A DNA stretch of 64,000 nt from NCBI GenBank assembly GCA_030681595.1, contig JAUXSB010000037.1, positions 133,708 through 197,707 on the forward strand, written 5' to 3'. Positions 1-64,000 of this stretch are shown piece after piece. Each line of letters begins with the position of its first letter. Within the stretch, counting starts at the first letter, position 1. The stretch is from Candidatus Omnitrophota bacterium. Lineage in GTDB: Bacteria; Omnitrophota; Gorgyraeia; Ghiorseimicrobiales; Ghiorseimicrobiaceae. A model generated the notes under the pieces. The model was not told where the DNA came from. It saw only the letters and a program-made list of their open reading frames with translations, and ran no database searches. The position numbers were made by a program, and so were the translations under genes.

Positions 1-96
1 AGAGTCAAAAAGCCTTAAGCTTTCCCGTAGGACAATCGCTAAATACCGAACCCAACTTAAGATTCTTCCCTCATATCTACGTAAAGAGTAATTTAA

Positions 97-177
97 CCAC
101 GTGCACCTCATCTAAATAACTTTACATTTTAAGCAATGCTTAAAATGTAAAGTTATGGATATTCGCGGTGCACGTGG
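97..177. repeat. REP-like composite palindrome. The inner 41-bp perfect palindrome ATAACTTTACATTTTAAGCA-A-TGCTTAAAATGTAAAGTTAT (116-156) is nested in an outer inverted repeat CCACGTGCACC...GGTGCACGTGG
   Basis: Read directly from the sequence. The same 41-bp palindrome recurs at 10591-10631 and 14055-14095. It lies just 3' of the MOSC gene. Confidence 0.7.
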
Positions 178-183
178 CCTGGC

Positions 184-657
184 TTAATCTGGAGTGATTG
201 GGTCGTTGACAGAGATTTGCCCGCCTTTTATTACCTTAGCGAAAATTCCTTCCTTAGGCATGATGCAAGAACCCACTTTTTTAAAAATCTCGCAATAATC
301 GTGGCATTCCTTACCGATTTGGCTTATTTCTAAGATAACGGAATTATTAATGGTTAGTTTGTCGCCTACCTTGAGATTGGCTAAGTTTATGCCACAAGTG
401 GTGATATTTTCGGCAAAATCTCCGGGTTTAAAGGCCGGGTTTTTTTTCTTATGTTTATGGCAGGTGTTTTGTTTTTCTATACTTTCCCATGAGAGTAAGC
501 TTATTTGCCGGTGAGTGTTGCCACTATGCACATCGCTTTCTATGCCGAAATTTTCGATTAGATTGGCTGTTTTGACCCCGGTTTTAGAAACTCCTTTTTT
601 CGCGCTGATATTTATGGAAAAAACCTGTCCTTTATTATTTTCGTTTAAATTTGCCAC
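184..657 (-). CDS. MOSC domain-containing protein
   Basis: 157-aa ORF with a MOSC-like beta-barrel signature. It sits immediately downstream of moaC and overlaps it by 23 nt, a conserved pairing. Confidence 0.55.
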   Translation of the reverse strand: MANLNENNKGQVFSINISAKKGVSKTGVKTANLIENFGIESDVHSGNTHRQISLLSWESIEKQNTCHKHKKKNPAFKPGDFAENITTCGINLANLKVGDKLTINNSVILEISQIGKECHDYCEIFKKVGSCIMPKEGIFAKVIKGGQISVNDPITPD

Positions 658-1078
658 TCTTGCCGCCTTCTTTTTCTAAAAGTTTTACTTCAATAGACAT
701 GCTTTTATCTAAATATTTACACATATCATAGACGTTGAGCGCGGCAACGGATGCGGCGGTAAGTGCCTCCATTTCAAATCCAGTACGTTGCGCTCCGCTA
801 ACTTCCGCGCGTATTAAAAGCAGATTTTTTTTAAAAGAAAACGAGATGTCTATATGGGAAAAATCGATTGGGTGGCATAGACAGATTAAGTCTTTGGTTT
901 TTTTTGCCGCCAGTATCCCTGCGAGCGTTGAGACGGCTAACACATCGCCTTTTTTAACTTTTCCCTGCATAATTATTCTCAGGGTTTCTGGTCGCATGGA
1001 AACTTCTGCCATAGCCACCGCTCGGCGTTGTGTTATAGGCTTATCAGAAACATTTACCATGGTTATATTTTTTTTCAT
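635..1078 (-). CDS. moaC: Cyclic pyranopterin monophosphate synthase MoaC
   Basis: 147 aa. Carries the typical MoaC segments (MVNVSDK...; GDVLAVSTLAGILAAKKT...; EMEALTAASVAALNVYDMCK). Confidence 0.8.
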   Translation of the reverse strand: MKKNITMVNVSDKPITQRRAVAMAEVSMRPETLRIIMQGKVKKGDVLAVSTLAGILAAKKTKDLICLCHPIDFSHIDISFSFKKNLLLIRAEVSGAQRTGFEMEALTAASVAALNVYDMCKYLDKSMSIEVKLLEKEGGKSGKFKRK

Positions 1079-1152
1079 CTCTCCTCTTTTCTAATCTATT
1101 CCACTTCCGCCAGAACGCTTGTCGGGCATGCCCGCGGTGTAATATGGTTTGT

Positions 1153-2064
1153 TTAGGATTTTAGGATTTTTTCTATATTAGCGCCTAAGATATTCGTTTT
1201 ATCTTCTTGGGAAATGGCTAAATTTTTTACTGCGTCTATTGAGCCGGTAATGTCTTTTTTTGCCGGCCAATCGCTACCCCATAACAGGTGGCTTGGGCCG
1301 AATAAATCTAGGGCGGCGAGAAAATTAGCCTTATTGGTATCGCCGCTAGTATCCACGTAGATATTTTTTAGGTAATCGCTAGGGTTACCTTTTAAATCTT
1401 TAACAAAATTTATCCCGCGCAGCATCTGGTAGGTAGCATCAAAGCGGTGTTTTAGGAATGGAATTACTCCTCCAAAATGAGCAAAGATAAATTTGATGTC
1501 GCTATAATCCCTTAGTATGTCTGCCATAAGGAGCTTACCGATGGAGATAGTTGTATCAAAGACATATTCAATTACCGGCGTAAGTAAAGGGTCTTGCACG
1601 CGTTCATAACCGATGGGGTTAACAATTTGGGAATGAATGAAAAGTGGGATATTTTTTCCCCTTGCTTCTTTGAAAACCGGAAGAAAGATTTTGTCATCTA
1701 AATATTTTCCGTTATAGCTCGAGGCTAAAGAAAGCGCTTTAAAGCCCATCTCTTGCGTCGTCCGCTTGATTTCATCGAGCATATCTTGGCCGTTATCTAT
1801 GGGCAGGATTGCCGCGCCTATAAAACGCCCGGGGTGGCGTTTTATTATCTTTCCGACATTGTCATTATAAATCCGCGCAACCCTGCTGATACTGCCCAAT
1901 TTTAAATGCGCATCCGAGGTAGGGTAACTTAAAACTGCTTTATTGATACCTGCCCCATCCATTATTTTTAGCTGCCCCTCAATATCTGACCAGCCTTTAT
2001 GGAAAAAATGCGCATTGTTGATAATTTCTTCCGGCAGCCAGTGGGAATGGGCGTCAATGATCAT
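1153..2064 (-). CDS. Amidohydrolase-2 family (PF04909-like) TIM-barrel metal-dependent hydrolase/decarboxylase
   Basis: 303 aa. N-terminal 'IDAHSHW' metal-binding motif and amidohydrolase-related fold signatures. Confidence 0.55.
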   Translation of the reverse strand: MIIDAHSHWLPEEIINNAHFFHKGWSDIEGQLKIMDGAGINKAVLSYPTSDAHLKLGSISRVARIYNDNVGKIIKRHPGRFIGAAILPIDNGQDMLDEIKRTTQEMGFKALSLASSYNGKYLDDKIFLPVFKEARGKNIPLFIHSQIVNPIGYERVQDPLLTPVIEYVFDTTISIGKLLMADILRDYSDIKFIFAHFGGVIPFLKHRFDATYQMLRGINFVKDLKGNPSDYLKNIYVDTSGDTNKANFLAALDLFGPSHLLWGSDWPAKKDITGSIDAVKNLAISQEDKTNILGANIEKILKS

Positions 2065-2065
2065 A

Positions 2066-2674
2066 TTATTTGTTGGTTAATTCTACTGTATCGATGTAAA
2101 TTACGCTTTTTGCTTCAGCCAGTGGCTCGAATTGAAAGCTTTTAATGGGAAAATCTAATACGGCATTTGCGTCTGCTGTCTGCGGTTGCCAGTCGCCCCG
2201 GGCGAAAAATTCATTGAATAGGCAAACAATCTGTTTCCAGCCCGTAAAATCATCCGTAATTATAAACCGCCACATTTCATTGCCGTTATCCTTAATATCA
2301 AAGGCGATTCTGGTTTTTGAATTACTACCGTAGGCATAAAAACTTATTGAGCTGTATTTTTCCCATGTTATTGCTTCCGGTGTAACCAACCAGGCGGTAT
2401 TTTTGGCATCTAAGCCGAATCCTTTGGCGATCCACATATAGCCGCCGGATACGGCGTCAAATGTAATTTTTAGGGATTGCGCGCCGGAATTTTTTATATT
2501 TGTATCAGCGGTTACCTCAACCGATGAGCCGCTGCCTGAGCCAAAGTCAACAGTACCATTTTCCCCGCCGCAAACAGGGTTTTCAAAATCTTCAATCAGC
2601 AAATTCTTTTCCTGTGCAAAAGAAGGTATCGCAAGCGAGAAAAATAAAATAAAAATAAGTTTTATAATTTTCAC
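2066..2674 (-). CDS. Secreted protein with CBM/CIA30-like beta-sandwich
   Basis: N-terminal signal peptide (MKIIKLIFILFFSLAIPSFA). The rest resembles a carbohydrate-binding module. Weak call. Confidence 0.3.
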   Translation of the reverse strand: MKIIKLIFILFFSLAIPSFAQEKNLLIEDFENPVCGGENGTVDFGSGSGSSVEVTADTNIKNSGAQSLKITFDAVSGGYMWIAKGFGLDAKNTAWLVTPEAITWEKYSSISFYAYGSNSKTRIAFDIKDNGNEMWRFIITDDFTGWKQIVCLFNEFFARGDWQPQTADANAVLDFPIKSFQFEPLAEAKSVIYIDTVELTNK

Positions 2675-2742
2675 TGTTCTCTCCTTTCTGTTTTTAAATT
2701 TGTCATTGGCCTGCCAGCAGGCAGGGATTTTGTCATTTGTCG

Positions 2743-3516
2743 TTATTTATTCGGATGCGCCTGTTTAAATGGGATCACCGGTGCAGTCCATGGCGTCTGC
2801 TGATTGATTATCGCGATTTCTAACGGGCAGACATTTGCCGGAACTGTCAGCGCGAATTTAACCGCGTTCTCTATTGCTTCGGTTGTCATCAGGCGCGATG
2901 TATCGGCGGTTATCTCTTTTAGTTTGCCTGTTAAGTCTGTATCGGTAACACCCGGAAGTATTGAGGTGATTTTTATGCCGTGGTCGCGTACTTCCCAGAA
3001 CAGCCCCTTTAGAAAAGCTTTTAAGCCGACCTTCAACGAACTATAGACGATAAAGCTTCGCGGAACCGGGTCGCATAAGGTTGAGCCGGAAACCATGTTG
3101 ATGATGCTGCCTGATTTTTGTTTAATCATGTCATTTATAACTAGCCTAATCAGACGCACATAACCTAAGTAGTTGGTGTGGGCTAGTCTTTCAAAATCTT
3201 CTATTGGTTGTTCATGAAATGGGTATTGACTGGAGACGCCGGCATTATTGATTAAAATGTCTATTTTACCGAATTTTTCTTTGGTTTTGTTGACTAAATT
3301 TTCCAAGTCTTCTAGCCTTGTTACGTCGCAAGCCACAGGCAAAACTTCTACCTTATATTTCTTGGCGATTTCAGCGGCAGTTTCCTTTAATGAGCCTTCG
3401 CCGCGTGCCGCAATAGTTAAGTTAACTCCTAAACTTGCGCAGGTTTGTGCAATGGCCTTACCAATGCCGCGGCTTGCGCCGGTAACAATTGCGGTTTTTC
3501 CTTTTAGTCCACTCAT
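2743..3516 (-). CDS. SDR-family oxidoreductase (FabG-like ketoreductase)
   Basis: TGASRGIGKAIA Rossmann motif, NNAG motif and a YxxxK-type catalytic region. 257 aa. Confidence 0.8.
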   Translation of the reverse strand: MSGLKGKTAIVTGASRGIGKAIAQTCASLGVNLTIAARGEGSLKETAAEIAKKYKVEVLPVACDVTRLEDLENLVNKTKEKFGKIDILINNAGVSSQYPFHEQPIEDFERLAHTNYLGYVRLIRLVINDMIKQKSGSIINMVSGSTLCDPVPRSFIVYSSLKVGLKAFLKGLFWEVRDHGIKITSILPGVTDTDLTGKLKEITADTSRLMTTEAIENAVKFALTVPANVCPLEIAIINQQTPWTAPVIPFKQAHPNK

Positions 3517-3528
3517 TTTATATGCCTC

Positions 3529-4650
3529 CTACTTTGAAAATAATAAAGCCCTGGCTGAAAACGCCAGCATAATTAAAGCCGCCCCAAAGACTATGAAATG
3601 CAAGTTAAAGCCTTTTTGTATGGTGATACTTCCTAAGGTAACGCCCAACCCGCCTGCCAAAAAACGCACGCTGCTGTTTAAGCTCGCCGCCTCATTTAAA
3701 AATTCTTTCGGTAAATCCGTAAGCCTTGTGGAAAGTCCTGCGTGGTTGAATGTCCACCCCAACCCCCAGATAAGCATAAGCAAGGCCAAAATGAAAACCG
3801 GAAATTTGAATATCAGTAAAAATACGCTAAAAATCATGCAGATTATTCCCCACTCTATTGTTTTGAACCTGCCTTTTGTGTCTGATAGGTGCCCGCCGAT
3901 GAATTCGCCGAATATTCCGCTAAGGCTGGTTAAAGTAATCAGCATGCTGATTAGAAATTGGCTGAAGTTAAATTCTAGAGAGAAGTAAACGCTTAGCCAT
4001 TGCTGGACTCCGTGGAAAAATATGCTTACAAAAAATATATAGGTAAATATGGAAAATACGGTTTTATTCTTTAAAGCAGGCAGATAGTTAATTTTAAAAC
4101 TCGCGGCTTCCCCCTTAAAGCTGGGCAGTTTTATGTAAATCGCGATCCATAATAAGAATCCGCATATTGCCGGAATAATAAAAATCAACCTCCAGTGGAT
4201 GATTCCGCTTAAAAATAAGCCCAGAAGCGAAGCGATAAAAGTGATGCTAAAGAAAGAGCCGACGCAACGGCCCCGGTTTTCTTCGGTTGTGTGATGGGCG
4301 ATTAGGATTAAGACAAGCGGCGTAACTGATGCCCCGAATATGCCCATAAGAAATCTGGCTAAAAAAAGAGTGTTAATATTTTGCGATAAGCCCGCCAATA
4401 AATTGCTTAAAGAAAAGAAAAGCAGAGCGATTAGTTCTATTTTTTTGACATCGAAAGTACGGGCAAGCGGGCCGTAAAAAAGCGCGGCAATGCCGTAAGG
4501 AAGCATATAAAGCCAGACAATACGGCCGGCAACGATTTGGCTGACGCTAAAATCCGCGGATATTGACGGGATTAATGCTGACGCCGCGGCAACATTAAAC
4601 GATAAAAGCGCGCCTTCCAGGCACAAGATAACAAAGGTTACCTTTTTCAT
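3529..4650 (-). CDS. MFS transporter
   Basis: 373 aa, about 12 predicted TM helices, MFS-type loop motifs. Confidence 0.7.
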   Translation of the reverse strand: MKKVTFVILCLEGALLSFNVAAASALIPSISADFSVSQIVAGRIVWLYMLPYGIAALFYGPLARTFDVKKIELIALLFFSLSNLLAGLSQNINTLFLARFLMGIFGASVTPLVLILIAHHTTEENRGRCVGSFFSITFIASLLGLFLSGIIHWRLIFIIPAICGFLLWIAIYIKLPSFKGEAASFKINYLPALKNKTVFSIFTYIFFVSIFFHGVQQWLSVYFSLEFNFSQFLISMLITLTSLSGIFGEFIGGHLSDTKGRFKTIEWGIICMIFSVFLLIFKFPVFILALLMLIWGLGWTFNHAGLSTRLTDLPKEFLNEAASLNSSVRFLAGGLGVTLGSITIQKGFNLHFIVFGAALIMLAFSARALLFSK

Positions 4651-4657
4651 GAATTTT

Positions 4658-4688
4658 AACCAGTAACACCTACGCGGTGTTACTGGTT
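4658..4688. repeat. REP-like palindrome AACCAGTAACACC-TACGC-GGTGTTACTGGTT
   Basis: Perfect 13-bp arms. The core GTAACACC-TACGC-GGTGTTAC is identical to the copy at 9294-9314. It lies about 7 nt upstream of the MFS start codon. Confidence 0.7.
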
Positions 4689-4693
4689 TTAAC

Positions 4694-5134
4694 TTAGGTT
4701 TTTGCTTCTTTTTCTATGACTTCTTTAAATATTTGTAAATTTTCCTTGGAATGCTTGTTAATGAAGCCTTCAACTTGCTCGTCGTTAAATTTGGCTTTTT
4801 CATCCATTTCGAAATGCTGGATCCAGGTCATCTCTATGCCGTTAAGCTTGGCTGTATAAAGCCAGATAATTTTCATATATTTAAAGGGAAATTTTGGCTC
4901 TTCCCGCTCGGAATAGGTAAAGAATTTATCTTTATGAAGCAGGCGCCAGGACTGCCAGGATTTGCCCTCATCATCAGTCAGGCGAAAAGTGATTTTATTG
5001 CCTTCTTTTTTCACTACTTCCGCCTTCTGGTATTCGCCGCCGAATAGCTCTGTCCAACGCGGTATGTCGTTTGAAATGTCAAAGACTAAATCATAAGGCG
5101 CATCAATAATTATAGAATTACACGTATGTCCCAT
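4694..5134 (-). CDS. SRPBCC-superfamily polyketide cyclase/dehydrase-like protein
   Basis: 146 aa, PF03364/PF10604-like helix-grip fold pattern. Clustered with KS/CLF/ACP. Confidence 0.5.
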   Translation of the reverse strand: MGHTCNSIIIDAPYDLVFDISNDIPRWTELFGGEYQKAEVVKKEGNKITFRLTDDEGKSWQSWRLLHKDKFFTYSEREEPKFPFKYMKIIWLYTAKLNGIEMTWIQHFEMDEKAKFNDEQVEGFINKHSKENLQIFKEVIEKEAKT

Positions 5135-5148
5135 TTATCCCTCATTTT

Positions 5149-5466
5149 TTATTGTTTGCCTGATAAACTCAAAAGTATTGCCAAATTTTCGCTAGCACTT
5201 AGTGAATGCGGCGCATTCTTGGGCATAAAAATAAATACCCCCGGCTTCATCTTAATTTTTTTGCCGTTTAAGATAAAGGTGCCTTTGCCTTTTAGGACGG
5301 TTACGGCCGCTTCGCGTGTAGATGTGTGTTCGGAAATATCGCTACCTTTAGCTAAGCACATTAGCGTGTGATTAGAAATATCGGTCTTAATTAAAACCTT
5401 ACTGAAAACCCCTTGCTTGGGAAATTCCATCATTTGTTCTAGGTTTTCAACTAGCGATTTAATCAT
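5149..5466 (-). CDS. Cupin-domain protein
   Basis: 105 aa small beta-barrel with a cupin_2-like G(x)5HxH...E...PxG..H pattern. Confidence 0.55.
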   Translation of the reverse strand: MIKSLVENLEQMMEFPKQGVFSKVLIKTDISNHTLMCLAKGSDISEHTSTREAAVTVLKGKGTFILNGKKIKMKPGVFIFMPKNAPHSLSASENLAILLSLSGKQ

Positions 5467-5472
5467 ATTTTC

Positions 5473-6267
5473 TTATTCTAAAATAGCCACTACCCTTGCC
5501 CAAGCGGCGCCGGTTTTTTTGATTTTTATGGGCAGGCAGTGGATTTTAAAACCGTAGTCGGGTAGTTTATCTAAATTTGCCAGCCGTTCTATGTGTATAA
5601 ATTCTCTTTTTCGGCCATAAAAATGCGTAGGATACAACGGTTTTTTCTGCTCTAAAAATTCCTTGAGCATAAATTTATACGGACGGTCAATGCCCATTGT
5701 ATCGACGCCGAATATTTTTATGCCTCTGTCTAACAGGTAATCTATAGCTGATATATCTATTCCGGGATAATCCGAGAAGTATTTTGGCCCCCCATATAGT
5801 TTATCCGCGCCGGTGCATAAAAGAACGATATCTAAAGGCTTAATCTGGTAGTTGATTTTTATAAGAGCTGCTTCTATATCTTCAGCGTTAATGGTTTCGT
5901 TTGGTTTTTTATGCGTCAGGTTAAGTCTTGCGCCGTTTTGCATACACCATTCCAGCGGGATTTCCTCCGCGGTTTTTGAGGCGCGGCCTTCCGAGCGTGA
6001 TCCGTAGTGATATGAATAATCAAGGTGCGTTCCGATATGCACTGGTGAATGCACGGTTTCTAGAGATAAAAATTCTTCATCCGGTAAGTCTTCTTTTTTA
6101 AGTATGCGCCTACCTAGTAGATATTTAATTCTACCCGTGATGGTTTTACCCATAATCACGCGGTTAAACTTCTCTACACCAGCCGCGTGGTTTACGCGTT
6201 CAATCTTAACCTTATGCACTTCGAATGCCGTATCATCAATCGGTAAACTCAAGTCAATTATCTGCAT
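5473..6267 (-). CDS. Cyclase-family protein (PF04199; kynurenine-formamidase-like fold)
   Basis: HIGTHLDYSYHYG matches the HxGTHxDxPxH signature of the putative cyclase family. Confidence 0.6.
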   Translation of the reverse strand: MQIIDLSLPIDDTAFEVHKVKIERVNHAAGVEKFNRVIMGKTITGRIKYLLGRRILKKEDLPDEEFLSLETVHSPVHIGTHLDYSYHYGSRSEGRASKTAEEIPLEWCMQNGARLNLTHKKPNETINAEDIEAALIKINYQIKPLDIVLLCTGADKLYGGPKYFSDYPGIDISAIDYLLDRGIKIFGVDTMGIDRPYKFMLKEFLEQKKPLYPTHFYGRKREFIHIERLANLDKLPDYGFKIHCLPIKIKKTGAAWARVVAILE

Positions 6268-6279
6268 TTTAGTTTTTAA

Positions 6280-6306
6280 CCATGTGCACTACCGCAGTGC
6301 ACATGG
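6280..6306. repeat. REP-like palindrome CCATGTGCACT-ACCGC-AGTGCACATGG
   Basis: Perfect 11-bp arms. Intergenic between the ACP and cyclase genes, about 12 nt upstream of the cyclase ATG. Confidence 0.65.
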
Positions 6307-6308
6307 GG

Positions 6309-6557
6309 TTATTTAAGTTTTGAATTAGTGAGTTTTGAATTAATGGTATTTGTGATTTGCTCTATAGTGTTGAATTTAGTTACTTCTTTGGCGCTTAGCT
6401 TTGTGCCAAATTCTTTTTCTAGGGCAATTACTGTTTCTACCATTTCGGTTGAATCAACGCCAATGCTATCTTGAAGCGAGATACCATCTTTTAATTCTTC
6501 AGGTTTAATTTTTAATAGTGTAACCAACACATTTTTTATTCTATTTTTTGTTTCCAT
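6309..6557 (-). CDS. Acyl carrier protein
   Basis: 82 aa. DSIGVDSTEMVE motif with the phosphopantetheine-attachment Ser. Confidence 0.75.
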   Translation of the reverse strand: METKNRIKNVLVTLLKIKPEELKDGISLQDSIGVDSTEMVETVIALEKEFGTKLSAKEVTKFNTIEQITNTINSKLTNSKLK

Positions 6558-6572
6558 TTTTTCTCCCTAAAC

Positions 6573-8033
6573 TTAAATATGTACTTCGCCTTTGGTAGCA
6601 CCTGCTTCCCAGCGGTCTACCCCTGCCATTACGTCCTTAAAGCAGAGCTTAGCTAATTGATCAAAGTCGCTTTCTAAGATACGGTGGATTCTTCCGGGCT
6701 TGGAGAAAAATTCGCGCATACACCAAGAGCCGAGTTCGCCTAATTGTTGGGTTGATAGGTGATCTGTAGGCATAACCGGGTGCAGGAAATCCCATTGCAA
6801 AAAGTTAATTGTTTTCGGGTTAATCCAGCTTTTCTTAAGGCCCATCCTCCACATCGGTGAATTTGGCGATGGTGTGACATAGCCAATCCACAAGATATCC
6901 GGGTCTACTTCGTCGGTAAATTCATATCTTTGCTTGATAATTGCTTCGTTGTCATAGTCAAATCCCATCATGATGTCGGCAACGACAGCTATATTCTGCC
7001 GGCGTAATATGTCTATGGTTTTCTTGATGTGGTCAATGGTAATGCCTTTAGCGATTTTCTTTAACTCTTCAGGGGTAGTGACTTCGATTCCGAATACGCC
7101 GATAAAAAGCCCTGTTTCTTTCATTAGGGGTAATATTGATTCACAGTTTACCCAGTCAATGGCGCGGCCTAAAGAAACCCACTTTATCGGGTTATTGGCG
7201 GCTTTTTTTAGCTCGCAGAACTTCTTTACTCTTTCCGGGTTGGTGTTAAAGTTATCGTCTTGCAAGACTACTACTTTTACCCCGTATTTTTTATGCAGGA
7301 GGTTTAATTCTTCAACTACTCTTTCCGGTGATTTTGCGCGCCATTTCAGGAAGTCACTAGGGCTGCGTGGATCATATTGGTCCCATTCATAACAGAATGT
7401 GCAGGCTGAAGGACATCCACGGGAAGTAACCATATCCACAAACGGTTTCCAGTAGGTATGGCCTACATATTTATCCATTGGGAACAAATCGTATGCCGGA
7501 AGCGGAAGCTTATCTAAGTCCATATTCAGCGGGCTATATGGCCCCATTACAGGTTTGCCGTCAACGCGGCTGGTGACACCAGCGACTTTCGCGATATCTT
7601 TTTTCTTATCTATTGCTTCAATTAAATCAGCGAATGATTCCTCTTCGCCCATTACGACGTAATCAACTGCCGGGTTTGCCTCAAGGGTTTCCGTAGGCAT
7701 TGCTGAATACCAAAGCCCGCCGAAAATAATCTTGGTTTTAGGCAGAACTTCTTTTATGCGTTTAGCTGCTTCGTTAAAATGCGCGACCACAGCGTATCCG
7801 CCGTAAGAATGTAATTGCTCGCCTAACACCACGATATCGGGATTTTTCTCTTTTACCTTGGCGGTCATTTCATCGGCTGGGATTTCAAGGGCCTTACAGT
7901 CTAAGACCTCAACATTGTCATAGCCCTTTTCCCTGACATACGCCGCCCAATGCGCGTATAGCTGGTTTGGTGCCACATGTTTTCCGTGCGTTGCCCAAGC
8001 GCCTACTTTAGGCATTACGAATAAAATTTTCAT
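6573..8033 (-). CDS. B12-binding domain-containing radical SAM protein
   Basis: VTSRGCPSACTFCYE (CxxxCxxC) radical-SAM core preceded by an N-terminal cobalamin-binding-like Rossmann domain. 486 aa. Confidence 0.75.
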   Translation of the reverse strand: MKILFVMPKVGAWATHGKHVAPNQLYAHWAAYVREKGYDNVEVLDCKALEIPADEMTAKVKEKNPDIVVLGEQLHSYGGYAVVAHFNEAAKRIKEVLPKTKIIFGGLWYSAMPTETLEANPAVDYVVMGEEESFADLIEAIDKKKDIAKVAGVTSRVDGKPVMGPYSPLNMDLDKLPLPAYDLFPMDKYVGHTYWKPFVDMVTSRGCPSACTFCYEWDQYDPRSPSDFLKWRAKSPERVVEELNLLHKKYGVKVVVLQDDNFNTNPERVKKFCELKKAANNPIKWVSLGRAIDWVNCESILPLMKETGLFIGVFGIEVTTPEELKKIAKGITIDHIKKTIDILRRQNIAVVADIMMGFDYDNEAIIKQRYEFTDEVDPDILWIGYVTPSPNSPMWRMGLKKSWINPKTINFLQWDFLHPVMPTDHLSTQQLGELGSWCMREFFSKPGRIHRILESDFDQLAKLCFKDVMAGVDRWEAGATKGEVHI

Positions 8034-8050
8034 TGTAACCCCTTTCTTTT

Positions 8051-9280
8051 TTAAGGTTTTTCTATAACCATCGCCGCGTTAATTCCGCCGCGGCCGCGGG
8101 AAATTATCAGTGCTTTGCTTATTTTATGCTCTCGCGCTTCTTTTGCCACGTAATTTAAGCCATTCGGATTTGGATTGTCTAGGTTTATTGTTGGAGGCAG
8201 TAGGCTGTGTTCCATAGCCAAAAGCGTAATGATTAAATCTAATGCTCCAGATGCGCCGAGTAAATTTCCAAACATTGATTTAGGGCAGCTTACCGGAATG
8301 TCTTTCGCTTTATTCCCGAATACTTCCTTAATTGCTTTTACTTCGCTATTATCCCATAAATCTAGCGCAAGGCCGTCTAAGCTGATATAGCCTATATCTT
8401 CCGGGTTAACCTTTGCGTCGGAGAGCGCTGATTTTATCGCGCGGGCTAGTTCTTTACCGTTAGTATCAGGCTGGATGCGGTCATATCCATCGCAGTTTGA
8501 GGCGTATCCGGAAATAACCGCGGATATATTGGCATTACGTTTCTTTGCGCGTATAATCCCTTCCATTACCATAATACCTGCGCCTTCGCCGATAACAAAG
8601 CCGGATTTATTTTTATCAAACGGGCGGTAAGCGGTTTCTGGATGTTCGTTATCCGTTGTAAGCCCGCCGTAGGTATTACAACATAAAAGCGCATAGGGTG
8701 TTACTGGTGCTTCCATCCCACCGGCTAAAATCATATTCAGTTTATTTTTACTCAAGGTTTTACGCGCATAGCCGATTGCTTCAAGAGAACTGGCGCGGTC
8801 GGCAACCACGGTTTTTGAAAATCCCTTTATGCCGTAATAAATAGAAACTTGGCCTTGGGGGGCTGCCGGAAACCATGCTGAAGCCATATAGGGAGAAACC
8901 CCTTCCCTGCCTTCCAGATATAAATCCCGAAGTTCTGTTTCGGCATAGAGCCAGCCGCCGATAGCATTGCCTAAAAATATCCCAATTAAATTAGGGTCTT
9001 CGTTTTTAATATTGATGCCTGCGTCTTGCAAAGCAAGTTCCGAGGCGATTAATGCCATATGGGAAAAGGCGTCTATTTTTTTAAGCAAGCGTTCAGAGAT
9101 ATGGGAATATTTTTCCAGCTCATCAATTTGGCCGGCAATATGCGAGGGGTATTTCGAAGCGTCAAAGCGGGTGATTTTTTTAACAAAGGATCTGCCCGCC
9201 TTAATATTTGCCCAGAATTGTCGTTTGCCTATTCCGCTGGGGGCGACCACGCCTATACCTGTAATTGCAATCTTTTCCAT
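8051..9280 (-). CDS. Beta-ketoacyl synthase family protein, chain-length-factor-like (catalytic Cys and first His absent)
   Basis: KS fold throughout. The active-site position reads VADRASS instead of TACSS (Cys to Arg). The HGTGT motif is replaced by SLDGLA. Confidence 0.7.
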   Translation of the reverse strand: MEKIAITGIGVVAPSGIGKRQFWANIKAGRSFVKKITRFDASKYPSHIAGQIDELEKYSHISERLLKKIDAFSHMALIASELALQDAGINIKNEDPNLIGIFLGNAIGGWLYAETELRDLYLEGREGVSPYMASAWFPAAPQGQVSIYYGIKGFSKTVVADRASSLEAIGYARKTLSKNKLNMILAGGMEAPVTPYALLCCNTYGGLTTDNEHPETAYRPFDKNKSGFVIGEGAGIMVMEGIIRAKKRNANISAVISGYASNCDGYDRIQPDTNGKELARAIKSALSDAKVNPEDIGYISLDGLALDLWDNSEVKAIKEVFGNKAKDIPVSCPKSMFGNLLGASGALDLIITLLAMEHSLLPPTINLDNPNPNGLNYVAKEAREHKISKALIISRGRGGINAAMVIEKP

Positions 9281-9293
9281 GATTTTTAAACCC

Positions 9294-9314
9294 GTAACAC
9301 CTACGCGGTGTTAC
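9294..9314. repeat. REP-like palindrome GTAACACC-TACGC-GGTGTTAC
   Basis: Same core as at 4658-4688. About 13 nt upstream of the KS-beta start, between the two KS genes. Confidence 0.65.
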
Positions 9315-9320
9315 TAATGG

Positions 9321-10592
9321 TTATGCTTTAAATCGTTTCATAATTAATGATGAGTGTATTCCTGAAAAACCACTGCTTGTTTTTAGCATGGTATTTACTT
9401 TTTTTTCGCGCGCGACATTAGGAATATAATCCAAGTCGCATAAAGGGTCTTTTTCTTCCTGATTTATTGTCGGCGGTAAAATATTATTTTGAAAAATCAT
9501 ACAACCAATAGTAAGCTCTATCGCGTTTGCCGCGGCCAAGGGGTGTCCGATCATTGACTTAAGCGAGCTGATCGGCAGTTTATAGGCATAATCGCCGAAA
9601 ACTATTTTATAGGCGCTGGTTTCAAAGATATCGTTCATGCGTGTGGATGAGCCGTGGGCGTTAATATAGTCAATATCAGTTGGTTTAGTCACAGCGTCTT
9701 TAAGCGCAAGAGTAATGCAACTTGCCATAGCGGTTCCATCAGCCGGCAGGTCAGTCATGTGAAAGGCATTGCAACTGGTGCCAAAGCCGATGACCTCGGC
9801 ATAGATATGGGCGTTACGCAAAAGTGCATGTTGTAATTCTTCCAGGATTAATATTCCCGCGCCTTCGGAAAGCACAAAACCGTCGCGCTTTTTATCAAAC
9901 GGGCGTGATGCCGCTTCAGGATTGTTATTGTGTACAGATAAGACATTTACTACGTCAAAGGCGCCGAAGGTTATCGGCGTAAGCGGGGCTTCAGCCGCAC
10001 CGCAAATCATGATATCATGTTCGCCGTCTTGGATAGTTTCTAAACCAAAGCCCAGCGAGTCGGTTCCGGCAGTGCATCCGGTAGAAATTGTATTACAGAC
10101 TCCTTTTAAGCCATACTTAGCCGAGATTTCGATGGATGGCGTATTAAACATTGCCGCGTCATAAAGATCAGGCCTAACTTTCGACGGGTCAATTTCGTGT
10201 TTTCCATTTTCGGTGACTAAAGCGAATTCTTCTTCCATATATTTTGTTCCGCAGATAGCATTGGCAAGGCAGACGCCGATACGCTCGGTATTTTCTTTTG
10301 AGAAGATAAGCCCAGAGTCATTTACCGCCATATAAGCCGCCGCTACTCCAAATTGGACATATCTATCCATGCGCATTGCTTCATCGTGGGTTAGGCCGAG
10401 CTTAAAAGGATTAAAATCCCGGACCTCCGCGGCAATTTTCGTGTTAAATACTGATACATCAAATCCGTCAACTAATCTTACGCCGGATTTACCGGAAATA
10501 AAAGCTTGATAAGCTTCTTCTTTGCCGATACCGTTAGGTGAAATTACGCCAATGCCTGTTATAGCTACTCTTCTTTTTTTCATGATATCCAT
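9321..10592 (-). CDS. Beta-ketoacyl-ACP synthase (KS-alpha-like, catalytically intact)
   Basis: Active-site Cys in STGCTAGTDS, plus the His motifs NAHGSST and MIGHPL. 423 aa. The likely start is the second Met (MKKRRVAITGIG). Confidence 0.8.
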   Translation of the reverse strand: MDIMKKRRVAITGIGVISPNGIGKEEAYQAFISGKSGVRLVDGFDVSVFNTKIAAEVRDFNPFKLGLTHDEAMRMDRYVQFGVAAAYMAVNDSGLIFSKENTERIGVCLANAICGTKYMEEEFALVTENGKHEIDPSKVRPDLYDAAMFNTPSIEISAKYGLKGVCNTISTGCTAGTDSLGFGLETIQDGEHDIMICGAAEAPLTPITFGAFDVVNVLSVHNNNPEAASRPFDKKRDGFVLSEGAGILILEELQHALLRNAHIYAEVIGFGTSCNAFHMTDLPADGTAMASCITLALKDAVTKPTDIDYINAHGSSTRMNDIFETSAYKIVFGDYAYKLPISSLKSMIGHPLAAANAIELTIGCMIFQNNILPPTINQEEKDPLCDLDYIPNVAREKKVNTMLKTSSGFSGIHSSLIMKRFKA

Positions 10593-10631
10593 AACTTTAC
10601 ATTTTAAGCATTGCTTAAAATGTAAAGTTAT
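10591..10631. repeat. 41-bp perfect palindrome (AACTTTACATTTTAAGCA arms), copy 2
   Basis: Identical to 116-156 except for the central base. Abuts the KS-alpha start codon. Confidence 0.7.
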
Positions 10632-11245
10632 TTGCTTGGTTCTCCTTCTTGTCCTTCGATCTGTGATACTTTAAATACGATATTCCCTCCATCCGGGCAG
10701 GTTACCGTATCAATAGAATCCGGATTAGGCATAAAGAAAAATTTTGCTCCGAAGTTAAGCGCAAAGAGCGCGGGAAACGCGGTATGAAATGCCGCGCCGC
10801 AGAACCCGGGGATACATTTAAGCCCGGTGGTTTCCCATTTGTCTCCTACCTTATATCCAAAGTGGCATTTACCGGTTGCTTTAACAACTTCGATAACCAT
10901 TTTTTTAGGTTTCGGGCCTTTATGAGTTTCATCCTTAGGTATGAATTGGACTTTATCGCTGCCCTTTTCAAAAATCTCTGCCTTAAATTCCAATTTTCCA
11001 CCGTCGGGGCAGGTTACTTTTAAAGAGCGTTGGTTATCCATAAACGGAAATTTTGCCCCAAAACTTAAGGCATAGATTATCGGAAATAAAACGTGGGCTA
11101 ATCCAAGGCAGAAAAACTCCGGCGGATGGGTAAAATCATCTAAGATTAGCTCATCGCCGATTTTATAGCCGTGATAGCAATGGCCGAAGACATTGGTTAC
11201 GGTGAGTTTTAGTCTTGGGAATGGGGAATCTATTTTTTTATCCAT
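10628..11245 (-). CDS. Tandem-duplicated TIGR04076-family protein
   Basis: Two repeats each carry a CxxGHxxGD-type motif (GHCYHGYKIGDE...CPDGG; GKCHFGYKVGDK...CPDGG) and the ALFP/ALNFGAKF segments typical of TIGR04076. Confidence 0.5.
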   Translation of the reverse strand: MDKKIDSPFPRLKLTVTNVFGHCYHGYKIGDELILDDFTHPPEFFCLGLAHVLFPIIYALSFGAKFPFMDNQRSLKVTCPDGGKLEFKAEIFEKGSDKVQFIPKDETHKGPKPKKMVIEVVKATGKCHFGYKVGDKWETTGLKCIPGFCGAAFHTAFPALFALNFGAKFFFMPNPDSIDTVTCPDGGNIVFKVSQIEGQEGEPSK

Positions 11246-12241
11246 TTAACTTTTGACAAGAGTTAATAATTCTTCTTTGCTAAAAAACTTTCCCGTTTTT
11301 TCAACCTGATGCACCATCTGGGTTAATTTTTCATTAAGCGGCGCGGAAATGCCGTTTTTTTTGGCTAAATTCACAAATTCTCCGTTGATATAGTCTATTT
11401 CAGATGCCTTGCCTCTTTTTATACTCTGTAAAATTGAGCCGTAAAGCGGCTCGCGGCTTAGATTAAACATAATATTAGAAAAAATCTTTGCTGCTTCATC
11501 GTGTGGCATATTGGCAAGCGCTACATATCGTTTAATGTCAAATTCCGGTAATGATACCGGTTTAATTCCGGCTTTAGCTGTGATATCAAAGGCCTCTTTA
11601 AGCAGTTGAATACTTATTGCGGCCATCTCTACTTCTTTAAATGTCTCTTGCATACTGAAGCCTACGACTGCAGGGATACAATTATTTAAGTTTATGAAGA
11701 GCTTTGTCCATTTCATCCCTTTTATTTGTTCGGAAATAGTAGTTTTAAAGGCGCGGTTTAAAACTTGCTCAACTTCTTTCAGTTTTTCGTCGATTTTTCC
11801 GTTTGATCTACCAATAATCCAGCCGCCCTCAAAGTTATGCGTGATATGGCCGTAATCTAAGTGGGTAGCACCGAACATTACGATACTGGAAATAATATCC
11901 GCGCCTTTAATAGATTGCGCGACAATTTCATCAGCACGTATCCCGTTTTGGGTAGTAAGGATAATGCTATTTTTTAAAAATTCCTCGTTTTGGGCTACTA
12001 CCTCATTTATGTCTTGAGTTTTGACTGCTAAAATTGCTAAGTCAGCAGGTGTATTCAACTTGGTGTCGGCGTCTATCTTAACGTTAATTTTTCCGCGTAC
12101 CCCATCTATCGCAAGCCCGCTTTTCTTGATAGCTTCAGCTTGTTCTTTTTTGGCAATCAGTGCGACATCACAGCCTTTATCTTTTAGATAAGCCGCAACT
12201 ACCCCCCCAATTGCTCCTGCGCCAATAACAATGATTCTCAT
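11246..12241 (-). CDS. 2-dehydropantoate 2-reductase family (ApbA/PanE-like) oxidoreductase
   Basis: N-terminal IVIGAGAIGG Rossmann and a KPR-like C-terminal domain. 331 aa. Confidence 0.65.
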   Translation of the reverse strand: MRIIVIGAGAIGGVVAAYLKDKGCDVALIAKKEQAEAIKKSGLAIDGVRGKINVKIDADTKLNTPADLAILAVKTQDINEVVAQNEEFLKNSIILTTQNGIRADEIVAQSIKGADIISSIVMFGATHLDYGHITHNFEGGWIIGRSNGKIDEKLKEVEQVLNRAFKTTISEQIKGMKWTKLFINLNNCIPAVVGFSMQETFKEVEMAAISIQLLKEAFDITAKAGIKPVSLPEFDIKRYVALANMPHDEAAKIFSNIMFNLSREPLYGSILQSIKRGKASEIDYINGEFVNLAKKNGISAPLNEKLTQMVHQVEKTGKFFSKEELLTLVKS

Positions 12242-12283
12242 ATAGTTATAAGTTATGAGTGATAAGTTATAAGTTCGCTGCTT

Positions 12284-12562
12284 TTATTTCGGATAACCGT
12301 ATTTTTTATAATCAAATCCGCTTTTTTCTAACAATCGCACCATCATACTATAAAACGGCGACGGCACGTCAGAGAAAAAGGCGAAGATTACGTCTTGCTC
12401 TTCAACTTGGCCGGCATTACGCCTAAAGGCATTTTCCTCTGCCCTTTTAGTGACGACGCTTTCGGTAATCCGACGGTGAAAAACCGGAATCTTTTCAATC
12501 ATTGCCTTAAATTTTTGCTGAATCTCGCTATCCCAGTTCATTTTATCTTTTACGCAAACCAC
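12284..12562 (-). CDS. Small PCP_red-like (PF08369) domain protein
   Basis: W..E....KIPVFHRR...V..AEENA pattern resembles the protochlorophyllide-reductase C-terminal domain. 92 aa. Weak call. Confidence 0.3.
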   Translation of the reverse strand: MVCVKDKMNWDSEIQQKFKAMIEKIPVFHRRITESVVTKRAEENAFRRNAGQVEEQDVIFAFFSDVPSPFYSMMVRLLEKSGFDYKKYGYPK

Positions 12563-14043
12563 GACGTAACCAAAGACCTGCCTGTGGGGTTTAGGTCAAT
12601 GTTTACGTGCTTGGTTTGGGTGTATTCTAGGAGTCCTTCTTTGCCGAGTTCGCGGCCAAAACCACTTTCCTTGTATCCGCCAAAGGGCGCTTCGTTATAA
12701 AAGCCGCCGTAGGTATTTATCCAGACGGTTCCGCAGCGAAGTTGCGCTGCCACCTGATTTGCCCGGTTTAAATCTTTGGTCCAGACCATAGCTGCTAAGC
12801 CAAATTTTGTGTCATTGGCGATCTTAATTGCCTGATCTTGTCCGGAAAACTTAATGATAGATAATACCGGCCCAAAAATCTCTTCCTGCGCAATCCGCGC
12901 GTTATTATCCACATCTATAAATATCGTCGGCTCCAAATAAAACCCTTTTTCTAACCGTTTCCCACCTCCGAGGTGGGCAAGGGGGATGATGCCGCCAGAG
13001 ATGAGTTTGGCTTCTTTTTTACCGATTTCGATATAATCTAAAACGGTTTGGCGATGTTCTCTTGAGATAAGCGGGCCAAAGTCGGTATCATAAGATATGG
13101 CATTTCCGATTTTAAGTTTTTTGGTTTTGGCAACCAATAATTCTATAAATTTATCGTAAATTTTATCTTCTAAAATTAGGCGCGATCCGGCTGTGCACAT
13201 CTGTCCTTGATTCATGAATATTGCCGACATTGCCCCGCCCACTGCCGCCTCTATATCACAGTCGGCAAATACAATATTCGGGCTTTTGCCGCCTAATTCA
13301 AGAGAGAGTTTTTTGGTGCTGCCCGAAGCCATTTTCATTATTTCTTTTCCCGCAGTATTTCCTCCGGTAAAAGAAATCATATCTACGAGTTTGCTTTCGG
13401 TTAAGGTCGCGCCTACTTCCTTGCCTGTGCCGGTAATAATATTTACTACACCATTGGGTAAGCCCGCCTCTTGTATTATTTTGGCTAATTCTAAGCAGCT
13501 TAAGGATGCAAGTTGTGAAGGCTTAAAAACAACCGTATTCCCTAAAATAATTGCCGGTGCTATTTTCCAAGCGGCCATTAAAAATGGGTAATTCCATGGG
13601 ATAATCTGGCCGATGACGCCTACTGGCTCTTTGAGGGTAAAGCTTAATGCCGGATTATGAATCGGAATTGTTTCGCCTTTTATTTCGGTTGCGGCCGCGG
13701 CAAAGTATTCAAATGCAGATGCGGCAGTAGGTATATCAATAAAAGTAGTCTGTTTTATGGTTTTTCCGGTATCAAGTGATTCTAATTTAGCCAATTCGTC
13801 AGCCTTTTCTCTTATGAGTTGCGCGATTTTTTGAAGGTAAGGTGCTCGTTCAATAAGCGGCATTTTAGGCCAGTCGCCGGAGTCAAAAGCGAGCCTTGCC
13901 GCTTTAATTGCGGTTTCTGTATCGCGAGCGTCTGCCGCGGGAAATTCCGCTAGAATTTCGCCGGTTGAGGGATTAATGCTTGCAATGGCCTTGCCTGCGT
14001 TAACCCAAGTGTTGTCTATGTACATGTTATATTGTTTAAGCAT
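12550..14043 (-). CDS. NAD(P)+-dependent aldehyde dehydrogenase
   Basis: ALDH family. Catalytic Cys in GQMCTAGSR and Glu in ELGGKSP. 497 aa. Confidence 0.85.
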   Translation of the reverse strand: MLKQYNMYIDNTWVNAGKAIASINPSTGEILAEFPAADARDTETAIKAARLAFDSGDWPKMPLIERAPYLQKIAQLIREKADELAKLESLDTGKTIKQTTFIDIPTAASAFEYFAAAATEIKGETIPIHNPALSFTLKEPVGVIGQIIPWNYPFLMAAWKIAPAIILGNTVVFKPSQLASLSCLELAKIIQEAGLPNGVVNIITGTGKEVGATLTESKLVDMISFTGGNTAGKEIMKMASGSTKKLSLELGGKSPNIVFADCDIEAAVGGAMSAIFMNQGQMCTAGSRLILEDKIYDKFIELLVAKTKKLKIGNAISYDTDFGPLISREHRQTVLDYIEIGKKEAKLISGGIIPLAHLGGGKRLEKGFYLEPTIFIDVDNNARIAQEEIFGPVLSIIKFSGQDQAIKIANDTKFGLAAMVWTKDLNRANQVAAQLRCGTVWINTYGGFYNEAPFGGYKESGFGRELGKEGLLEYTQTKHVNIDLNPTGRSLVTSWFA

Positions 14044-14054
14044 ATTTAATCTCC

Positions 14055-14095
14055 ATAACTTTACATTTTAAGCAATGCTTAAAATGTAAAGTTAT
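14055..14095. repeat. 41-bp perfect palindrome, copy 3
   Basis: Identical to 116-156. It fills the intergenic space, followed by GGAG (RBS) and the ALDH ATG. Confidence 0.7.
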
Positions 14096-15120
14096 TTAAC
14101 GGGAGCTAGCTTCCATAAATCGAAAATACGGTTAAAAGGAGCATACCAGCGCGAGAGTTTTGCCATATCGCCTTTTAATTTAAGCTTACGTTGGGTTGCC
14201 GCGGCAAAAGGATCAAGTCTTCTGTCAAAAACCATGCGCCAGACTGCCGCAGGCCCTGAAATTACGAACTCCGCGTCTTCGTCATTGGTTACGGTATCAA
14301 TCTTACCTTTATTAAAATGAAAATTATAGATTCTGTTTTCTTCGTCAACCTTGATAGCAAGTTTTGTGGTTAAATTAAGCGCCTCCCCCTTTTCCTTTAC
14401 TTCCTTATCCTCATTAACCAAAGAAACTATCTTTTTGATATGCTCTTGCGAAAACAAATCGTATTTTTCACCAATGTCCACCCCCGCCGGATTGAGCGCG
14501 CCCGAACAGCGTTCGGTCAGGCGGGAGTCGGGTTGGCCCGCGGTGGAATTTACTGTTGATGCCATTAAGGCGATGTTTACTTTACAGGCTTCTTCTAATG
14601 CTTCTGCCCAAGAGAATGCTTCTTTAAAATTTGAGCCTACTGAAATTATGCCATGTTTTTTTAAGACAACGATGTTGCTTAGGCTTAGCGCTTCTAAAAC
14701 CGGCAAAACATTTGTTACAACCGGGCCATCCTGTTCAATCACCGGTATATTCGATAGATAAAGGCGCGCTTCATAGCTGAATATATCCAATGTGTTAAAT
14801 TTAGCGTAAAAGGCAGTGGTGAAATTAGGATGGGCATGAATAACCGCGCCAACTTGTTCATTTTTATACGCGCCTAAATGCATAGCGATTTCTGAAGTCG
14901 GCTTATGTGTTGTTTCTTCAAGCGGCACACCGTTTTTATCTACCGGGATAATTTCATCTTTTTCTAAATACCCTAAATAGGCATTATGCGCGGTGACTAA
15001 AAATTTATCCTTATCTATGCGTAAAGAAATATTTCCGCAAGGCCCGTTGATAAAGGAACGATTATGCAGTTCTTTTGCCCAGAAAATTATTTCTTCTTTT
15101 TGTTCTAAAAAATATTTCAT
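14092..15120 (-). CDS. Class-II aldolase/adducin-domain protein fused to a C-terminal SCP2-like domain; candidate 5-deoxyribulose/methylthioribulose-1-P aldolase of a DHAP shunt
   Basis: N-terminal aldolase_II motifs (AVIHAHPNFTTAF). C-terminal SCP2-like region (FVISGPAAVWRMVFD...LKLKGDMAKL). The inter-domain linker carries an in-frame GC-rich repeat insert at 14496-14537. Confidence 0.6.
   Translation of the reverse strand: MKYFLEQKEEIIFWAKELHNRSFINGPCGNISLRIDKDKFLVTAHNAYLGYLEKDEIIPVDKNGVPLEETTHKPTSEIAMHLGAYKNEQVGAVIHAHPNFTTAFYAKFNTLDIFSYEARLYLSNIPVIEQDGPVVTNVLPVLEALSLSNIVVLKKHGIISVGSNFKEAFSWAEALEEACKVNIALMASTVNSTAGQPDSRLTERCSGALNPAGVDIGEKYDLFSQEHIKKIVSLVNEDKEVKEKGEALNLTTKLAIKVDEENRIYNFHFNKGKIDTVTNDEDAEFVISGPAAVWRMVFDRRLDPFAAATQRKLKLKGDMAKLSRWYAPFNRIFDLWKLAPVK
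14496..14537. repeat. GC-rich ~42-bp element (GCGCGCCCGAACAGCGTTCGGTCAGGCGGGAGTCGGGTTGGC) inside a CDS
   Basis: Near-identical copy at 45394-45435 in intergenic DNA, 38 of 42 bases matching. Contains the hairpin CCGAAC..GTTCGG. Strongly GC-rich against AT-rich flanks. Confidence 0.6.
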
Positions 15121-15542
15121 TGTAAGTTTTCGTTTTGCGGCGCAATAGTTCTTATTTTTTTAACAGTAACCTTTTTACCTAAAAATGTCTTCGCGTCTTT
15201 ATCCAAAAATTTGGTGTTTGCGTTTTCGCCTTTTAAGATTTCTACGGGGATCTTATGCCAGTCTGCGAGAATTTTTACGGTATGCGCGCCGCAGGGAAAT
15301 TTATTATCAGAGCCGAATAAATATACTTGTTTAATGCGCCCTGTAAAAAACATATGGCCTAAGGCGTTGTCCGATATGAGCGTAGAGTTGATTCCCGCTT
15401 TCTTAAGTTTGTTTATCAGTATTTTTGGCCCGATTAATTGAGGCCGCATTTCAGAGATAAGGATATTTTCTTTTTTATGTTCTCGGCAAAAATTGTCGCA
15501 AGGTATGCCGTATATTAACGAGTATGTATTTATTTTACCCAT
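15117..15542 (-). CDS. Small eIF-2B/MtnA-family fragment-like protein
   Basis: GKINTYSL and GINSTLISDNALG...FGSD segments resemble motifs of the eIF2B/MtnA fold but are short and permuted. Could be a degenerate paralog. Confidence 0.3.
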   Translation of the reverse strand: MGKINTYSLIYGIPCDNFCREHKKENILISEMRPQLIGPKILINKLKKAGINSTLISDNALGHMFFTGRIKQVYLFGSDNKFPCGAHTVKILADWHKIPVEILKGENANTKFLDKDAKTFLGKKVTVKKIRTIAPQNENLQ

Positions 15543-16537
15543 TTTTTTGCAAATTCCCCGGGGGTGTATATCTGGTCGAAAAAAATAAGGCCCGTGATCA
15601 GGCTTGACGGTACAACATCAAAAGAAGGGTATATCGCTTCCTGGCTTTTTGGGGCAAGACAGCTCTTTTCAAAAACAAGCATTTCTTCTTTTGGACGGTA
15701 TTCAATTTTGATATCTTTTATGCTTTTGGTGTCACCCGGTGGCTGCACAAAACAGTAAAACGGAACACCATAATGTTTTGCCAATATAGCCAGTTGGTAT
15801 GTGCCTAATTTATTTACGATGTCGCCTTTAAGCGTAACGCGGTCAGAGCCGACAAGCACCATATCTATCCGGCATCTTTTTAGAATATCCCCTGCTTGTA
15901 TATCACAGATAAGATATGTGTTGGCATTAGCGCGGTTGAGCTCCCAAGCTGTAAGGCGTGCCCCTTGAAAATATGGGCGGGTTTCTGTGGCAAAGAACTC
16001 AACGGATTTACCTAATTTTTCCGCTTCAGCAAACATTGTAACCAATTCGCCGGAAACGTTGCAATGCGTAAGGATTCTTGCGGATTGCGGCAGTATCCCC
16101 GCGGCCAGCCTGGCACGATGACGGCGGGCATTTTGTATGGAATCGATATAAGTAAGGATTATTATCTTAATCAGGGAAATAAAACTTCCCTCTTCTTTAT
16201 TATTTTTCAGCATGCTGAGGAGTTCATTGTTTAGCTGGCTAAAAGCAAAAGTCGGCCTTGTCTGTATAAATTTTTCTGTGATGGAGCGCGATAATTTGCT
16301 AAAACTTTTGAGGTTTGTTATTTCGTTTTTTTTTGCTTCTAATATCAACGTGTAATAGAACAAAAGCACTTGTCCGAACGCGCGCGTTTTCATTTGCCTA
16401 AGCACGTAAAGCGCACCGTTTAACCCGCTTACTTTAATGTATTCTTGCTTAAACGGAAGCAAGGTTTCGTCTAAAACGGCAATGTGGCCGCCTTTAAATA
16501 TGACTGGGTTAAAAAGAGGTGATTCCGGAATGTTCAT
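15530..16537 (-). CDS. eIF-2B alpha/beta/delta family sugar-1-phosphate isomerase (MtnA-like; methylthioribose- or 5-deoxyribose-1-P isomerase)
   Basis: ETRPYFQGARLTAWEL and VGSDRV..GDIVNKLGTYQLAILAKHYGVPFY motifs typical of MtnA. 335 aa. Confidence 0.7.
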   Translation of the reverse strand: MNIPESPLFNPVIFKGGHIAVLDETLLPFKQEYIKVSGLNGALYVLRQMKTRAFGQVLLFYYTLILEAKKNEITNLKSFSKLSRSITEKFIQTRPTFAFSQLNNELLSMLKNNKEEGSFISLIKIIILTYIDSIQNARRHRARLAAGILPQSARILTHCNVSGELVTMFAEAEKLGKSVEFFATETRPYFQGARLTAWELNRANANTYLICDIQAGDILKRCRIDMVLVGSDRVTLKGDIVNKLGTYQLAILAKHYGVPFYCFVQPPGDTKSIKDIKIEYRPKEEMLVFEKSCLAPKSQEAIYPSFDVVPSSLITGLIFFDQIYTPGEFAKKWVK

Positions 16538-17283
16538 TTATTTTCTAATAATTTAATTGCCTCAAGCGATACTTTTATGATGTTTTGTTCAGCTTCGTAA
16601 TAATTCATATTGGTAAAACCCATCTCTCCAGTGATAACATTATCGGATACCGCGGTAATGGCAGCGCCTTTGCAATTAGATAGCTGAGCAATGGTTAAGA
16701 AGCTGGATGAGACCATGTCTACCGCAATCGCACCCAATGAAGCATATTTTTCTACAATTTCGCGTGTTTCACGAAGCAGCGCGTCTGTTGTCCAAATGGG
16801 CCCTTTATGGTAGCGAAGCCCTAATTTTTCCGCAGCAGATGCTAAAGCATTAGTTAGTTTCGGGTCAGCAACGGTTTTAAAATCGTCTTTAACGTAATAC
16901 GGCGTTACCCCTTCTCCCCTTATTACACTTGTTACAATTATTAGGTCGCCGACCTGTATATCTTCTTTGAGCGCACCACTCGAGCCGCACCTGATTAAAT
17001 TTTCTACACCGCCGTTACATAAGATTTCTGCGCTTATGGCGCTGTCTGCGGAGTACCTTCCGCCATTTCCTGTTGTGACTTTAGTCCCGTTGAAATCTCC
17101 CGAATAAAAAGTATATTCCATAAACGAAAAATTACGCACAGGGTTTTTTATATGTTTTAAGACTGCGTCGCGCCTGTCTGCCGGGCCGGGGACTATTGCA
17201 TATTTTCCGAAATCTCCCGGTTTAATTTGAAGCATATATAACAGTTCTTTCGCGGTTAGGTGGATATCCTTTTTCATTCTCAC
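16534..17283 (-). CDS. PNP/UDP-1 family nucleoside phosphorylase (MTA/5'-dAdo phosphorylase candidate)
   Basis: PNP_UDP_1 fold with a phosphate-binding N-terminal region (VPGPADRRD). 249 aa. Confidence 0.6.
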   Translation of the reverse strand: MRMKKDIHLTAKELLYMLQIKPGDFGKYAIVPGPADRRDAVLKHIKNPVRNFSFMEYTFYSGDFNGTKVTTGNGGRYSADSAISAEILCNGGVENLIRCGSSGALKEDIQVGDLIIVTSVIRGEGVTPYYVKDDFKTVADPKLTNALASAAEKLGLRYHKGPIWTTDALLRETREIVEKYASLGAIAVDMVSSSFLTIAQLSNCKGAAITAVSDNVITGEMGFTNMNYYEAEQNIIKVSLEAIKLLENK

Positions 17284-18794
17284 TTGGAACTCCTTTTTAG
17301 TAATTCCTTATCTATTTTTCCTGTTCGATTTTTAGGAAGCGAATCAATAAATTCAATAGCATGCGGCACCTTAAAATGCGCAAGGTGTTGTTCACAAAAA
17401 ACACGGAGATCTTTTTCGGTTAACGCGCTTTGGTTGCTTTTGACTACAAACGCTTTGACTATCTCTCCGCGGAGTTTATCCGGCATGCCTATTACCGCTG
17501 TCTCGATTATATCTTGATGTTTCTGGATTACGGATTCAACTTCAGGCGCATAAACAAGCTGGCCCGCCGCTTTAATCATTTCTTTTTTTCTCCCGGCAAT
17601 GTAGAGAAAACCGTCTTCATCAAATCTGCCTAAGTCTCCGGTGTGGAACCATCCGTTTTTTAACACGCGGTTTGTTTCTTCCGTGTTTTTGTAATAACCT
17701 TTCATTACTACCCAGCTTTTTATGGCGATTTCACCTATTTCTCCGGGCGCCACAGGTTCGCTAAATTCATCAATGACCGCAATTTGAACCCATGGGGCAG
17801 GTTTTCCTACGCTGGCAATATTTTTGCTGCCTAACGGGATAACGGTATTTGGCGGGCAGGTCTCGGTAAGCCCCCAGCCATTTAATAGATGCGTATTTGG
17901 GCAGTGTTGGTTAAAGCGCGCCAATACTTCAGGCGCGCTTGGCGCGCCAAACACCACCATCCAGCGTAAGCTTGATAAGTCATGTTTCTCAAATTCCTTT
18001 AACTGTAAAATAGCGTAATACATTGATGGTACGATATGAAAACAACTAACCCTGTACTTTTCGATAAGTTTTAAGAATTCAAGCGGAGAAAATCTCTCCA
18101 TCAGGATAAGCGTTATGCCGAAAATAAGAGAATTTTGCAAATATATAAGCCCGCCGCTATGCGAAAGCGGAAGGCAGCAAAGCTTAATGTCCGTGTCTGT
18201 TAAGTCCACAAAATATCTCATTGCTTCGGGAGAGCCATCTAAGTGCCTGTAGTTTAATAGCACCCCTTTGGGTAAACCGCTTGTGCCGGAAGTATACATT
18301 ATTAACGCGTCATCGTCCGGCGATATTTCATTTTCGGTAATTTTTGTTTTTGCTTCGTTTAAGATCTTATCAAAGTCTATACTTGTTTTTATTTCTTCGC
18401 TTGATTCTCCTTTAATGATAACTTTTTGCAAGGGCTCTGCCTCATTTTTTATTTTTGCCAGAGAAATGCCGTGCCGCGGCTGGGCGATTAAGGCTTTGGC
18501 TTCTGAATGCCTAAGGTATAGGATTATTTCCTCTTCCTTGAGCATAAAATCAAGAGGAATAACGACTGCCCCTAAAGAGAATAAGGCAAGATAGCTATAG
18601 ATATATTCCGGCGAGTTTGCCAGGTATATTGCCACCTTATCCTGCTTTTTTATTCCGACTATACTTAAGGCACAGGCGAGTTTAAAGACAATATCTTTTA
18701 GCTGGCTAAAGGATATTGTCTTATCGTTGAAGATTAAAGCAGGTTTGTCCGGGTATTTTTGCGCGTTTTTAATGAGAAAAGATTTTGTATCCAT
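17280..18794 (-). CDS. AMP-dependent acyl-CoA synthetase/ligase
   Basis: AMP-binding motif MYTSGTSGLPKGV and a C-terminal ANL domain. 504 aa. Confidence 0.8.
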   Translation of the reverse strand: MDTKSFLIKNAQKYPDKPALIFNDKTISFSQLKDIVFKLACALSIVGIKKQDKVAIYLANSPEYIYSYLALFSLGAVVIPLDFMLKEEEIILYLRHSEAKALIAQPRHGISLAKIKNEAEPLQKVIIKGESSEEIKTSIDFDKILNEAKTKITENEISPDDDALIMYTSGTSGLPKGVLLNYRHLDGSPEAMRYFVDLTDTDIKLCCLPLSHSGGLIYLQNSLIFGITLILMERFSPLEFLKLIEKYRVSCFHIVPSMYYAILQLKEFEKHDLSSLRWMVVFGAPSAPEVLARFNQHCPNTHLLNGWGLTETCPPNTVIPLGSKNIASVGKPAPWVQIAVIDEFSEPVAPGEIGEIAIKSWVVMKGYYKNTEETNRVLKNGWFHTGDLGRFDEDGFLYIAGRKKEMIKAAGQLVYAPEVESVIQKHQDIIETAVIGMPDKLRGEIVKAFVVKSNQSALTEKDLRVFCEQHLAHFKVPHAIEFIDSLPKNRTGKIDKELLKRSSK

Positions 18795-18840
18795 AGTAAA
18801 ATTTGACTATCAAATTAATAGTAAAATTTTACTATTAATT
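18795..18840. promoter_or_regulatory. Palindromic operator-like site AATAGTAAAATTTTACTATT with an upstream TAGTAAAATTT half-site
   Basis: 20-bp perfect palindrome at 18817-18836, immediately 5' of the acyl-CoA ligase start. A PadR regulator is encoded about 0.7 kb upstream. Confidence 0.35.
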
Positions 18841-18919
18841 ATGACAAATGTCAATAAAATTTAAGTTGAAGTTTAATATGTATAATTAGCTATCGAGTTA
18901 GTATAAAGTATGCGATATT

Positions 18920-19492
18920 TTATTGCGGGGGTATACTAGAGGGTTCTTCCTCGCTTGCGCCTTTTATTCCGGAGATTTTGTTGCCGCCTTCCTTCCATTC
19001 TTTCATTCCTCCTTGATAGATGAGAATGCTCTTATAGCCTAATTTTACCAATTTTTCTGCGGCTTCAGTGCTGACATGGCAGTTGTAATCTTTGCAGTAA
19101 AGCACTATCTTAGCTTCGGGCTTTATAATTTTCGGCGTAATAGATTCTATATCTTCGGTAGGGATATTAATAGAATTGATAATATGCTCTTTTCTGTAAA
19201 AATACGGGGGGAGAGTATTTATAGCGATAAAGGCTTCGTTACTTTTCTGTAATTTTTTAAATTCCTCTAATGAGATTTCACGGTAGCCTTTTTCCATCAG
19301 GAGCTTAATGTTACATATTGGGCAGGCTGCTTGCTCGGAGTGGTTTGCATGGCGATGGTCTTTTGCGGTATTGCTGCTAGTTTCTTGCGTTTTTTCATGT
19401 TTGCCCGACTCTTTTCCTTTAGGGCCGCAGGAAAAAACACACACCAAAGAAAATAATGCTATCGAGAATATAACTATTTTTTTTGTCAGCAT
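18920..19492 (-). CDS. Rhodanese-domain lipoprotein/secreted protein
   Basis: Signal peptide with Cys (lipobox-like FSLVCVFSCG). Rhodanese fold with an active-site loop Cys (LYCKDYNCH). Confidence 0.5.
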   Translation of the reverse strand: MLTKKIVIFSIALFSLVCVFSCGPKGKESGKHEKTQETSSNTAKDHRHANHSEQAACPICNIKLLMEKGYREISLEEFKKLQKSNEAFIAINTLPPYFYRKEHIINSINIPTEDIESITPKIIKPEAKIVLYCKDYNCHVSTEAAEKLVKLGYKSILIYQGGMKEWKEGGNKISGIKGASEEEPSSIPPQ

Positions 19493-20004
19493 ATACTTTT
19501 AATTAAATAATGGCTAAATTTTATTTCAGTATTAATAAGCTCAAGGTTATGCCGGATGATCAGGAAAAGCGGTTCTTTTTTCTTTGCTTTAGCAAGATTA
19601 GATTCGGTTTCGCGAAGCCATTTTTCGATCCGTCCTAGCCAGCTAAGGCGCTGTCTTAGGCGCCGCGCGACCATTTCCTTGTTTGTAAATTTCAAGAAGT
19701 AAAGCGAAATATCAGTATTGATAAAAGGGCGCTCAAGCATAAGAAAATTTTTATAAAGCATTTTTTTGAATGCGGCTTTACCTTTTTTAGTAATATGGTA
19801 GACGAATCTTTCAAGGCGGCCTTTGGTTTTTATGTGTTTCTCTGTAAGCAAGCCTTCTTTCTGCATTCGCTTTAAGGGATAATAAATGGATGTGCTATCT
19901 ATTGAGGCGTATTTTGCCGCTATTTCGCGGATAAGTTTTTTTATTTGATAGCCGTGTTTAGGCCCATCCATTAATAATCCGAGGATAATTAAGTCTTGTA
20001 TCAT
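19486..20004 (-). CDS. PadR-family transcriptional regulator
   Basis: N-terminal winged-HTH (ILGLLMDGPKHGYQIKKLI...YPLKRMQKEGLL) typical of PadR. Confidence 0.75.
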   Translation of the reverse strand: MIQDLIILGLLMDGPKHGYQIKKLIREIAAKYASIDSTSIYYPLKRMQKEGLLTEKHIKTKGRLERFVYHITKKGKAAFKKMLYKNFLMLERPFINTDISLYFLKFTNKEMVARRLRQRLSWLGRIEKWLRETESNLAKAKKKEPLFLIIRHNLELINTEIKFSHYLIKSIC

Positions 20005-20007
20005 GGT

Positions 20008-20081
20008 ATGGAGCGGGTGAACGGAATCGAACCGTCATATATAGCTTGGAAGGCTATTGTTCTACCATTGAACTACACCCG
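20008..20081 (-). tRNA. tRNA-Gly (anticodon UCC), CCA encoded
   Basis: The reverse complement folds as a canonical cloverleaf (GCGGGTG...AATAGC-CTTCCAA-GCTAT...GGTTCGATTCC...CACCCGC-T-CCA). It closely resembles known tRNA-Gly(UCC). Confidence 0.85.
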
Positions 20082-20094
20082 CAAAATTCATATT

Positions 20095-20138
20095 AGGCAG
20101 CGGGAGAAGGCTACTGCACTACCATTGTGCTACGCTCG
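20095..20138 (-). pseudogene. Degenerate tRNA-Gly-like fragment (5' half with an internal deletion)
   Basis: GCGAGCGTAGCACAATGGTAGTGCAGTAGCCTTC matches the 5' 34 nt of the adjacent tRNA-Gly, with compensatory D-stem changes. It then jumps to a 3'-end-like TCCCGCTGCC and has no anticodon or T arm. Confidence 0.4.
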
Positions 20139-20897
20139 CGTCACTTTTAATTCTTCGCGATCAAATTTATTGGTACGAATTTTGGCTAATTCCCAGCTAT
20201 AATCGTATAGATGCAGGCCTTTGCTGACGGCAATGATTTCGCCGTCTTCTACGCCAATTTCGTCGGCCATATAATTTTTGACTAATTGTAAACCTCCGCA
20301 ATTAGAAGGAAACCCGCCCCAGAGGTCCCATGACCTAAAATACAAGATAAAATGCAGTTTGCCGTACCTGATGCGCGTGTCAATCAAGCGCAGGCACGGC
20401 GGGTCTGTTAATTTAATGTCGTTTGGCATCCCGATTTCCATTACCGCCTGATTTGTGCCGTGCCCCTGTGTCTTGTACATATTTATTACTTCCTCGATTT
20501 GGTTGCAATTCAGAGGGATTTCTTCGCAGAGTTCAGAGGAACCTTTACTTTTTACCCTTACTTTAGGGTCGACCAATCTTTCTCCGTACGTATAATCCTC
20601 CGTATTGGTCTTTTGGCCGGTTAAGAGGTAACTCAGGTATGAATTTATATAGTCCATATCGGTCGGTGGAGGAATGTTCATTCCTTCCGGGATAATCGGG
20701 ATTATCTGGCGGGATGGTTTTTTGACGCGGATAGTTACAAAATCAAATTCAAGGCGTTTTTGCCCTTGATAGCTTCCGCGGTCTATGGTATAGATGTGGC
20801 CTTTATCAAGGATTTGGTAGAGGCATTGAAACCATGCGTCATCTAAATCAAAGGCATCGATGTAAACGGGCGTAAGAAAAATCTCTTTTTCCAGCAT
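20130..20897 (-). CDS. Thymidylate-synthase superfamily (ThyA-like) protein, short archaeal/phage-like form
   Basis: DPPCLRLID (PPC catalytic-Cys motif) and RSWDLWGGFPSNCGGLQLVKNYMA align with ThyA's LPPCH and RSxDxxLGxPFNIASYALL. The N-terminal RTG phosphate-binding motif is not evident. Confidence 0.5.
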   Translation of the reverse strand: MLEKEIFLTPVYIDAFDLDDAWFQCLYQILDKGHIYTIDRGSYQGQKRLEFDFVTIRVKKPSRQIIPIIPEGMNIPPPTDMDYINSYLSYLLTGQKTNTEDYTYGERLVDPKVRVKSKGSSELCEEIPLNCNQIEEVINMYKTQGHGTNQAVMEIGMPNDIKLTDPPCLRLIDTRIRYGKLHFILYFRSWDLWGGFPSNCGGLQLVKNYMADEIGVEDGEIIAVSKGLHLYDYSWELAKIRTNKFDREELKVTRA

Positions 20898-20901
20898 AAT
20901 G

Positions 20902-21129
20902 TTATTTTTTAAAGAATCTTACGGCTAATTTTATAGCTACTATTAGTGCAGTTCCAATAATTAACCAAGATATAATAGCGAATAACGTACTACCGATAAA
21001 TACTTTCGCAGAACTAAGGTACGGTGTTCCGCCTTCTCTTTTTGAAAGGGCGGCTATTATTTGCTGTGCTAAAAAAATAGCAATTATCAAAATAGTGCCT
21101 ATGGCAACGAAAGTTTTAGTTTTTTTCAT
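20902..21129 (-). CDS. Small membrane protein (2 TM)
   Basis: 75-aa ORF with two hydrophobic helices. No homology recognised. Confidence 0.3.
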   Translation of the reverse strand: MKKTKTFVAIGTILIIAIFLAQQIIAALSKREGGTPYLSSAKVFIGSTLFAIISWLIIGTALIVAIKLAVRFFKK

Positions 21130-21145
21130 CTTTTTATAGAATTAA

Positions 21146-21249
21146 TGGGCAGGAGAGGGTTCGAACCTCTGAAGCATTGCGCAGCAGATTTCAAGTGTCC
21201 GCCACTACTTCTTTGGCGGACAGTCGCCAACGCTTTGTGGCGACTGCCC
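21146..21249 (-). ncRNA. 104-nt tRNA-like structured RNA of unknown class
   Basis: Minus-strand RNA with a 5' GGGCAGU pairing a 3' CCUGCCC-A, and a perfect T-arm AGAGG-UUCGAAC-CCUCU. Two long internal hairpins (6-bp and 7-bp stems) fit no canonical D or anticodon arm. No CCA is encoded. Confidence 0.3.
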
Positions 21250-21387
21250 TTAAGTTACCTCAAGGCTTGGACTATCTCATCACCATAGCTTTATGTTTCT
21301 TAGCTTTAGGCGGTAGGCGCTTAGTCTCTGCACCTTCACCCCTTCTTGTTTTCACAAGAAAGCAGGGGCGCTTGGCTCAGGATTGCC

Positions 21388-22092
21388 CTAAGATTTTAGG
21401 GTTTCCCTGAATTCACCTACTTTTTCATCTAACCTTTCGGTAAGATGCTGCATTTTATACAGTCTGCCCCCTTTGGCCGCTTGGGTACCTGCCCAATCTT
21501 TTATAAATTTATCTGTCCAACTTTTAATTAATCCAAGTAATCGCTTATCATTATAGCGGATATGCACTAATCCATAAAGTAATTTTCTTTTGCTTAAATT
21601 AAGATTACCTATTCGTATATAAGGTTTTGTAAATTGGTTTAATGGTATTTGTGTTATTTTGTGCCAGTAGATTTTTAACTGATCAATGTTTTGATATGAA
21701 TAAGCATATAAATAAATTCGCAATCGTTCTTCTTGAACGCCGCAAATCTCGCGTAAGAATCGCAGGAAAACTTTTATCATTTCTGGATTGCTGTTAGCAA
21801 AGTCTACTGTATTACCGTGGAATGTCCCTTCTGCCCAATAGAGCATTAATCCAGATATTTTTAGGTTTTGTTCTAAAATACTAAGTTTTTCTTTGGTTTT
21901 AAATTGCGGTTTATGTTTATTGTTGAGATAGTTTGCCTCTGATAATGACCGCCTAGGTATTTTATTTTTATTCATAAAGTTATATAAGGACCAAACGGAA
22001 ATGCCTAACCTATGCGAAACTTCTTCAAGATTAAATTGATTATTCCAGTATAGGTTTTTAATTTTCGCTATGTTGGGGTTTTTGTTTGGCAT
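21388..22092 (-). CDS. HTH plus LAGLIDADG-like putative homing-endonuclease-like protein
   Basis: N-terminal HTH (LEEVSHRLGISVWSLYNFM). The segment GLMLYWAEGTF...KVFLRFLREI resembles a LAGLIDADG motif with its following helix. Located between tRNA genes. Weak call. Confidence 0.35.
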   Translation of the reverse strand: MPNKNPNIAKIKNLYWNNQFNLEEVSHRLGISVWSLYNFMNKNKIPRRSLSEANYLNNKHKPQFKTKEKLSILEQNLKISGLMLYWAEGTFHGNTVDFANSNPEMIKVFLRFLREICGVQEERLRIYLYAYSYQNIDQLKIYWHKITQIPLNQFTKPYIRIGNLNLSKRKLLYGLVHIRYNDKRLLGLIKSWTDKFIKDWAGTQAAKGGRLYKMQHLTERLDEKVGEFRETLKS

Positions 22093-22099
22093 ACTTTTA

Positions 22100-22175
22100 T
22101 GGAGCTGGCGAGAGGATTTGAACCTCCGGCCTGAGGTTTACAAAACCCCTGCTCTACCAACTGAGCTACGCCAGC
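22100..22175 (-). tRNA. tRNA-Thr (anticodon UGU), CCA encoded
   Basis: The reverse complement GCTGGCGTAGCTCAGTTGGTAGAGCAGGGGTTTTGTAAACCTCAGGCCGGAGGTTCAAATCCTCTCGCCAGCTCCA gives a canonical cloverleaf. Confidence 0.85.
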
Positions 22176-22176
22176 G

Positions 22177-23040
22177 TCAACTACATTTTTTAATTGCCGC
22201 GGGGATTTTGCTTACAATATCCGAGGCAATTAAACCCATTTGTGTTTTTTCTTCTGTAGCTAAATCTCCGGCTTTACCGTGGATGTAAACCGCGTATTTT
22301 GCGGCGCTAAACGCGTCAAGCCCTTGCGCTAAAAACGCGCCGATGATTCCGCTTAATACATCGCCCGAGCCGGCTGTGGCCATCCCGGGATTACCGGTTT
22401 TATTTATATAGGTATTTTTTTTATCCGCGACAATCGTATTGTGTCCTTTTAGCACAACCGTAATATTATAATCAGAAGCTACTCTTTTTGCAATAGTTTT
22501 ACGGTTTTTGTTTATTTTGGCTATGCTTAGGCCTGTTAGCCTTGACATTTCCCCTACATGCGGCGTAATTATTTTCGTAACCCATGACCCATGACCCATG
22601 ACCTGTAATATATCTAAATGGCCGACTAAAGCATTAATGGCGTCGGCATCGATAACCATAGGTTTTGAGCAATTTTTTATAATTTTTCGGATTAATTCTT
22701 GCGTAGGATTATTCTGCGAAAGGCCCGGCCCGATAATCAAGAGGTCCGTTTTTTCATCAATAAATTTTATAATTTCCGGATACGCATTTATGCTTAAAGC
22801 CTTATCTTTAGTTTCGGCTAAAGGTTTTAGCATTAGTTCCTTTATTCTCCGGGCAAAGGCGTTATGTAATGAGCGCGGGATGCCCAAGGTAACTAATCCG
22901 GCGCCCGAGCGCAAAGTAGATTCTCCCGTAAGGATTGCCGCGCCCGTTAAGCCGCAGGAGCCGGCTAAAATAAATACGCGCCCAAAATCTCCTTTATGAG
23001 CGCTAGCCTTTCTTCGTAATAATTGCGCTGGCAACTGCAT
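22177..23040 (-). CDS. ADP-dependent NAD(P)H-hydrate dehydratase (YjeF C-terminal/Nnr family)
   Basis: Carbohydrate-kinase-like fold with GPGL, HxGE and GSGDVLSG motifs. 287 aa. Confidence 0.75.
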   Translation of the reverse strand: MQLPAQLLRRKASAHKGDFGRVFILAGSCGLTGAAILTGESTLRSGAGLVTLGIPRSLHNAFARRIKELMLKPLAETKDKALSINAYPEIIKFIDEKTDLLIIGPGLSQNNPTQELIRKIIKNCSKPMVIDADAINALVGHLDILQVMGHGSWVTKIITPHVGEMSRLTGLSIAKINKNRKTIAKRVASDYNITVVLKGHNTIVADKKNTYINKTGNPGMATAGSGDVLSGIIGAFLAQGLDAFSAAKYAVYIHGKAGDLATEEKTQMGLIASDIVSKIPAAIKKCS

Positions 23041-23416
23041 AATCTTTAATGTGTGAAATAGATACCGAAATCTTATATTTTTTATTATTTTTAGCTAAGC
23101 TTATCAAAGGTTTACCTGTTTGGTTATTTGCTACTTCTATATCCTTAAAAGCAAATTTACCTCCGCCAGCAGCTTTAATTACCGCTTCTTTTGCGGCAAA
23201 CCTGCCGGCTAAATGCTCATAAACAAAGCGTTTACTCTTGGCATAGGCGATTTCTTTGTCGGTAAAGACGCGGTTTAAAAAAAGGTCGCCCCATTTTTTG
23301 ATTGATTGCTTTAGCCGCTTTACTTCTACGATATCTATTCCGGTACCGATTATTTCCATTCTAAATACGATTACACCGATCAATAAGCCGGTAAGGCAAT
23401 GGTTTTGGTTTTCCAC
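23003..23416 (-). CDS. acpS: Holo-[ACP] synthase (4'-phosphopantetheinyl transferase AcpS)
   Basis: IIGTGIDIVEV...GRFAAKEAVIKA motifs. The true start is probably the internal Met near 23359 (MEIIGTGID). Confidence 0.75.
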   Translation of the reverse strand: MENQNHCLTGLLIGVIVFRMEIIGTGIDIVEVKRLKQSIKKWGDLFLNRVFTDKEIAYAKSKRFVYEHLAGRFAAKEAVIKAAGGGKFAFKDIEVANNQTGKPLISLAKNNKKYKISVSISHIKDYAVASAIITKKG

Positions 23417-23519
23417 TTAGCCAAAGCCATAAGCCGGTAAGGCAATGGTTTGGTTTTCCACTTAGCCAAAGCCATAAGCCGGTAAGGCAATGGTTTTGGT
23501 TTTCCACTTAGCCAAAGCC
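23383..23519. repeat. Tandem direct repeat, 3 copies of a 45-46-bp unit (ATAAGCCGGTAAGGCAATGGTTTTGGTTTTCCACTTAGCCAAAGCC)
   Basis: Three head-to-tail copies between pdxJ and acpS. They differ only by one T in the T-run. Confidence 0.85.
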
Positions 23520-23528
23520 ATAAATAGG

Positions 23529-24254
23529 TTATACAGATTTGATTAATTCCAGCATTTCTTTGACCGCATTTTCTAAACCCACGAATACCGCTTTAGTGAT
23601 TATCGAATAGCCTATGTTTAATTCTTCGATTTCGGGAATACCGGCTATAAGCTTTGCATTCTTATAATCAAGGCCATGGCCGGCAAAAACCGAGAGCCCG
23701 ATTTTTTTTGCATGTTGCGCGGCTTTGATTATTTGAATCAGCTCTTTACCTTTTTCGTCATTGGTGGCTTGCGCATATTTGCCTGTATGTAATTCTACGG
23801 CATCAGCGTTAATGGATTTGGCGGTTTCAACCTGGTAGATATTCGGTTCGATAAAAAGGCTCACCATGATGCCGTTTGATTTTAGCTTATTTACGGTGTT
23901 TTTAACGCGCGATTTCAGCGAAACTATATCTAAGCCGCCTTCGGTAGTCAGCTCTTCTCTTTTTTCCGGAACCAAAGTAGCCTGGTCAGGCTTGGTTTTT
24001 AAGGCTATAGATACAATCTGCGGATTTATTGACATTTCCAGATTTAGATGCGTGGTTATGTTTTTTCTTAAATCTCTTAAGTCTTCGTCATTAATATGGC
24101 GCCGGTCTTCGCGTAAATGTACCACAATTCCGTCTGCGCCAGCGCCTTCTACTATGCGCGCGGCCTCTAGCAAGTCAGGGTAATTGCCTTTGCGCAGCTG
24201 TCTCAGGCTTGCAATATGGTCAATGTTAACACCTAAACGTTTTTTTTCCGGCAT
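23529..24254 (-). CDS. pdxJ: Pyridoxine 5'-phosphate synthase
   Basis: LGVNIDHIASLRQ N-terminus and PdxJ TIM-barrel motifs. 241 aa. Confidence 0.85.
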   Translation of the reverse strand: MPEKKRLGVNIDHIASLRQLRKGNYPDLLEAARIVEGAGADGIVVHLREDRRHINDEDLRDLRKNITTHLNLEMSINPQIVSIALKTKPDQATLVPEKREELTTEGGLDIVSLKSRVKNTVNKLKSNGIMVSLFIEPNIYQVETAKSINADAVELHTGKYAQATNDEKGKELIQIIKAAQHAKKIGLSVFAGHGLDYKNAKLIAGIPEIEELNIGYSIITKAVFVGLENAVKEMLELIKSV

Positions 24255-24262
24255 AATAAAAA

Positions 24263-25159
24263 TTAGAAGTTATGAATTATTATTTTACGCGTTATCGCGT
24301 CAATAATCTTAACAACATCATGCATTTCTCTGACATCGTGAACGCGGACGATATCAGCACCGTTAGCTATAGATAAAGCAATAGACGCGGCGGTCCCCAT
24401 CAGCCGGCCTTGCGGCTCTTTATTAAGAATTTGACCGATAAAAGATTTACGTGATGTACCGATTAAAACAGGAAATCCCATTTTTTTAAATTCAGCGAGC
24501 CGGCGAATAATCTCCATGTTATGCTCTAAGGTTTTGCCAAAGCCTATACCCGGGTCTATTATTATTTTATCCGAACTTATGCCGGAATCAACAGCAATTT
24601 TTATTCTTTTTTGCAAATAGCCGGTGATTTCCGTAATTAATGACCGGTAGTGCGGGTTATTTTGCATATCTAGCGGTTTTCCCCGCATGTGCATGAGCAC
24701 TACCGCCGCATTATATCTTTTAATTGTTTTCGGCATGTTGTTATCGCCGAAGGCTGTTATATCATTTACAATAGAGGCGCCGTTATCTAGCGCCAACTCG
24801 GCGATTTTTGACTTATATGTATCGATAGAAATCGGGATTTTTATTCTTTTAGCCAAAATCTTTATTGGCGGGATAACCCGTTTTATTTCTTCTTTTTCGG
24901 ATATAGGCTTTGCCCCCGGCCGCGTAGATTCCCCTCCTATGTCCAGAATATCCGCTCCATCCCTAACCATCTGTTCTGCTTTCTTGATGATTTTATCAGT
25001 CGATAGCCGGTAAAGCCCATCTCCGGTAAAAGAGTCCGGGGTTAAATTTAATATCCCCATTATTTGCGTGCGTTTACCTAACTTTAAGGTAAATTTTCGA
25101 GCCTTCAGGATAAACCTATCTTGAGGAAGGGCTTTACTGTTGTTGCAGAGCGGCTTCAT
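24263..25159 (-). CDS. folP: Dihydropteroate synthase
   Basis: GILNLTPDSFTGDG and DIGGESTRPG pterin-binding motifs. Confidence 0.85.
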   Translation of the reverse strand: MKPLCNNSKALPQDRFILKARKFTLKLGKRTQIMGILNLTPDSFTGDGLYRLSTDKIIKKAEQMVRDGADILDIGGESTRPGAKPISEKEEIKRVIPPIKILAKRIKIPISIDTYKSKIAELALDNGASIVNDITAFGDNNMPKTIKRYNAAVVLMHMRGKPLDMQNNPHYRSLITEITGYLQKRIKIAVDSGISSDKIIIDPGIGFGKTLEHNMEIIRRLAEFKKMGFPVLIGTSRKSFIGQILNKEPQGRLMGTAASIALSIANGADIVRVHDVREMHDVVKIIDAITRKIIIHNF

Positions 25160-25215
25160 AGAAAGAATTTTATGCCCGTTCTTTTAAGGAATAGGCAAGG
25201 CCTATCTTTGCAGGA

Positions 25216-27123
25216 TTAGGAAGCGGTTGCTTCAGGGGCTTTATCTTTATCGGTATTAGCGCTTAAGCCGGTGATCTTTCTAACTTCTTCCACATCTAAA
25301 ACTTCTTTTTCCAAGAGAGCATTGGCTAGAGCTGTAAGGCTTTCTTTATTCTGACCTATAATGGTTTTGGCGCGTTCGTAAGCGTGGTAAATTATTTTTC
25401 TTACTTCCTCATCGATAATTTTTGCGGTTTCCTCGCTGTAGTCCCTTTCTGCCATGATATCCCGGCCTAGAAATAATGGGCCATGGTGTGAACCAAGAGT
25501 GATGTTACCAAGCTTTTCGCTCATTCCGAATTCGCATACCATTTTTCGGGCAAGCTTACTTGTGCGCTGCAAATCATCTTGGGCTCCGGTAGTAATTTCA
25601 CCCAATATCGTCTGCTCGGCCACTCTTCCGCCTAAAGATACAGTCAGCATAGCAATTAATTCCTCTTTCGAGTAATTATGCTTATCTTCCTGCGGCGGCA
25701 TGATAGTATAGCCTCCGGCCATACCGCGGGGTATAATTGACACTTTTGTCAGCGGGTTAGCCTCCGGTGTTAAAAGCGATAATAAGGCATGGCCTGCTTC
25801 ATGGTATGCAGTAATCTCCTTTTCCTTCTTAGAGATTATCCTGCTTTTTTTCTCCGGGCCCATGAGTACTCTTTCTATCGCCGCTTCCAGTTCTTTTATG
25901 GTTACCGCTTCTTTATTAAAACGCGCGGCCAATAGTGCTGCTTCATTACAAAGGTTAGCTAAATCTGCTCCTGAGAATCCTGAAGTCTGCTTGGCTATCG
26001 TTTTCAGGTCTACATCGGGAGCAAGTTTGATGTTGCGTATGTGCACCTTTAATATTGCTTCTCTGCCTAAAATATCCGGTAAGTTAACAACGATATGGCG
26101 GTCGAACCTTCCGGGGCGCAACAATGCCGTGTCTAAAGTATCCGGACGGTTGGTTGCGGCAATGATAATCAGGCCTTCAGTGGTATCAAAGCCGTCCATT
26201 TCGGATAAAAGCTGGTTTAAGGTTTGTTCTCTTTCGTCGTGCCCTCCGCCGATACCGGCAAAACGCTGCCTGCCGACAGCGTCAATTTCGTCAATAAATA
26301 CAATACAGCCCTTACCGGAAATTTTTCCCGCACGCCGCCCTTGCTCAAACAGGTCGCGTACCCGGCTAGCGCCTACACCAACAAACATTTCTACGAAATC
26401 AGACCCGCTGATTGAGAAAAACGGTACATCTGCTTCGCCAGCGACAGCTTTAGCCAAGAGGGTTTTACCGCATCCCGGCGGGCCGACCAGTAAAACTCCT
26501 CTGGGGATCTTGCCGCCTAATCTTTGGAATTTTTTAGGGTCTTTTAAAAATTCAATTACTTCCTGCAGTTCTTCCTTGGCTTCTTCTATGCCGGCGACAT
26601 CCTGAAAGGTTATTTTTTTAGCGGATAAGTCTTCTTGTGGTTTAGAGCGTATTTTTCCGAATGACCAGATTTTATTGCCGAGCTGGTTGCCGCGATAGCT
26701 AAAATACCAGAGGAACCCGATGAAAAGAATCATTGGGCCTAAAGAATAAAATAAGCTCGCCCAGAAAGTTCTCAATGGTTTTATTTCAAATTGCGGGATA
26801 TTGTTGCGTAAGAGCGGGATTAATTCCGGGTCAGAATCAGGGATATTAACAATAAATTTTTCTCCATTAAGATATTCCCCTTGAAGCAGGCTTTCGGTTT
26901 TAAAAACCGACTTTATTTTAGGGCTGGTAGGATTTTCTTTGACTAACCGATAAAATTCGCCGTAACCTATCTCTTTGGTGGAGACCCTCATTCCCGCGTT
27001 TGGCAGTTCAAAAATATAAACTATTGTTAATAGTATTATGAAGCTAAAGATGAGCCTTCTTAATAAGTTATTATTTTTAGCAGGTTTTTTATTCTTTTTG
27101 TTGCTGATTTTGTGGTTATTCAT
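25216..27123 (-). CDS. ftsH: ATP-dependent zinc metalloprotease FtsH
   Basis: N-terminal TM region, AAA+ Walker A GPPGCGKT, second region of homology, and the HEAGHA zinc motif. Confidence 0.9.
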   Translation of the reverse strand: MNNHKISNKKNKKPAKNNNLLRRLIFSFIILLTIVYIFELPNAGMRVSTKEIGYGEFYRLVKENPTSPKIKSVFKTESLLQGEYLNGEKFIVNIPDSDPELIPLLRNNIPQFEIKPLRTFWASLFYSLGPMILFIGFLWYFSYRGNQLGNKIWSFGKIRSKPQEDLSAKKITFQDVAGIEEAKEELQEVIEFLKDPKKFQRLGGKIPRGVLLVGPPGCGKTLLAKAVAGEADVPFFSISGSDFVEMFVGVGASRVRDLFEQGRRAGKISGKGCIVFIDEIDAVGRQRFAGIGGGHDEREQTLNQLLSEMDGFDTTEGLIIIAATNRPDTLDTALLRPGRFDRHIVVNLPDILGREAILKVHIRNIKLAPDVDLKTIAKQTSGFSGADLANLCNEAALLAARFNKEAVTIKELEAAIERVLMGPEKKSRIISKKEKEITAYHEAGHALLSLLTPEANPLTKVSIIPRGMAGGYTIMPPQEDKHNYSKEELIAMLTVSLGGRVAEQTILGEITTGAQDDLQRTSKLARKMVCEFGMSEKLGNITLGSHHGPLFLGRDIMAERDYSEETAKIIDEEVRKIIYHAYERAKTIIGQNKESLTALANALLEKEVLDVEEVRKITGLSANTDKDKAPEATAS

Positions 27124-27191
27124 AATGATAGAGTTTTCTCCCGTTCTCGTTATTATTTATGCAAACAAATAGTATATTACATTTTGCTTAT

Positions 27192-28196
27192 TTAAGCAAG
27201 GTTTTTATGACGAAAGTATAATTTGATTAATCCGGCAGTTTTTAAAACAGAAATACCTCCCGGCAGGTCAACAATTGATCCGGTTTTTCTATTTTCTATT
27301 AAATCTTCCAATTCGTATACGTGCCGGTAATCAATGCCTCTTAGGTCACCCTTAATTTTTTCAATACTTAAGCGCAATGCTATGCGCCGTAAGGCCGCGT
27401 GTAATTTTAAAAATTCTTTTGTTTCTAAGTTGATCGGCCCGGAATTTCGCGAAGTTATTATTCTATTCAGGCGATTCTGAGCCATATTTTTTATGTATTC
27501 ATAGTCCAGGCTTATGCTTTGGGCGGTACTGGCTAAAATATCAACGATATTTTTATTGTATTTGATTAGCTCGGGAATAAGCCGGTTGCGGATGCGGTTT
27601 CGAAAATAAGAGTCTTCTTTATTGGTATGGTCGATCCGGTAAGGAATTTTTTTTGTTTTTAAGTACCTTAGGATCTCTATTTTATTTGCTTCAATAACCG
27701 GCCTTATCAGGATGTATTTAGATATCTTTCTTTTAGGCAGTATCGCCGAAAGCCCGTACAATCCTGCGCCTCTTAAGAGGCGCATTAAGATAGTTTCCGC
27801 TTGGTCGTCTTTAGTATGCCCCAGGGCAATTTTTGAAGATTTGGTTTTAGCGGCTACTTTAAATAAAAAATCCTGCCGCGCTTTACGCGCTGTTTCTTCG
27901 AGGGACGCATTGACTTTAATCTTTTTTACATCTATCTGTTTATAGTAAAACGGAATTTTTAATTTTTCCGACAGCCTTTGCGCAAACAATAAATCTCGCA
28001 GGGAATCTTTGCCTCTTAACATATGGTCGAGGTGCGCGCAGGTAAGCCTGAGACGGAACTCTTTTTTAAAAAAATTCAATAAATACAAGAGGCAAACTGA
28101 ATCAGGCCCGCCGGAAAGCGCTATTACTATAGAGTCGTTTTTATCTATTAGCCTGTATTTTTTAATAGTTAGCAGTACTTTGTCGGTAAGTTTCAT
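27192..28196 (-). CDS. tilS: tRNA(Ile)-lysidine synthase
   Basis: SGGPDS PP-loop and TilS N- and C-terminal domains. 334 aa. Confidence 0.8.
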   Translation of the reverse strand: MKLTDKVLLTIKKYRLIDKNDSIVIALSGGPDSVCLLYLLNFFKKEFRLRLTCAHLDHMLRGKDSLRDLLFAQRLSEKLKIPFYYKQIDVKKIKVNASLEETARKARQDFLFKVAAKTKSSKIALGHTKDDQAETILMRLLRGAGLYGLSAILPKRKISKYILIRPVIEANKIEILRYLKTKKIPYRIDHTNKEDSYFRNRIRNRLIPELIKYNKNIVDILASTAQSISLDYEYIKNMAQNRLNRIITSRNSGPINLETKEFLKLHAALRRIALRLSIEKIKGDLRGIDYRHVYELEDLIENRKTGSIVDLPGGISVLKTAGLIKLYFRHKNLA

Positions 28197-28221
28197 TGCG
28201 TGGGAAAACGCTATTGATAAT

Positions 28222-29133
28222 TTATTCGAGGAAAAATACCTCTTTTGCTTCTCCGGTTTTTTCGTTTACCTTGACTACGTGGAATATTTTTGTCTTTTTC
28301 TCTTCAAAGCCAACTTCCCAGAAGCCTTTTTCTGCGTTATCGCTCACAGATAAAAATTCCATTTCTTTTTTACGGTAATCGTTGTGGTTTTTGAAATAGT
28401 ATTCAGCTACAAAAATCGCCTCTTCCTTGCCTATGAGCGGTTCCTGTGGCTCTGTGGCTAGAGAGCTTTCCGCGTCTTCTTTTTTGATGGTCAGCTTTTC
28501 TATGGCACTTTGTTTTATGCTTATTCCTTTCGGCGTTATTTCCGGGCCTTCTCTTAAAGAAACGATATTTATCTTTATCGAGTCAGCTGTAAATGTTCCG
28601 GTGAGAGCTTTGTCTAAAAACGGCGACAGGTCTTGGTAAGAACAGCTTATTTCATAAGCGCCTTTTTTCCAAAATGGCTGATAGCCAGCGACAGGCTTGT
28701 TCTTTATATTATAGCCTTCGGATTTTACTTTTAACCGCGCATATTCTATTTCGTTTCCCGGTAACACCGCGGAATAATCCGTTGGATAAAACGGCCCCTT
28801 GTCATCTTCTAGGAAAAATTTTTCTCCCGAAGGGTTTGTGATTACCAATTTCGTATTTAGGAGCGGGCGTAGTGTCTGGATGTAGCATACGCGCCCGGAA
28901 AGGTTTTCTGCGGATACGGTAATGATAATCTCTTCGCCGATCCTGTATATCGGTTTATCGGTTTTTATGCTGAACCTGACGATTGGCTTTTCTGTTTTAG
29001 AGAAACCGTCAGAGGGAGAAAAAAAGGATAAGGACATACCCGTTAATACACATACCGCTATTCTTTTATACGCCTTTTTTCTATTTATTGTCATTCGCCG
29101 GCCCCTTTTCGTTAATAAATTTCTGTTCTTCAT
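28222..29133 (-). CDS. Hypothetical secreted/lipoprotein
   Basis: Signal peptide. No confident homology. Confidence 0.3.
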   Translation of the reverse strand: MKNRNLLTKRGRRMTINRKKAYKRIAVCVLTGMSLSFFSPSDGFSKTEKPIVRFSIKTDKPIYRIGEEIIITVSAENLSGRVCYIQTLRPLLNTKLVITNPSGEKFFLEDDKGPFYPTDYSAVLPGNEIEYARLKVKSEGYNIKNKPVAGYQPFWKKGAYEISCSYQDLSPFLDKALTGTFTADSIKINIVSLREGPEITPKGISIKQSAIEKLTIKKEDAESSLATEPQEPLIGKEEAIFVAEYYFKNHNDYRKKEMEFLSVSDNAEKGFWEVGFEEKKTKIFHVVKVNEKTGEAKEVFFLE

Positions 29134-29572
29134 ATACCTGTTCCGGAAACATCCTTTCTTCGGAAATCGTATCTTCTAAGGCGGAAACCTTTTCTAATTG
29201 AAACAAGTAGTCCGAGTATTCCTGCGGATTATAATTTGTGCTTCTTAATTCTTCTTTTTGCGCATTTTCGATTTCTAACAATTCATCATCTTTGTCTTTG
29301 TCTAGGCGCTCCCTGATTTTATCTTCTTTGTCGGGATTGCTTAATAAGCTATCTTTAACTTCTTCGGCAATGTCGCCCCGGCCTGATATTTCATCTATCG
29401 TCAGGCGTTCGGATATCCTTTCTAAAATAGTTTTTCTTAATTTTAGAAGCCTGATTTTAGATTCCTGTTTAAAAATCCACATGGCTTCTAACTTTTTCCG
29501 CTCTTGATAATATAGTTGTTTAAGCAGTTCGATATACATATAAATAAGTGACGGCGAGTGGATTTGAACCAC
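29081..29572 (-). CDS. Hypothetical charged coiled-coil protein
   Basis: Highly charged E/K-rich ORF. The annotated 5' end overlaps tRNA-Met, so the true start is probably the internal Met (MYIELLKQ). Confidence 0.3.
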   Translation of the reverse strand: MVQIHSPSLIYMYIELLKQLYYQERKKLEAMWIFKQESKIRLLKLRKTILERISERLTIDEISGRGDIAEEVKDSLLSNPDKEDKIRERLDKDKDDELLEIENAQKEELRSTNYNPQEYSDYLFQLEKVSALEDTISEERMFPEQVYEEQKFINEKGPANDNK

Positions 29573-29622
29573 TGGCCGAGCGGGTATGAGCCGCTTGCTC
29601 TACCAGGCTGAGCTACGCCGCC
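29549..29622 (-). tRNA. tRNA-Met/Ile2 (anticodon CAU; elongator type, 1-72 paired), no CCA encoded
   Basis: The reverse complement GGCGGCGTAGCTCAGCCTGGTAGAGCAAGCGGCTCATACCCGCTCGGCCAGTGGTTCAAATCCACTCGCCGTCA forms a cloverleaf. tilS is nearby, so a lysidine-modified tRNA-Ile2 is possible. Confidence 0.8.
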
Positions 29623-29769
29623 AAAATTTAGTTATTAATTCAAAAAACAGCACCGCTTGTTAATGACGGCACAACTTATGGAGTTGTAAAACGACATAAG
29701 TTGTTTAGCCGGAATTAATCTCGACAACTGCAAGAAGCATTTGGGACAAATTTTCGTAGCGTATTGTTG

Positions 29770-29799
29770 TCGAGCTCTACCAGACTGAGCTATCCCGCC
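29770..29799 (-). pseudogene. tRNA-Met-like 5'-half fragment (acceptor plus D arm only)
   Basis: GGCGGGATAGCTCAGTCTGGTAGAGC is near-identical to the 5' 26 nt of the adjacent tRNA-Met. No anticodon or T arm follows. Hairpins fill the 150 nt between it and the tRNA. Confidence 0.35.
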
Positions 29800-29836
29800 A
29801 TAAATTTTCTAACGGGGTAAACCGCTTTGTTCAATC

Positions 29837-30076
29837 TCAATTTCGAAATAATTTATAGAAAAATTCAAATTTATCGCAGAAATTAGCCAACAATATAAAA
29901 AGTGTTACAGTCGATATTATGGCAAAAAAACTAAAAAATAGCAAGGCTCTTCTGCTTGCATAGATAAGGATAGCTATAACCAATAAAATAGGTATACCGA
30001 TGGTAAAGGCAATCGGCAGGTGCAAGCTTACCCACCATTCGGGTATTTTAATAAGAATATTTTTAAAGTTATCCAT
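29837..30076 (-). CDS. Small membrane protein (2 TM)
   Basis: 79-aa hydrophobic ORF. Confidence 0.3.
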   Translation of the reverse strand: MDNFKNILIKIPEWWVSLHLPIAFTIGIPILLVIAILIYASRRALLFFSFFAIISTVTLFILLANFCDKFEFFYKLFRN

Positions 30077-30149
30077 ATCTGTAGCGGTTAGCGTTTAGCG
30101 GATAGCGGATAGTTTTATTTCCTAAGCGCTACACGCTCTACGCTATGCG

Positions 30150-30935
30150 CTATTTTCTATATGCGTTCAAAAACGAATCGCAATATATCTGCTTATTCAG
30201 AATTAGCTCCGCGGCAATAAGCGCATCCATTAAATCATTATCTAAAGGGTCTAATATCGCGCTGTCTAAGCCGCATCCTTGAGCCATGACCAAGAAAGTA
30301 CGGTTAATTAAGCTCCTCTGATTTGTACCCTGCGAAACATTGCTTAGGCCTACCACGGTTTTGGGCGCTGGATCAGACAAAATTTTAAATTCCCTTATTG
30401 TCTCAAGCACCTCTTGGCCTTGTGATTGCGCGACATTTACCGGAAGGACAATTGGATCAAGGTAGAGATTGTTAACGGGAAAACCATTGTCCTGACAGTA
30501 GGTTATAATCTGTACTGCGAGTTCCAAGCGCTGTAATTTATCCTGCGGCACGCCCTTCTTGCTCATCGCAAGGCCGATTAAGGCGCTATTATATTTTAAT
30601 GCCATAGGGACTAATGTATCGAGTTTCTCCTGGTCGGCATAGGCCGAATTGATTACAGTTTTATTTTTGGCAATAGACAGCCCTGCTTCTATTACGTCCG
30701 GCCTTGTGCTGTCTAAACAAAGAGGGGTATCTACGACTTCCTGAATAGCCTCAACTAGCCATTTCATCGTGTCTTTAGGGTTGGCTGATGCCGGGCCGCA
30801 GTTCACATCGAGTGCCGATGAACCGGCTTTTGTCTGCGCGATAGCTATTTCCTGAATCGCCTTTTTATCTTTATTTTTTATTGCTTCCTGAACATTTTTG
30901 TACATCCCGTTGATGAGTTCGCCGATGATAAACAT
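30150..30935 (-). CDS. acsE: 5-methyltetrahydrofolate:corrinoid/iron-sulfur protein methyltransferase (MeTr)
   Basis: DHPS-like pterin-binding TIM barrel. Strong resemblance to Moorella MeTr (IIGE.INGM...LD.N.GPA...LCLDST...NRTFL.MA..CGLD). 261 aa. Confidence 0.8.
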   Translation of the reverse strand: MFIIGELINGMYKNVQEAIKNKDKKAIQEIAIAQTKAGSSALDVNCGPASANPKDTMKWLVEAIQEVVDTPLCLDSTRPDVIEAGLSIAKNKTVINSAYADQEKLDTLVPMALKYNSALIGLAMSKKGVPQDKLQRLELAVQIITYCQDNGFPVNNLYLDPIVLPVNVAQSQGQEVLETIREFKILSDPAPKTVVGLSNVSQGTNQRSLINRTFLVMAQGCGLDSAILDPLDNDLMDALIAAELILNKQIYCDSFLNAYRK

Positions 30936-31022
30936 CCCTTCGTTCTCCTTATTTTTAAGTAACCAGATGACAGTTGTACCCTTTCGGGCACAGGCCAGAT
31001 ACCAGAAAATTCTGGTTACTGG

Positions 31023-32003
31023 TTACTGGTTGCTGGTTATTGGTTGCATTAATTCATCGATATTTTTCTTAACTATTTCTATGGCTTTTGGGTGGCGCAT
31101 TAAAATGATATCCGCCCCGGCCTGTAAAAACGCGTTTGCAGTGAGAGCTTCCCAGAGGATACCGCGTTCGAGTTCCTTGCCCCAATCCGGGAATTCGGTT
31201 ATACTCGCCTTGGCTTCTTTAGTGCGCCAAGCCTCCTGCCCTACAAAACAGATAAACGGCTGAGAAAGCATTTTATCTCCGCCGAGAGCGGCAATACGCG
31301 CGCGCTCCATTATAGAATAAGCGTATTCTAATCCGTATCCCAAGGCACCCACCGTAGGGTTAATCACTGTCCTGTTTGAGGGCATGCCCATTTCGCTGAT
31401 TAATATATTCAACTGCTTGGCAATATTTATATCTATGGGAGATTCCGCGATAATGTTATGTCCGTAGGCAAGGCAGGCAGCAGCCAGCGTCTTATAATTT
31501 TTCTGTACTGCGTCGCCGATTAAACAGCGCTCGCCTTTCGCTGCTTCCGCGCATTGGGGCAGGATAAGGTTATCCTTCGTCTCATCGTTTGAGCCTAAGA
31601 TAATCAAGGGAATTTTTACCGCGGATAAAATATCTTTTATTAACTTTACCGCATCGGTATCGGATTTATTGCCGTTATCGGGATGCGTCCCGGCAAGCCG
31701 TATCGCGATAAGCTCAGCTTTAAATTCCTTTTCGCATTTGACTGCCCACTCGACCGGATCTTTTAGCGTTTTACCATAGGGTTCTTTTAGGGTATTCGGC
31801 CAGTCTAGGGGTTCAATATCGGAAATCTCAAAAGCGACTACGGGTTTATTGGGTATGTCTGATTCTTCAAAGAGATAAGGTAAACCAGTCTGCCCGCCTA
31901 CCTTAACTGCCCTATCGCGGCTGCCCCCTTCAGCTTTTGTTGCGCCGATACTGATAATATCTACTGTGTTTGACCATTTTTCTTTTAATGCTTCTAACGG
32001 CAT
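31023..32003 (-). CDS. acsD: Corrinoid iron-sulfur protein small (delta) subunit
   Basis: About 325-aa TIM-barrel CFeSP small subunit. Positioned between cooC-like and acsE. The 3' end carries CTGGTTA heptamer repeats. Confidence 0.75.
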   Translation of the reverse strand: MPLEALKEKWSNTVDIISIGATKAEGGSRDRAVKVGGQTGLPYLFEESDIPNKPVVAFEISDIEPLDWPNTLKEPYGKTLKDPVEWAVKCEKEFKAELIAIRLAGTHPDNGNKSDTDAVKLIKDILSAVKIPLIILGSNDETKDNLILPQCAEAAKGERCLIGDAVQKNYKTLAAACLAYGHNIIAESPIDINIAKQLNILISEMGMPSNRTVINPTVGALGYGLEYAYSIMERARIAALGGDKMLSQPFICFVGQEAWRTKEAKASITEFPDWGKELERGILWEALTANAFLQAGADIILMRHPKAIEIVKKNIDELMQPITSNQ

Positions 32004-32800
32004 ACGGCCTCCATTATGCTTGTTATCGCTTCTAAAGCGACAGAACCTTTTTCAAGTTCCATCAGCGGTTTTCCTTCAAGAGAAAGCTTTAATACCTCTT
32101 CATCGTTAGGTACAAATTTTAAATCATCAATTTTTATCTTGGAAAATTCTTTTTTTATTCCTTCTTTGTCTTGGCTATCCTTTGTGCGGTTGACTAAAAC
32201 GATAAATTTTTTTATTTCAATGTTTAACTCTTTTACTAAATCATAAATTCTCTTAGCGGATTTTATGCCCACTGGCGTAGGGTCAGAAATAATCAGGAGG
32301 CAGTCTGCTTTTCTGGTTGTGCGGCGCGAAAGGTGCTCAAGGCCTGCTTCATTATCAATCACCACAAACTTATAGTCTGAAGCAATTTTTGAATTGATGT
32401 TACGCAGGGTATTATTTGCGTAGCAATAACATCCGGGGCCTTCCGGCCTTCCCATAGCTAAGAGGTCTAAAGAGCTGGATTCTTCAATCGCAGATTGTAC
32501 CCGGTATTCAATATACCTGTCTTTGGTCATCCCCGCCGGAATTTTATCAATATTTTTGCTAATTTCGTCAATAATCGCGCCGATATTCTCTTTAGGGGTA
32601 ATTCCTAATACATCACCAAGGTTACTATTCGGGTCGGCATCAATAGCTAAAATGGGGGTTTTTTTATTTTCTGCTAGATACCTTATGACCAGGCCTGCGA
32701 TAGTGGTTTTGCCCGTTCCGCCTTTTCCTGCAACTGCGATAGTATATGACATGTAACCCTTAACTGTTTCCACACCGCGGGGGTGTGTAACCACGTACAC
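31994..32800 (-). CDS. cooC: CooC/AcsF-type nickel-insertion ATPase (MinD/ParA family)
   Basis: Deviant Walker A AVAGKGGTGKTT. The likely true start is MSYTIAVAGKGG near 32752, as the upstream residues overlap a GC-rich palindrome. Confidence 0.7.
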   Translation of the reverse strand: MYVVTHPRGVETVKGYMSYTIAVAGKGGTGKTTIAGLVIRYLAENKKTPILAIDADPNSNLGDVLGITPKENIGAIIDEISKNIDKIPAGMTKDRYIEYRVQSAIEESSSLDLLAMGRPEGPGCYCYANNTLRNINSKIASDYKFVVIDNEAGLEHLSRRTTRKADCLLIISDPTPVGIKSAKRIYDLVKELNIEIKKFIVLVNRTKDSQDKEGIKKEFSKIKIDDLKFVPNDEEVLKLSLEGKPLMELEKGSVALEAITSIMEAVCR

Positions 32801-32811
32801 CCCCGCGGTGT
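32772..32811. repeat. GC-rich perfect palindrome ACACCGCGGGGGTGT-GTAACCACGT-ACACCCCCGCGGTGT
   Basis: 15-bp perfect arms, intergenic between RACo and the cooC-like gene. Shares CACGT/GTAAC motifs with the other REP-like elements. Confidence 0.65.
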
Positions 32812-32817
32812 ATATGG

Positions 32818-34725
32818 TTAAAATTTTATTGATGGAAACTTATCTAAGTCTGTATGCGGGAAAAAAAGTGCCGCGATATATTCATCCATATATTTGGCAT
32901 CCGTAGAAAGCTCAAAATAAGTAATCTTACGGGCTATATCTTCTGCTTTGTGTATGGCGTCGGCAGATAAAAGTATTTCTTTTGCTCCGGCGAGCGAGCT
33001 GTTACCCACAAATCTAAAGCGGCTGCGTTCAATATCGGGGAGAAGCCCTATGGTGATAGCGTTTTCCATATCCACATATGTGCCGAAGCCACCGCATAAG
33101 AATATCTTTTTTACGTCTTTAAAATCCAACCCCATATGTTTTATTAAGATTGACGCGGCGGCATAGATTGCTCCCTTCGCTCGTTTTAAATTGTCAATAT
33201 CAACTTCGTTTATATGGATGTTATCGGTTAAGACGAATTCTCTGCCAAATTCACCGTTTTGTATGCGTTCGCTTTTTATATCGTTTATTTTTCCATTTTT
33301 ATCCATTATGCCTATCTTGAGCATCTCTGCCAGAATATCAATATAACCCGAGCCGCAGATGCCCCGCGGCGGCTCATCGGCAATGGTGGTAAAGCTTGCG
33401 CTAAGGTTTTTTTTGTCAATTTTAACTTTTTGTATCGCGCCTTTTGAGGCGCGCATGCCGCAGCTGACCCCTGAGCCTTCAAATGCCGGCCCGGCGCTAG
33501 CGGCGGCAGATATCATCCATTCGCGGTTACCGAGGGCAATTTCGCCGTTTGTGCCGACATCAATTAAGAGGCATAAGTCTTCTTCTCTGTCCATTCCGCA
33601 GGCAAGGACCCCAGCGGTAATATCGCCTCCGACATAACTGGATATGCCCGGAACACAGGACAATAGCCCCCGTGGGTTAATTTTTATTCCTGTTTCCTGC
33701 GCGCGGATTACAGGCACAAAGTTAGCGGTTGGTACATATGGGTCGCGCCTGATGTAGGTAGGGTCAACGCGCAATAATAAATGTATCATCGTGGTATTTC
33801 CCGCGCACATACAGCAGGTCACGTTATTCAAATCAATGTTATTTTCTCTGATTAAGTCTTGAATGATATCATTCATCCCATCGATAACTGCATGATGCAA
33901 GCGTTCCAATCCCTCTTCTTTTTGGGCGTAGACAATACGAGTTATGACATCGCTGCCGAATGTTGCCTGTTGGTTAAAGCTGGCTTTGGTGCCGAGGACT
34001 TTTTTAGTGTTTAAATCTATGAGTTGCCCGGAAATAGTGGTTGTGCCGATATCAAAGGCAATACCGTAATTATTTTTAGCGGTATTGCCTTGTTCAATGA
34101 GGATGATTTCTGTCGTATCGTTCCTGTTGCCCAGCATAACAGTAACCTTAAAATCAGCAGAACGCAGCATGCTGCCTAAGCGGCGGATATTGGCCAAGCC
34201 TGTCTGCATTATGGGGACATCTTTAATTTTGCGGATTTCCCGGTAGAGGCGTTCTAAGTCGCTAATTTTATCTTCTGTAGTCGGCTTAGGCAGTTTCAGG
34301 TATAGTTTTGTGGCCAGCGGCGAATGAAGAAAAATATCTTTTTTAATTAATGCTTCGCTTTTTTCTATGGATTCCGGAGTGGAATATACGCCTTTTAAGC
34401 GGGACAAATAAGCTTCTTCTTCGCTTATTTTACTTAAATCCAGGCGGGAGGTTTCAGGGATTTCTACTTCAATATCTGATAACGCCGTCGTCAGGCAGGC
34501 TAAGTATAACCCTTGCCTGCGTTCTTCAGCGGTAATTCTACCTGTGGGCAGGGTACTAACCTGGCCTTTTTTTATCAGGACTTTGCATCTTCCGCAGACA
34601 CCGTCACCGGCGCAGCTGGAGTTAAGGTTTAAGCCTAAAGAAATAGCCGCGGATAAAAGGGTTTTGCCCTTATCTATGGCGACTGTTTTGTTATCCGGAT
34701 GAAAAGTAACTTTAAATTTTTCCAT
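32818..34725 (-). CDS. Corrinoid activation/regeneration protein (RACo/AcsV-like: [2Fe-2S] ferredoxin domain plus ASKHA ATPase)
   Basis: N-terminal plant-type ferredoxin Cys pattern (CAGDGVCGRCKV). C-terminal actin-like ATPase region. About 635 aa, typical for RACo. Confidence 0.7.
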   Translation of the reverse strand: MEKFKVTFHPDNKTVAIDKGKTLLSAAISLGLNLNSSCAGDGVCGRCKVLIKKGQVSTLPTGRITAEERRQGLYLACLTTALSDIEVEIPETSRLDLSKISEEEAYLSRLKGVYSTPESIEKSEALIKKDIFLHSPLATKLYLKLPKPTTEDKISDLERLYREIRKIKDVPIMQTGLANIRRLGSMLRSADFKVTVMLGNRNDTTEIILIEQGNTAKNNYGIAFDIGTTTISGQLIDLNTKKVLGTKASFNQQATFGSDVITRIVYAQKEEGLERLHHAVIDGMNDIIQDLIRENNIDLNNVTCCMCAGNTTMIHLLLRVDPTYIRRDPYVPTANFVPVIRAQETGIKINPRGLLSCVPGISSYVGGDITAGVLACGMDREEDLCLLIDVGTNGEIALGNREWMISAAASAGPAFEGSGVSCGMRASKGAIQKVKIDKKNLSASFTTIADEPPRGICGSGYIDILAEMLKIGIMDKNGKINDIKSERIQNGEFGREFVLTDNIHINEVDIDNLKRAKGAIYAAASILIKHMGLDFKDVKKIFLCGGFGTYVDMENAITIGLLPDIERSRFRFVGNSSLAGAKEILLSADAIHKAEDIARKITYFELSTDAKYMDEYIAALFFPHTDLDKFPSIKF

Positions 34726-34797
34726 TAAATGAGCGCATAATCCCGAAGCTTCGGGATTATTTGCGCGAATTTATCCCGTATTGTACGAAACGGGGGC

Positions 34798-36129
34798 TTA
34801 TAGATTTCTTAAAAAGCTTGGGATACCAGCAGCCTCTTTTGGCCCGACCACTACTTTAAATCCGCTTTTTTCTTCTAAATCCCCGCTCATTACCGCAACA
34901 TAGCCGGGAATAATAATCTGTTTATGGTTTACTTTTTGCGGAATTTCAAATTTATTTATGGATTCGCTGATTTTTTCCGGAGTAAATTTTTCCGCTGCCC
35001 AGGCTGTCAAAACCGACATCCCCTCCGTGTCAACGCTTACTAAGTAAGACGGGATTTTGCTTGCTTCTAGTTCACTTAGGACAGTATAATAAGTAAGGGA
35101 AAAATTAGTTGTAATTAGAACCGGTGAATTAACGCTTACTTGCCCTATCGGGTATGCCTTGGGTTCAACTTGCAGCGGTTTCTGCGGGTCGGTATAGATA
35201 TTTTGACGTAATGTAAGAAGCGGAAGTATCTCTTCCGGCGCAAAACCTTCCAATAGAACTATTGCCGAATATTTTAACACATAAATACCCGCTTCAATTA
35301 TCTGTTCGTAATTATCCTTATTTTTCACTACGCTAATAGCCGGATATCCAAAGGGGCGAAAGTTTTTCTTCAGCGCAAGCCGCCTGATTTGAGTTAAGTC
35401 CCAGATTTTTTCATTTATAGGCTTATCGGATGTATCCAGGAGGAGCTCGCTCGCTCCTTCGGAACTAACCGCGCCAGAGAGCTCTGAAAGTTTTTCCAGG
35501 TTTTCTTCTTTTATGGCTAAGGGCAAAGAGAATTCTTTAGCGATTTTAGCTAATTCTTTATAGTTATTTTTATCAGCGGCATAGACGAGAGGCTTGCGGT
35601 TTGCGGTAAGTTGCGCGGCAGGCCTGATGCTTTCGGCGTCGCTTGAATACAAAACCAAACCCAGCTTAGTTAATTCGGAAACTTTTTTTACCGCGTTTAT
35701 GAATTTGGCCTTATCTGCGGATACCTGTTTTATGGCGATAAGGTTAACCGAAATATTCTGCCCGATGCGTTCAAAATGCAGCTTATTTATTTGAGAGATA
35801 CGGTTTGAAAGCTCCGCGTCCGAAAGACTATCCTCTAAAATAATGCCGATACCCGCCGGCCGGAAGAATTTTTCTTCGTGCCTAAAAAGCACGTTCTCAT
35901 TACCGATTTCTAATTTGTTCTCTCCAGCGCCTACGGTAACAAGTTTTATCGGCGGCTGGGCTGAGCTTTCCAGGAGAACCTTGGCTTCTTTGGTAATCTC
36001 AAGGCACTTAGTGAGCTCCACGGCTTTTTTGGCTAATTGCATCGCGAAAGCAAGGCAAGTGGGGAACCCGCATTTACGGCAATTGGTTTTGGGCAAAAGT
36101 TTATAAATATCCAATCCGGAAAGCGCCAT
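34798..36129 (-). CDS. acsC: Corrinoid iron-sulfur protein large (gamma) subunit
   Basis: N-terminal [4Fe-4S] motif CRKCGFPTCLAFA, a TIM barrel and a C-terminal corrinoid-binding Rossmann domain. 443 aa. Confidence 0.8.
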   Translation of the reverse strand: MALSGLDIYKLLPKTNCRKCGFPTCLAFAMQLAKKAVELTKCLEITKEAKVLLESSAQPPIKLVTVGAGENKLEIGNENVLFRHEEKFFRPAGIGIILEDSLSDAELSNRISQINKLHFERIGQNISVNLIAIKQVSADKAKFINAVKKVSELTKLGLVLYSSDAESIRPAAQLTANRKPLVYAADKNNYKELAKIAKEFSLPLAIKEENLEKLSELSGAVSSEGASELLLDTSDKPINEKIWDLTQIRRLALKKNFRPFGYPAISVVKNKDNYEQIIEAGIYVLKYSAIVLLEGFAPEEILPLLTLRQNIYTDPQKPLQVEPKAYPIGQVSVNSPVLITTNFSLTYYTVLSELEASKIPSYLVSVDTEGMSVLTAWAAEKFTPEKISESINKFEIPQKVNHKQIIIPGYVAVMSGDLEEKSGFKVVVGPKEAAGIPSFLRNL

Positions 36130-36212
36130 GTAAAAATCCTCCTCTGATTATATTACAAGAAACTTCGTCCCGCCAAAGGCGGGATTCAGAACTTTCCTTA
36201 CGAAGTTTCAGT

Positions 36213-36243
36213 GGTTGGGAAAGTATTTTATACTTTCCCAACC
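36213..36243. repeat. Perfect 14-bp inverted repeat GGTTGGGAAAGTAT-TTT-ATACTTTCCCAACC
   Basis: Overlaps the stop codon of the FwdE-like gene, about 85 nt upstream of the acsC start. No T-tract on either strand. Confidence 0.6.
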
Positions 36244-36644
36244 ATAAAAAATTTATCGGGTTGTTGTCGGTATATTTTTTTAGCTAATTTTTCGCAGGCC
36301 GAATGCCCGTCAGTTGATTCCAGCGTTTTAAGTATCTCATCGCGTAAGCGTACTCTAATTTTTTTATTGGTTTTACTACTTATAAAATTAACGAAAATAT
36401 CTTTTGATTTTAAAATCTTGATGTTACCTTTCCCTAAAGTGCAGCCTGTGGATAATTGCAGGCCGTCGATAAGGCAGGAGCGCGGCTTTTTGTGTAGGCC
36501 GCTTATTTCGGCCTCTAAGCCAAAGTATTTATCAGCGCTTATCTTTTTTAAGCCGTATTCCCCCATTAATAAGCCTAACACCAGCCATGGTCCCAGATGG
36601 CCGTGAAATCGTATTCCTTCTGTTAAGCTTATTTTGTTCTTCAT
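36228..36644 (-). CDS. FmdE/FwdE-family protein
   Basis: FHGHLGPWLVLG matches the FwdE-domain signature. 138 aa. Confidence 0.55.
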   Translation of the reverse strand: MKNKISLTEGIRFHGHLGPWLVLGLLMGEYGLKKISADKYFGLEAEISGLHKKPRSCLIDGLQLSTGCTLGKGNIKILKSKDIFVNFISSKTNKKIRVRLRDEILKTLESTDGHSACEKLAKKIYRQQPDKFFMVGKV

Positions 36645-37321
36645 TAGCGGTTAATCAGGTTAGCAAGGTACCCTGCGCCGAATCCATTGTCAATATTTAC
36701 TACTGCTATACCCGGAGAGCAGCTGTTTAACATGGTTAAGAGGGCCGAAATTCCTTTAAAACTTGCTCCGTAACCAACGCTGGTAGGGACGGCGATTACC
36801 GGGCATTTAACCATACCGCTGACAATACTCGCCAGCGCCCCTTCCATCCCCGCTACAACTACAATTACCGAAGCTTGCCCTAAGAGTTTATTGTGATACA
36901 GCAGGCGGTGTATTCCGGCAACGCCGGCATCGTAAATGCGCGTGACCGGGCTGCCTAAGATTTCGCAGGTTAAAGCGGCTTCTTCGGCAACACCTAAATC
37001 GGCCGTGCCCGCGCTAGCGACTAAAACCAACCCTTTTTTTAATATTTTTTCTTTATCTTGGCAGAGATATGCGAGCTTTGCCGGAGGGCTGTATTTAAGC
37101 CTGGGGTAGGATTTTTTAAGATATGAGTATATATCTTTTTCTATGCGGGTTAAAATCAGGTCATGTTTTTGGCCTAAGATAACCCGCGCAATATCCTTAA
37201 TTTGTTTTTTTGTTTTCCCGGGGCAATATACGGCTTCAGGGTAACCGCGCCTCTTTTTCCTGTCTATATCAACTTTTGCAAACCCCAGCTCACGGTATCC
37301 TTTATTATACTTCATTCTCAA
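36644..37321 (-). CDS. larB: LarB-like (PurE-like AIR-carboxylase fold; nickel-pincer cofactor biosynthesis) protein
   Basis: N-terminal DIDRKKRRGYPEAVYCPGKT matches the LarB N-domain. C-terminal PurE-like domain (VAGMEGALASIVSG...VIAVPTSVGYG). Confidence 0.55.
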   Translation of the reverse strand: MRMKYNKGYRELGFAKVDIDRKKRRGYPEAVYCPGKTKKQIKDIARVILGQKHDLILTRIEKDIYSYLKKSYPRLKYSPPAKLAYLCQDKEKILKKGLVLVASAGTADLGVAEEAALTCEILGSPVTRIYDAGVAGIHRLLYHNKLLGQASVIVVVAGMEGALASIVSGMVKCPVIAVPTSVGYGASFKGISALLTMLNSCSPGIAVVNIDNGFGAGYLANLINR

Positions 37322-37343
37322 TGAACATATAAAAAAACAATAT

Positions 37344-37646
37344 TTATTTTAAAATTAACCAAAGCATAAAAGCAATCAAGGCAAAAGAAGCTATATAGAA
37401 ATCATTAAAGTATATAAAATCGGCTATTCTTTCGGGAAACGAATATTTTATATGCTTAACCCGGGTTTTGAATTCAATATGTTCCAGTTGTTTTATATGG
37501 TTAATCTGGTCTCTTCTAAATCTTAGGTGGGTACCGGCAATTTTATAGGCGGGTATTGCTCCCTGTTCGGCAAGTTCAATTAGTTCTTGCTCGGAAACAT
37601 CTAAAATTTGCGCTACTTCCCTTACGGTTAAAAGCTTATGCGTCAC
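37344..37646 (-). CDS. HTH_17 (excisionase/MerR-like) DNA-binding protein with C-terminal TM helix
   Basis: LTVREVAQILDVSEQELIELAEQGAIPAYKIAGTHLRFRRDQI is an HTH_17 motif. Hydrophobic C-terminus. Confidence 0.5.
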   Translation of the reverse strand: MTHKLLTVREVAQILDVSEQELIELAEQGAIPAYKIAGTHLRFRRDQINHIKQLEHIEFKTRVKHIKYSFPERIADFIYFNDFYIASFALIAFMLWLILK

Positions 37647-37658
37647 TCTTTAGCCTCT

Positions 37659-38168
37659 TTATTTTATAGCTCCGCTGGCGACCCATTCATCAATTTTAGT
37701 ACGCTCAAATTTCCATCGCTCGCCGTCTTTATAGGCGGGAACTTTACCGGAATTTGCCCAGTCTACAACAGAATTAATGTCAACTTCTAAATACCGGGCT
37801 AAATCTTCTACGCTTAAGATGTCTTCAAGCATATGGCAGTTCCCTTCAAATTTAGCGCCTTCGGATATTGAAAGTTTTGGAGTTTTAATCGTACCTTCAA
37901 CGAGCGCTGGAGCAAGAAGGGTAATTTTTTCTTTTGCTAGGATTTCGCCTTTTACATGGCCGGAAATGGTAATAGAGTCGCCGATGATGCGGGCATTGAC
38001 TGAGGCGGTATCGCTAATCGTCAGGCTCCCCCTTGTTTCAAGCACGCCTTCAAACTTTCCATTAATACGCAGGTTAACCGGGTCTTTAAAGCAAAGAGAG
38101 CCTTGCATACTTGCGTCTACATCAAGGACTTTTTCTTCCGTGCCGTGCCTCTTGTCTCTTAGTGCCAT
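37659..38168 (-). CDS. Bactofilin-domain protein fused to a C-terminal HTH_17 domain
   Basis: Beta-helical bactofilin repeats (GSLTISDTASVNARIIGDSITISGHVKGEIL...) followed by DLARYLEVDINSVVDWANSGKVPAYKDGERWKF. The ORF track starts at a GTG at 38177. The ATG at 38168 has a GGGAGG RBS 8 nt upstream. Confidence 0.55.
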   Translation of the reverse strand: MALRDKRHGTEEKVLDVDASMQGSLCFKDPVNLRINGKFEGVLETRGSLTISDTASVNARIIGDSITISGHVKGEILAKEKITLLAPALVEGTIKTPKLSISEGAKFEGNCHMLEDILSVEDLARYLEVDINSVVDWANSGKVPAYKDGERWKFERTKIDEWVASGAIK

Positions 38169-38231
38169 AAAGTTCACCTCCCTTTAATGACGGTGCAACT
38201 TAGACGTACTACGTATCCACAGGTTAAATAT

Positions 38232-38666
38232 TTATTTATTTTTGGTAATCAAATGCTCTACACGGCGCAGAATAAGTAACACCATCAATACTAATATGGT
38301 AGTTACATATCCGGCATACAAAAAGCCGCACCCTATGCATAAGCCTATAGCCGAAACTATCCAAATACTGGCAGCCGTAGTTAAGCCTTTAATCCCCTCG
38401 TTATCTTTTATGATTGCCCCTGCTCCGATAAATCCGATTCCCGTCACAACGCCCGCGGCAATACGGCCCGGATCAAGGTTACCTATAGCTTTATATATAT
38501 CAAAAATATATATGGATGTCAACATAATCAATGTCGAACCAAGACAGACTAGTATGTGCGTACGCAAGCCGGCTACCCTGCGCTGGATTTCTCTTTCTAG
38601 GCCGATTAATCCGCCTAAAACTACAGAGGTCAATAGACGAAGAAGCACATCACTTTGTGATAGCAT
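38232..38666 (-). CDS. MgtC/SapB-family membrane protein
   Basis: 144 aa, 4-5 TM helices, MgtC-family N-terminal motif (LGGLIGLEREI). Confidence 0.7.
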   Translation of the reverse strand: MLSQSDVLLRLLTSVVLGGLIGLEREIQRRVAGLRTHILVCLGSTLIMLTSIYIFDIYKAIGNLDPGRIAAGVVTGIGFIGAGAIIKDNEGIKGLTTAASIWIVSAIGLCIGCGFLYAGYVTTILVLMVLLILRRVEHLITKNK

Positions 38667-38819
38667 ACACCCTCCTTAATGAGCCCACAACTTACAGAAG
38701 CGAAGTTGATGTAAGTTGTTTGGGCGAATTGATCCCGCCGAATGTATGGAAATTATCGTAGAAAATTTCCATACATATTATGAGGCGAGATAGATAAAAA
38801 TTACAGTCAAATATGCGAT

Positions 38820-39851
38820 TTAGCTTGGCTTTGTATTTAAGGTTAAATTAGAAATAGCCCCTTTTTTATACAGCTGATAACCTAAGCCGGCAACCATAGC
38901 GGCATTATCCAAACAATATTTTGCTTCTGCTAAATAAACATTTATGCCGTATTCTGAAGATGCGTTATTTAATTTTTGCCTGAGCCGTTTATTGCAGGCA
39001 ACCCCTCCGCCTACAACCAGCGATTTTACCTTTTTCATTAAACAGGCAAGCATTGATTTTTTGGCGATATCGTCAAAAACCGCTTCCTGAAAAGCATAAG
39101 CGATGTTTGCTTTTTCTTGATACTTGATACTTGCCTGTCCCGAAACATTCGGGGATACTTGATACTTAACTTTATACATGACCGCTGTCTTTATGCCGCT
39201 GAAACTGAAATTTAATTTTTTTTCTAAATTCCCGCAGAGAAACTTTATTTTACTCGGCTCACCGAATGCGGCAAGCCGCTCAATTAACGGCCCTCCGGGG
39301 TAACCTAAGCCTAAAATTTTTGCCACTTTATCAAATGCTTCGCCTGCGGCATCGTCTACAGTCCGGCCCAAAAGGGTAAAATTAGCAAAATTTTTGACTA
39401 AAAATAAACTCGTATGCCCACCGGAGACAACCAGCCCAATAAAAGGAAAAGGTATTTTTTGTAAAAATAAGGGCGCATAAAGATGGGCTTTAATATGATC
39501 AACGCCTATTAAAGGTAAATTATGCGCAAAACTTATGGCTTTGGCAAATGACAAGCCTACCAAAAGGGATCCATTTAGCCCCGGGCCATAAATAACTGAA
39601 ATTACGCCGAGATCGGATATTTTAACCTTTGCTTTTTTAAGCGCTTCCTTGGCTAGAGGATAAATAAACTCTAGATGTGCCCGTGAGGCTATTTCAGGGA
39701 TAACCCCGCCATATTTTCTATGCAATGAAAGGCTTGAAGAAACCAGATTAGAAAGAACGTTTTTGCCGTTTTCGACTATCGCTATCGAAGTTTCGTCACA
39801 GGATGTTTCAACGCCTAATACTAACATATTAATCAGCCAATTCTGAAACAA
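38820..39851 (-). CDS. tsaD: tRNA N6-threonylcarbamoyladenosine synthase TsaD
   Basis: LGVETSCDETSIAIV N-terminus and Kae1/TsaD ASKHA fold. Confidence 0.85.
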   Translation of the reverse strand: MFQNWLINMLVLGVETSCDETSIAIVENGKNVLSNLVSSSLSLHRKYGGVIPEIASRAHLEFIYPLAKEALKKAKVKISDLGVISVIYGPGLNGSLLVGLSFAKAISFAHNLPLIGVDHIKAHLYAPLFLQKIPFPFIGLVVSGGHTSLFLVKNFANFTLLGRTVDDAAGEAFDKVAKILGLGYPGGPLIERLAAFGEPSKIKFLCGNLEKKLNFSFSGIKTAVMYKVKYQVSPNVSGQASIKYQEKANIAYAFQEAVFDDIAKKSMLACLMKKVKSLVVGGGVACNKRLRQKLNNASSEYGINVYLAEAKYCLDNAAMVAGLGYQLYKKGAISNLTLNTKPS

Positions 39852-40638
39852 AAACGAATTTTACGCCTTCGGCCTTCTCGATTTCGGGCATTAACCTTTT
39901 TAAGGCCGCTAAAGTCGGCCTGCGGTCGTGCCCTATCCCTATAGCAGAACCACTTAGCTTTGCTTTGCGAACTAATAGGCGTATTTGTTGTTCAATATAT
40001 GCTTCATCAAGGATATTATCTATGAATACGGAGCGCCAAGCAAAGTTGACTCCTATAGTTTTCGCTATAGTTTTGCATACAGATTTACTGGTCATGCTGT
40101 CTAAAAAAAACAGCTTTTTCTTTTTAATCTCCTCGAAGATTATCCTTATCGCGGCCTCATCTTGTGTTAATTTTGACCCCATGTGGTTAGAGACGCCGGA
40201 GGCATAAGATAAATTTATCAAGCCCTTATTTAAAATAGCAATAATTTTGTCCTTGCTCATTCCCGACATAACCGTATCCTGCTCTAAGCGGACTTTTTCT
40301 GATGCCTGCGGCTCCATTGGTAAATGCAGTATGATTTCTTTATTTAACCGATGCGCCTCAACGGATACTTCGTTAGAGTAGGTTAGGTTAGGCAGTACGG
40401 CTACAGTCAGAGGGTAACTTATCTCTTTAAGTATGCTTAAGTTATTAAGGTTATATCCCCAGTCATCCAAGACAATGGCAATTCTAGCTAAGCGAACAGG
40501 CACTTTAGTTTTTTCGGTTGTTTTTATTTTAGGCTTAGGGAGGGGGGCGTGGGCGCGTTCCTTTTTTATGAAACTGAGTATTATCAGGAATTGGGTAATT
40601 ATAATAAGGCAAAACAGGAAAATAACCTTGTTCTTCAT
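39829..40638 (-). CDS. Divergent polysaccharide deacetylase (YibQ-like, PF04748)
   Basis: N-terminal TM anchor. IAIVLDDWGYN...HLPMEP motifs typical of the family. Confidence 0.55.
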   Translation of the reverse strand: MKNKVIFLFCLIIITQFLIILSFIKKERAHAPLPKPKIKTTEKTKVPVRLARIAIVLDDWGYNLNNLSILKEISYPLTVAVLPNLTYSNEVSVEAHRLNKEIILHLPMEPQASEKVRLEQDTVMSGMSKDKIIAILNKGLINLSYASGVSNHMGSKLTQDEAAIRIIFEEIKKKKLFFLDSMTSKSVCKTIAKTIGVNFAWRSVFIDNILDEAYIEQQIRLLVRKAKLSGSAIGIGHDRRPTLAALKRLMPEIEKAEGVKFVFVSELAD

Positions 40639-40640
40639 AT

Positions 40641-41927
40641 CTATTTTTTCGCCTGCCCGTAGGCAAGGATTCCTTTTAGAATGCTTACCGCAGATACAAT
40701 TTGAAAGTCTTTTTTATAGGTTTCATCTTTTTTAGGCTCGCCCTTAGGCTCGGAATCTATCTTTTCAAAAACCTCATCGGTAATAACCGCCTCTTCTTTT
40801 TTCTTTTCTAACTCACCCGGCGCGCCGGGTATATCTATTTGTTCTATCGTAACATCAGGCACAATGCCGGAATTATGTATTGAGCGGCCGGAAGGCGTAA
40901 AATATTTGCTGGTAGTAAGCTTGATCGCTGAGCCGTCAGAAAGAGGTATTAGTGTCTGAACGGAACCTTTACCGAATGATTTTGTGCCGACCAGCAAGGC
41001 GCGCTTGTAATCCTGGAGGCAGCCTGCTAGAATCTCGCTGCCGGAAGCGCTGCCTTCATTTATCAGAACCACTATCGGTATATCCAAAATCGGAGAATTA
41101 TCTTTGGATTTAAATTCTATTTTATTTTTAGCATCCCTTCCTTGGGTCCAAACAACAATTTTGTTTTTCTCAATAAATTTTTCGCTAACATCTACGGCCA
41201 CGGTAAGAAGCCCTCCGGGGTTATTGCGCAAGTCAATAATCAGCGCTTGCATTTTTTCTTTCTTTAGATTTTCCAGCGTTTTAGCCAGTTCGCTTTTGGT
41301 GTCTTCCCTAAATTCTGACAGGCGGATATAGGCAATGCCGTCCTCTAATATCCGCGCTTCTTTTATGTCTTTTATTTTAATGATATCGCGCTTAATGGTG
41401 AAATCTAATAATTTGCTTTCTTTTTCACGTAAAACCGTGATTGTGACTTCAGTCCCGGGTTTTCCGCGCATTTTTTTGACAGCATCGGTGAGCGAGAAAT
41501 TACGGGTAACTTCATTGTTTATTTTAACGATCCTGTCCTGGCTTTTTATGCCGGCCTTCCAAGCCGGCGTATCTTCAATGGGGGTTACTACCGTAATCAG
41601 GCCGTCTTTTAAGGTAATTTCTATGCCTAAACCGCCGAATTTTCCCTGGGTATCAACTTTCAGTTCATTGTAAGTTTCGGGGTCTAAAAACTGGCTGTGC
41701 GCGTCCAGGGAAGATAACATGCCTTTAAGGGCGCCGTAAACTAAATCCTTGTTTTGGATTTCTTCCGCGTAGTCATTTTTAATATACGTGAAAACATCGG
41801 CGAATATATCCAGCTGGTTATATACGTCGTCCCTATCTTTTTTCTCTTCTACGCCTTGAATATAACTGCTAAAACACAATAATCCAAACACCAAAATGAA
41901 AAAAACCGCAAAAACTTTTTTACGCAT
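40641..41927 (-). CDS. ctpA: Carboxyl-terminal processing protease (S41, PDZ-containing)
   Basis: Signal/TM N-terminus, PDZ domain, and S41 catalytic region (GSASGSEILAG...K). Confidence 0.85.
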   Translation of the reverse strand: MRKKVFAVFFILVFGLLCFSSYIQGVEEKKDRDDVYNQLDIFADVFTYIKNDYAEEIQNKDLVYGALKGMLSSLDAHSQFLDPETYNELKVDTQGKFGGLGIEITLKDGLITVVTPIEDTPAWKAGIKSQDRIVKINNEVTRNFSLTDAVKKMRGKPGTEVTITVLREKESKLLDFTIKRDIIKIKDIKEARILEDGIAYIRLSEFREDTKSELAKTLENLKKEKMQALIIDLRNNPGGLLTVAVDVSEKFIEKNKIVVWTQGRDAKNKIEFKSKDNSPILDIPIVVLINEGSASGSEILAGCLQDYKRALLVGTKSFGKGSVQTLIPLSDGSAIKLTTSKYFTPSGRSIHNSGIVPDVTIEQIDIPGAPGELEKKKEEAVITDEVFEKIDSEPKGEPKKDETYKKDFQIVSAVSILKGILAYGQAKK

Positions 41928-43353
41928 TTTTAATCCTTTCCTTGAGCATCTCCGTTACCATATTCGGATTAGCTTTTCCTTTAGTTTGTTTCATGGCTTG
42001 GCCGATTAAAAACATAAGCGCGTTGGCCTTTCCGTTTTTATAGTCCGTAACGCTTTTTTCGTTAACGTTGATTATTTGCGTGATTATTTGTTCTAATTCT
42101 CCGGAGTCTGAAATCTGGGATAAATTTTTTTCGCTAATGATTAGGTCAGGGGATTTTTGGGTTTCAAACATTTCGCTCAAGACGGTTTTTGCCGTCAGGC
42201 TATTAATCTTTCCCGTATCCGCCAGATTTAATAAAAGCGTAAATTTCTCAGGGGTAATTGGAATGTCTTTCGGTTCTATGCTCCTATTGTTTATTTCGGA
42301 AAGAAACGCCCCGATTATCCAGTTGGACAGATTTTTATAGTTTTTATATCCCCGGGAGCATTTTTCAAAAAAATCCGCGAGGGATTTATCCGAGGTTAAA
42401 ATATTTGCTTCGTAGGGAGCTAAGCTAAATTCTTTAACGAAGCGTAAAAGCTTCTCCTGAGGCAGTTCGGGGATGGTTTCTTTTATTATTTTTATATCTG
42501 CGCTTTTAAAAATAAAAGGAACCAGGTCGGGCTCCGGAAAATAGCGGTAGTCATGCGCCTCTTCTTTGCTGCGCATAACGGCGGTTTTCTGTTTTTTTTC
42601 ATCCCAGAGCAGGGTTTGTTGCGTGACCTTGCCGCCCGCTTCTAAAATAGCGAGCTGCCTTTTTATTTCATATTCAAGGCCGGATTTTACCGCTTTAAAG
42701 GAATTCATGTTTTTTAATTCGGTTTTTACTCCCAGTTTTTTTTCGCCGCATGGACGCAGAGATATATTAGCATCGCACCGTAAGCTTCCTTTTTCCATAT
42801 CGCAGTCGGAAACATCCAGATACCTGATTATTGATTTTAGTGTAGTAAGGTATTGATATGCTTCGTCAGGTGAATTTAGTTCGGGTTCGCTTACAATTTC
42901 TAAAAGCGGAATCCCGGCGCGGTTATAGTCAACATAGCTGGCACTACTATCAGTTCCTTCATGTATCAATTTACCGGCGTCTTCTTCTAAATGGACGCGT
43001 TTAATGGTTATTCTTTTTGTGCCGTTTTCTATCGCGATATCTAAGTAGCCGGACTGTGCCAATGGTTGGTCATATTGAGAAATCTGATAATTTTTTGGCA
43101 GGTCCGGGTAGAAATAATTCTTACGGTCAAATTTTGTATATTCCGGTATTTTACAGTTTAAGGCAACTCCGACTTTGATCCCGTATTCCAAAACAGTTTT
43201 ATTTAAAACCGGCAGGCTTCCCGGAAAGCCAAGGCATACCGGGCAGACTTGGGAATTTGGCAGGCGCCCGAATTCAGTAGAACATCCGCAGAATGCCTTG
43301 GTTTTTGTTTTTAATTGTACGTGGACTTCTAATCCGATTACTGTTTCAAGCAT
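41920..43353 (-). CDS. gatB: Asp/Glu-tRNA amidotransferase subunit B
   Basis: GatB N-terminal (GLEVHVQL) and C-terminal YqeY-like domains. 477 aa. Confidence 0.9.
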   Translation of the reverse strand: MLETVIGLEVHVQLKTKTKAFCGCSTEFGRLPNSQVCPVCLGFPGSLPVLNKTVLEYGIKVGVALNCKIPEYTKFDRKNYFYPDLPKNYQISQYDQPLAQSGYLDIAIENGTKRITIKRVHLEEDAGKLIHEGTDSSASYVDYNRAGIPLLEIVSEPELNSPDEAYQYLTTLKSIIRYLDVSDCDMEKGSLRCDANISLRPCGEKKLGVKTELKNMNSFKAVKSGLEYEIKRQLAILEAGGKVTQQTLLWDEKKQKTAVMRSKEEAHDYRYFPEPDLVPFIFKSADIKIIKETIPELPQEKLLRFVKEFSLAPYEANILTSDKSLADFFEKCSRGYKNYKNLSNWIIGAFLSEINNRSIEPKDIPITPEKFTLLLNLADTGKINSLTAKTVLSEMFETQKSPDLIISEKNLSQISDSGELEQIITQIINVNEKSVTDYKNGKANALMFLIGQAMKQTKGKANPNMVTEMLKERIKNA

Positions 43354-43358
43354 ATTAT

Positions 43359-43402
43359 ATTGAGAAATGTAAAACTAACGGAACTTCTTCGCATACGAAA
43401 TT
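43359..43402. repeat. 44-nt repeated intergenic element ATTGAGAAATGTAAAACTAACGGAACTTCTTCGCATACGAAATT (copy 1, gatA-gatB spacer)
   Basis: A second copy at 45252-45295 matches about 39 of 44 bases. It contains the internal inverted repeat GTAAAACTA/TAGTTTTAC. The adjacent GCGTACCTCTATAA segment also recurs, at 45558-45571. Confidence 0.6.
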
Positions 43403-43421
43403 CCAGTAGTTTTACGTACCT

Positions 43422-44894
43422 CTATAATTTGGGTTTTATTTTTCTCCAATTTGTTTGGCTTTCATAAGCAAATGCTGCTTTAAATAGCATTTCTTCGTCA
43501 AATGGCTTGGCAATTATCTGCAGTCCTACGGGTAATTTCTCTTTTGTAAAGCCGCAGGGAATAGAAATCGCCGGAACGCCCGCTAAATTTACCGAAATCG
43601 TATATATATCCGAAAGGTACATTTTTAGAGGGTCGGTGGCCTTTTCTCCTATTTTAAAGGCCGGTGTGGGAGAAGTCGGGGTAATAATACAGTCAATTTC
43701 TTTAAAGGCCGTATCGAAATCACGTTTTATTAAAGTGCGCACCTTTTGCGCCCGAAGATAATAGGCGTCATAGTAGCCGCTGGATAAGACATACGTTCCT
43801 AATATAATACGCCGCTTTGCTTCGTTTCCGAAACCTTCACCGCGGCTGTTCTTATACATATCGATTAATCCGGAGCTGTTCATTTGGCGAAAGCCATATT
43901 GAACTCCGTCAAAACGCGCCAGGTTTGAACTTGCTTCGGCGGTGGCGACAATGTAATAAACCGCGACCGCATATTCGGTATGCGGCAGCGATATTTCGAT
44001 GAATTTAGCACCTTTGGTTTTTAAGGTTGCTATCGCTTCATCCATAGCAGCCTTAACTTCATTATCCATGCCGTGCGTAAAATACTCTTTAGGTAAGCCC
44101 ACGCGTAGATTCTTTATTTCTCCGTTTAGGGATTTCGTAAAGTCCGGAACTTCAATGTTGGCGGAGGTGGAATCTTTAGGGTCGTAGCCGGAAATAATAT
44201 TCATCATCACGGCGCAATCACGCACATCCTTAGTGATAGGGCCGATTTGGTCAAGGCTTGAGGCAAAGGCAATCAATCCGTAGCGCGAAACCCTGCCGTA
44301 GGTCGGCTTAAGCCCAACTACCCCGCAGAATGCCGCCGGCTGCCGGATTGAACCGCCGGTGTCTGAACCAAGGCTTATTATTGTTTCATCCGCCGCTACT
44401 GCCGCGGCAGACCCTCCGCTTGATCCGCCGGGAACGCATTCGAGATTATGCGGGTTTCTCGTTGGGCCATAAGATGAATTTTCCGTTGATGAGCCAAAGG
44501 CAAATTCGTCCATATTGGTCTTACCCCAAAGGATTGCCCCGGCATCCTTTAGCCGCCGTATTACTTCAGCATCATATGGCGGTTTAAACCCGGAGAGGAT
44601 TTTAGAAGCACAGGTCGTTTCGTCATCTTTTACGCAGATATTATCTTTAATAGAAACCGGTATTCCCGAAAGGGGCCCGGAGCGGATAGTAAGGTTACAG
44701 TTTTCTGTTTGCGGCTTTGGCCAATGGAAGCCAAACCACTGCCCTCTGGCTTGCGGCTTCTTAGCAAAGGCATGGACTTTTTTCTCTACTGCTTCAACGC
44801 GTTTGGCTAAAGAGCTAACGAGCTCTTCTGTGCCATGCTTTTGCCCGGTAATTTCGCCGGCGGTGAGGGAAAAAAGGTCTTTTTTGTTATCCAT
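43422..44894 (-). CDS. gatA: Glutamyl-tRNA(Gln) amidotransferase subunit A
   Basis: Amidase signature family ([12 protein letters not shown]). 490 aa. Confidence 0.9.
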
Positions 44895-44909
44895 CTATAA
44901 AAATATTCC

Positions 44910-45197
44910 TTAGTCAATTACCTTGGGGACTTTAAAAAAGTTCCCTTCTTTTGAAGGAGCGTTTTTAAGCGTATCTTCCGTTTTGAGTGAAGGAGTTAAT
45001 TCGTCCTGCCTAAAAACATTATGCAGGGGCAGTACATGGCTGGTCGGTTCAATCCCGCTGATATCTAACGCCTTTAGCTTATCAATAAAATCAACAATTT
45101 TTTGAAGCTGAATAGCAAGGATTTCCAGTTCTTCGTCGTTTAGTTTTATTCTCGCCAAATCCGCGGTATATTTTACTTCACTTTTCGATATGGGCAT
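44910..45197 (-). CDS. gatC: Asp/Glu-tRNA amidotransferase subunit C
   Basis: 95-aa GatC-like ORF, positioned 5' of gatA in the conserved gatCAB order. Confidence 0.75.
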   Translation of the reverse strand: MPISKSEVKYTADLARIKLNDEELEILAIQLQKIVDFIDKLKALDISGIEPTSHVLPLHNVFRQDELTPSLKTEDTLKNAPSKEGNFFKVPKVID

Positions 45198-45221
45198 TTT
45201 CTCCTCGCAATATATCTAACT

Positions 45222-45249
45222 AATATATCACTAATCCCTAAAAAGTCAA
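45222..45249 (-). promoter_or_regulatory. Candidate sigma70 promoter for gatCAB (TTGACT-16-TATATT on the minus strand)
   Basis: Hexamers read from the sequence about 25-50 nt upstream of the gatC ATG. Confidence 0.3.
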
Positions 45250-45251
45250 CT

Positions 45252-45295
45252 ATTGAGAAACGTAAAACTAATGGGATTTCTTCGCACACGAAATT
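45252..45295. repeat. 44-nt repeated intergenic element, copy 2
   Basis: ATTGAGAAACGTAAAACTAATGGGATTTCTTCGCACACGAAATT, matching 43359-43402. Confidence 0.6.
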
Positions 45296-45393
45296 TTTTG
45301 CCGTCTATTTCATCTTACGTCTTTAGGTGTTACGCTCCATAGAAGATTGTCGCTACACCTCCGCCGTAATTCCTCATAGACCCGCCAGACCGA

Positions 45394-45435
45394 CCGCGCC
45401 CGAACGACGTTCGGTCGGGCGGGAGTCGGGCTGGC
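45394..45435. repeat. GC-rich ~42-bp element, copy 2 (CCGCGCCCGAACGACGTTCGGTCGGGCGGGAGTCGGGCTGGC)
   Basis: Matches 14496-14537. Embedded in a roughly 190-bp GC-rich island in the gatC-upstream intergenic region. Followed by the inverted repeat CCAATGGT...ACCATTGG. Confidence 0.6.
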
Positions 45436-45661
45436 TTTTGCCAATGGTTCGACTACGCTCACCATTGGCACTGAGCGGAGTCCTGAGCTTGTCGAAGGAC
45501 GAAGTCGAAGTGCCAAAAAATTTCTTATTGTGCGCTTTCATAAATTCCATTATTTTTGCGTACCTCTATAAGATGCGGGTATTTTTTAGTTCTTGTCCTT
45601 ACGCCGCAGAAGTAGTTTTTGAAAGCGCTTTCAGAAATAATGGGATTTTTGTCCTTAGCCA

Positions 45662-45690
45662 TTGAAATTACTTATGGCGTGTGCTATATT
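45662..45690 (+). promoter_or_regulatory. Candidate sigma70 promoter TTGAAA-17-TATATT
   Basis: Consensus-like hexamers with 17-nt spacing, about 35 nt upstream of the riboswitch-like element. Confidence 0.35.
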
Positions 45691-45724
45691 TATTAAAGAT
45701 ACGAAAAACGTTCTTTAAAAATCA

Positions 45725-45830
45725 ATCAGCAAAGGTAAACTATCTGAAAGGGTAGGGCGCAAAGCCGCGAGTCTAACTCTCTATAAATAATGGAGATACG
45801 ATTGTCGGGCTGCCGTATTCCAGCGTTCGT
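45725..45830 (+). ncRNA. Candidate c-di-GMP-I (GEMM) riboswitch aptamer
   Basis: AAAGGUAAACUAUCUGAAAGGGUAGGGCGCAAAGCCGCGAGUCUAA parallels the Vibrio Vc2 aptamer segment AGGGCAAACCAUUCGAAAGAGUGGGACGCAAAGCCUCCGGCCUAA. Shared elements: GNRA-loop hairpin, GCAAAGCC junction, CUAA. A second hairpin and an intrinsic terminator follow. Confidence 0.45.
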
Positions 45831-45847
45831 GGAATCCGTAAAGCGTA

Positions 45848-45873
45848 GCCCATTCTTTCGAGTGGGCTTTTTT
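45848..45873 (+). terminator. Intrinsic terminator/attenuator hairpin GCCCATTC-TTTC-GAGTGGGC plus T6
   Basis: 8-bp stem (one G-U) followed by TTTTTT, lying between the aptamer-like region and the downstream ORF start. Confidence 0.5.
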
Positions 45874-45947
45874 CGTTTGTCCGCCGCATATCGCGGCGGA
45901 TGCCTTTGCTGGTCATTTTCTTAGAAATGAGCTAGGTGGAGGCAAAA

Positions 45948-46241
45948 ATGAAAAGAATAACGTTAACTGGGGTGTTACTGGTAACGATACTGATTATTAG
46001 CAGTGGATTAGTTTATGCGGGCGATAGCCAGACAATCGGCATTTCCTGCACTATTCCTTTAATTCCCGGTGTAAATGCCCCGCTTAATACGACAGAAGTA
46101 CCGGCTATAGTAGAAGAAGATATTAGTTTTCAGGCCGAAGCAGCAGCTGTGGAAACAGCCAATGAAGGCAAGCAGTTGCAGATAGTAGAAAAACAAAAAG
46201 GTTCGGATAATTTAGAGCTTTATACTTATTATCAAAAATAA
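45948..46241 (+). CDS. Small secreted protein (signal peptide)
   Basis: AGGTGGAGG RBS 7 nt before the ATG. MKRITLTGVLLVTILIISSGLVYAGDS looks like a signal peptide. 97 aa. Confidence 0.45.
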   Translation: MKRITLTGVLLVTILIISSGLVYAGDSQTIGISCTIPLIPGVNAPLNTTEVPAIVEEDISFQAEAAAVETANEGKQLQIVEKQKGSDNLELYTYYQK

Positions 46242-46283
46242 TTCTTAAAAAATTCCCACCTGCCACGGAAGGGATTAAAATAG

Positions 46284-46316
46284 AAAACGCACGGGTTAAA
46301 AACCGTGCGTTTTTTT
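46284..46316. terminator. Bidirectional rho-independent terminator AAAACGCACGG-GTTAAAAA-CCGTGCGTTTTTTT
   Basis: Perfect 11-bp stem flanked by an A-run on one side and a T-run on the other. Sits between convergent genes. Confidence 0.7.
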
Positions 46317-46336
46317 ATGCCCATCATTATTGCTAA

Positions 46337-49147
46337 TTATTTTATTTTCTTAAGCGGAATATTATAACTAACACTAACCCCCTCACCCAGTTCAATCTCT
46401 TTTGAAATTGCCGCCTGCGGCAGGTACTCTATCGGCAGGGTATTTATATCCATATTAAAATTGTGTTTTCCGGGTGAAATTCTTCTAAAGAAATAACGCC
46501 CGGAATCATCAGTAGATATTTCTATGTTGTCATCAAGGGTTATTTTTACTTTACCTACCCCCTTATCTTTAGGGCTTAATTTTCCGTCACCGTCGTTATC
46601 TAAGAATATTACGCCGATAATTTCAGAATTAGCGCTGATTCCGAAATTAACCTCACTCGCCCTGCCATGACGCAGAGGCACAGATTGCGCTGCCGGGACC
46701 GTCAAGATGTAACCGCTTGGTATGGTCGTTGTATCAACGGAAATATCTACCTGTTTAGCTTTTATTTTATTGAAACGGAAACGGCCAAAGATATCGGTAG
46801 TTGCCGACTTCTCAGGGCCAAGATAAACCTTAACTCCTTCAACCGGCGGTTCGTCATTCTGCCTTAGGCCGTCGGAATTTAAATCTTTATAGATTATCCC
46901 CTCTATATTTCCAATTGTAGGCCATTTTATTCCTGTATCCCAGAGATAGCGCATTCCGGCGCGGAAATCCACCTCGTTTCTTTTAAGCACATCGGCTTTA
47001 TCCGCCCAGACATTTCGCATCCTGCCGGAAATATATGCCTCGGTACCCGGGCTGGGCCTGTAATTTAGCTCCGAGTAACCCTCTAGGTAATCTTCGCCTG
47101 AGAGAAAACTTAAAGTTGCTTCGGCGTCTTGTTCGTCGCGGTAGCTTAGCCTGATATTCCCGGTAAATTTAGAGTCAAGAAATTGCCTTGACCAGTCAAT
47201 TCCGGTTTCCCATGCGTGCGGCTTGGCGAGCTTTCCGGTCATTTTTTCTCTGGTCCAGTTCATTTCTTTACTGATACGGTAATATAGGCCGGCGACAAGC
47301 GGTAAACTAAAGCCGGAAATCAATTTATTTGCCTGATAACTTAAGCTTGTGGCGCTAAAGTTACTTGCGTCGGTAAATTGATAGGTAAAATAAGACGAAA
47401 GTTTTCTTAATTTTTCAAAAGTATGCGAGAATGATATCAAACCGTTATGGCTGCGGAATTCAGAGATACCACCCAGCTCATTTTGCAGCGAGTAATCGAA
47501 CTGCAAGGTGGTAAAATCATCAAATTTATAATTATTCTTAAAGTCAAAATCTTCGTTAAAACGCGTGGGATTATCTTCACTGGGAAATAACCTGTTACGG
47601 AAGATGTCTAAGCGCAGTGCGCTTTTTAGCTTAGGTGTGATATCGCTTTCAAGATTAAAGAGGCCGCCTAATTCTCCCGCGCGTGAAGCAAGCCCGACAA
47701 TAGTGTAAAAGTCCTGATCAATATCTCTTAATTCGCTTGAAAACCTTAAATGCGGCTGGAGGTATTTTACGGTTAATAGCTGGGCATAGTAGTCAGTATC
47801 ATTAGCGAATTCATATTCATAACCCCAGTCTTTGAAACCTTTAGTTAATTGAAAATCGTAAGTATAATCCGGGAGATATCCTTCGCGGTCATTACCCCAG
47901 CCGTGGAATACTGATATTCCATAGAAGTCTTTCTTGCCGGGCTTAAAGGAGACGCTTGCTCCGGAAAGAAACCTGTCTCGTAAATCTGATAGCCCCGGTG
48001 AGAGGTTTCCGAATCTGCCGCCCCCTTCTCTTCCCCAGAATACTTCATAATTTAGATTATCACCTAAGATCGGATTATCAATAATGCCTAAAGGCGACCC
48101 AAGGTTAACTCCCCTTAGGGCGTTTGAGCCTGAAGCAAGATTCCGGACAGTCGGAGCAAAATCAAAGGCACGCAGGGAAAAATCTTTAAAATTAAGCCAT
48201 TCGCCGTCGTCTAACCCAACAGTAAAATAAGTAAGGTCCGTAGTTTCTCGTAATGACCTGACAATAAGCGAAGAATCCAGCTTACCGTAAGGGATAGCAC
48301 CGGTAAGCCCCAAAGAATGGCCATACGAATATGACTGACGATCTAACTTATCGAAACTTGGGCCCTGTTCAAAGGATGACCAATCAATGCTATAACGCAG
48401 CTTGAAATTTTTCTCCCTCGCTTCTTCGGCGAGCATTTCTTCTTCGTAGGTGGGGCCTTCGGGTTTGGGTTGCACTCCTAAAACTTGTAAGGTCCAACGA
48501 CCGTTATCATCCCAGACATGCAGGTAGGTATAGCCGATATTTTTGCCGGTAACTGAAAGTTCATCGGTATTTTTTTTCTCTAAAGTTAGAATCTCCGGCT
48601 GGGTTGCCAAAAACCTCCTGATATTCTTACCCGAAACAATAATGCTTTTGCCTTGTTCTATTTCGAAAGGCTGAATTAGATCAGCGAAATTTTCGTCAAG
48701 GTATAGTATTTTGGGCGCGGCTGGTATTTGTGGCAGCGTGGATTTTACTTTTTTAACAAGAGCCGGTGCGGTAGATGAGGCCGCCTTTTCCTTAAGGCGG
48801 AAATCCGCTTCCTTTTCTAATTTTTCTATTTCCAAGAGCTCCAAGGTGTCGCTTACCTCGACTAGGCGCGAGCTTTTTTCTTCTTCGGGGGTTATTTCTT
48901 GTCGGTGTAGGTCTAGCGACAATTCTCCCTTTTCAATTATGCGGATATATTTAATAGCAGGCTGGTAGCCCGGCTCAACAAGCAGGGCTTTTTTAAATTC
49001 ATGCAGGGCCTCGTCGTATCTGCCGGCGTTATATAATTGTATGCCGATTTCGCATAAAAAAGCGGGAGCTTCTCTAAAAGCGTAAAGGGTTATATGAGAC
49101 GAGGTTAAAAGTACGGATATAGCCAGCGTTATAAATATTTTTTTCAT
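46337..49147 (-). CDS. Large outer-membrane-type protein: signal peptide, TPR-like region, pilus/secretin-N-like domain, beta-barrel-like core, two C-terminal SdrD-B/Cna-B-like domains
   Basis: PEILTLEKKNTDELSVTGKNIGYTYLHVWDDNGRWTLQV matches the pilus-formation/secretin N-domain pattern. Alternating aromatic beta-strands in the core. Two DxDGDG...TTD..G.Y.F repeats near the C-terminus. 936 aa. Confidence 0.45.
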   Translation of the reverse strand: MKKIFITLAISVLLTSSHITLYAFREAPAFLCEIGIQLYNAGRYDEALHEFKKALLVEPGYQPAIKYIRIIEKGELSLDLHRQEITPEEEKSSRLVEVSDTLELLEIEKLEKEADFRLKEKAASSTAPALVKKVKSTLPQIPAAPKILYLDENFADLIQPFEIEQGKSIIVSGKNIRRFLATQPEILTLEKKNTDELSVTGKNIGYTYLHVWDDNGRWTLQVLGVQPKPEGPTYEEEMLAEEAREKNFKLRYSIDWSSFEQGPSFDKLDRQSYSYGHSLGLTGAIPYGKLDSSLIVRSLRETTDLTYFTVGLDDGEWLNFKDFSLRAFDFAPTVRNLASGSNALRGVNLGSPLGIIDNPILGDNLNYEVFWGREGGGRFGNLSPGLSDLRDRFLSGASVSFKPGKKDFYGISVFHGWGNDREGYLPDYTYDFQLTKGFKDWGYEYEFANDTDYYAQLLTVKYLQPHLRFSSELRDIDQDFYTIVGLASRAGELGGLFNLESDITPKLKSALRLDIFRNRLFPSEDNPTRFNEDFDFKNNYKFDDFTTLQFDYSLQNELGGISEFRSHNGLISFSHTFEKLRKLSSYFTYQFTDASNFSATSLSYQANKLISGFSLPLVAGLYYRISKEMNWTREKMTGKLAKPHAWETGIDWSRQFLDSKFTGNIRLSYRDEQDAEATLSFLSGEDYLEGYSELNYRPSPGTEAYISGRMRNVWADKADVLKRNEVDFRAGMRYLWDTGIKWPTIGNIEGIIYKDLNSDGLRQNDEPPVEGVKVYLGPEKSATTDIFGRFRFNKIKAKQVDISVDTTTIPSGYILTVPAAQSVPLRHGRASEVNFGISANSEIIGVIFLDNDGDGKLSPKDKGVGKVKITLDDNIEISTDDSGRYFFRRISPGKHNFNMDINTLPIEYLPQAAISKEIELGEGVSVSYNIPLKKIK

Positions 49148-49150
49148 CGT

Positions 49151-52100
49151 TTAATATTTATTTCCGCCAAAAATAACTTTTTTATCTGCCGTAACAAACC
49201 ATATCTGATTTGCGATCCTGACCCTCCAAAAAGGCTTATACGGAGAATCCGAGACCTTCCCCGGCTGCCAGACGAGTTCGGCGGAAACTTTATTATAACC
49301 TATTTTCTTATAGCGCCTTGCTTTACGCTGCGCAAGCTGTATCGCCTCAGATTTTTTAAGTATGCGATAAGGTGCGGGCTTTTTTACCCAAGAAGCCTCC
49401 TTAAAAGATAAGTACTTGCCCTCAAGGATTAAAGCTACTGATGCCAACTGGCGCTTACCCCATATTTTATCAAAAGGAATCAAATAATAAAAGCTATTTT
49501 TTGAATTAAGTATTCTTACTTTATAAGGCCGGCGCATACGCGTATCGTTAAAGGCGGCGTTAAATTCATCGTCTTTTAAGAGTACCGGGTCAATAATTGC
49601 TTTCCAGTCAAAATTTTCAAGTTGCCTTAAGATGGCCGGATCCAATTCTTTGTCGGGCGATACTTCAGCGCTTTTTCTTGCTAAAGAGCATAATTTTCTA
49701 TTTAATTTTTTAAGCGGTATCCGGCGGATGCTTGTCTTTGCGCGGGTCTCTTCTTCGGGAGGCTCAGCCACAGCGATGTATTTCGCGTTCCAGTTATCAT
49801 TTGTTGCCATGGGTAGATAATAGGTATTTTGTAATTCCGCGGCAGTCTTATAGGAATTCTCCCCTATCCCGGAAACAGCCGGATCATTCAGCCAGAAACC
49901 ATAGACACTGAAATTCGCGGGTTGAAAAAGATTCTGGTTCGCGTTGGGGTCTTGGCTTGCGGCAGCACCTTTTACGACCATCCAGTTATCATATCTGCCG
50001 AAGGTAGGAATAACTACCGGGATATTTTTTATTAAAGCCCCGGGAACTTCATAATCCATCCAATGGGCAATATCGCGCAGGGCATTAGCGATATTTGTTC
50101 CGGAAATAATCTCAAAATTATAAACTTGGGGTTTAAAATAATTTAAGGTACTTTTTACTTGCTCGGCGGTTAAGTCGTTTACCCCGATTGAAGTGTAGCC
50201 ATATAATTGGTTTTGGGTTAGGGTCGCGTCTTGGCTTAGGTAATCTAAAACCATCTTACAGGAGGCAGGAGCGCTGTAATAACTTTTTTCCTCTTGATAC
50301 CATGGTATCGGTAAAACAAGTACCCATTCAGGGTTTACCGGGTCAAGCGGAATAGAGTCTATGCTATCTAATTTTCCGTCATCGTCGGTATCCTTGTCCA
50401 AGGGGTCGGTGTTTTGAGCTAATTCGTTTATATCTGTTAGGCCGTCGTTATCGCGGTCAATATCGATATTATCGGCAATGCCGTCTTTGTCTAGGTCTAA
50501 AACGATGGTTAAATTAGCTTCTATTTGTGTTGGTACCAACTCGCCCAAATTATCAGAATTATAGCCTTCGGCTAAATTTCCCGGCCTGCCCTTTATGCTG
50601 ATCATTGCCCATGTATCATTATCGTTAACGATTCGAATAAGATTACTGCCCAGTGATTCTATGGCTTGATAAGCCGCTTCTCTATATAAAGAAGGCACGC
50701 CTAACCCCGCATCAAGGGCAACCGAGGCAAGGATAATTTTTTCGCTTGCGATATTTAGAATAAAGTTTTTTAAATAAAGCAGGGCGTCAGAATCGGAAGA
50801 TGAGTCAAAATTGTGTACTTCCTCAACTAAACCGGTTTTTGGATCAATAATGGCAAAATTAAAACCCCTGCCGCTAGCATAACCGATTTTATCGTAAAAC
50901 CGTTCACCGTTTTTAAAAAACTGGGCATTTATGTAGGAAACCGCCGTTAAGGTAAGGTTTACGGGTAGATTTACGTATTGGCCCTGTTTTTTGTACCTGT
51001 CGCCGACGGTAAAGTATGCCTGGCGTTTTGTACGGTTTATATCCAAAAGGCCATAGTATTCTTCATTGCTGATATTGTCCGGGTTGGCATAGGGGTTGTA
51101 ATTTCCGCTTGCGTCATGGGTGAATGGCGAAGACATTTTCCACCACTCATCGTTTAATTCAAAAAAACTCACCCCTAAACACGGCTCATTGGGCCTGTCT
51201 GCTGAAAAATGGAAATATACCTCATCAAAAAGGCCGGCGGCAAAGTCTGCCTGCATTTGGGGGTTCTCGTTAGATATGCGGCTGTCATAGGCGTCGGTCC
51301 CTGCTTCTGAAATAAACATCGGTTTAGGGGAAATTTGCCCCCATTCATAAAAAAGGCCGCCGAAACTACCGGAGCGGTAAACATTCAACCCCCAGATATC
51401 TATTGAAGGGCATCGCTTGGCGACAAAATACTCAATTACCGTATTACCGTAGTCTTCTCCTTCTTTTGGGATGGTAAAATATATTGAATCAGCCAAAATA
51501 GAAGTAACCGGATGATAGGGGTCTAATTGCTTAATCTTTTGCGCCGCCTGTTCGGTAAAGTTTAAAACATCTTCAAAATTAATAAAACTAAGATAATAAA
51601 AATTAAGATTCCATTCATTGCCGATCTGCCAGGCAAGTATTGCCGGATGGTTTTTAAAATTGGAAACAACCTGATCAATGTTGGCTGAATTAGCAATAGA
51701 ATCATCCACACACATAATTACCATAATGCCGTTTCTGTAGAGTTCGTCTAAAATTTCGCTGAAAGTTAGTAAATCCGTTCCAAAATCAAGATAGGTCCTT
51801 ACGGTATTTACCCCCATATCTTTCATCAGGGCAATATCCTGTTTGTACCAATTTTTAAATTCTATTTCGCGGCTGACAATGTCGCCGGCACCCGGGTTAC
51901 CGATTGAAGCCGGCGACCAGCATATGCCTTTAATCTTATAGGGAATAGGCCCGCTATTAGAAGAAGGCCTTTGCATTAAAAGCTGCCTTCCCTTTACTTC
52001 AATAGAGCTTATACCTTGGGGAGGAGTTTGGGTAGTGTAATATATAGAATCAACGGCAGGACGGTTTAAGCTACCCATTATGTAGCCCGCGCTATTTTTA

Positions 52101-52447
52101 AAACGTACAAAGACAGTTTTTAAGCCTTCAGTGTTACTTAATAGCCAGTTTTTACTCGCCTGATACGGCTCCCAGAGGGACCAATTTTGCCCGTCATTTG
52201 AGAAAGACGTTTCCGTAACAGCATATTGCGGGTCAAATGCCGCAAGATTTAGGATAACGCTCTGTGAGGAGGTAACCAGCGCGCCATTATTAATATTGAT
52301 ATTGCCGCGAAGGTAGTTATTATCGTAAGAAAAGGCTGTTGTCGTAAAGGCAGTAGTAATAAAGAAGGATAAAAAAACGGCCAAAAACAATAAAAAAAGA
52401 GGCGCCCTGTTTTCCGCGGCCCTCTTCCTTAAAAATATTTTTTCCAT
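49151..52447 (-). CDS. Large secreted multidomain protein: GH-like TIM barrel, thrombospondin-type-3 Ca-binding repeats, degenerate peptidase-C39-like domain, PepSY-like tail
   Basis: Signal/TM N-terminus. MGVNTVRTY...NEP motifs look glycoside-hydrolase-like. DLDKDGIADNIDIDRDNDGLTDINE...DKDTDDDGKLDSIDS are TSP3-like repeats. YYSAPASCKMVLDY...NWMVVKG resembles C39_2 with the Cys shifted and His changed to Asn. 1098 aa. Confidence 0.45.
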   Translation of the reverse strand: MEKIFLRKRAAENRAPLFLLFLAVFLSFFITTAFTTTAFSYDNNYLRGNININNGALVTSSQSVILNLAAFDPQYAVTETSFSNDGQNWSLWEPYQASKNWLLSNTEGLKTVFVRFKNSAGYIMGSLNRPAVDSIYYTTQTPPQGISSIEVKGRQLLMQRPSSNSGPIPYKIKGICWSPASIGNPGAGDIVSREIEFKNWYKQDIALMKDMGVNTVRTYLDFGTDLLTFSEILDELYRNGIMVIMCVDDSIANSANIDQVVSNFKNHPAILAWQIGNEWNLNFYYLSFINFEDVLNFTEQAAQKIKQLDPYHPVTSILADSIYFTIPKEGEDYGNTVIEYFVAKRCPSIDIWGLNVYRSGSFGGLFYEWGQISPKPMFISEAGTDAYDSRISNENPQMQADFAAGLFDEVYFHFSADRPNEPCLGVSFFELNDEWWKMSSPFTHDASGNYNPYANPDNISNEEYYGLLDINRTKRQAYFTVGDRYKKQGQYVNLPVNLTLTAVSYINAQFFKNGERFYDKIGYASGRGFNFAIIDPKTGLVEEVHNFDSSSDSDALLYLKNFILNIASEKIILASVALDAGLGVPSLYREAAYQAIESLGSNLIRIVNDNDTWAMISIKGRPGNLAEGYNSDNLGELVPTQIEANLTIVLDLDKDGIADNIDIDRDNDGLTDINELAQNTDPLDKDTDDDGKLDSIDSIPLDPVNPEWVLVLPIPWYQEEKSYYSAPASCKMVLDYLSQDATLTQNQLYGYTSIGVNDLTAEQVKSTLNYFKPQVYNFEIISGTNIANALRDIAHWMDYEVPGALIKNIPVVIPTFGRYDNWMVVKGAAASQDPNANQNLFQPANFSVYGFWLNDPAVSGIGENSYKTAAELQNTYYLPMATNDNWNAKYIAVAEPPEEETRAKTSIRRIPLKKLNRKLCSLARKSAEVSPDKELDPAILRQLENFDWKAIIDPVLLKDDEFNAAFNDTRMRRPYKVRILNSKNSFYYLIPFDKIWGKRQLASVALILEGKYLSFKEASWVKKPAPYRILKKSEAIQLAQRKARRYKKIGYNKVSAELVWQPGKVSDSPYKPFWRVRIANQIWFVTADKKVIFGGNKY

Positions 52448-52479
52448 TACTTGGTAATTTTTTTCTAGCGCTATTTTTT

Positions 52480-53358
52480 CTATTTTAGCTCTCCCACACT
52501 TAAAATCCTTCCTCCTGTGCCAATTTCAATCTGGGCTTCTTTGGTAACTACTGGGCCGCCTTTACCTATTTTTAATTCCGCCAAAGCCAAGCCGAAATCT
52601 AAGGTAATCACTAAATCATACTTACCCGGCGCTAAATTTTCTTTCCATATGCCGGTTAACTGTGCCTTATCATTAGGAAAGGTGTAAATTTTATCAAATT
52701 CCCCGCGGGCGACAACCATACCCTGCCTATCCATAAGATTAAATGTGCCTCCGGCAGTAATATCTACGTTGCCGGTATTGGCAAAATCTAACTTTATGGA
52801 AAGCGGCGCATCTTTGCCGGCATTTTCTACCTTAAAATTATCTAAAACCCCGGTGCGTTTTATAGTCCCCTCTGCTTCAACATAAAATAAAGTAGCGATT
52901 CTTACATTTAAACCTATGCCTGCGGCAGTCCCTTCCGCGGTTTCCTCTAATTTGCTTAGCGCGATTTCAAAAAATAGCGCGGCATAATAACCGCCAAGGG
53001 ATCCTTCCGGCATTCTGATGGTATAACTTATTCTCTGGCGGCTATGCGGCCTAAGGATAAAATCTGCCGGGCTAAAGCTTATCCAAGGGCTTGCGGAATT
53101 ATTCAGGCTCGCCGCAGGCAGGAATTCCTTTGTGCCGTCTTGCGACGGAACATAATGCCAGTCTTCTAAGTATAACTGTATATGACGTTCCTCGTCTGAA
53201 GGGTTTTCCAAGGTTATTTCTCCAGAGTTTTGCTTCCCTGGAACAATGGAAACTCTCACTTTTGGCTTATCCATAAAAGGAAGGCTTATTGCCAAGCAAG
53301 AGTTGGCAAATGAAAGAAAAAAACTCAAAAAAAGAATTATTTTTTTAAAATGCCGCAT
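52480..53358 (-). CDS. Secreted protein, possibly a pilus-chaperone-like Ig-fold protein
   Basis: Signal peptide. Beta-rich pattern (VSIVPGKQNSGEITLENPSD...LFFEIA) loosely resembles PapD-like chaperones. Weak call. Confidence 0.25.
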   Translation of the reverse strand: MRHFKKIILFLSFFLSFANSCLAISLPFMDKPKVRVSIVPGKQNSGEITLENPSDEERHIQLYLEDWHYVPSQDGTKEFLPAASLNNSASPWISFSPADFILRPHSRQRISYTIRMPEGSLGGYYAALFFEIALSKLEETAEGTAAGIGLNVRIATLFYVEAEGTIKRTGVLDNFKVENAGKDAPLSIKLDFANTGNVDITAGGTFNLMDRQGMVVARGEFDKIYTFPNDKAQLTGIWKENLAPGKYDLVITLDFGLALAELKIGKGGPVVTKEAQIEIGTGGRILSVGELK

Positions 53359-53456
53359 TTACTTCCTTTTTTAGAGAATGGGGATAGCGTTACATTAAAT
53401 ACACGCTACCCCCATTTATGTGTAAAAGCGTTATTTTTACATTCTTCTCTTTAGAA

Positions 53457-54095
53457 TTACGGTGTAAGCGTAATCGTTACCACGCCGCTGTAAAGACCAG
53501 CTTGTTTATCCGCACCAACAGGAACAACTCCCGTGTTATCCGGTTTTAAAGGATTACCGGTGCCAATCCCGTAATAGATTCTCATCCAACCCGGAGAAAT
53601 AGCGGTCTTGGTATATGCTTTACCAGTCATCGCAGCAGCGTAGCTTACCGCGCCGCCTGTTAACGGAGTATCGGTTGTGCTAGTTCCGCTTCCCGTTACT
53701 TTCACAAAAGTAGCATTGATGTTATTGTTTAGGTTGTTAATTCCATTGGCAATGCTTGTTCCGGTCTGCGTGAGCGTCCAAACTGTTCCGGTATTATCGG
53801 TAACTCCGATATCCACGGCGTAGTAAATCGCAGGTGACGGGACAAAGATTTTATTTACAGTGTCGTAAACTAAAGTGCCAAAGGCCATCGGTGAAAGAGC
53901 TGGCAAGGCTAGCCACGTATCTGCTGCGCCGCCAGTACCTACAGTAACTTTAGAAATACCTACGCTCAACGAACTGGAAACCGATTGAACGGTAGCAGTT
54001 ACATTGATGGTCTGTGAAACTGCGGCAAAAGAAACCGCGCACAGTGTTAATACCATAACTACAGCCATAATCGTTGTAAATAGCTTAGTTTTCAT
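53457..54095 (-). CDS. SCPU-domain/Csu-type fimbrial-subunit-like secreted protein
   Basis: Signal peptide, T/G/V-rich beta strands, and a C-terminal ...AGLYSGVVTITLTP motif like the SCPU (spore-coat-U/Csu pilin) terminus. 212 aa. Confidence 0.4.
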   Translation of the reverse strand: MKTKLFTTIMAVVMVLTLCAVSFAAVSQTINVTATVQSVSSSLSVGISKVTVGTGGAADTWLALPALSPMAFGTLVYDTVNKIFVPSPAIYYAVDIGVTDNTGTVWTLTQTGTSIANGINNLNNNINATFVKVTGSGTSTTDTPLTGGAVSYAAAMTGKAYTKTAISPGWMRIYYGIGTGNPLKPDNTGVVPVGADKQAGLYSGVVTITLTP

Positions 54096-54136
54096 TATGA
54101 TTCACCCCCTTTCCTATGAATTTTTGAAATTTTTCC

Positions 54137-54177
54137 GTGTTTAATCTGTGTAATCTGCTTTTAACTTAGTGTAATCG
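54137..54177 (-). promoter_or_regulatory. GATTACAC direct-repeat boxes (minus strand: GATTACAC-N14-GATTACACAGATTAAACAC)
   Basis: Lies 40-80 nt upstream of the SCPU-like gene. The same GATTACACAGATTAAA core recurs at 58405-58420. Confidence 0.4.
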
Positions 54178-54180
54178 TTT

Positions 54181-55605
54181 TTATATCTCCAATAAAGAAT
54201 AAGTAATCCGCGTAGAGTAATCCCCGGCCTTTAAATCTTTAGGACATTCTAATTCATAAATAATCTTAAATTTGTCAGGGGAGCCTTGATTGTCAGAGCT
54301 GAAGAGAATAGCGTCTCCTTTTTTGACAACTCCTTTATCGGAAAACCTCAAGTTTCCTTTTGTATTGATACTTTCTGTGCGTAGGTGAAAATAATCATTA
54401 GGTATAGTATTGCCCTGTTTGTCGGTTAAGTCGGAAAGCACGTTCTGGGTTATCTGGTATGGCTTGGCTAAATTTGTCTTTACCTCTATGGTTACCTCAT
54501 TTATCCGGGGAGGAGTCTCGGCTTTTAAATCCGTAAAAGCTATGCCCCAGCCTGTTTCCGAGGTAATTTCTAAGTCAAAGATTTTATCGTTCTCAACTTG
54601 AAGATGTAATGTTTCAAGCAGGCCGCTTTCGATATTACCTGTGCCCTCAAGGATATATTTTATTTTTGTAGCATATTTTCCGGGTTTTTCTGATGAGATA
54701 TCGCTAAGTACATAGCTAACCACGAAATTATCGCTTGCTCCATCCGGGCTTGAGCTATAAATTAGCTGTTCTTTCTTTGTCAGCACCGTCGGCTCAAGTA
54801 CAGCAACACCTTTTTTGTTTTCGCTAACCGCAAAACTCACTACTTCTAACGGCAACTCTATTCCTTCGTTGGACATAAGCGCTTCAGAAATGACTTGGGC
54901 AATTTTAAATTGCCTACCTAAACCGCCGATTATCTGAAAAGAAACTTCAAAACTGTGCTTTTGCGCATCTGCCTGTTTTAAGAAAACATTTTTTGAGCTA
55001 TCCTGAGTCTGGATTTTTATCGCTCCCTCTTGGGAGATTTCTACGAAGATATTTAGAATTAACGTACTTGATGATACTCCTGATTCTATCGGCTCTAAAG
55101 TGTAACTTATCCTTCCACGGTAGGAGCCGGCAGCTATATTTTCCGGAATAAGGCGGTATGCCAACTGGAATGAGTCTTGAGCGCCTTGTGGGTTAGATGT
55201 GTAGATAACGGTTCTGTTAGGACTTATGGGTATTTCATTAATAACTGAAAGGGTTCCATAGGTATTTGTTCCGCGGATAGCATAGACAAGCAGGTCTCCG
55301 TAAGGGATTTCCGCGCCGGTTTCATCGGCAAGCGGTTCTAATATTTGCTGGATAACTCTGTATTGCTTAGCAATGTCAGTAGTAGCTCTAACCGTAACTT
55401 CTTTATTCAGCGGGGGTTGGTTTTTTGCGGAAATGTTGCCGAATCGTATATCTTGTCCGCCCTCAAAAGGAGTAACAGATATACTAAAAGCGGCAAAAGA
55501 TTTACCGGCAGTTATAGTTAAAATAACCAGGAGAAAGGTTAAAAAAGGATAAATTTTTGTAGGTAGGGTATTTTTCTCTTTCATCTCGGGATGCCTTTCA
55601 AACAT
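54181..55605 (-). CDS. Secreted protein with three internal ~95-aa repeats
   Basis: Three paralogous segments (AKQYRVIQQILEPL...; LGRQFKIAQVISEAL...; LAKPYQITQNVLSDL...), each ending in a (S/T)Y.L motif. The first ATG overlaps a -10-like hexamer, so the likely start is the second Met at 55584 (MKEKNTLPTKIYPFLTFLLVIL). Confidence 0.45.
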   Translation of the reverse strand: MFERHPEMKEKNTLPTKIYPFLTFLLVILTITAGKSFAAFSISVTPFEGGQDIRFGNISAKNQPPLNKEVTVRATTDIAKQYRVIQQILEPLADETGAEIPYGDLLVYAIRGTNTYGTLSVINEIPISPNRTVIYTSNPQGAQDSFQLAYRLIPENIAAGSYRGRISYTLEPIESGVSSSTLILNIFVEISQEGAIKIQTQDSSKNVFLKQADAQKHSFEVSFQIIGGLGRQFKIAQVISEALMSNEGIELPLEVVSFAVSENKKGVAVLEPTVLTKKEQLIYSSSPDGASDNFVVSYVLSDISSEKPGKYATKIKYILEGTGNIESGLLETLHLQVENDKIFDLEITSETGWGIAFTDLKAETPPRINEVTIEVKTNLAKPYQITQNVLSDLTDKQGNTIPNDYFHLRTESINTKGNLRFSDKGVVKKGDAILFSSDNQGSPDKFKIIYELECPKDLKAGDYSTRITYSLLEI

Positions 55606-55632
55606 GATAATCCTTTTTCAAGGATTTGTCAA
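55604..55632 (-). promoter_or_regulatory. Candidate sigma70 promoter TTGACA-17-TATCAT (minus strand), flanked by the inverted repeat CGGGATGC/GCATCCCG
   Basis: Perfect -35 with 17-nt spacer. The -10 overlaps the first in-frame ATG of the downstream ORF. Confidence 0.35.
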
Positions 55633-55856
55633 TGGATTTGTGTTTCTCAACACATCTCCCGCATCCCGTTAACTTCGGAATCCGTGGCGCGGATTTTATT
55701 TGATTGCTCTGACCCTTTGAGCAAATAAAGTATAACATACTAATTTATAATGTCAATATATTTTTTACTACCTAAAGAAAACGCTTTCTTTTATAACTTA
55801 GGACTATAACTTAATGCATTCCAACAGGTTTTAGCTAAACACTTTACTATTTATTC

Positions 55857-57611
55857 TTATTGTCCAAAACAATAGAGACTGCTATTTTCACAAACATAAA
55901 CATTACCATTGTAAATGAACGGCTCACCAAAACCAAAAGTACTAAAATAAGTGTAATTCCATTTTAGAGCGCCAGTTTTAGCATCAAGAACAGTAAAATA
56001 TGATCCTGAAACAAAAGCAAGCCCGTTCGATATACCTATGCCGGCATAGCTTGGGGTAGACCATTTAATAGCACCGGTATTAGCGTCAAAAGCTTGTAAA
56101 CCCCGGCCTCCATTGTTAACATTAGCATAGACTATCCCATCAGCAACTGCAACCATATTTACATCGATGTGGTTTGTGTTTTTCCACTTTAGCGATCCGG
56201 TATTGGCATCTAAGGCACATAATGCTCCATCCCGTGTACCGTTCCCTTCGGTGCCAAAATAAACCATCCCATTAGCTATGGAAATCCCACTCACATGTTT
56301 ATTAACTTCAGGAATGATGTATCTCCATTTTAATACCCCAGTTACGGCGTCCAAAGCACATACATTATAATTACCAAGGGAGCTTGACCAGCCGTCTCCT
56401 ACATAAACCACGCCGTTGGATATTGCGCAATGTGTGGTAAATCCAAACTGAGAAGGGCTAGCGTAAACCCATTTCAGTGTGCCGGTAATAGCGTCTAGAG
56501 CATAGAGTTTTGTTCCTATGGGGACGTAAGCAACGTTGTTAAAAACAGCCACATTGCTATAATCAGCCGAAGTTCGATTTTTGGTGTCGTATTTCCATTT
56601 TAAAACACCTGTATTGGCATCAAAAGCAAACAATACATTTGGATATGTCGCTCCGTTATCTACACTAGCGACTCCAGTCACATATAAGACTCCCCCTGCA
56701 ACAGTGGGAGTCTTATCATCAAGATATTCGTAGGTGGCTTGAGAATAGCTCCATTTCAGAAGTCCTGTAGTTGCATTTATGGCAAGAAGTTTACCATTGC
56801 CGTAGCCATAGATATAAGCAACATTATTCGCTATAATTGGCGGTTGACTCAAATATGTGCCTGTATTATACGTCCATTTTAGTTTTAGTGGAAAGATCGT
56901 CGGACCATTAGGATAGCTTCCTGTCCTTCCTAAATCATATTTCCACATTGTTCCGTCTGACGAGGCAAGTACGGGAAGGGTAAAATTCTTAGCATTGCTT
57001 GTAATCCCCGCTACATAGACGCTAATGGAAAGTGTTCCGCCGGCTACTCCCGAAGGAACATAGACCTTAATCTGGGTATTGGTCCATGAATAGTAACTGG
57101 TTACTTGCGTATTTCCAAATTTGACATAGCTACTGCCGCGGCTCGCTCCAAAGCCAAAACCATTGATGGTAACTAAAGTGGTTAAATTACCCGAGGCAGG
57201 CGATATGCTTGCAACATAAGGAGCGGAAATTACCTAAATGGTATAATTTGTAGAGGGGCTTAAAGCGCCGTATGCGGCAATGTGCAAGGGGTTAGAAACA
57301 GCTTGCCCGTACCAGATTTTGTCTAATGACAGGCCGGTATTTTTGCTGCTCGCCTTAAGGCTGAAATTATTATCCAAAAGATATAGGTCGCTATTCCCTG
57401 TAAGCGGTGCCAAAATCGCGCAATAACCTTTACCGGCAATCGCGCTAAATCCATACCATTGTGTTTGTTGATAGGGAACGTTACCGGTACTAGGCGAAAC
57501 ATCCGTTAATAATGCTGTCTCGATAGCCGAATAAGCGGGTATTACAATGAAAAAACTTAATACGAGTATTAAGATAACTAAAGCCGGTTTCAGGAATTGT
57601 TTTTTAAACAT
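55857..57611 (-). pseudogene. Signal-peptide / IPT-TIG / PQQ beta-propeller protein interrupted by an in-frame TAG (57234-57236)
   Basis: ORF 57234-57611 (signal peptide plus N-domain) and ORF 55857-56948 (PQQ repeats) share one frame. The 285 nt between them translate without stops into an IPT/TIG-like domain (VISAPYVASISPASGNLTTLVTINGFGFGASRGSSYVKFGNTQV...). No RBS or start precedes the second part. Confidence 0.45.
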
Positions 57612-57642
57612 AGCCGCCTCCCTTTTTTTGCGCTCCTTTAAT

Positions 57643-58260
57643 CTAATTTAAATTGACTGGATACTCTAACTTTTTCTTTACGGTTGTGACAAATTCACTA
57701 ATCGCGAAAGGCTTATAGATGCAGTCTGTAATATTTAACCGGTCAGCTTTTTCTTCGGCTGTCGTATCCATATATCCGGTGATAAGGATTTCTTGCGGCA
57801 AGGCTTGTTGAGATTTACAATAAAAGTCCCTGATTTTTTCTATGGTATCAACACCATCCATTCCGGGCATTCTAATATCCATGATAATCAAGTCAAAGGC
57901 CGATCGTTTTACTTTTTCCAACGCCTCTTCGCCGCTTTTGGCTGATTCACTATCATAGCCGAAGGCTTTTAACAGTTTTGTAATTGACTTTAGCACAAGC
58001 TGGTCATCGTCAACAATCAAGATATGTTTAAGGTCAGGCTCGGTTTCTTTACCTTCTGTTAACGGCTCATCCGGAGACGGATTAATAAATCCCGATTCTT
58101 TCATGGTAAGCCATTTATCTAAACTGGATTTACGAAATCGTAGTTGTTTACCGATTTTTACTGAAGGAATTTTTCCTGTTTCGGAAAGTTTATAGAGCGT
58201 GCTTTTAGAGATGTTTAGATGCGCGGAAACTTCATTTAACGTGAAAAACTCATTTTCCAT
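57643..58260 (-). CDS. Response regulator with reversed architecture: N-terminal HTH_17 DNA-binding domain plus C-terminal receiver domain
   Basis: LNEVSAHLNISKSTLYKLSETGKIPSVKIGKQLRFRKSSLDKWL is the HTH. Then ILIVDDDQLVLKSI...DLIIMDIRMPGMDG is the REC domain with its phospho-Asp. 205 aa. Confidence 0.65.
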   Translation of the reverse strand: MENEFFTLNEVSAHLNISKSTLYKLSETGKIPSVKIGKQLRFRKSSLDKWLTMKESGFINPSPDEPLTEGKETEPDLKHILIVDDDQLVLKSITKLLKAFGYDSESAKSGEEALEKVKRSAFDLIIMDIRMPGMDGVDTIEKIRDFYCKSQQALPQEILITGYMDTTAEEKADRLNITDCIYKPFAISEFVTTVKKKLEYPVNLN

Positions 58261-58384
58261 ATCGTGCGGATTTATAGCAGTTTTTATCCACTTTTTACAG
58301 ATTTTAGTTTAACTAAAATATAGTGGTTTGTCAAGCAAAAATTTTGAAGCTTTCCCGAATTTACGCAAGAATCGGCAAGCTTCT

Positions 58385-58432
58385 GATTACGCCGATTAAA
58401 ATTTGATTACACAGATTAAATCTACGGCGTAA
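58385..58432 (+). promoter_or_regulatory. GATTA(C/A) box cluster (GATTAC-GCC-GATTAAAA-TTT-GATTACACAGATTAAATC) bracketed by the inverted repeat TTACGCCG/CGGCGTAA
   Basis: Sits in the divergent intergenic region between the HTH-REC regulator gene and the + strand ORF at 58609. Shares the 16-nt core with 54137-54177. Confidence 0.4.
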
Positions 58433-58608
58433 AATCGGTGCAATCTTCTTAAAGTCTATGTAATCAAGTTCTTTCCGTTTTACGATAAATCTGGGAAAGA
58501 ACTTAAAATTTTCCTTGACCCGCCACAAAGATTGGCGAGGTCTGTGGAAAATTGTGAAAACAATTTTCCTTGACTTATCTATCAGCTCGCATATAATAAA
58601 CTAGTATT

Positions 58609-59067
58609 ATGGATAATCAAACCCAAGAAAAAAATCCCGGCACTCTTTCGGCAATAGATAAGCCGCCGAGGAAACCTTTTAAGGTGGTTAAATACGCCAT
58701 CATCCTTCTCCTCGGGGTTTTCGCGGCGAAGTTTTTATTCTCTTTTTTAGATGCTAGGTTATCGGAACAAAAAAAAGCGCAAAAACCTCGCCAGAAAAGT
58801 ACTATAAACACGGCCGAGAAAGTTATCGCGCCGCCACCTCCTTTAAAGAAGGTGATCGTCGAGCGTATAAAACCCACGGAAAAGACAATCCCTCCGGAAT
58901 TGGTATTAAACGGCATTGCTGCCAGCGGCTCTGACGGTTGGGCGATTATTGATGATAGAGTCGTTAAGGCGGGTGATACGATTAAAGGAGCCGAAGTTGT
59001 GGGGATTTACGCTGACCGCGTAGACTTAAAGTTTGAAGGCGGAACCTTTTCTCTTTCAATTAAGTAA
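58609..59067 (+). CDS. Membrane-anchored protein with C-terminal GspC-HR/PilP-like beta domain
   Basis: One TM helix, a Pro-rich linker, then LVLNGIAASGSDGWAIIDDRVVKAGDTIKGAEVVGIYADRVDLKFEGGTFSL. 152 aa. Weak call. Confidence 0.3.
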   Translation: MDNQTQEKNPGTLSAIDKPPRKPFKVVKYAIILLLGVFAAKFLFSFLDARLSEQKKAQKPRQKSTINTAEKVIAPPPPLKKVIVERIKPTEKTIPPELVLNGIAASGSDGWAIIDDRVVKAGDTIKGAEVVGIYADRVDLKFEGGTFSLSIK

Positions 59068-59084
59068 TTATCTCACCGGAAATC

Positions 59085-60179
59085 TTAGACTAACTTTCTA
59101 ACAGCACTCGTAATTAACCCTGAAGGTATATTTTGTTTGATTAGCGTTTGGCCAATTTGTTTCATTAAGACAAACCTATTTCTGCCCTGGATAAATTTCT
59201 TATCAAAAGTGTGGGCTTTGATTATTTTTTCCAGGTTTAACCCCTTTATCTTTACCGGTAAGCCGATATTGCGCAATAAATTTTTTATTCTGTCTAAAGT
59301 TTTTTCCGGGTTATAAAGCAGGCCTAAAGATGAGGAAATTTCAGCGGCCGCTAACATCCCCAGCCCGACTGCCTGCCCATGGCTATAAGCCTTAAACCCC
59401 CCCGCCGCTTCAATGGCATGCCCTATGGTGTGGCCGAAATTAAGAATCGTCCTTATGCTTTTTGTTTCTTTTTCATCTTGCCCTACTATTTTTGCCTTAA
59501 TTAAAACGCATTTATTAATGATGTACTCAAGGCAGTTTTCATCTAAGCCCAGCGCTTTTTGATAGTTTTTCTCAAGATATTCAAATAGAGCTTTATCTTT
59601 TATCAGGCCGTATTTAATTGCTTCGGCTAAGCCGCAACGTATCTCATTCTTAGGCAGAGTTTGAAGAAAAGATATATCACTAAATACTAACCTTGGCTGA
59701 TAGAAAGCGCCTACAAGGTTTTTTCCGCAGGTTAAATCAATTCCTACTTTTCCCCCTATGCTTGAGTCAATCTGCGCAAGCAGTGTTGTGGGTAGCTGAA
59801 TATACGGGATACCACGTTTGTAGACGCTGGCGACAAAACCCGCCAAGTCCCCTACTACGCCTCCCCCTAAGGCGATGATAAACGGCTGTTTTAGCCTTGC
59901 GTAACGCGAGATCTTATCTATAAGCCTAAAGGCTATGCCTTGAGATTTACTTTTTTCCGAATCAGGCACTGTTTGAAACACGCAGGATATATTGGATTTT
60001 TTTAACGCGCTTATCAATTGGGGGCCGGCTATTTTTTTTACTCGCGGGTTAGTAATAATAATCGCGTCATTTCCAAGCCCAAGCTTTTTAATATGTTTGG
60101 CTAAAGAAGTGGTGATTTTATTGCCGATAATTATTTGATAGCTTCTTTTTCCTAAGTTGACACTTATTGTTTTTGTCAT
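59085..60179 (-). CDS. aroB: 3-dehydroquinate synthase
   Basis: GGGVVGDLAGFVA glycine-rich NAD motif and DHQS metal-binding region. 364 aa. Confidence 0.85.
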   Translation of the reverse strand: MTKTISVNLGKRSYQIIIGNKITTSLAKHIKKLGLGNDAIIITNPRVKKIAGPQLISALKKSNISCVFQTVPDSEKSKSQGIAFRLIDKISRYARLKQPFIIALGGGVVGDLAGFVASVYKRGIPYIQLPTTLLAQIDSSIGGKVGIDLTCGKNLVGAFYQPRLVFSDISFLQTLPKNEIRCGLAEAIKYGLIKDKALFEYLEKNYQKALGLDENCLEYIINKCVLIKAKIVGQDEKETKSIRTILNFGHTIGHAIEAAGGFKAYSHGQAVGLGMLAAAEISSSLGLLYNPEKTLDRIKNLLRNIGLPVKIKGLNLEKIIKAHTFDKKFIQGRNRFVLMKQIGQTLIKQNIPSGLITSAVRKLV

Positions 60180-60769
60180 AGCAAGAGCGCCTTAATTAGA
60201 ATGTTAACGATTGGCCAGACAATAGAGTCAAGTAACCCCAGCCAGATAAGCACGATTAAAATCAGCATTCCGAATTGTTCTAATCTCGCGATTACAAAAG
60301 TCAAATTTCTCGGCAGTAACCCTACAAGTACCCGGGAACCGTCCAGCGGCGGGATAGGGATTAAATTAAAAACAGCAAGAAATAGATTAATAACAACAAA
60401 CAGTTCCAACACCTGCCTAATAAATGGAGAAAATAGCGTCATTTTAAGGATTAAGCTGACTAAGAAGGCTAAAAGAATATTGGATAACGGGCCGGATAAG
60501 CCGACTAATATCATATCCCTTCGGGGGTGTTTAAAATTCCAGAAATTAATCGGAACCGGCTTTGCCCAACCGAAGATGATTGGAGCGCGCATAACCGTAA
60601 GCAGTAAAGGTAATAATACGGTGCCTACAGGGTCGATATGTGCCAGAGGGTTTAAGGTAAGGCGTCCGGCATATTTGGCGGTTGGGTCCCCTAGCTTATA
60701 GGCGCACCAGCCATGGGCGAACTCATGAATTACTACCGCCATAAAAAATATCGCCAGAGATAGGATCAT
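60176..60769 (-). CDS. Site-2 protease family (M50) membrane metalloprotease
   Basis: HEFAHGW (HExxH) in the first TM region. Multi-TM. Confidence 0.7.
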   Translation of the reverse strand: MILSLAIFFMAVVIHEFAHGWCAYKLGDPTAKYAGRLTLNPLAHIDPVGTVLLPLLLTVMRAPIIFGWAKPVPINFWNFKHPRRDMILVGLSGPLSNILLAFLVSLILKMTLFSPFIRQVLELFVVINLFLAVFNLIPIPPLDGSRVLVGLLPRNLTFVIARLEQFGMLILIVLIWLGLLDSIVWPIVNILIKALLL

Positions 60770-61512
60770 TTTACCGGCTCTACTCTATCAACCGCAATAA
60801 GGGAGATTTTTTGGCCGGGGAGTTCAAGGATATTACCGAAAACATTAACGCTGTATCCGGAATAATTATTTAGGAGCTCTTTCTTTTCTGACTTAAGATA
60901 ATAAATGATTTTTCCGTCTTTGATTAATTTATGGCTTCCTCTTCTTTTAAAGAATATGCCCATCGGCTTAAGTATGCCGCTTGCTAAAGGAGTACCCTCT
61001 TTAAGTTCTTTGTCATTTTGAGCAGATTCTTCTATTTTTTCCGGCTCAGGGTTTACCTGCGAATAATAGCCGACAAATTTTTTATGCACCCAGCCAAAAG
61101 TATGCCCTTGGGGCGCTGATATTCCGTACCATCCAGGTTCAGTTTTTATAATTTCGACTTCTAAGCCTTTAGATGCCTGCCCGAGTATATCTGCTTCTTG
61201 CGAAGGAGAAGAGCGCAAATTTACCCTCTCAGCCGCAACAATGCCGTTTTTAACATATTTACGGTTAATAAAACATAAGACGGTTTTGGGCAAGTAGACT
61301 TTATACCAGTCGAACCTTTCGCCGGATACCGTTATTTTAGTTTCCTTTTTAAGCCTTGCCAGAGATTCACTGTTTGTGCTTGCTTGTGAGCGTAAATTAA
61401 TATTATCTGCATTAATATTGCCGATAAACGGGAAGTCTGCCGCATAGGCATTTACAAAGATAGCGCATGCTAAAGAGAGCAAACAGAGAATATTTTTTTC
61501 CAGCTTTGTCAT
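60766..61512 (-). CDS. Secreted protein with two bacterial SH3 (SH3b)-like domains
   Basis: Signal peptide. Two repeats of the ...VNLRS.PS.....LG.A.KG..V.I... pattern. Confidence 0.45.
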   Translation of the reverse strand: MTKLEKNILCLLSLACAIFVNAYAADFPFIGNINADNINLRSQASTNSESLARLKKETKITVSGERFDWYKVYLPKTVLCFINRKYVKNGIVAAERVNLRSSPSQEADILGQASKGLEVEIIKTEPGWYGISAPQGHTFGWVHKKFVGYYSQVNPEPEKIEESAQNDKELKEGTPLASGILKPMGIFFKRRGSHKLIKDGKIIYYLKSEKKELLNNYSGYSVNVFGNILELPGQKISLIAVDRVEPVK

Positions 61513-61790
61513 TTTTTCGCTCCGGCGGTAGACTTGGCTCCCGCAGCTGGCTTGGCTCCCGCAGATGGCGTAGCAGCGGCTCCTGCAGCACCTTCGGCGA
61601 CTGGCGTTACTTTTGCCTTCTCTTTTTTAAATTTGATTCTTATAGTCTTGATTTTAGGCAGGCCGACAACAGAGTCGCCTTCTTTCCATAGGTTTTTATC
61701 CATAAGGTACTTGATTCTTTCAATGCGTTTTAATACTGTTCTTTGTTTTCTTGTTTTTCCTAATGACTTTAACGATGGATGCAGAGACAT
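61509..61790 (-). CDS. Small basic protein-like (Ala/Gly/Lys-rich tail)
   Basis: MSLHPSLKSLGKTRKQRTVLKRIERI... N-terminus is reminiscent of the 'small basic protein' family. C-terminal low-complexity AGAK repeats. Weak call. Confidence 0.3.
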   Translation of the reverse strand: MSLHPSLKSLGKTRKQRTVLKRIERIKYLMDKNLWKEGDSVVGLPKIKTIRIKFKKEKAKVTPVAEGAAGAAATPSAGAKPAAGAKSTAGAKK

Positions 61791-61822
61791 TTTTATTCCT
61801 TTCTTATTTTTTTATTTTGTTT

Positions 61823-62392
61823 TTAAAGTTTACGGATAAGACAATCGCCGTAGATCCGTTTTAATTGCTTAAGGCTTAACTGGGCAGTATCCTTATTTTC
61901 AAATGAACCGACACAAACAATTACAAATTTATTTTTCGCTAATAAATATGCCTGAAAACCTTTCTTTCCCAAGGTTGTTTTTTCCTTTTCGGCAAGCGCC
62001 CTGTTTTTAAAAGAAGCTACCTGTACAGTATAGGCATTTTCCACATCCAACTTTTCATCTCGGCCTAAATCCTGCGGAGCGTTTTTCCCTTCTTTTTTAT
62101 CGACGGGCGTAGCGATTATCTTAACCGTAGGCTCCGGTAAGGCATTAGCGTGGCTTAGGGGGGCTTTAAGCGTTATATTTTTATTTTCGCCCAGGTTTAT
62201 TTTCTTGCCTTTTTCTATGCCTAAGGCGTAAGAAGCGATAAAAATAACAATGAAACAAATGCCTAAAATTATATTTTTTTCGTAAGCAGCGATTTTTTCA
62301 AAAAAAGCTCCCGAAGGATTCCTTACTGCGGTCTTTTCATTATCAGCCGCGGAAAAAAGCTCTAATTGCGCAGGTTTTGCTTTCGTAAACAT
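61823..62392 (-). CDS. SPOR-domain protein
   Basis: TM helix plus C-terminal SPOR-like YTVQVASFKNRALAEKEKTTLGKKGFQAYL. Confidence 0.6.
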   Translation of the reverse strand: MFTKAKPAQLELFSAADNEKTAVRNPSGAFFEKIAAYEKNIILGICFIVIFIASYALGIEKGKKINLGENKNITLKAPLSHANALPEPTVKIIATPVDKKEGKNAPQDLGRDEKLDVENAYTVQVASFKNRALAEKEKTTLGKKGFQAYLLAKNKFVIVCVGSFENKDTAQLSLKQLKRIYGDCLIRKL

Positions 62393-62412
62393 ATATGTAT
62401 TATATTTACTAA

Positions 62413-63468
62413 CTATTTTAACTGCAAGTATTTTTTTGATTTTTTAGCCAACCTTAAAAAGGAGTCTACAACTTCCGGGTCAAACTGCGTACCTTTATAT
62501 TTTTCTATTTCCCCAATCGCCTCCTTTATGCTGATTCGTTCCCTGTAGGGCCGGCCGTAAACCATTGCTTCAAAAGCATCTGCCACTGCCATAATACGGG
62601 CGCCGATAGGAATCTGGCCTTTTTTTAATCCGGAAGGATATCCTGTGCCGTCATATTTTTCATGGTGATGCATAATTATCGGTAATGCCGGGCGGAGTAC
62701 CTGTAAATGCTTGATAATTTCAACGCCCTTTAATGGATGATCTTTAATAATATTGAACTCTTGGCAGGTTAGTTTTTCCGGTTTAGCGAGTATCTCAGAA
62801 GGGATATTAATCTTTCCGGCATCATGTAAAAGAGTCGCATATTCTAAGCTGCATATTTCTTCTTCGCCTAAATGCATTTCTCGGGCGAGTGAAAGGACAA
62901 GGCGTAAAAAATTAGAAGTATGGGTGTAGCCGCGGGCGGAGCGGATATCCAAAAGCGTAACCAAAGACTTAATGCTTCCCATGATTGTCCTTTGCTGTTC
63001 TTCATACAGCTGCAGGTTCCTTATCGCCATTATCGCTTGAGATGAAATATTAAGGAGTATCTCCTGGTCAAATTGTTCAAAAGGCTCGGTTTTTTTACTC
63101 CGCCGCATGATTATAATACCCATGAGGTCTTCTCCGATCAAAGGAATACCAATAATGTTTCCATTATATGTAGCGCTTCCGGAGCGGATAATTTTTAGCT
63201 CAAGGCGGTTGGTAATTGAAATACGTTTATTAATTACGCATCTTTTTCTCGGAGTAACTACCGCTCTTAGGTAAGAATATTTTTTTATAGGGTCAAGCAG
63301 GGCAATGGAACAATAATCTACAGACATAATCTGGCTGGTTAGGCGCGCAAGGCGTAAAAGCAGGTTTTTTAAATCAAAGGTGGAGTTAATAAGGCGATAG
63401 ACAGCATGCATTGCCGCAAAAGCCGTCTTATACTTTTTCATAAGGATCGAATAATTTTTTATACTCAT
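62413..63468 (-). CDS. GAF-domain plus HD-GYP phosphodiesterase
   Basis: HD motif (LLHDAGKI) and HHEKYDGTGYPSGL (GYP motif), preceded by a GAF-like domain. 351 aa. Confidence 0.75.
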   Translation of the reverse strand: MSIKNYSILMKKYKTAFAAMHAVYRLINSTFDLKNLLLRLARLTSQIMSVDYCSIALLDPIKKYSYLRAVVTPRKRCVINKRISITNRLELKIIRSGSATYNGNIIGIPLIGEDLMGIIIMRRSKKTEPFEQFDQEILLNISSQAIMAIRNLQLYEEQQRTIMGSIKSLVTLLDIRSARGYTHTSNFLRLVLSLAREMHLGEEEICSLEYATLLHDAGKINIPSEILAKPEKLTCQEFNIIKDHPLKGVEIIKHLQVLRPALPIIMHHHEKYDGTGYPSGLKKGQIPIGARIMAVADAFEAMVYGRPYRERISIKEAIGEIEKYKGTQFDPEVVDSFLRLAKKSKKYLQLK

Positions 63469-64000
63469 CTAATGCCTGCCTGTCTGTCATTCCGGCGATA
63501 TGGTCGCAAATCAACCTCCTTAACGAATCTTTCTGGATATCCTGCTCTAGCAGATAAGGCAATTGCTCCGGCTTTGCTAAATATACATTAAACAATTCCT
63601 GGATAAAGCGCTTTGCCTTATAAGACATGCGGATAACACGGTGGTGCCGGTAGAGCTTTTCCATAAGAAACTTCCTTAAAGGCGCTCTTTCCTGCTCTAG
63701 GCTTTCACTAAAGGAAATAACTTGGGATTTAAGCTGCTTTGCGTCAAGTGCTGAGCTTAAGCTTAGCACTTTAAGCCGGCGTTCCGACTCTGCTATTATA
63801 TCTGTTACTTGAAGATCAATCAAGGATTTTATAACTTGGTATTTGCGCCTTGCTTCATCAAGTTCGCCGTATTTTTTATTTATCTGGCGCAGCATTCTTG
63901 CCCAAAGGCCCACGTTTTCCAGGTCTTTTTCCGAAATTAACCGTGATGTTATCCCGTCGTCTAAATCATGGTTGTCGTATGCGATTTCGTCGGCGAGGTC
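63428..64000 (-). CDS. dGTP triphosphohydrolase-like protein, C-terminal part (5' end beyond the window)
   Basis: ICDHIAGMTDRQALDEYKKL matches the dGTPase C-terminal signature. The ORF stays open to the window edge. Confidence 0.5.
   Translation of the reverse strand, partial: DLADEIAYDNHDLDDGITSRLISEKDLENVGLWARMLRQINKKYGELDEARRKYQVIKSLIDLQVTDIIAESERRLKVLSLSSALDAKQLKSQVISFSESLEQERAPLRKFLMEKLYRHHRVIRMSYKAKRFIQELFNVYLAKPEQLPYLLEQDIQKDSLRRLICDHIAGMTDRQALDEYKKLFDPYEKV

Follow-up and report, generated by a model that had tools for sequence, protein, structure and literature searches.

The closest described systems are the REP/REPIN and RAYT (TnpA-REP) systems of E. coli and Pseudomonas, the REPtrons. 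REPs are found between unidirectional or convergent genes near the 3' ends of the upstream genes, they donate stop codons, and some of them are intragenic (PMC3733652). Atypical REPs that lack the GT[AG]G foot are known for some TnpA-Y1 subclasses, and subclass 2.6 of Bacteroidetes and class 3 of Planctomycetes and Acidobacteria form atypical REPtron-like systems (Quentin et al. 2018, PMC6006769). For E. coli, proximity of a REP to a stop codon (within 15 nt) has been connected with ribosome stalling and reduced translation (Liang 2015, cited in PMC12306157). No report of REP-like repeats was found for Omnitrophota in the literature.

Here, the window, i.e., the whole stretch of 64 kb from a Candidatus Omnitrophota MAG, was analyzed and compared with loci from other genomes (L003, L010, L011, and L013-L018). 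The KS-beta protein encoded in the window has 100% identity to a protein that is assigned by NCBI to a Candidatus Omnitrophota MAG. We consider it likely that its palindromes represent two REP-like families and that a RAYT-like HUH/Y1 single-strand DNA transposase has the GC family as its cognate hairpins. Like the elements of the E. coli and Pseudomonas REPtrons, they are short extragenic hairpins in co-directional or convergent gaps, they lie near upstream stop codons and sometimes supply them, and some are in frame within genes. Further similarities are the genome-specific hairpin sequence, a Y1/HUH gene that is flanked by its own hairpins, the occurrence of at least one inverted doublet (32761-32822), and E. 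coli TnpArep as the nearest solved structure.

There are also differences. The canonical 5' GT[AG]G foot is not present in the GC hairpins, and therefore, the system is called non-canonical; an ACC-GCGKN-GGT apex and TAACC/GGTTA feet are conserved instead. The Omnitrophota protein of about 220 aa has N- and C-terminal extensions, and its sole NCBIfam match, REP_Tyr_transpos (NF047646), scores 53-70 bits, below the equivalog cut-off of 80. The GC copies have perfect stems and are mostly singlets rather than REPIN doublets, and they are sparse outside of the operon: about 45 kb of the window contained a single locus, and 22 kb of L017 contained none. In addition, three divergent genomes have the transposase gene within a conserved biosynthetic operon, and the phylum is a different one. 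The missing foot, the predominance of singlets, the low off-cluster density, and the sub-cut-off score speak against a REP/RAYT-type system, as do the lack of a RAYT-like gene in the 64-kb window (tblastn) and of a transposase linked to the 41-mer described below.

In subclass 2.6 and class 3, as here, the structures on either side of Y1 genes are non-canonical, lack GT[AG]G, and recur in the genome (PMC6006769). Class 3 is characterized by Y-x4-Q and a CnGA foot, whereas the Omnitrophota system has Y-x3-NP, which is class 2-like by motif, and a TAAC foot. Both Omnitrophota and Planctomycetes are usually assigned to the PVC group.

Palindromes of the window

The palindromes of the window are far above chance. 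Perfect stems of at least 11 bp occur 12 times, whereas 20 shuffles that preserved dinucleotides contained 0.1 on average, and the chance expectation for the palindrome motif searches in the window is 0.00-0.01 matches. All palindromes of a preliminary description turned out to be real (Table 1). GTAACACC-TACGC-GGTGTTAC was located at 4663-4683 and 9294-9314, with perfect arms that reach 13 nt at the first site (4658-4688), CCATGTGCACT-ACCGC-AGTGCACATGG at 6280-6306, and a palindrome with 15-nt arms at 32772-32811. The outer repeat CCACGTGCACC (97-107) and GGTGCACGTGG (167-177) encloses a 41-bp palindrome, and its loop starts with GCG. The 41-bp palindrome itself is present at all three sites that had been claimed, but the string reported for it consisted of 40 nt without the central base and thus has zero matches.

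Table 1. Palindromic elements and related sequences in the window. Bit scores were obtained with a covariance model of the GC hairpin; RNA folding energies are in kcal/mol.
Position	Strand	Element	Location	Score (bits)	RNA fold
97-177	-	Composite at operon end: outer GC REP-like hairpin CCACGTGCACC...GGTGCACGTGG with 41-mer copy 1 inside the loop	Between convergent genes MOSC (-) and rpoN (+; 3' end at 2-90)		-46.8 (z = -11)
116-156		41-nt AT-rich perfect palindrome, copy 1; centre A on + strand			
1079-1152	-	Possible decayed REP relic, CCATATTACACC-GCGGG ... GGAAGTGGAATAG	Amidohydrolase-to-MoaC gap		
4655-4691	-	GC REP-like hairpin, AACCAGTAACACC-GCGTA-GGTGTTACTGGTT	SRPBCC/MFS gap	45.4	-21.9
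6275-6311	-	GC REP-like hairpin, TAACC-CCATGTGCACT-GCGGT-AGTGCACATGG-TTAAAA	ACP/cyclase gap	37.8	-18.8
9286-9322	-	GC REP-like hairpin, TAACCATTA-GTAACACC-GCGTA-GGTGTTAC-GGGTTTAAAA	KS-alpha/KS-beta gap	37.8	
10591-10631		41-nt palindrome, copy 2; centre T on + strand			
12951-12987	-	In-frame GC REP-like hairpin, CCCACC-TCGGA-GGTGGG followed by CGGTTAGAAAAA	Aldehyde dehydrogenase gene	34.3	
14055-14095		41-nt palindrome, copy 3; centre A on + strand			
about 14424-14550	-	Tentatively REP-derived sequence, in frame and translated, ATTCCACC-GCGGG-(about 52 nt)-GGGTGGACAT	Aldolase-SCP2 linker		
32761-32822		REPIN-like doublet: two inverted ACACC-GCGGG-GGTGT units, ends TAACC and GGTTA	Between RACo and CooC-like gene	39.5 + 30.2	-35.6

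Rather than into the three sequence types that had been proposed, the elements are better grouped into one GC family with variable stems and one AT-rich family. The latter is the 41-mer, to which the designation "GC-rich" does not apply, as only 8 of its 41 nucleotides are G or C (about 20% GC). The earlier inventory had also missed the in-frame copy at 12951-12987, the linker sequence at about 14424-14550, and the sequence at 1079-1152. The assignment of the latter as a decayed REP relic was made by inspection and is weak; the corresponding gap of L010 contains an intact hairpin, CGTTGTCCACC-TCCGA-GGTGGACAACG.

All genes of the cluster are on the - strand. Read on this strand, the hairpins begin 0-6 nt past the stop codon of the preceding gene, and 7, 11, 13, 12, and 7 nt separate their ends from the following ATG, in agreement with the described spacing of 7-13 nt. 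For example, the hairpin in the SRPBCC/MFS gap starts 5 nt past the stop codon and ends 7 nt short of the ATG. In several cases the element itself contains the stop codon. The TAA of the upstream gene is within the ATAAC end of 41-mer copy 2, with the KS-alpha ATG 7 nt on, copy 3 contains the aldolase stop TAA and is followed by GGAG and, 11 nt downstream, by the Aldedh ATG, and the doublet provides the RACo stop codon. The claim that all elements are intergenic between co-directional genes does not hold for copy 1 (97-177), which has convergent neighbors. The claim that Shine-Dalgarno motifs are mostly missing is correct for the three GC hairpin gaps, but not for copy 3 with its GGAG; hairpin-free gaps of the operon mostly carry GGAG, GAGG, or GGGG.

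GC hairpins and a Y1 transposase gene in related genomes

A common architecture, (T)TAA-CC-N6-ACC-GCGKN-GGT-N6-GG-TTA(AA), underlies the GC hairpins. For 28 such hairpins from 8 loci, pairing in the 11-bp helix amounts to 89%, compared to about 37% in slid controls, and 9 of the 11 pairs vary on both sides. Covariation scored 0.517 versus 0.18 in shuffles, and none of 500 shuffles reached 0.517. The stems thus vary by genome yet stay paired. In L011, ATGTAGACC-GCGTA occurs seven times within 21 kb, including both flanks of the transposase gene. Beyond the cluster, the family was found at 32761-32822 of the window and in L014, L016, and L018.

In L010, L011, and L015, a gene of the Y1_Tnp family (PF01797) is located between the ACP and cyclase genes, where the window has the lone hairpin 6280-6306. 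In two further genomes (L014 and L016) the gene is located elsewhere. In all five genomes, it has ACC-[GT]CG[GT]N-GGT hairpins on both sides, and in L010 and L011 the loops of the two flanking hairpins are reverse-complementary. A profile of 24 Y1 homologues matched TnpArep (PDB 4ER8) with E = 2.4e-6, compared to 4e-3 for ISDra2 TnpA. The HUH histidines, the tyrosine, and the Y-x3-NP motif are invariant in the homologues, whereas the residues that contact GTAG in the E. coli protein are not conserved.

GC copies are also found in frame within coding genes, and the hosts are an aldehyde dehydrogenase and, tentatively, the aldolase-SCP2 linker. The protein alignment of the aldehyde dehydrogenase revealed a single insertion site that is used in the window, L011, and L013, but not in L010, and the L011 insert is L011's own REP. 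At the position of the aldolase-SCP2 linker, L010 and L011 have different perfect hairpins, and L013 has another in-frame insertion. In-frame hairpins in loops and linkers of conserved proteins are also known from the Rickettsia RPEs and the intragenic GTAG REPs of Opitutus terrae (PMC3733652). In contrast to these, the Omnitrophota elements belong to another sequence family, and the hairpin found at a given protein site differs from genome to genome.

Conservation of the hairpins and alternative explanations

The hairpins could also be operon punctuation that is selected by the host and acts as RNA, i.e., by blocking 3'-5' exonucleases, by providing sites for RNase III-type processing, or by setting termination-reinitiation coupling, and that is retained for this function whatever its mobile origin. 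We regard this as possible, but not as probable. In silico folding yielded stable structures (-13 to -47 kcal/mol, z from -3.3 to -11), and the 41-mer forms a 19-bp perfect stem. The stereotyped spacing after stop and before start codons, the distribution of Shine-Dalgarno motifs over gaps with and without GC hairpins, and the ribosome stalling at E. coli REPs near stop codons (Liang 2015, cited in PMC12306157) are in line with this explanation.

It is also favored by the conservation between genomes. At the KS-alpha/KS-beta junction, a hairpin is present in four of four genomes, with differing stems (CCATGTAGACC in L011, CCATATCAACC in L013). The hairpin of the window at this gap is identical in L010, and so are the 41-mer arms at two orthologous sites, although the third-codon identity between the window and L010 is 0.635. 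Copy 1 has the same sequence at its L010 site, and the ortholog of copy 3 is located at 5171-5209 of L010. In the L010 ortholog of the terminal composite (about 20360-20450), the outer GC arms are decayed, but the inner 41-mer is intact. This perfect conservation at orthologous sites over saturated synonymous divergence would fit selection at the level of the host as well as homogenization.

However, the families occur at unrelated loci and within coding sequences, and close relatives differ at the junctions, with empty sites in L011, L017, and L018. Copy 2 is missing at the same junction of L010 (127-nt AT-rich gap), L011 (3-nt gap), and L013. The doublet is missing at the orthologous junction of L017 (95% amino acid identity) and L018, and thus, it was probably gained in the lineage of the window. 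Moreover, the association with a transposase accounts for the distribution without any function for the host.

A further explanation concerns only the 41-mer, which is best read as a second family separate from the GC hairpins. It consists of two perfect 20-nt arms and a single central base, which can be A or T in either orientation relative to transcription. Outside of the window it was found on seven contigs of one other MAG, which has at least 11 further copies, and on one metagenome contig. All copies examined there lie in short gaps between co-directional genes. Those of the other MAG belong to unrelated operons, e.g., in front of a glucose-1-phosphate adenylyltransferase-like gene, and the distance to the start codon is about 25 nt or less. 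Copies of the same genome form a homogeneous set, and arm changes are compensated: a T-A pair is replaced by C-G in all seven copies of the other MAG that match the core, and L003 has a TTT/AAA block swap.

The 41-mer might be a MITE, i.e., two 20-bp terminal inverted repeats fused head to head that are moved by a conventional (non-Y1) transposase, and would then be unrelated to the GC hairpins and the RAYT-like gene. We consider this unlikely. The perfect arms with a free central base, the homogeneity per genome, and a composition very unlike that of the GC family argue for it, as does the insertion of a 41-mer within the loop of the GC hairpin at 97-177. Some insertion sequences, e.g., IS1397 and ISKpn1, target REP loops. 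The repeat inside a repeat is similar to these and to ISPpu9/10, and for ISPpu9 copies inserted in REPs are described (PMC8450116), but the insert is a non-coding palindrome of 41 nt, for which no parent insertion sequence was found. Neither a full-length element with 41-mer ends nor a transposase was present beside any copy examined, and target-site duplications were not visible. The TAAC...GTTA ends are common to both families, and the inner-arm variants stay paired, which is more in line with recognition as a hairpin than with terminal repeats that are bound in duplex form.

It is very improbable that the palindromes are operators of a symmetric dimeric regulator of the biosynthetic cluster, an option of the preliminary description. 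The perfect dyad symmetry, the recurrence within a single cluster, and a PadR-family regulator gene just upstream of the cluster (19486-20004) would be compatible with this role. However, the sites are internal to the operon, where they precede start codons by 7-13 nt, and none coincides with the sole strong promoter-like site (18854-18826), some copies are within coding regions, the GC stems vary across genomes while pairing is kept, and the 41-mer also occurs in unrelated operons of the other MAG. Typical operator half-sites are much shorter than the 20-nt arms.

Integron attC-like sites at gene-cassette boundaries are hardly conceivable: the hairpins do lie between a stop codon and the next co-directional start, their ...AAC and GTT... 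ends loosely resemble attC core sites, and one is found at the 5' junction of the MFS gene, which has no counterpart in L010 and L011, but they are perfect stems of 27-41 nt, whereas attC sites contain extrahelical bases and span about 57 nt or more, GTTRRRY is not matched by flanks such as GTTAAAA, the cluster is a conserved syntenic operon rather than a cassette array, none of the window genes that were scanned or inferred by synteny is an integrase, and it is a Y1 transposase gene that the hairpins flank.

Proposed origin of the hairpins and consequences for the operon

The flanking of the Y1 gene, the copies outside of the cluster, gain and loss between genomes, the intragenic copies, and the dispersal of the 41-mer together support REP-like elements, which had been one option of the preliminary description, and thus, its interpretation is partly supported. 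In a REP/RAYT-type system, the hairpin-flanked Y1 gene inside the operon of several relatives would be a REPtron-like arrangement. In the window, the ACP/cyclase site lacks the gene and has a single hairpin. The high density in the cluster, which is real, is probably due to the ancestral location of the transposase gene inside the operon. The enzyme may recognize the hairpin folded from single-stranded DNA via the conserved apex and the TAAC/GTTA foot, and cutting and rejoining of the hairpin could seed or replace copies. Only insertions in tolerated places would survive, i.e., right after stop codons, where the element often gives the TAA, in short operon spacers, in convergent gaps, and in in-frame protein linkers. 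The 41-mer may be mobilized similarly or may be a MITE of a putative transposase, and its copies in each genome would be held identical to a family master sequence.

The hairpins would therefore be an ordinary kind of element, in a phylum for which no report had been found. The cluster of about 22 genes looks like a single transcription unit, and thus, every copy would be transcribed as a stable RNA hairpin. By analogy to the REPs of E. coli, these RNA hairpins should impede terminating ribosomes and 3'-5' decay and may thereby shape the relative expression of the genes. Roles as mRNA stabilizers, as processing sites, or in translational coupling are thus plausible as possible consequences of the insertions.

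Palindromes at the gene junctions of a conserved operon

The minus strand carries almost every gene of the window, and a tightly packed biosynthetic operon occupies its first part (see the table). KS-beta of this operon is 100% identical to a protein that NCBI assigns to a Candidatus Omnitrophota MAG. Its homologues, of which there are more than 100, share 79-91% identity and come from more than 100 MAGs, the named ones being Omnitrophota, and the operon of about 22 genes is extremely conserved in Omnitrophota. The orthologous clusters compared were those of three related genomes, L010 (KS-beta 90% identical, 519-kb contig), L011 (85%), and L013 (91%). The operon combines a type II PKS-like set (KS-alpha/beta, ACP, cyclases, B12-radical-SAM) with salvage-like genes; the phosphorylase, IF-2B-type isomerase, class II aldolase-SCP2, and aldehyde dehydrogenase resemble a 5'-deoxyadenosine or methylthioribose salvage shunt.

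Perfect stems of at least 11 bp occurred 12 times in the window, compared with a mean of 0.1 in dinucleotide-preserving shuffles, and the palindromes are thus real and beyond chance. The window holds six units of a GC-rich hairpin family at five loci, an outer hairpin (97-177), relics, and three copies of a separate AT-rich palindrome of 41 nt (41-mer). The repeat units have lengths of 27-41 nt and perfect stems of 8-20 bp. All three palindrome types of the preliminary description were present where it had placed them, and the 7-13 nt that it gave for the distance to the next start codon agree with the observed distances from hairpin end to ATG (7, 11, 13, 12, and 7 nt). The 41-mer indeed has perfect 20-nt arms, but the 40-nt string by which it had been reported omitted the central base and gave 0 matches. 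Its GC content is about 20%, and therefore the label 'GC-rich' fits only the other hairpins. A location between co-directional genes, which had been claimed for all copies, was found for six intergenic sites, but copy 1 of the 41-mer lies between convergent genes, facing the C-terminus of sigma-54 (rpoN), and in-frame copies lie inside genes; divergent gaps contained 0 copies. A Shine-Dalgarno sequence had been described as mostly missing, and three GC-hairpin gaps indeed have GGTT(T)AAAA instead, whereas hairpin-free gaps mostly have GGAG, GAGG, or GGGG.

All copies in the window begin 0-6 nt past a stop codon on the coding strand. At the KS-alpha and ACP junctions, the upstream stop TAA is the TAA of the TAACC foot, and at 41-mer copies 2 and 3, the TAA of the upstream gene lies inside the ATAAC end. 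The rpoN stop precedes the terminal element by 6 nt. In L011 (18632-18664), the GGTTA foot of the terminal REP forms the TAA stop of the convergent rpoN on the opposite strand. The MFS gene is present in the window and in a more distant genome (L015), and it is missing between the SRPBCC and SDR genes in L010 and L011. Its 5' junction coincides exactly with a GC hairpin, so that places where genes were gained or lost may be marked by hairpins.

Several further elements were observed in the window. The best sigma-70-like promoter match is overlapped by a perfect AT-rich palindrome, a candidate operator, with the gene of a PadR-family regulator just upstream. The gap between the FmdE and CdhD genes contains two strong hairpins that are missing from the orthologous gaps of two related loci, L017 and L018, and that may represent a third, lineage-specific palindrome type. 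A palindrome adjoining an MgtC-like gene is present in both the window and L018, and in L018 two genes are preceded by repeated ACAACTTACGAAAAT-N4-ATTTTCGTAAGTTGT palindromes; such sites probably serve regulation and have no relation to the REP families. In searches with Rfam 15 at the gathering score, no family matched any hairpin, and the matches elsewhere in the window were three tRNAs, a group I intron, and a c-di-GMP-I riboswitch. The intron apparently interrupts a tRNA gene with a long variable arm that looks like tRNA-Leu, for which ARAGORN made no call. A location inside the neighbouring thymidylate-synthase-like gene was ruled out because tblastn showed this gene to be intact. The riboswitch aptamer is oriented opposite to almost all genes and is followed by a small ORF.

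Coordinates of palindromes, genes, and other elements in the window
Feature	Position (nt)	Strand	Remarks
sigma-54 (rpoN), C-terminus	2-90	+	
rpoN stop and first arm of terminal element	88-107		
Biosynthetic operon	184-18794	-	About 22 genes: AMP-ligase, PNP/UDP phosphorylase, IF-2B-type isomerase, class II aldolase-SCP2 fusion, aldehyde dehydrogenase, ApbA-type reductase, KS-alpha, KS-beta, B12-radical-SAM enzyme, ACP, cyclase, cupin, SRPBCC protein, MFS transporter, SDR, CBM_11, amidohydrolase, MoaC, MOSC
41-mer ATAACTTTACATTTTAAGCA-W-TGCTTAAAATGTAAAGTTAT	116-156 (copy 1), 10591-10631 (copy 2), 14055-14095 (copy 3)		Centre A, T, A on +
Outer arms CCACGTGCACC / GGTGCACGTGG	97-107 / 167-177		Around 41-mer copy 1
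MFS gene	3529-4650	-	
GC hairpin at MFS 5' junction	4655-4691		
GC hairpin GTAACACC-TACGC-GGTGTTAC	4663-4683, 9294-9314		Perfect arms of the former reach 13 nt (4658-4688)
GC hairpin CCATGTGCACT-ACCGC-AGTGCACATGG	6280-6306		
KS-alpha/KS-beta junction stems			GTAACACC in window and L010; CCATGTAGACC in L011; CCATATCAACC in L013
In-frame insertion, aldehyde dehydrogenase	12951-12987		
Palindrome AATTAATAGTAAAA/TTTTACTATTAATT	18813-18840		14+14 nt
Promoter match, sigma-70-like	18854-18826	-	Before first operon gene
PadR-family regulator gene	19486-20004		
Region of split tRNA gene	21130-21520	-	GGGCAGGTACCCAAGCGG...GCAGACT upstream; ...AAATCTGC...GGTTCGAACCCTCTCCTGCCCA downstream
Group I intron RF00028	21248-21469	-	103 bits
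REPIN-like inverted doublet	32761-32822		ACACC-GCGGG-GGTGT units
Palindrome with 15-nt arms	32772-32811		
FmdE-to-CdhD hairpins	36130-36250	-	TGGTTGGGAAAGTA/TACTTTCCCAACCA and GAAACTTCG...CGAAGTTTC (inner GC stem)
Palindrome ATGTATGGAAATT-N9-AATTTCCATACAT	38742-38776		L018: 5886-5920
c-di-GMP-I aptamer RF01051	45724-45817	+	70 bits
Small ORF	45936-46241	+	

The GC hairpins and a RAYT-like transposase gene

When oriented by the loop, the GC hairpins of the window and of eight loci have the common architecture (T)TAA-CC-N6-ACC-GCGKN-GGT-N6-GG-TTA(AA). In 28 instances from the eight loci, the 11-bp helix was 89% paired, versus about 37% in slid controls, 9 of the 11 pairs changed on both sides, and the covariation score was 0.517 versus 0.18 in shuffles (0 of 500 reached the observed value); as the instances had been chosen for at least five loop-adjacent pairs, an unbiased test is given by the six outer pairs alone. 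The stems are genome-specific. L011 contains seven ATGTAGACC-GCGTA copies within 21 kb, including both flanks of a transposase gene, together with one TATCAACC hairpin. The KS-alpha/KS-beta junction carries a hairpin in four of four genomes, with differing stems.

The copies also vary in presence between genomes. At one site of the aldehyde dehydrogenase gene, in-frame insertions were found in the window, in L011 (its own REP), and in L013, and none in L010. In the aldolase-SCP2 linker, the hairpins of L010 and L011 differ from each other, the window has REP-derived sequence, and L013 has another in-frame insertion. Most copies in the cluster are singlets. Besides the inverted doublet of the window, doublets occur in L014 (1249-1292) and L018 (1292-1329 and ~19805-19840). 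Neither L017 nor L018 has an element at the orthologous RACo-to-CooC junction: in L017 (RACo 95% identical) the two genes overlap by 4 nt, and in L018 they are 1 nt apart. The doublet of the window was thus probably gained in its lineage. Filled and empty junctions were also inspected for target-site duplications, for which the flanks proved too diverged to compare. A covariance model of the 28 instances revealed no further convincing copy in the window, and 0 copies in L017 (22 kb) and in loci of another MAG, CAYZNX01 (43 kb). The GC family is dispersed, but its copies are sparse beyond the operon in which the transposase gene has its ancestral place.

This gene, which encodes a PF01797 Y1_Tnp protein, lies between the ACP and cyclase genes in L010 and L011, where the window has the lone hairpin 6280-6306. 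The same order was found in a third, more distant genome, L015 (Omnitrophica WOR_2), and the position has been kept in the three genomes at a RAYT identity of 55-56%. In L010, the gene is flanked by CCTATTCCACC-CCCGC-GGTGGAATAGG on one side and CATTCCACC-GCGGG-GGTGGAATAGG on the other, and in L011 by ATGTAGACC-GCGTA-GGTCTACAT and ATGTAGACC-TACGC-GGTCTACAT. The loops of the two flanks are reverse-complementary in both genomes; the hairpins are therefore inverted, as in a REPtron. In two further loci, L014 and L016, the gene has different neighbours but again lies between ACC-[GT]CG[GT]N-GGT hairpins, with further hairpins of the same type 5.8-8.7 kb away. Flanking of the gene by the same hairpins, as in a REPtron, was observed in L010, L011, L014, L015, and L016. 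No tblastn match to the gene was found within the 64-kb window or in the loci of the other MAG. A weak match in one of the latter (L006, E = 0.17) was dismissed as noise; it lies on the opposite strand of a glucose-1-phosphate adenylyltransferase-like gene.

The sole NCBIfam match of the Y1 protein was REP_Tyr_transpos NF047646, with 53.4 and 70.5 bits, which is below the equivalog cut-off of 80. A profile of 24 homologues matched E. coli TnpArep (4ER8) with E = 2.4e-6, compared with 3.7e-3 for ISDra2 TnpA, and by this measure the protein is closer to TnpA-REP than to IS200/IS605 TnpA. The HUH residues H88 and H90 and the motif Y148-x3-N152-P153 are invariant in the 24 homologues and align to the E. 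coli TnpArep motifs; the Y-x3-NP motif is of the class 2 type. By its sequence, this is a RAYT-like protein from a family of at least 1584 members; those with a named source are mostly labelled Omnitrophota, and among the 120 homologues listed, most occur on one contig.

REPs are short palindromes in co-directional or convergent gaps, located near upstream 3' ends, that sometimes donate stop codons, are occasionally intragenic, have genome-specific sequences, and flank a Y1 gene (PMC3733652; PMC6006769). The GC hairpins have all these published properties, and they fit the working definition of REPs. In contrast to canonical REPs, which carry a GT[AG]G tetranucleotide at the 5' hairpin foot (PMC6006769), the feet here are (T)TAACC and GGTTA(A), and GTAG was seen nowhere but within the L011 stem or spanning the junction of loop and stem. 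Consistent with the absent GT[AG]G foot, the GTAG-contacting residues of E. coli (Q95, E100, H101, R104) are not conserved in the Y1 protein. Atypical REPtrons without GT[AG]G are known from TnpA-Y1 subclass 2.6 and class 3 (PMC6006769), and together with the REP-like properties, this suggests that the system is a member of the REP/RAYT-type kind: it probably works like REP/RAYT, but lies outside the strict canonical GTAG class.

Conservation and spread of the 41-mer

In a collection with one genome per species, the 24-nt core of the 41-mer was found on seven contigs, all from MAG CAYZNX01, the record of which is titled 'uncultured Planctomycetia bacterium', a title that is the sole basis for its phylum. 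A metagenome scan with the core yielded one contig of 1.2 kb. These scans recorded exact matches only, so diverged copies were missed. Scans of viral contigs with the cores of both families gave 0 matches and thus no link to phages. All nine copies with checked context (eight from CAYZNX01, one from the metagenome contig) lie in short gaps between co-directional genes, and in CAYZNX01 the next start codon follows within ~25 nt, often with its Shine-Dalgarno sequence directly after the copy. The seven core-matching copies of CAYZNX01 all have AACTTC...GAAGTT, and the copies of the window, L010, and a further 41-mer locus (L009) have AACTTT...AAAGTT; this difference reads as a compensated change that is fixed across the family. 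Among other variants, one has a TTT/AAA block swap in both arms, and in two the inner 7-mer is not complementary. Either A or T stands at the centre whatever the direction of transcription, and the 41-mer is therefore functionally symmetric.

Copies 1 and 3 of the window are orthologous to copies in L010, and their arms are identical. Given a third-codon identity of 0.635 between the window and L010, 80 neutral sites would remain unchanged by chance with a probability of ~1e-16. Copy 2 is missing from the matching junctions of L010, L011 (3-nt gap), and L013. In its place, the h205-to-KS-alpha gap of L010 (8573-8699) has a 127-nt AT-rich imperfect long palindrome, and a neighbouring gap of L013 has tandemly stuttered fragments similar to one 41-mer arm (CTTTACATTTTAA); such junctions resemble a graveyard for insertions of palindromes. 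At 97-177, the 41-mer sits in the loop of a GC hairpin, of which the loop start GCG is retained, and at the equivalent site of L010 the outer hairpin has decayed around an intact 41-mer. No transposase was found beside any 41-mer copy in the loci examined. The TAAC...GTTA ends common to the 41-mer and the GC family hint at a common enzyme.

Possible roles of the hairpins

That the 41-mer is perfectly conserved is best explained by a purely host-selected RNA function of the hairpins. As an account of the hairpins it is nevertheless rather unlikely, and it is compatible with a mobile origin. The preliminary description had also considered operator sites, which are disfavoured by the position of the sites, the arm length, and the covariation. 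Intrinsic (Rho-independent) terminators are disfavoured as well, because the coding strand has no U-run, with GGTTAAAA, GGAGAT, or GGATAT after the hairpins, and the count of terminator-like sites equals the shuffle expectation; among the hairpins, only 6280-6306 was flagged, on the antisense strand. A scan for promoters and terminators detected neither sigma-70-like promoters at the palindromes nor coding-strand terminators, and the ideas of internal promoters and attenuators were therefore dropped. Integron attC sites are at least ~57 nt long, imperfect with extrahelical bases, and bounded by RYYYAAC/GTTRRRY cores, with IntI nearby; they are a poor match to hairpins of 27-41 nt with perfect stems, flanks that misfit the cores, a conserved operon synteny, and no integrase among the window genes that were scanned or assigned by synteny.

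The REP/RAYT-type elements may act on the expression of neighbouring genes. The folding stability proposed as a check was high, with -13 to -22 kcal/mol for single units and -13 to -47 kcal/mol for all hairpins. REPs are known to shield upstream mRNA from 3'-5' decay. In E. coli, REPs at most 15 nt from the stop codon stall ribosomes, and the gene upstream is translated less (Liang et al. 2015, as cited in PMC12306157). As no Shine-Dalgarno sequence follows the GC hairpins, it can be speculated that the downstream genes may need reinitiation or the A-rich GGTTAAAA tract.

A further, quite improbable view is that the hairpins, above all the 41-mer, are domesticated operon punctuation and more than selfish repeats that the host tolerates, installed by the RAYT and used by the host as RNA for pathway stoichiometry. 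The RAYT-like enzyme would be expressed from inside a biosynthetic operon conserved throughout the phylum, and it would install and keep sequence-perfect hairpins at stop/start junctions. In the host, the hairpin RNA would serve for processing, for stability, or for a control of reinitiation that replaces Shine-Dalgarno sequences, and it would set the stoichiometry of the pathway enzymes.

To our knowledge, work on REP/RAYT systems has dealt almost exclusively with Proteobacteria, and a literature search found no report of REP/RAYT for Omnitrophota. The present results show a widespread RAYT-like family in an uncultured phylum, hairpins with a different recognition architecture that lacks the GTAG foot, and a conserved position of the RAYT-like gene within a type II PKS-like, radical-SAM operon that is itself highly conserved. 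One feature is not comfortably explained by a purely selfish model, namely that the 41-mer is perfectly conserved where synonymous divergence is saturated. Because the hairpins supply stop codons, occupy expected ribosome-binding sites, and insert in frame into enzymes, gene callers as well as operon and start-site predictions in these MAGs will be affected. The hairpin elements are also natural markers of recent genome change among close lineages.

Follow-up and report, generated by a model that had tools for sequence, protein, structure and literature searches.

A Type II Polyketide Synthase Operon of Candidatus Omnitrophota, Probably of Clostrubin Type, with a DHAP-Shunt-Like Module behind a Predicted PadR Operator

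RESULTS

Operon layout and host

The window, a stretch of 64,000 nucleotides from a Candidatus Omnitrophota bacterium, carries 20 genes on the minus strand between positions 18794 and 1153, with intergenic gaps of 74 bp or less throughout, a layout that suggests co-transcription as one operon. Domains were assigned using Pfam, NCBIfam, and PDB matches. All of the genes that an earlier note on this DNA had listed (an acyl carrier protein [ACP], an SRPBCC protein, a PF04199 cyclase, a cupin, an SDR, an MFS transporter, a B12-dependent radical SAM enzyme [rSAM], a TIGR04076 protein, a KPR-like reductase, an aldehyde dehydrogenase [ALDH], and a ligase) were found on the minus strand. Missing from its list were genes for a nucleoside phosphorylase, an MtnA-like isomerase with an adjoining IF-2B-like ORF, an aldolase-SCP2 fusion, a DUF2621-like protein, a CBM_11-like protein, an Amidohydro_2 enzyme, and a rhodanese lipoprotein. 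The acetogen-like host that the note had proposed was the wrong taxon; a Candidatus Omnitrophota MAG encodes a protein with 100% identity to the window's chain-length factor (CLF), and the organism is no Firmicute acetogen. The Wood-Ljungdahl corrinoid genes reported with it are present, at 30150 to 36129.

Ketosynthase pair

The catalytic ketosynthase, KS-alpha (9321 to 10592, minus strand), has the motifs STGCTAGT, NAHGSST, and IGHPL, with a Cys/His/His triad that is invariant across 53 orthologs, and scores 373 bits with AntD (6smo_B), 371 with Act KS, and 351 with FabF among PDB matches. Its partner (KS-beta; 8051 to 9280, minus strand) is a true CLF of the Arg type, with the motif VADRASS and Arg/Asp/Asn at the triad positions (numbered as FabF C163/H303/H340). 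The Cys and first His are gone, as previously noted, but the second His has been lost as well. All 53 orthologs keep Arg/Asp/Asn as well as the motif DRA[SG]S, whose Asp-Arg pair falls before and at the Cys position. In a neighbor-joining (NJ) tree, KS-alpha and CLF each formed a clade with 100% bootstrap support, apart from Escherichia coli FabF and FabB and Bacillus FabF, so that both ketosynthases lie outside FabF/FabB and inside type II polyketide synthase (PKS) clades. The CLF lacks the whole triad. These observations substantiate their reading as a KS-alpha/CLF pair. By PDB bit score the CLF is closer to FabF (299) than to Act CLF (259), which counts against an aromatic product. The Cys-to-Arg substitution, earlier regarded as a distinguishing oddity, is shared by 9 of the 13 nearest 50%-cluster representatives, including those from Clostridium beijerinckii, Ktedonobacter, Archangium, and Paenibacillus; Arg-type CLFs are common in non-actinobacterial systems and not unique to this one.

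TIGR04076 protein and B12-dependent radical SAM enzyme

The tandem TIGR04076 protein (10628 to 11245, minus strand) contains two Cys/His-rich repeats and matches its model with 97.6 bits over two stretches, in agreement with the duplication first proposed. Homologs from 50 loci have a median identity of 79%. At E ≤ 1e-5 the protein matches at least 756 distinct 90%-identity clusters and, among the matches listed, 120 of 120 are near-full-length with 77 to 93% identity.

The class B (B12-binding) rSAM (6573 to 8033, minus strand; PF02310, PF04055) carries a CPSACTFC motif. None of the NCBIfam models reached its cutoff with this protein; the best match was BchE (204 bits, cutoff 481), with partial similarity to HpnJ and HpnR, and a ladderane-type enzyme was rejected (TIGR04072, 79 bits, cutoff 360). 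In rSAMs, a B12-binding domain typically goes with methyl transfer or rearrangement. That the enzyme is closest to BchE and to no known C-methyltransferase counts against C-methylation. Overall, the HMM assignments, residues, and NJ tree uphold a type II PKS-like operon with a KS-alpha/CLF pair, a B12-dependent rSAM, and a tandem TIGR04076 protein.

Cyclases, reductases, and accessory genes

The remaining genes of the PKS part, all on the minus strand, include an ACP (6309 to 6557; PF00550, E = 4e-10), in which GVDST is the candidate phosphopantetheinylation site, and a monodomain TcmN-type aromatase/cyclase of the SRPBCC family (4694 to 5134) that matches the TcmN ARO/CYC structure (PDB 2rez, E = 1.3e-25) and a PDB chain named "Polyketide cyclase" (3tl1, E = 1.4e-22). 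They are accompanied by a PF04199 "putative cyclase" (5473 to 6267; E = 6e-28), an OxyN-type second or third ring cyclase, and by an Amidohydro_2 protein (1153 to 2064; PF04909, E = 2.5e-27), encoded by the last operon gene in the window. The latter resembles non-oxidative aromatic-acid decarboxylases; its best PDB matches were the 5-carboxyvanillate decarboxylase LigW (E = 1e-23), gamma-resorcylate decarboxylase, and ACMSD. The SDR ketoreductase (2743 to 3516; PF00106, E = 4e-52) shows the strongest conservation in the cluster (median identity 85%); its PDB matches were generic FabG and glucose dehydrogenases, and the actinorhodin-type polyketide ketoreductase was not among them. An NAD(P)H oxidoreductase of the ketopantoate reductase family (KPR-like, ApbA/PanE; 11246 to 12241; PF02558, PF08546) scored 189 bits with TIGR00745, above the cutoff of 141. 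Pfam profile searches detected neither a dehydratase nor an enoyl reductase encoded in the operon.

Accessory genes encode a small cupin (5149 to 5466; PF07883, E = 5e-12), found in only 6 related loci, an MFS transporter that is likely an exporter (3529 to 4650; PF07690, E = 5e-41; 21 related loci), and a secreted CBM_11-like beta-sandwich protein (2066 to 2674; PF03425, E = 4e-20) with a signal-peptide-like N terminus, MKIIKLIFILFFSLAIPSFAQE. A small conserved DUF2621-like protein (12284 to 12562; PF11084, E = 3e-5, under the gathering score) has homologs in 45 loci (median identity 67%), and its gene comes first after the operator in most relatives.

Promoter, operators, and regulator

A PadR-family regulator gene (19486 to 20004, minus strand; PF03551, E = 1.7e-14) lies at the 5' end, where the earlier note had placed it together with a palindromic operator, and in 19 related loci a homolog with about 40% identity immediately precedes the cluster. 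The palindrome occurs twice. Predicted operator 1 (18819 to 18834), the perfect palindrome TAGTAAAATTTTACTA, forms the center of a longer perfect palindrome of 28 bp (18813 to 18840). Predicted operator 2 (18794 to 18809), TAGTAAAATTTGACTA, lies 25 bp away and directly adjoins the first gene's start codon. This motif gave 4 strand matches, versus 0.07 expected, and 36 of 58 loci also carry it a short distance before their first cluster gene. The best promoter-like site within 600 to 20200 is a sigma-70-like TTGACA-17-TAAAAT (18826 to 18854, minus strand). It agrees with the consensus at 11 of 12 positions and shares bases with operator 1 in its -10 element. These results support control of the operon by PadR and the operator. 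A rhodanese-domain lipoprotein gene between PadR and operator (18920 to 19492, minus strand; PF00581, E = 4e-14) had no homolog in the 55 related loci searched; it is specific to the window and a doubtful member of the system.

A DHAP-shunt-like module

What sets the operon apart most is a module of phosphorylase, isomerase, aldolase, and ALDH resembling the DHAP shunt, located on the minus strand behind the first operon gene. The latter encodes an AMP-forming acyl-CoA or acyl-ACP ligase (17280 to 18794; PF00501, PF13193) that scored 459 bits with PRK06187 (cutoff 476), with generic FadD, 4CL, and oxalate ligases as PDB matches. The phosphorylase (16534 to 17283; PF01048, PNP_UDP_1), of the hexameric NP-I family of (purine) nucleoside phosphorylases, is a predicted 5'-deoxyadenosine/MTA phosphorylase; a uridine phosphorylase and the Sulfolobus hexameric MTAP (1jds) were its top PDB matches, and its C-terminal AVSDN, read from the sequence, is similar to the Asp motif "SDH" in DeoD. 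The MtnA-like sugar-1-phosphate isomerase of the IF-2B family (15530 to 16537; PF01008, E = 6e-45) scored 209 bits with the MtnA subfamily model (cutoff 271). It is followed by a 141-aa IF-2B-like ORF (15117 to 15542; weak PF01008 match) that is probably its split-off C-terminal part; in locus L058 both parts form one 485-aa protein.

The class II (metal-dependent) aldolase (14092 to 15120; PF00596, E = 1e-33) has a C-terminal SCP2-like domain (PF02036, E = 2.5e-10). In its AF2 model (pLDDT 88) the N-terminal domain matches FucA and DrdA (TM-score versus DrdA 6btg, normalised to the target, 0.78), and all 31 homologs compared keep E77, H95, H97, and H156. The NAD(P)+-dependent ALDH (12550 to 14043; PF00171, E = 6e-178) is BADH-like (579 bits, under the cutoff of 669). 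All module proteins are below equivalog cutoffs, leaving 5'-deoxyadenosine, MTA, adenosine, and uridine as candidate substrates.

Conservation among relatives

About 53 species-level genomes, almost all of them carrying the label Omnitrophota, share this gene order; the earlier note had thought such a host odd for a KS/CLF system, but the operon is phylum-wide and no one-off. Median identity is about 80% for KS-alpha, CLF, rSAM, TIGR04076, SRPBCC, and SDR, 54% for KPR, and 40 to 59% for the module. At least five gene arrangements join the module to the cluster (the window and L003; the majority type; L047 and L048; L056 and L066; L067), and every Omnitrophota cluster with enough flanking sequence has it. 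The aldolase-SCP2 fusion is retained in every arrangement seen, ALDH follows the aldolase in all sequences long enough to show it, and in rearranged cluster types the rSAM gene adjoins the module or Amidohydro_2. A fold-IV aminotransferase takes the place of the phosphorylase in L056 and L066. Of about 45 loci whose upstream region is covered, only 6 have the ligase gene. On a contig without PKS genes (L058), a homologous module stands alone beside a Mo-dependent aldehyde oxidoreductase; its aldolase, at 324 aa, retains the additional length, and no SCP2 domain was detected in it. A module that stands alone in this way argues for a small-molecule substrate.

DISCUSSION

Proposed pathway

We consider it reasonably probable that this is a PadR-repressed "ancestral" clostrubin-type aromatic type II PKS operon with a DHAP-shunt-type side module that recycles 5'-deoxyadenosine. 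Its product is very probably an exported aromatic (clostrubin-type) polyketide. KS-alpha, the Arg-type CLF, and ACP would build a poly-beta-keto chain, probably assisted by the tandem TIGR04076 protein as a PKS partner, and the TcmN-type and PF04199 cyclases would fold it into rings. The LigW-like enzyme may then remove the terminal carboxylate, SDR and the KPR-like reductase may adjust keto groups, and the rSAM could provide oxygen-independent tailoring, most likely C-methylation, with BchE-like oxidation or cyclisation possible. Export would involve the MFS pump and the secreted beta-sandwich protein. The 5'-deoxyadenosine that the rSAM would release stoichiometrically is most likely converted by the module to adenine, DHAP, and acetate, which would relieve product inhibition and recover carbon.

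Alternative explanations

A FAS-like, ladderane-like, or aryl-polyene-like system yielding an unusual modified lipid or polyene, as the earlier note had suggested on finding the pattern not classically aromatic, is hardly credible. The FabF-leaning CLF score and the B12-dependent rSAM would fit it, and antiSMASH "ladderane" calls have been reported for Omnitrophota MAGs (PMC9902471). The operon, however, lacks a dehydratase or enoyl reductase, its rSAM is far below the ladderane cutoff, and both ketosynthases lie inside aromatic type II PKS clades, with a core homologous to a locus from a clostrubin producer. The TcmN-type aromatase/cyclase, PF04199 cyclase, and LigW/gamma-resorcylate-type decarboxylase, present together with the cupin, speak for an aromatic polyketide and against a lipid or polyene. 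That PKS genes and nucleoside module are simply unrelated neighbors in a phylum with conserved synteny would account for the far greater divergence of the module than of the PKS core and for its separate existence in L058. This seems improbable, given that the module adjoins the cluster in several arrangements, on either side, with no module-free Omnitrophota cluster among those sufficiently covered, and that in the window it is part of a predicted operator-controlled transcription unit with ORFs overlapping or nearly abutting.

Recycling of 5'-deoxyadenosine from the rSAM remains the most likely role of the module, but it might instead feed the PKS. General by-product salvage is not expected under a pathway-specific repressor, which counts against recycling, and the salvage model gives no explanation for the aminotransferase. 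The conserved SCP2-like domain and the ligase by the module (window, L003, L067) could mean that the acid product is used and not discarded. In such a supply route, 5'-deoxyadenosine or MTA would be converted via sugar-1-phosphate, ketose-1-phosphate, and C2 aldehyde to an acid (acetate or methylthioacetate), loaded as PKS starter by the AMP-ligase or another activating enzyme. The same logic operates in Streptomyces cattleya, where 5'-fluorodeoxyadenosine gives fluoroacetaldehyde and then fluoroacetate, and in salinosporamide biosynthesis, where SalL/SalT feed chloroethylmalonyl-CoA. The Arg-type CLF lacks the Gln that, in Act CLF, is thought to prime with acetate, and ligase, phosphorylase, isomerase, aldolase, and ALDH follow the operator immediately in both the window and L003, while L067 has the order aldolase, ALDH, PPTase, and AMP-ligase. 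Retention of the module in every arrangement, its control by the pathway's own operator, and the parallel drawn between fluoroacetaldehyde formation and the DHAP shunt (PMC6079011) count further for supply. Nevertheless we regard it as unlikely: few loci have the ligase, the operon has no halogenase-like or other SAM-cleaving enzyme, 5'-deoxyadenosine would give plain acetate, not scarce in a Wood-Ljungdahl organism, L058 has a homologous module without any PKS, and the C. beijerinckii relative works without one. We hold very improbable a route in which the rSAM, in the manner of MqnE and HpnH on their own substrates, attaches a 5'-deoxyadenosyl radical to the polyketide. The ribose would then be trimmed to a two-carbon aldehyde arm by phosphorylase (compare HpnG and MqnB), isomerase, and aldolase-SCP2, and ALDH would oxidise this arm to a carboxymethyl group. 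The conserved lipid-binding SCP2-like domain, the co-migration of rSAM gene and module in rearranged clusters, the inclusion of HpnG in PNP_UDP_1, and the rSAM's partial similarity to HpnJ and HpnR are consistent with this route. Against it, the rSAM carries a B12-binding domain, which adenosylating rSAMs are not known to have, the L058 module with its 324-aa aldolase has no rSAM or PKS nearby, and the aldolase's catalytic domain resembles the small-substrate enzymes FucA and DrdA.

Comparison with known systems

The closest named relative of the cluster is a locus of C. beijerinckii and Clostridium puniceum, both reported clostrubin producers (PMC7693217); we equate it (L059) with the clostrubin (clr) cluster by species match only. 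It has seven components in common with the window cluster, including TIGR04076, and neither an rSAM nor the module is present in the C. beijerinckii cluster. The order there is KS-alpha, CLF, a TIGR04076-ACP fusion, PF04199 cyclase, and SRPBCC, with a free TIGR04076 and an Amidohydro_2 protein (35% identity to the window's) further on. Identities between the window and C. beijerinckii are 47% for KS-alpha, 44 to 45% for CLF, 46% for the PF04199 cyclase, and 41% for SRPBCC. The module has its counterpart elsewhere, in that the window's phosphorylase, isomerase, and aldolase match the trio of the described 5-deoxyribose/DHAP-shunt clusters (PMC6079011).

Organization and regulation of the operon

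Twenty consecutive minus-strand genes, identified from the ORF listing and Pfam/NCBIfam scans, ran uninterrupted from 18794 to 1153, with intergenic gaps of 74 bp or less and several overlapping ORFs. In order of transcription, the first six encode an AMP-ligase, a PNP_UDP_1 nucleoside phosphorylase, an MtnA-like IF-2B isomerase, a 141-aa IF-2B-like ORF, a class II aldolase-SCP2 fusion, and an aldehyde dehydrogenase (ALDH). These are followed by a 92-aa DUF2621-like protein, a KPR-family reductase, a tandem TIGR04076 protein, the ketosynthase KS-alpha, its partner CLF (KS-beta), and a B12-binding radical SAM enzyme (rSAM), and finally by an ACP, a PF04199 cyclase, a cupin, an SRPBCC cyclase, an MFS transporter, an SDR, a secreted CBM_11-like protein, and an Amidohydro_2 protein. 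All genes listed in the earlier note were present, but its inventory had left out the phosphorylase, both isomerase ORFs, the aldolase-SCP2 fusion, the DUF2621-like ORF, and the CBM_11-like and Amidohydro_2 genes.

A PadR gene (19486-20004) is located upstream of the operon. The rhodanese-domain lipoprotein gene (18920-19492) that sits between PadR and the operator was found in this genome only, with no homolog in 55 related loci.

Within the 125-bp leader lies TTGACA-17-TAAAAT, the sequence of the region that most resembles a sigma-70 promoter, and a 16-bp palindrome present in two copies overlaps it (4 strand matches versus 0.07 expected). The palindrome in the window, TAGTAAAATTTTACTA, is a candidate PadR operator. 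The operator motif TAGTAAAWTTTNACTA was present in 36 of 58 loci, always just upstream of the first cluster gene; it is a phylogenetic footprint of the start of the operon. Because the operator in the window lies upstream of the ligase gene, the nucleoside module (phosphorylase, isomerase, aldolase-SCP2, and ALDH) falls within the regulated unit.

The ketosynthase pair

The CLF gene (8051-9280) begins 40 bp downstream of the KS-alpha gene (9321-10592). Realignment to E. coli FabF (reference triad C163/H303/H340) gave C/H/H for KS-alpha, with the triad His residues in the NAHG and GH motifs, and R/D/N for CLF, and these residues were invariant or nearly so among 53 orthologs. The best PDB matches of KS-alpha were AntD and the actinorhodin KS (373 and 371 bits), with FabF lower, at 351 bits. 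CLF scored higher against FabF (299 bits) than against Act CLF (259 bits), which is typical of 'ancestral' non-actinobacterial CLFs, proteins that classifiers often call FAS (PMC10132072).

A neighbor-joining tree (412 columns, 100 bootstraps), a distance method here applied with limited taxon sampling, assigned the Omnitrophota sequences to the KS-alpha clade and the CLF clade, which both had 100% bootstrap support and lay outside FabF/FabB. Controls were a Streptomyces KS-alpha/CLF pair encoded beside a TcmI cyclase, a Bacillus bombysepticus plasmid pair, FabF and FabB of E. coli, and a Bacillus FabF. The KS-alpha/CLF arrangement proposed in the earlier note was thus borne out, both by the loss of the triad in CLF and by the positions of the two proteins in the tree.

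The substitution of Cys by Arg, which that note had viewed as distinctive, proved to be widespread. The actinobacterial hallmark, a Gln at the CLF position matching the KS Cys, was absent and replaced by Arg within an invariant 'DRA[SG]S' motif. Asp-Arg occupies this site in nine of the 13 closest 50%-cluster representatives, among them the C. beijerinckii/C. puniceum, Ktedonobacter, Archangium, and Paenibacillus proteins; Arg also occurs in the B. bombysepticus partner CLF and Gln in the Streptomyces control. In the representative-library search with CLF, multi-KS type I megasynthases dominated the matches listed, and 14 single-domain matches were usable. This Arg-type CLF clade, close to the KS/CLF split, provides a lead for polyketide enzymology.

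Gene content points to an aromatic product

Judged from its sequence, the operon is a putative anaerobe-type aromatic type II PKS. The cluster encodes a discrete PF00550 ACP together with a TcmN-like SRPBCC protein and a PF04199 cyclase. In PDB sequence searches, the SRPBCC protein matched the TcmN aromatase/cyclase (E 1.3e-25) and a chain named 'Polyketide cyclase', and the Amidohydro_2 protein matched the non-oxidative aromatic-acid decarboxylases LigW and gamma-resorcylate decarboxylase, as well as ACMSD. The PF04199 protein had only weak isatin-hydrolase matches among PDB sequences; the family is known as the 'OxyN-type' cyclase, and a KS-CLF-ACP-TcmN-OxyN architecture has been discussed as ancestral (PMC7693217). 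Pfam/NCBIfam scans detected no dehydratase, enoyl reductase, or AT among the operon genes.

Other types of KS-containing system were considered and rejected. A housekeeping type II FAS is contradicted by the CLF without a triad, by the position of both KS proteins outside the FabF group, and by the missing DH, ER, and AT genes. A ladderane-type lipid cluster is at odds with the rSAM, which scored 79 bits against TIGR04072 (cutoff 360), and an aryl-polyene or highly reducing type II PKS with an operon that has two cyclase types and no FabZ, FabA, or MaoC-like gene. The lipid or polyene product envisaged earlier was therefore judged very unlikely, given the aromatase/cyclase, the PF04199 cyclase, and the aromatic-acid decarboxylase-like gene, the lack of dehydratase and enoyl reductase genes in the operon, and the missed ladderane model.

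Conservation across Omnitrophota

A Firmicute acetogen was rejected as the host: CLF has a counterpart with 100% identity on a 300-kb contig of an NCBI 'Candidatus Omnitrophota bacterium' MAG, and the related loci are nearly all labeled Omnitrophota. A scan of one genome per species recovered 55 loci, 53 of which had CLF identities of 65-84%; nearly all of these carry the Omnitrophota label, while ten third-party MAGs are labeled otherwise. When all window proteins were searched against these loci (tblastn), gene order was near-invariant, running [PadR] - DUF2621-like - KPR - TIGR04076x2 - KS-alpha - CLF - rSAM - ACP - cyclase and continuing [cupin] - SRPBCC - [MFS] - SDR - [CBM_11-like] - Amidohydro_2 - phosphorylase - isomerase - aldolase-SCP2 - ALDH. 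Median identity was about 80% for KS-alpha, CLF, rSAM, TIGR04076, SRPBCC, and SDR, 54% for KPR, and 40-59% for the nucleoside module. An apparent Omnitrophota variant without the rSAM (locus L032) was discarded after its rSAM was found following the SDR.

The phylum Omnitrophota is uncultivated, and its members are mostly ultra-small bacteria whose genomes are reduced (PMC10066038). Biosynthetic gene clusters usually have a patchy distribution and are specific to strains; the putative aromatic type II PKS operon of Omnitrophota differs in that core enzymes at about 80% protein identity and the same operator sequence are kept across more than 50 species. Such phylum-wide conservation suggests that the product is part of basic Omnitrophota biology.

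A bulk catalogue of CLFs includes KS-CLF pairs of 'Candidatus Omnitrophica' in its counts (PMC10132072), and antiSMASH 'ladderane' calls have been reported for Omnitrophota (PMC9902471). In the literature searched, we found neither the operon nor its phylum-wide conservation described, nor its operator, its link to TIGR04076, or the DHAP-shunt module embedded in it; no paper was found that combined Omnitrophota with ketosynthases, and the cluster goes unmentioned in the Omnitrophota survey paper.

TIGR04076 as a partner of anaerobe type II PKSs

The tandem TIGR04076 protein (10628-11245) consists of two repeats and scored 97.6 bits against the TIGR04076 model (cutoff 33). In the C. beijerinckii locus L059 (GCA_013296325.1), the ORF that follows CLF (11260-11787) is a TIGR04076 domain fused to an ACP, and a second, free TIGR04076 protein (15656-15946) is encoded 4 kb downstream of the fusion. 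This combination of a fusion and a free copy in a presumed clostrubin cluster suggests that TIGR04076 belongs to the machinery of anaerobe type II PKSs; as a recurrent and sometimes ACP-fused partner, it represents a further lead for polyketide enzymology. Structure prediction with fold search resolved no fold for TIGR04076, and a literature search returned nothing informative on the family.

The two most divergent Omnitrophota clusters, L047 and L048 (CLF 65% identical), have no tandem TIGR04076 gene. A DUF4440 (NTF2/SnoaL-like) ORF occupies its position (e.g., L048:7910-8374), and a CdiI_3-like ORF is also found within the cluster.

The radical SAM enzyme and the nucleoside module

The rSAM (6573-8033) combines B12-binding and radical SAM domains with a CX3CX2C motif. 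Its best model was BchE (TIGR02026), at 204 bits and thus far below the cutoff of 481, and it reached no curated rSAM family in NCBIfam. C-methylation would be the default guess for the reaction of a class B enzyme.

The phosphorylase (16534-17283; PF01048), the MtnA-like isomerase (15530-16537, with the 141-aa ORF at 15117-15542; PF01008), and the class II aldolase (14092-15120; PF00596) are consecutive overlapping ORFs. An operonic trio of phosphorylase (or kinase), MtnA-like isomerase, and class II aldolase characterizes the DHAP shunt, or 5-deoxyribose salvage, family (PMC6079011). PDB matches identified the phosphorylase as the hexameric DeoD/UP/SsMTAP type, and it scored 24 bits against MTAP TIGR01694 (cutoff 275); the isomerase likewise fell below the MtnA cutoffs (TIGR00512, 198 versus 279; PRK05720, 209 versus 271). 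The aldolase has kept its metal ligands, and the predicted structure of its aldolase domain superposes on FucA and DrdA; among the best 50 Foldseek hits to the aldolase-SCP2 model, the aldolase half alone was matched. ALDH (12550-14043 in the window) follows the aldolase in every locus with enough sequence on that side. No NCBIfam equivalog cutoff was reached by the rSAM, ALDH, ligase, or module proteins, and the ligase matched generic adenylate-forming enzymes in the PDB, with no substrate call.

At least five arrangements of module and cluster were found, all of them linked. The module lies upstream with the ligase in the window and L003, downstream of Amidohydro_2 in the majority type, upstream beside a relocated rSAM in L047 and L048, and downstream with the rSAM moved beside Amidohydro_2 in L032, L066, and L067; in L056 and L066, a fold-IV aminotransferase takes the place of the phosphorylase. 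Among Omnitrophota clusters with enough flank, none was without the module or the rSAM, and the Clostridium relative has neither. To our knowledge, no other biosynthetic cluster ties a DHAP-shunt module to a B12-radical-SAM step, and this hard-wiring to a tailoring step is likewise a lead for polyketide enzymology.

We also observed variations in the genes around the module. The 269-aa fold-IV aminotransferase of one lineage (L056:7833-8642 and L066:7830-8639; branched-chain aminotransferase/aminodeoxychorismate lyase-like) is located between Amidohydro_2 and the isomerase, and the swap is unexplained by salvage of 5'-deoxyadenosine. In L067 (12426-14275), a PPTase (ACPS) and an AMP-ligase directly follow ALDH, a pairing that recalls AntB/AntG, the PPTase-ligase pair of the Photorhabdus anthraquinone system.

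A contig without PKS genes (L058) carries a module-like phosphorylase, fused isomerase (485 aa), and aldolase (324 aa) on their own at 6005-9195. This aldolase retains the extra length, and no SCP2 domain was detected in it. MarR and CCG-domain genes precede the module, and a Mo aldehyde oxidoreductase (Fer2, MoCoBD, and FAD subunits) is encoded a few genes downstream. The stand-alone module beside a Mo-dependent aldehyde oxidoreductase argues for a small nucleoside substrate. We therefore favor the reading that the operon's module is dedicated to recycling the by-product of the rSAM, to which we give about an even chance. The C2 acid predicted for the module might instead be used in biosynthesis, and four features speak for this, namely the fluoroacetate-like enzyme order, the adjacency of ligase and PPTase in L067, control by the pathway's own operator, and the SCP2 domain on the aldolase. 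An extended version of this idea, which we consider rather improbable, would make the module a dedicated biosynthetic branch linking rSAM and PKS: 5'-deoxyadenosine released by the rSAM, MTA, or an adenosylated intermediate would pass through phosphorylase, isomerase, aldolase-SCP2, and ALDH to a C2 acid that primes or decorates the polyketide, and the aromatic compound would be a core physiological molecule (e.g., a redox carrier or host-interaction factor) rather than a strain-specific antibiotic.

Other features in the window

The Wood-Ljungdahl corrinoid genes reported in the earlier note are indeed present at 30150-36129 and encode an AcsE-like methyltransferase, AcsD, a CooC-like ATPase, a RACo activator, and AcsC. 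Such a block of genes for the corrinoid Fe-S protein fits the description of acetogenic lineages within Omnitrophota (PMC10066038).

A minus-strand tRNA-Tyr(GUA) at 21145-21495, missed by default ARAGORN and recovered with its intron option, has an anticodon loop interrupted by a 267-nt group I intron (Rfam RF00028 match at 21248-21469, 103 bits). Immediately upstream and overlapping the 5' exon is a 234-aa ORF (21388-22092) that looks LAGLIDADG-like and has no Pfam match. Between this tRNA and a tRNA-Gly lies a 255-aa ORF (20130-20897) that matches part of the thymidylate synthase family profile (PF00303, E 1e-10, positions 108-224). On the plus strand, a c-di-GMP-I riboswitch (RF01051, 70 bits, 45724-45817) is found upstream of a 101-aa signal-peptide ORF (45936-46241), and it neighbors two very large, secreted-looking minus-strand proteins (46337-49147 and 49151-52447) with SdrD_B, pilus-N, and ILEI domains.

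Comparison with known systems

The rSAM shares domains and motif with BchE and other class B radical SAM enzymes and differs from them in its polyketide operon context. With the DHAP shunt (MtnP or DrdK, MtnA/DrdI, and Ald2/DrdA), the module shares the operonic trio (PMC6079011), the DrdA-like structure of the aldolase domain, and the conserved metal ligands. Unlike the shunt, it resides inside a polyketide operon under a PadR operator and includes an ALDH that invariably follows the aldolase; its aldolase has an SCP2-like C-terminal domain, its isomerase is split into two ORFs, and its phosphorylase belongs with the hexameric DeoD/UP enzymes and not with the MTAP type.

The four-step enzyme order is also that of the Streptomyces cattleya fluorometabolite pathway (FlB phosphorylase, isomerase, aldolase, and fluoroacetaldehyde dehydrogenase), in which a 5'-substituted 5'-deoxyadenosine is converted via a sugar-1-P and a ketose-1-P to a C2 aldehyde and, in the dehydrogenase step, to a C2 acid. 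However, the Omnitrophota operon encodes no fluorinase- or chlorinase-type SAM enzyme, and the C5' substituent would presumably be H. The aldolase steps of the fluorometabolite pathway are mentioned in PMC6079011.

With the actinobacterial (actinorhodin/tetracenomycin) type, the operon shares a KS-alpha/CLF heterodimer pair from the same two clades, a KS-alpha close to the Act KS (371 bits), a discrete ACP, a TcmN-like ARO/CYC, a cupin, and a ketoreductase. It differs in the Arg of CLF, where actinobacterial CLFs have Gln, in rSAM tailoring without O2-dependent oxygenases, in its anaerobic host, and in its SDR, which had no actinorhodin-type polyketide ketoreductase among its PDB matches.

The nearest non-Omnitrophota CLFs are those of C. 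beijerinckii and C. puniceum (45% identity), both clostrubin producers. The C. beijerinckii locus is ordered KS-alpha (47%) - CLF (44%) - 175-aa TIGR04076+ACP fusion - PF04199 cyclase (46%) - SRPBCC (41%), with a 96-aa TIGR04076 protein, Amidohydro_2 (35%), and an ACP further on. On the basis of the species match, we infer that this is the published clr (clostrubin) cluster; no account of clr gene content was found in the literature searched. The locus falls within the 'ancestral' non-actinobacterial aromatic type II PKS group, of which dendrubin, AQ-256, and pyxidicycline are further members. Seven components, KS-alpha, an Arg-type CLF, a TIGR04076 domain, an ACP, a PF04199 cyclase, a monodomain TcmN-type SRPBCC, and Amidohydro_2, are shared in largely the same order at 34-47% identity, and in both cases the host is anaerobic; the Omnitrophota core is thus homologous to the C. 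beijerinckii cluster. To these components, Omnitrophota adds the B12-rSAM, the KPR-like reductase, the DUF2621-like protein, the SDR, the PadR operator, and the DHAP-shunt-like module, whereas the Clostridium-specific KSIII and the FrsA-like hydrolases, DUF362/DUF169, and PPTases of that locus are missing from it. The CLF triad is R/D/N in Omnitrophota and R/E/H in Clostridium, and TIGR04076 is a free tandem protein in the former but an ACP fusion in the latter. Finally, the Omnitrophota operon is conserved across its phylum, whereas the Clostridium cluster is confined to a few strains.
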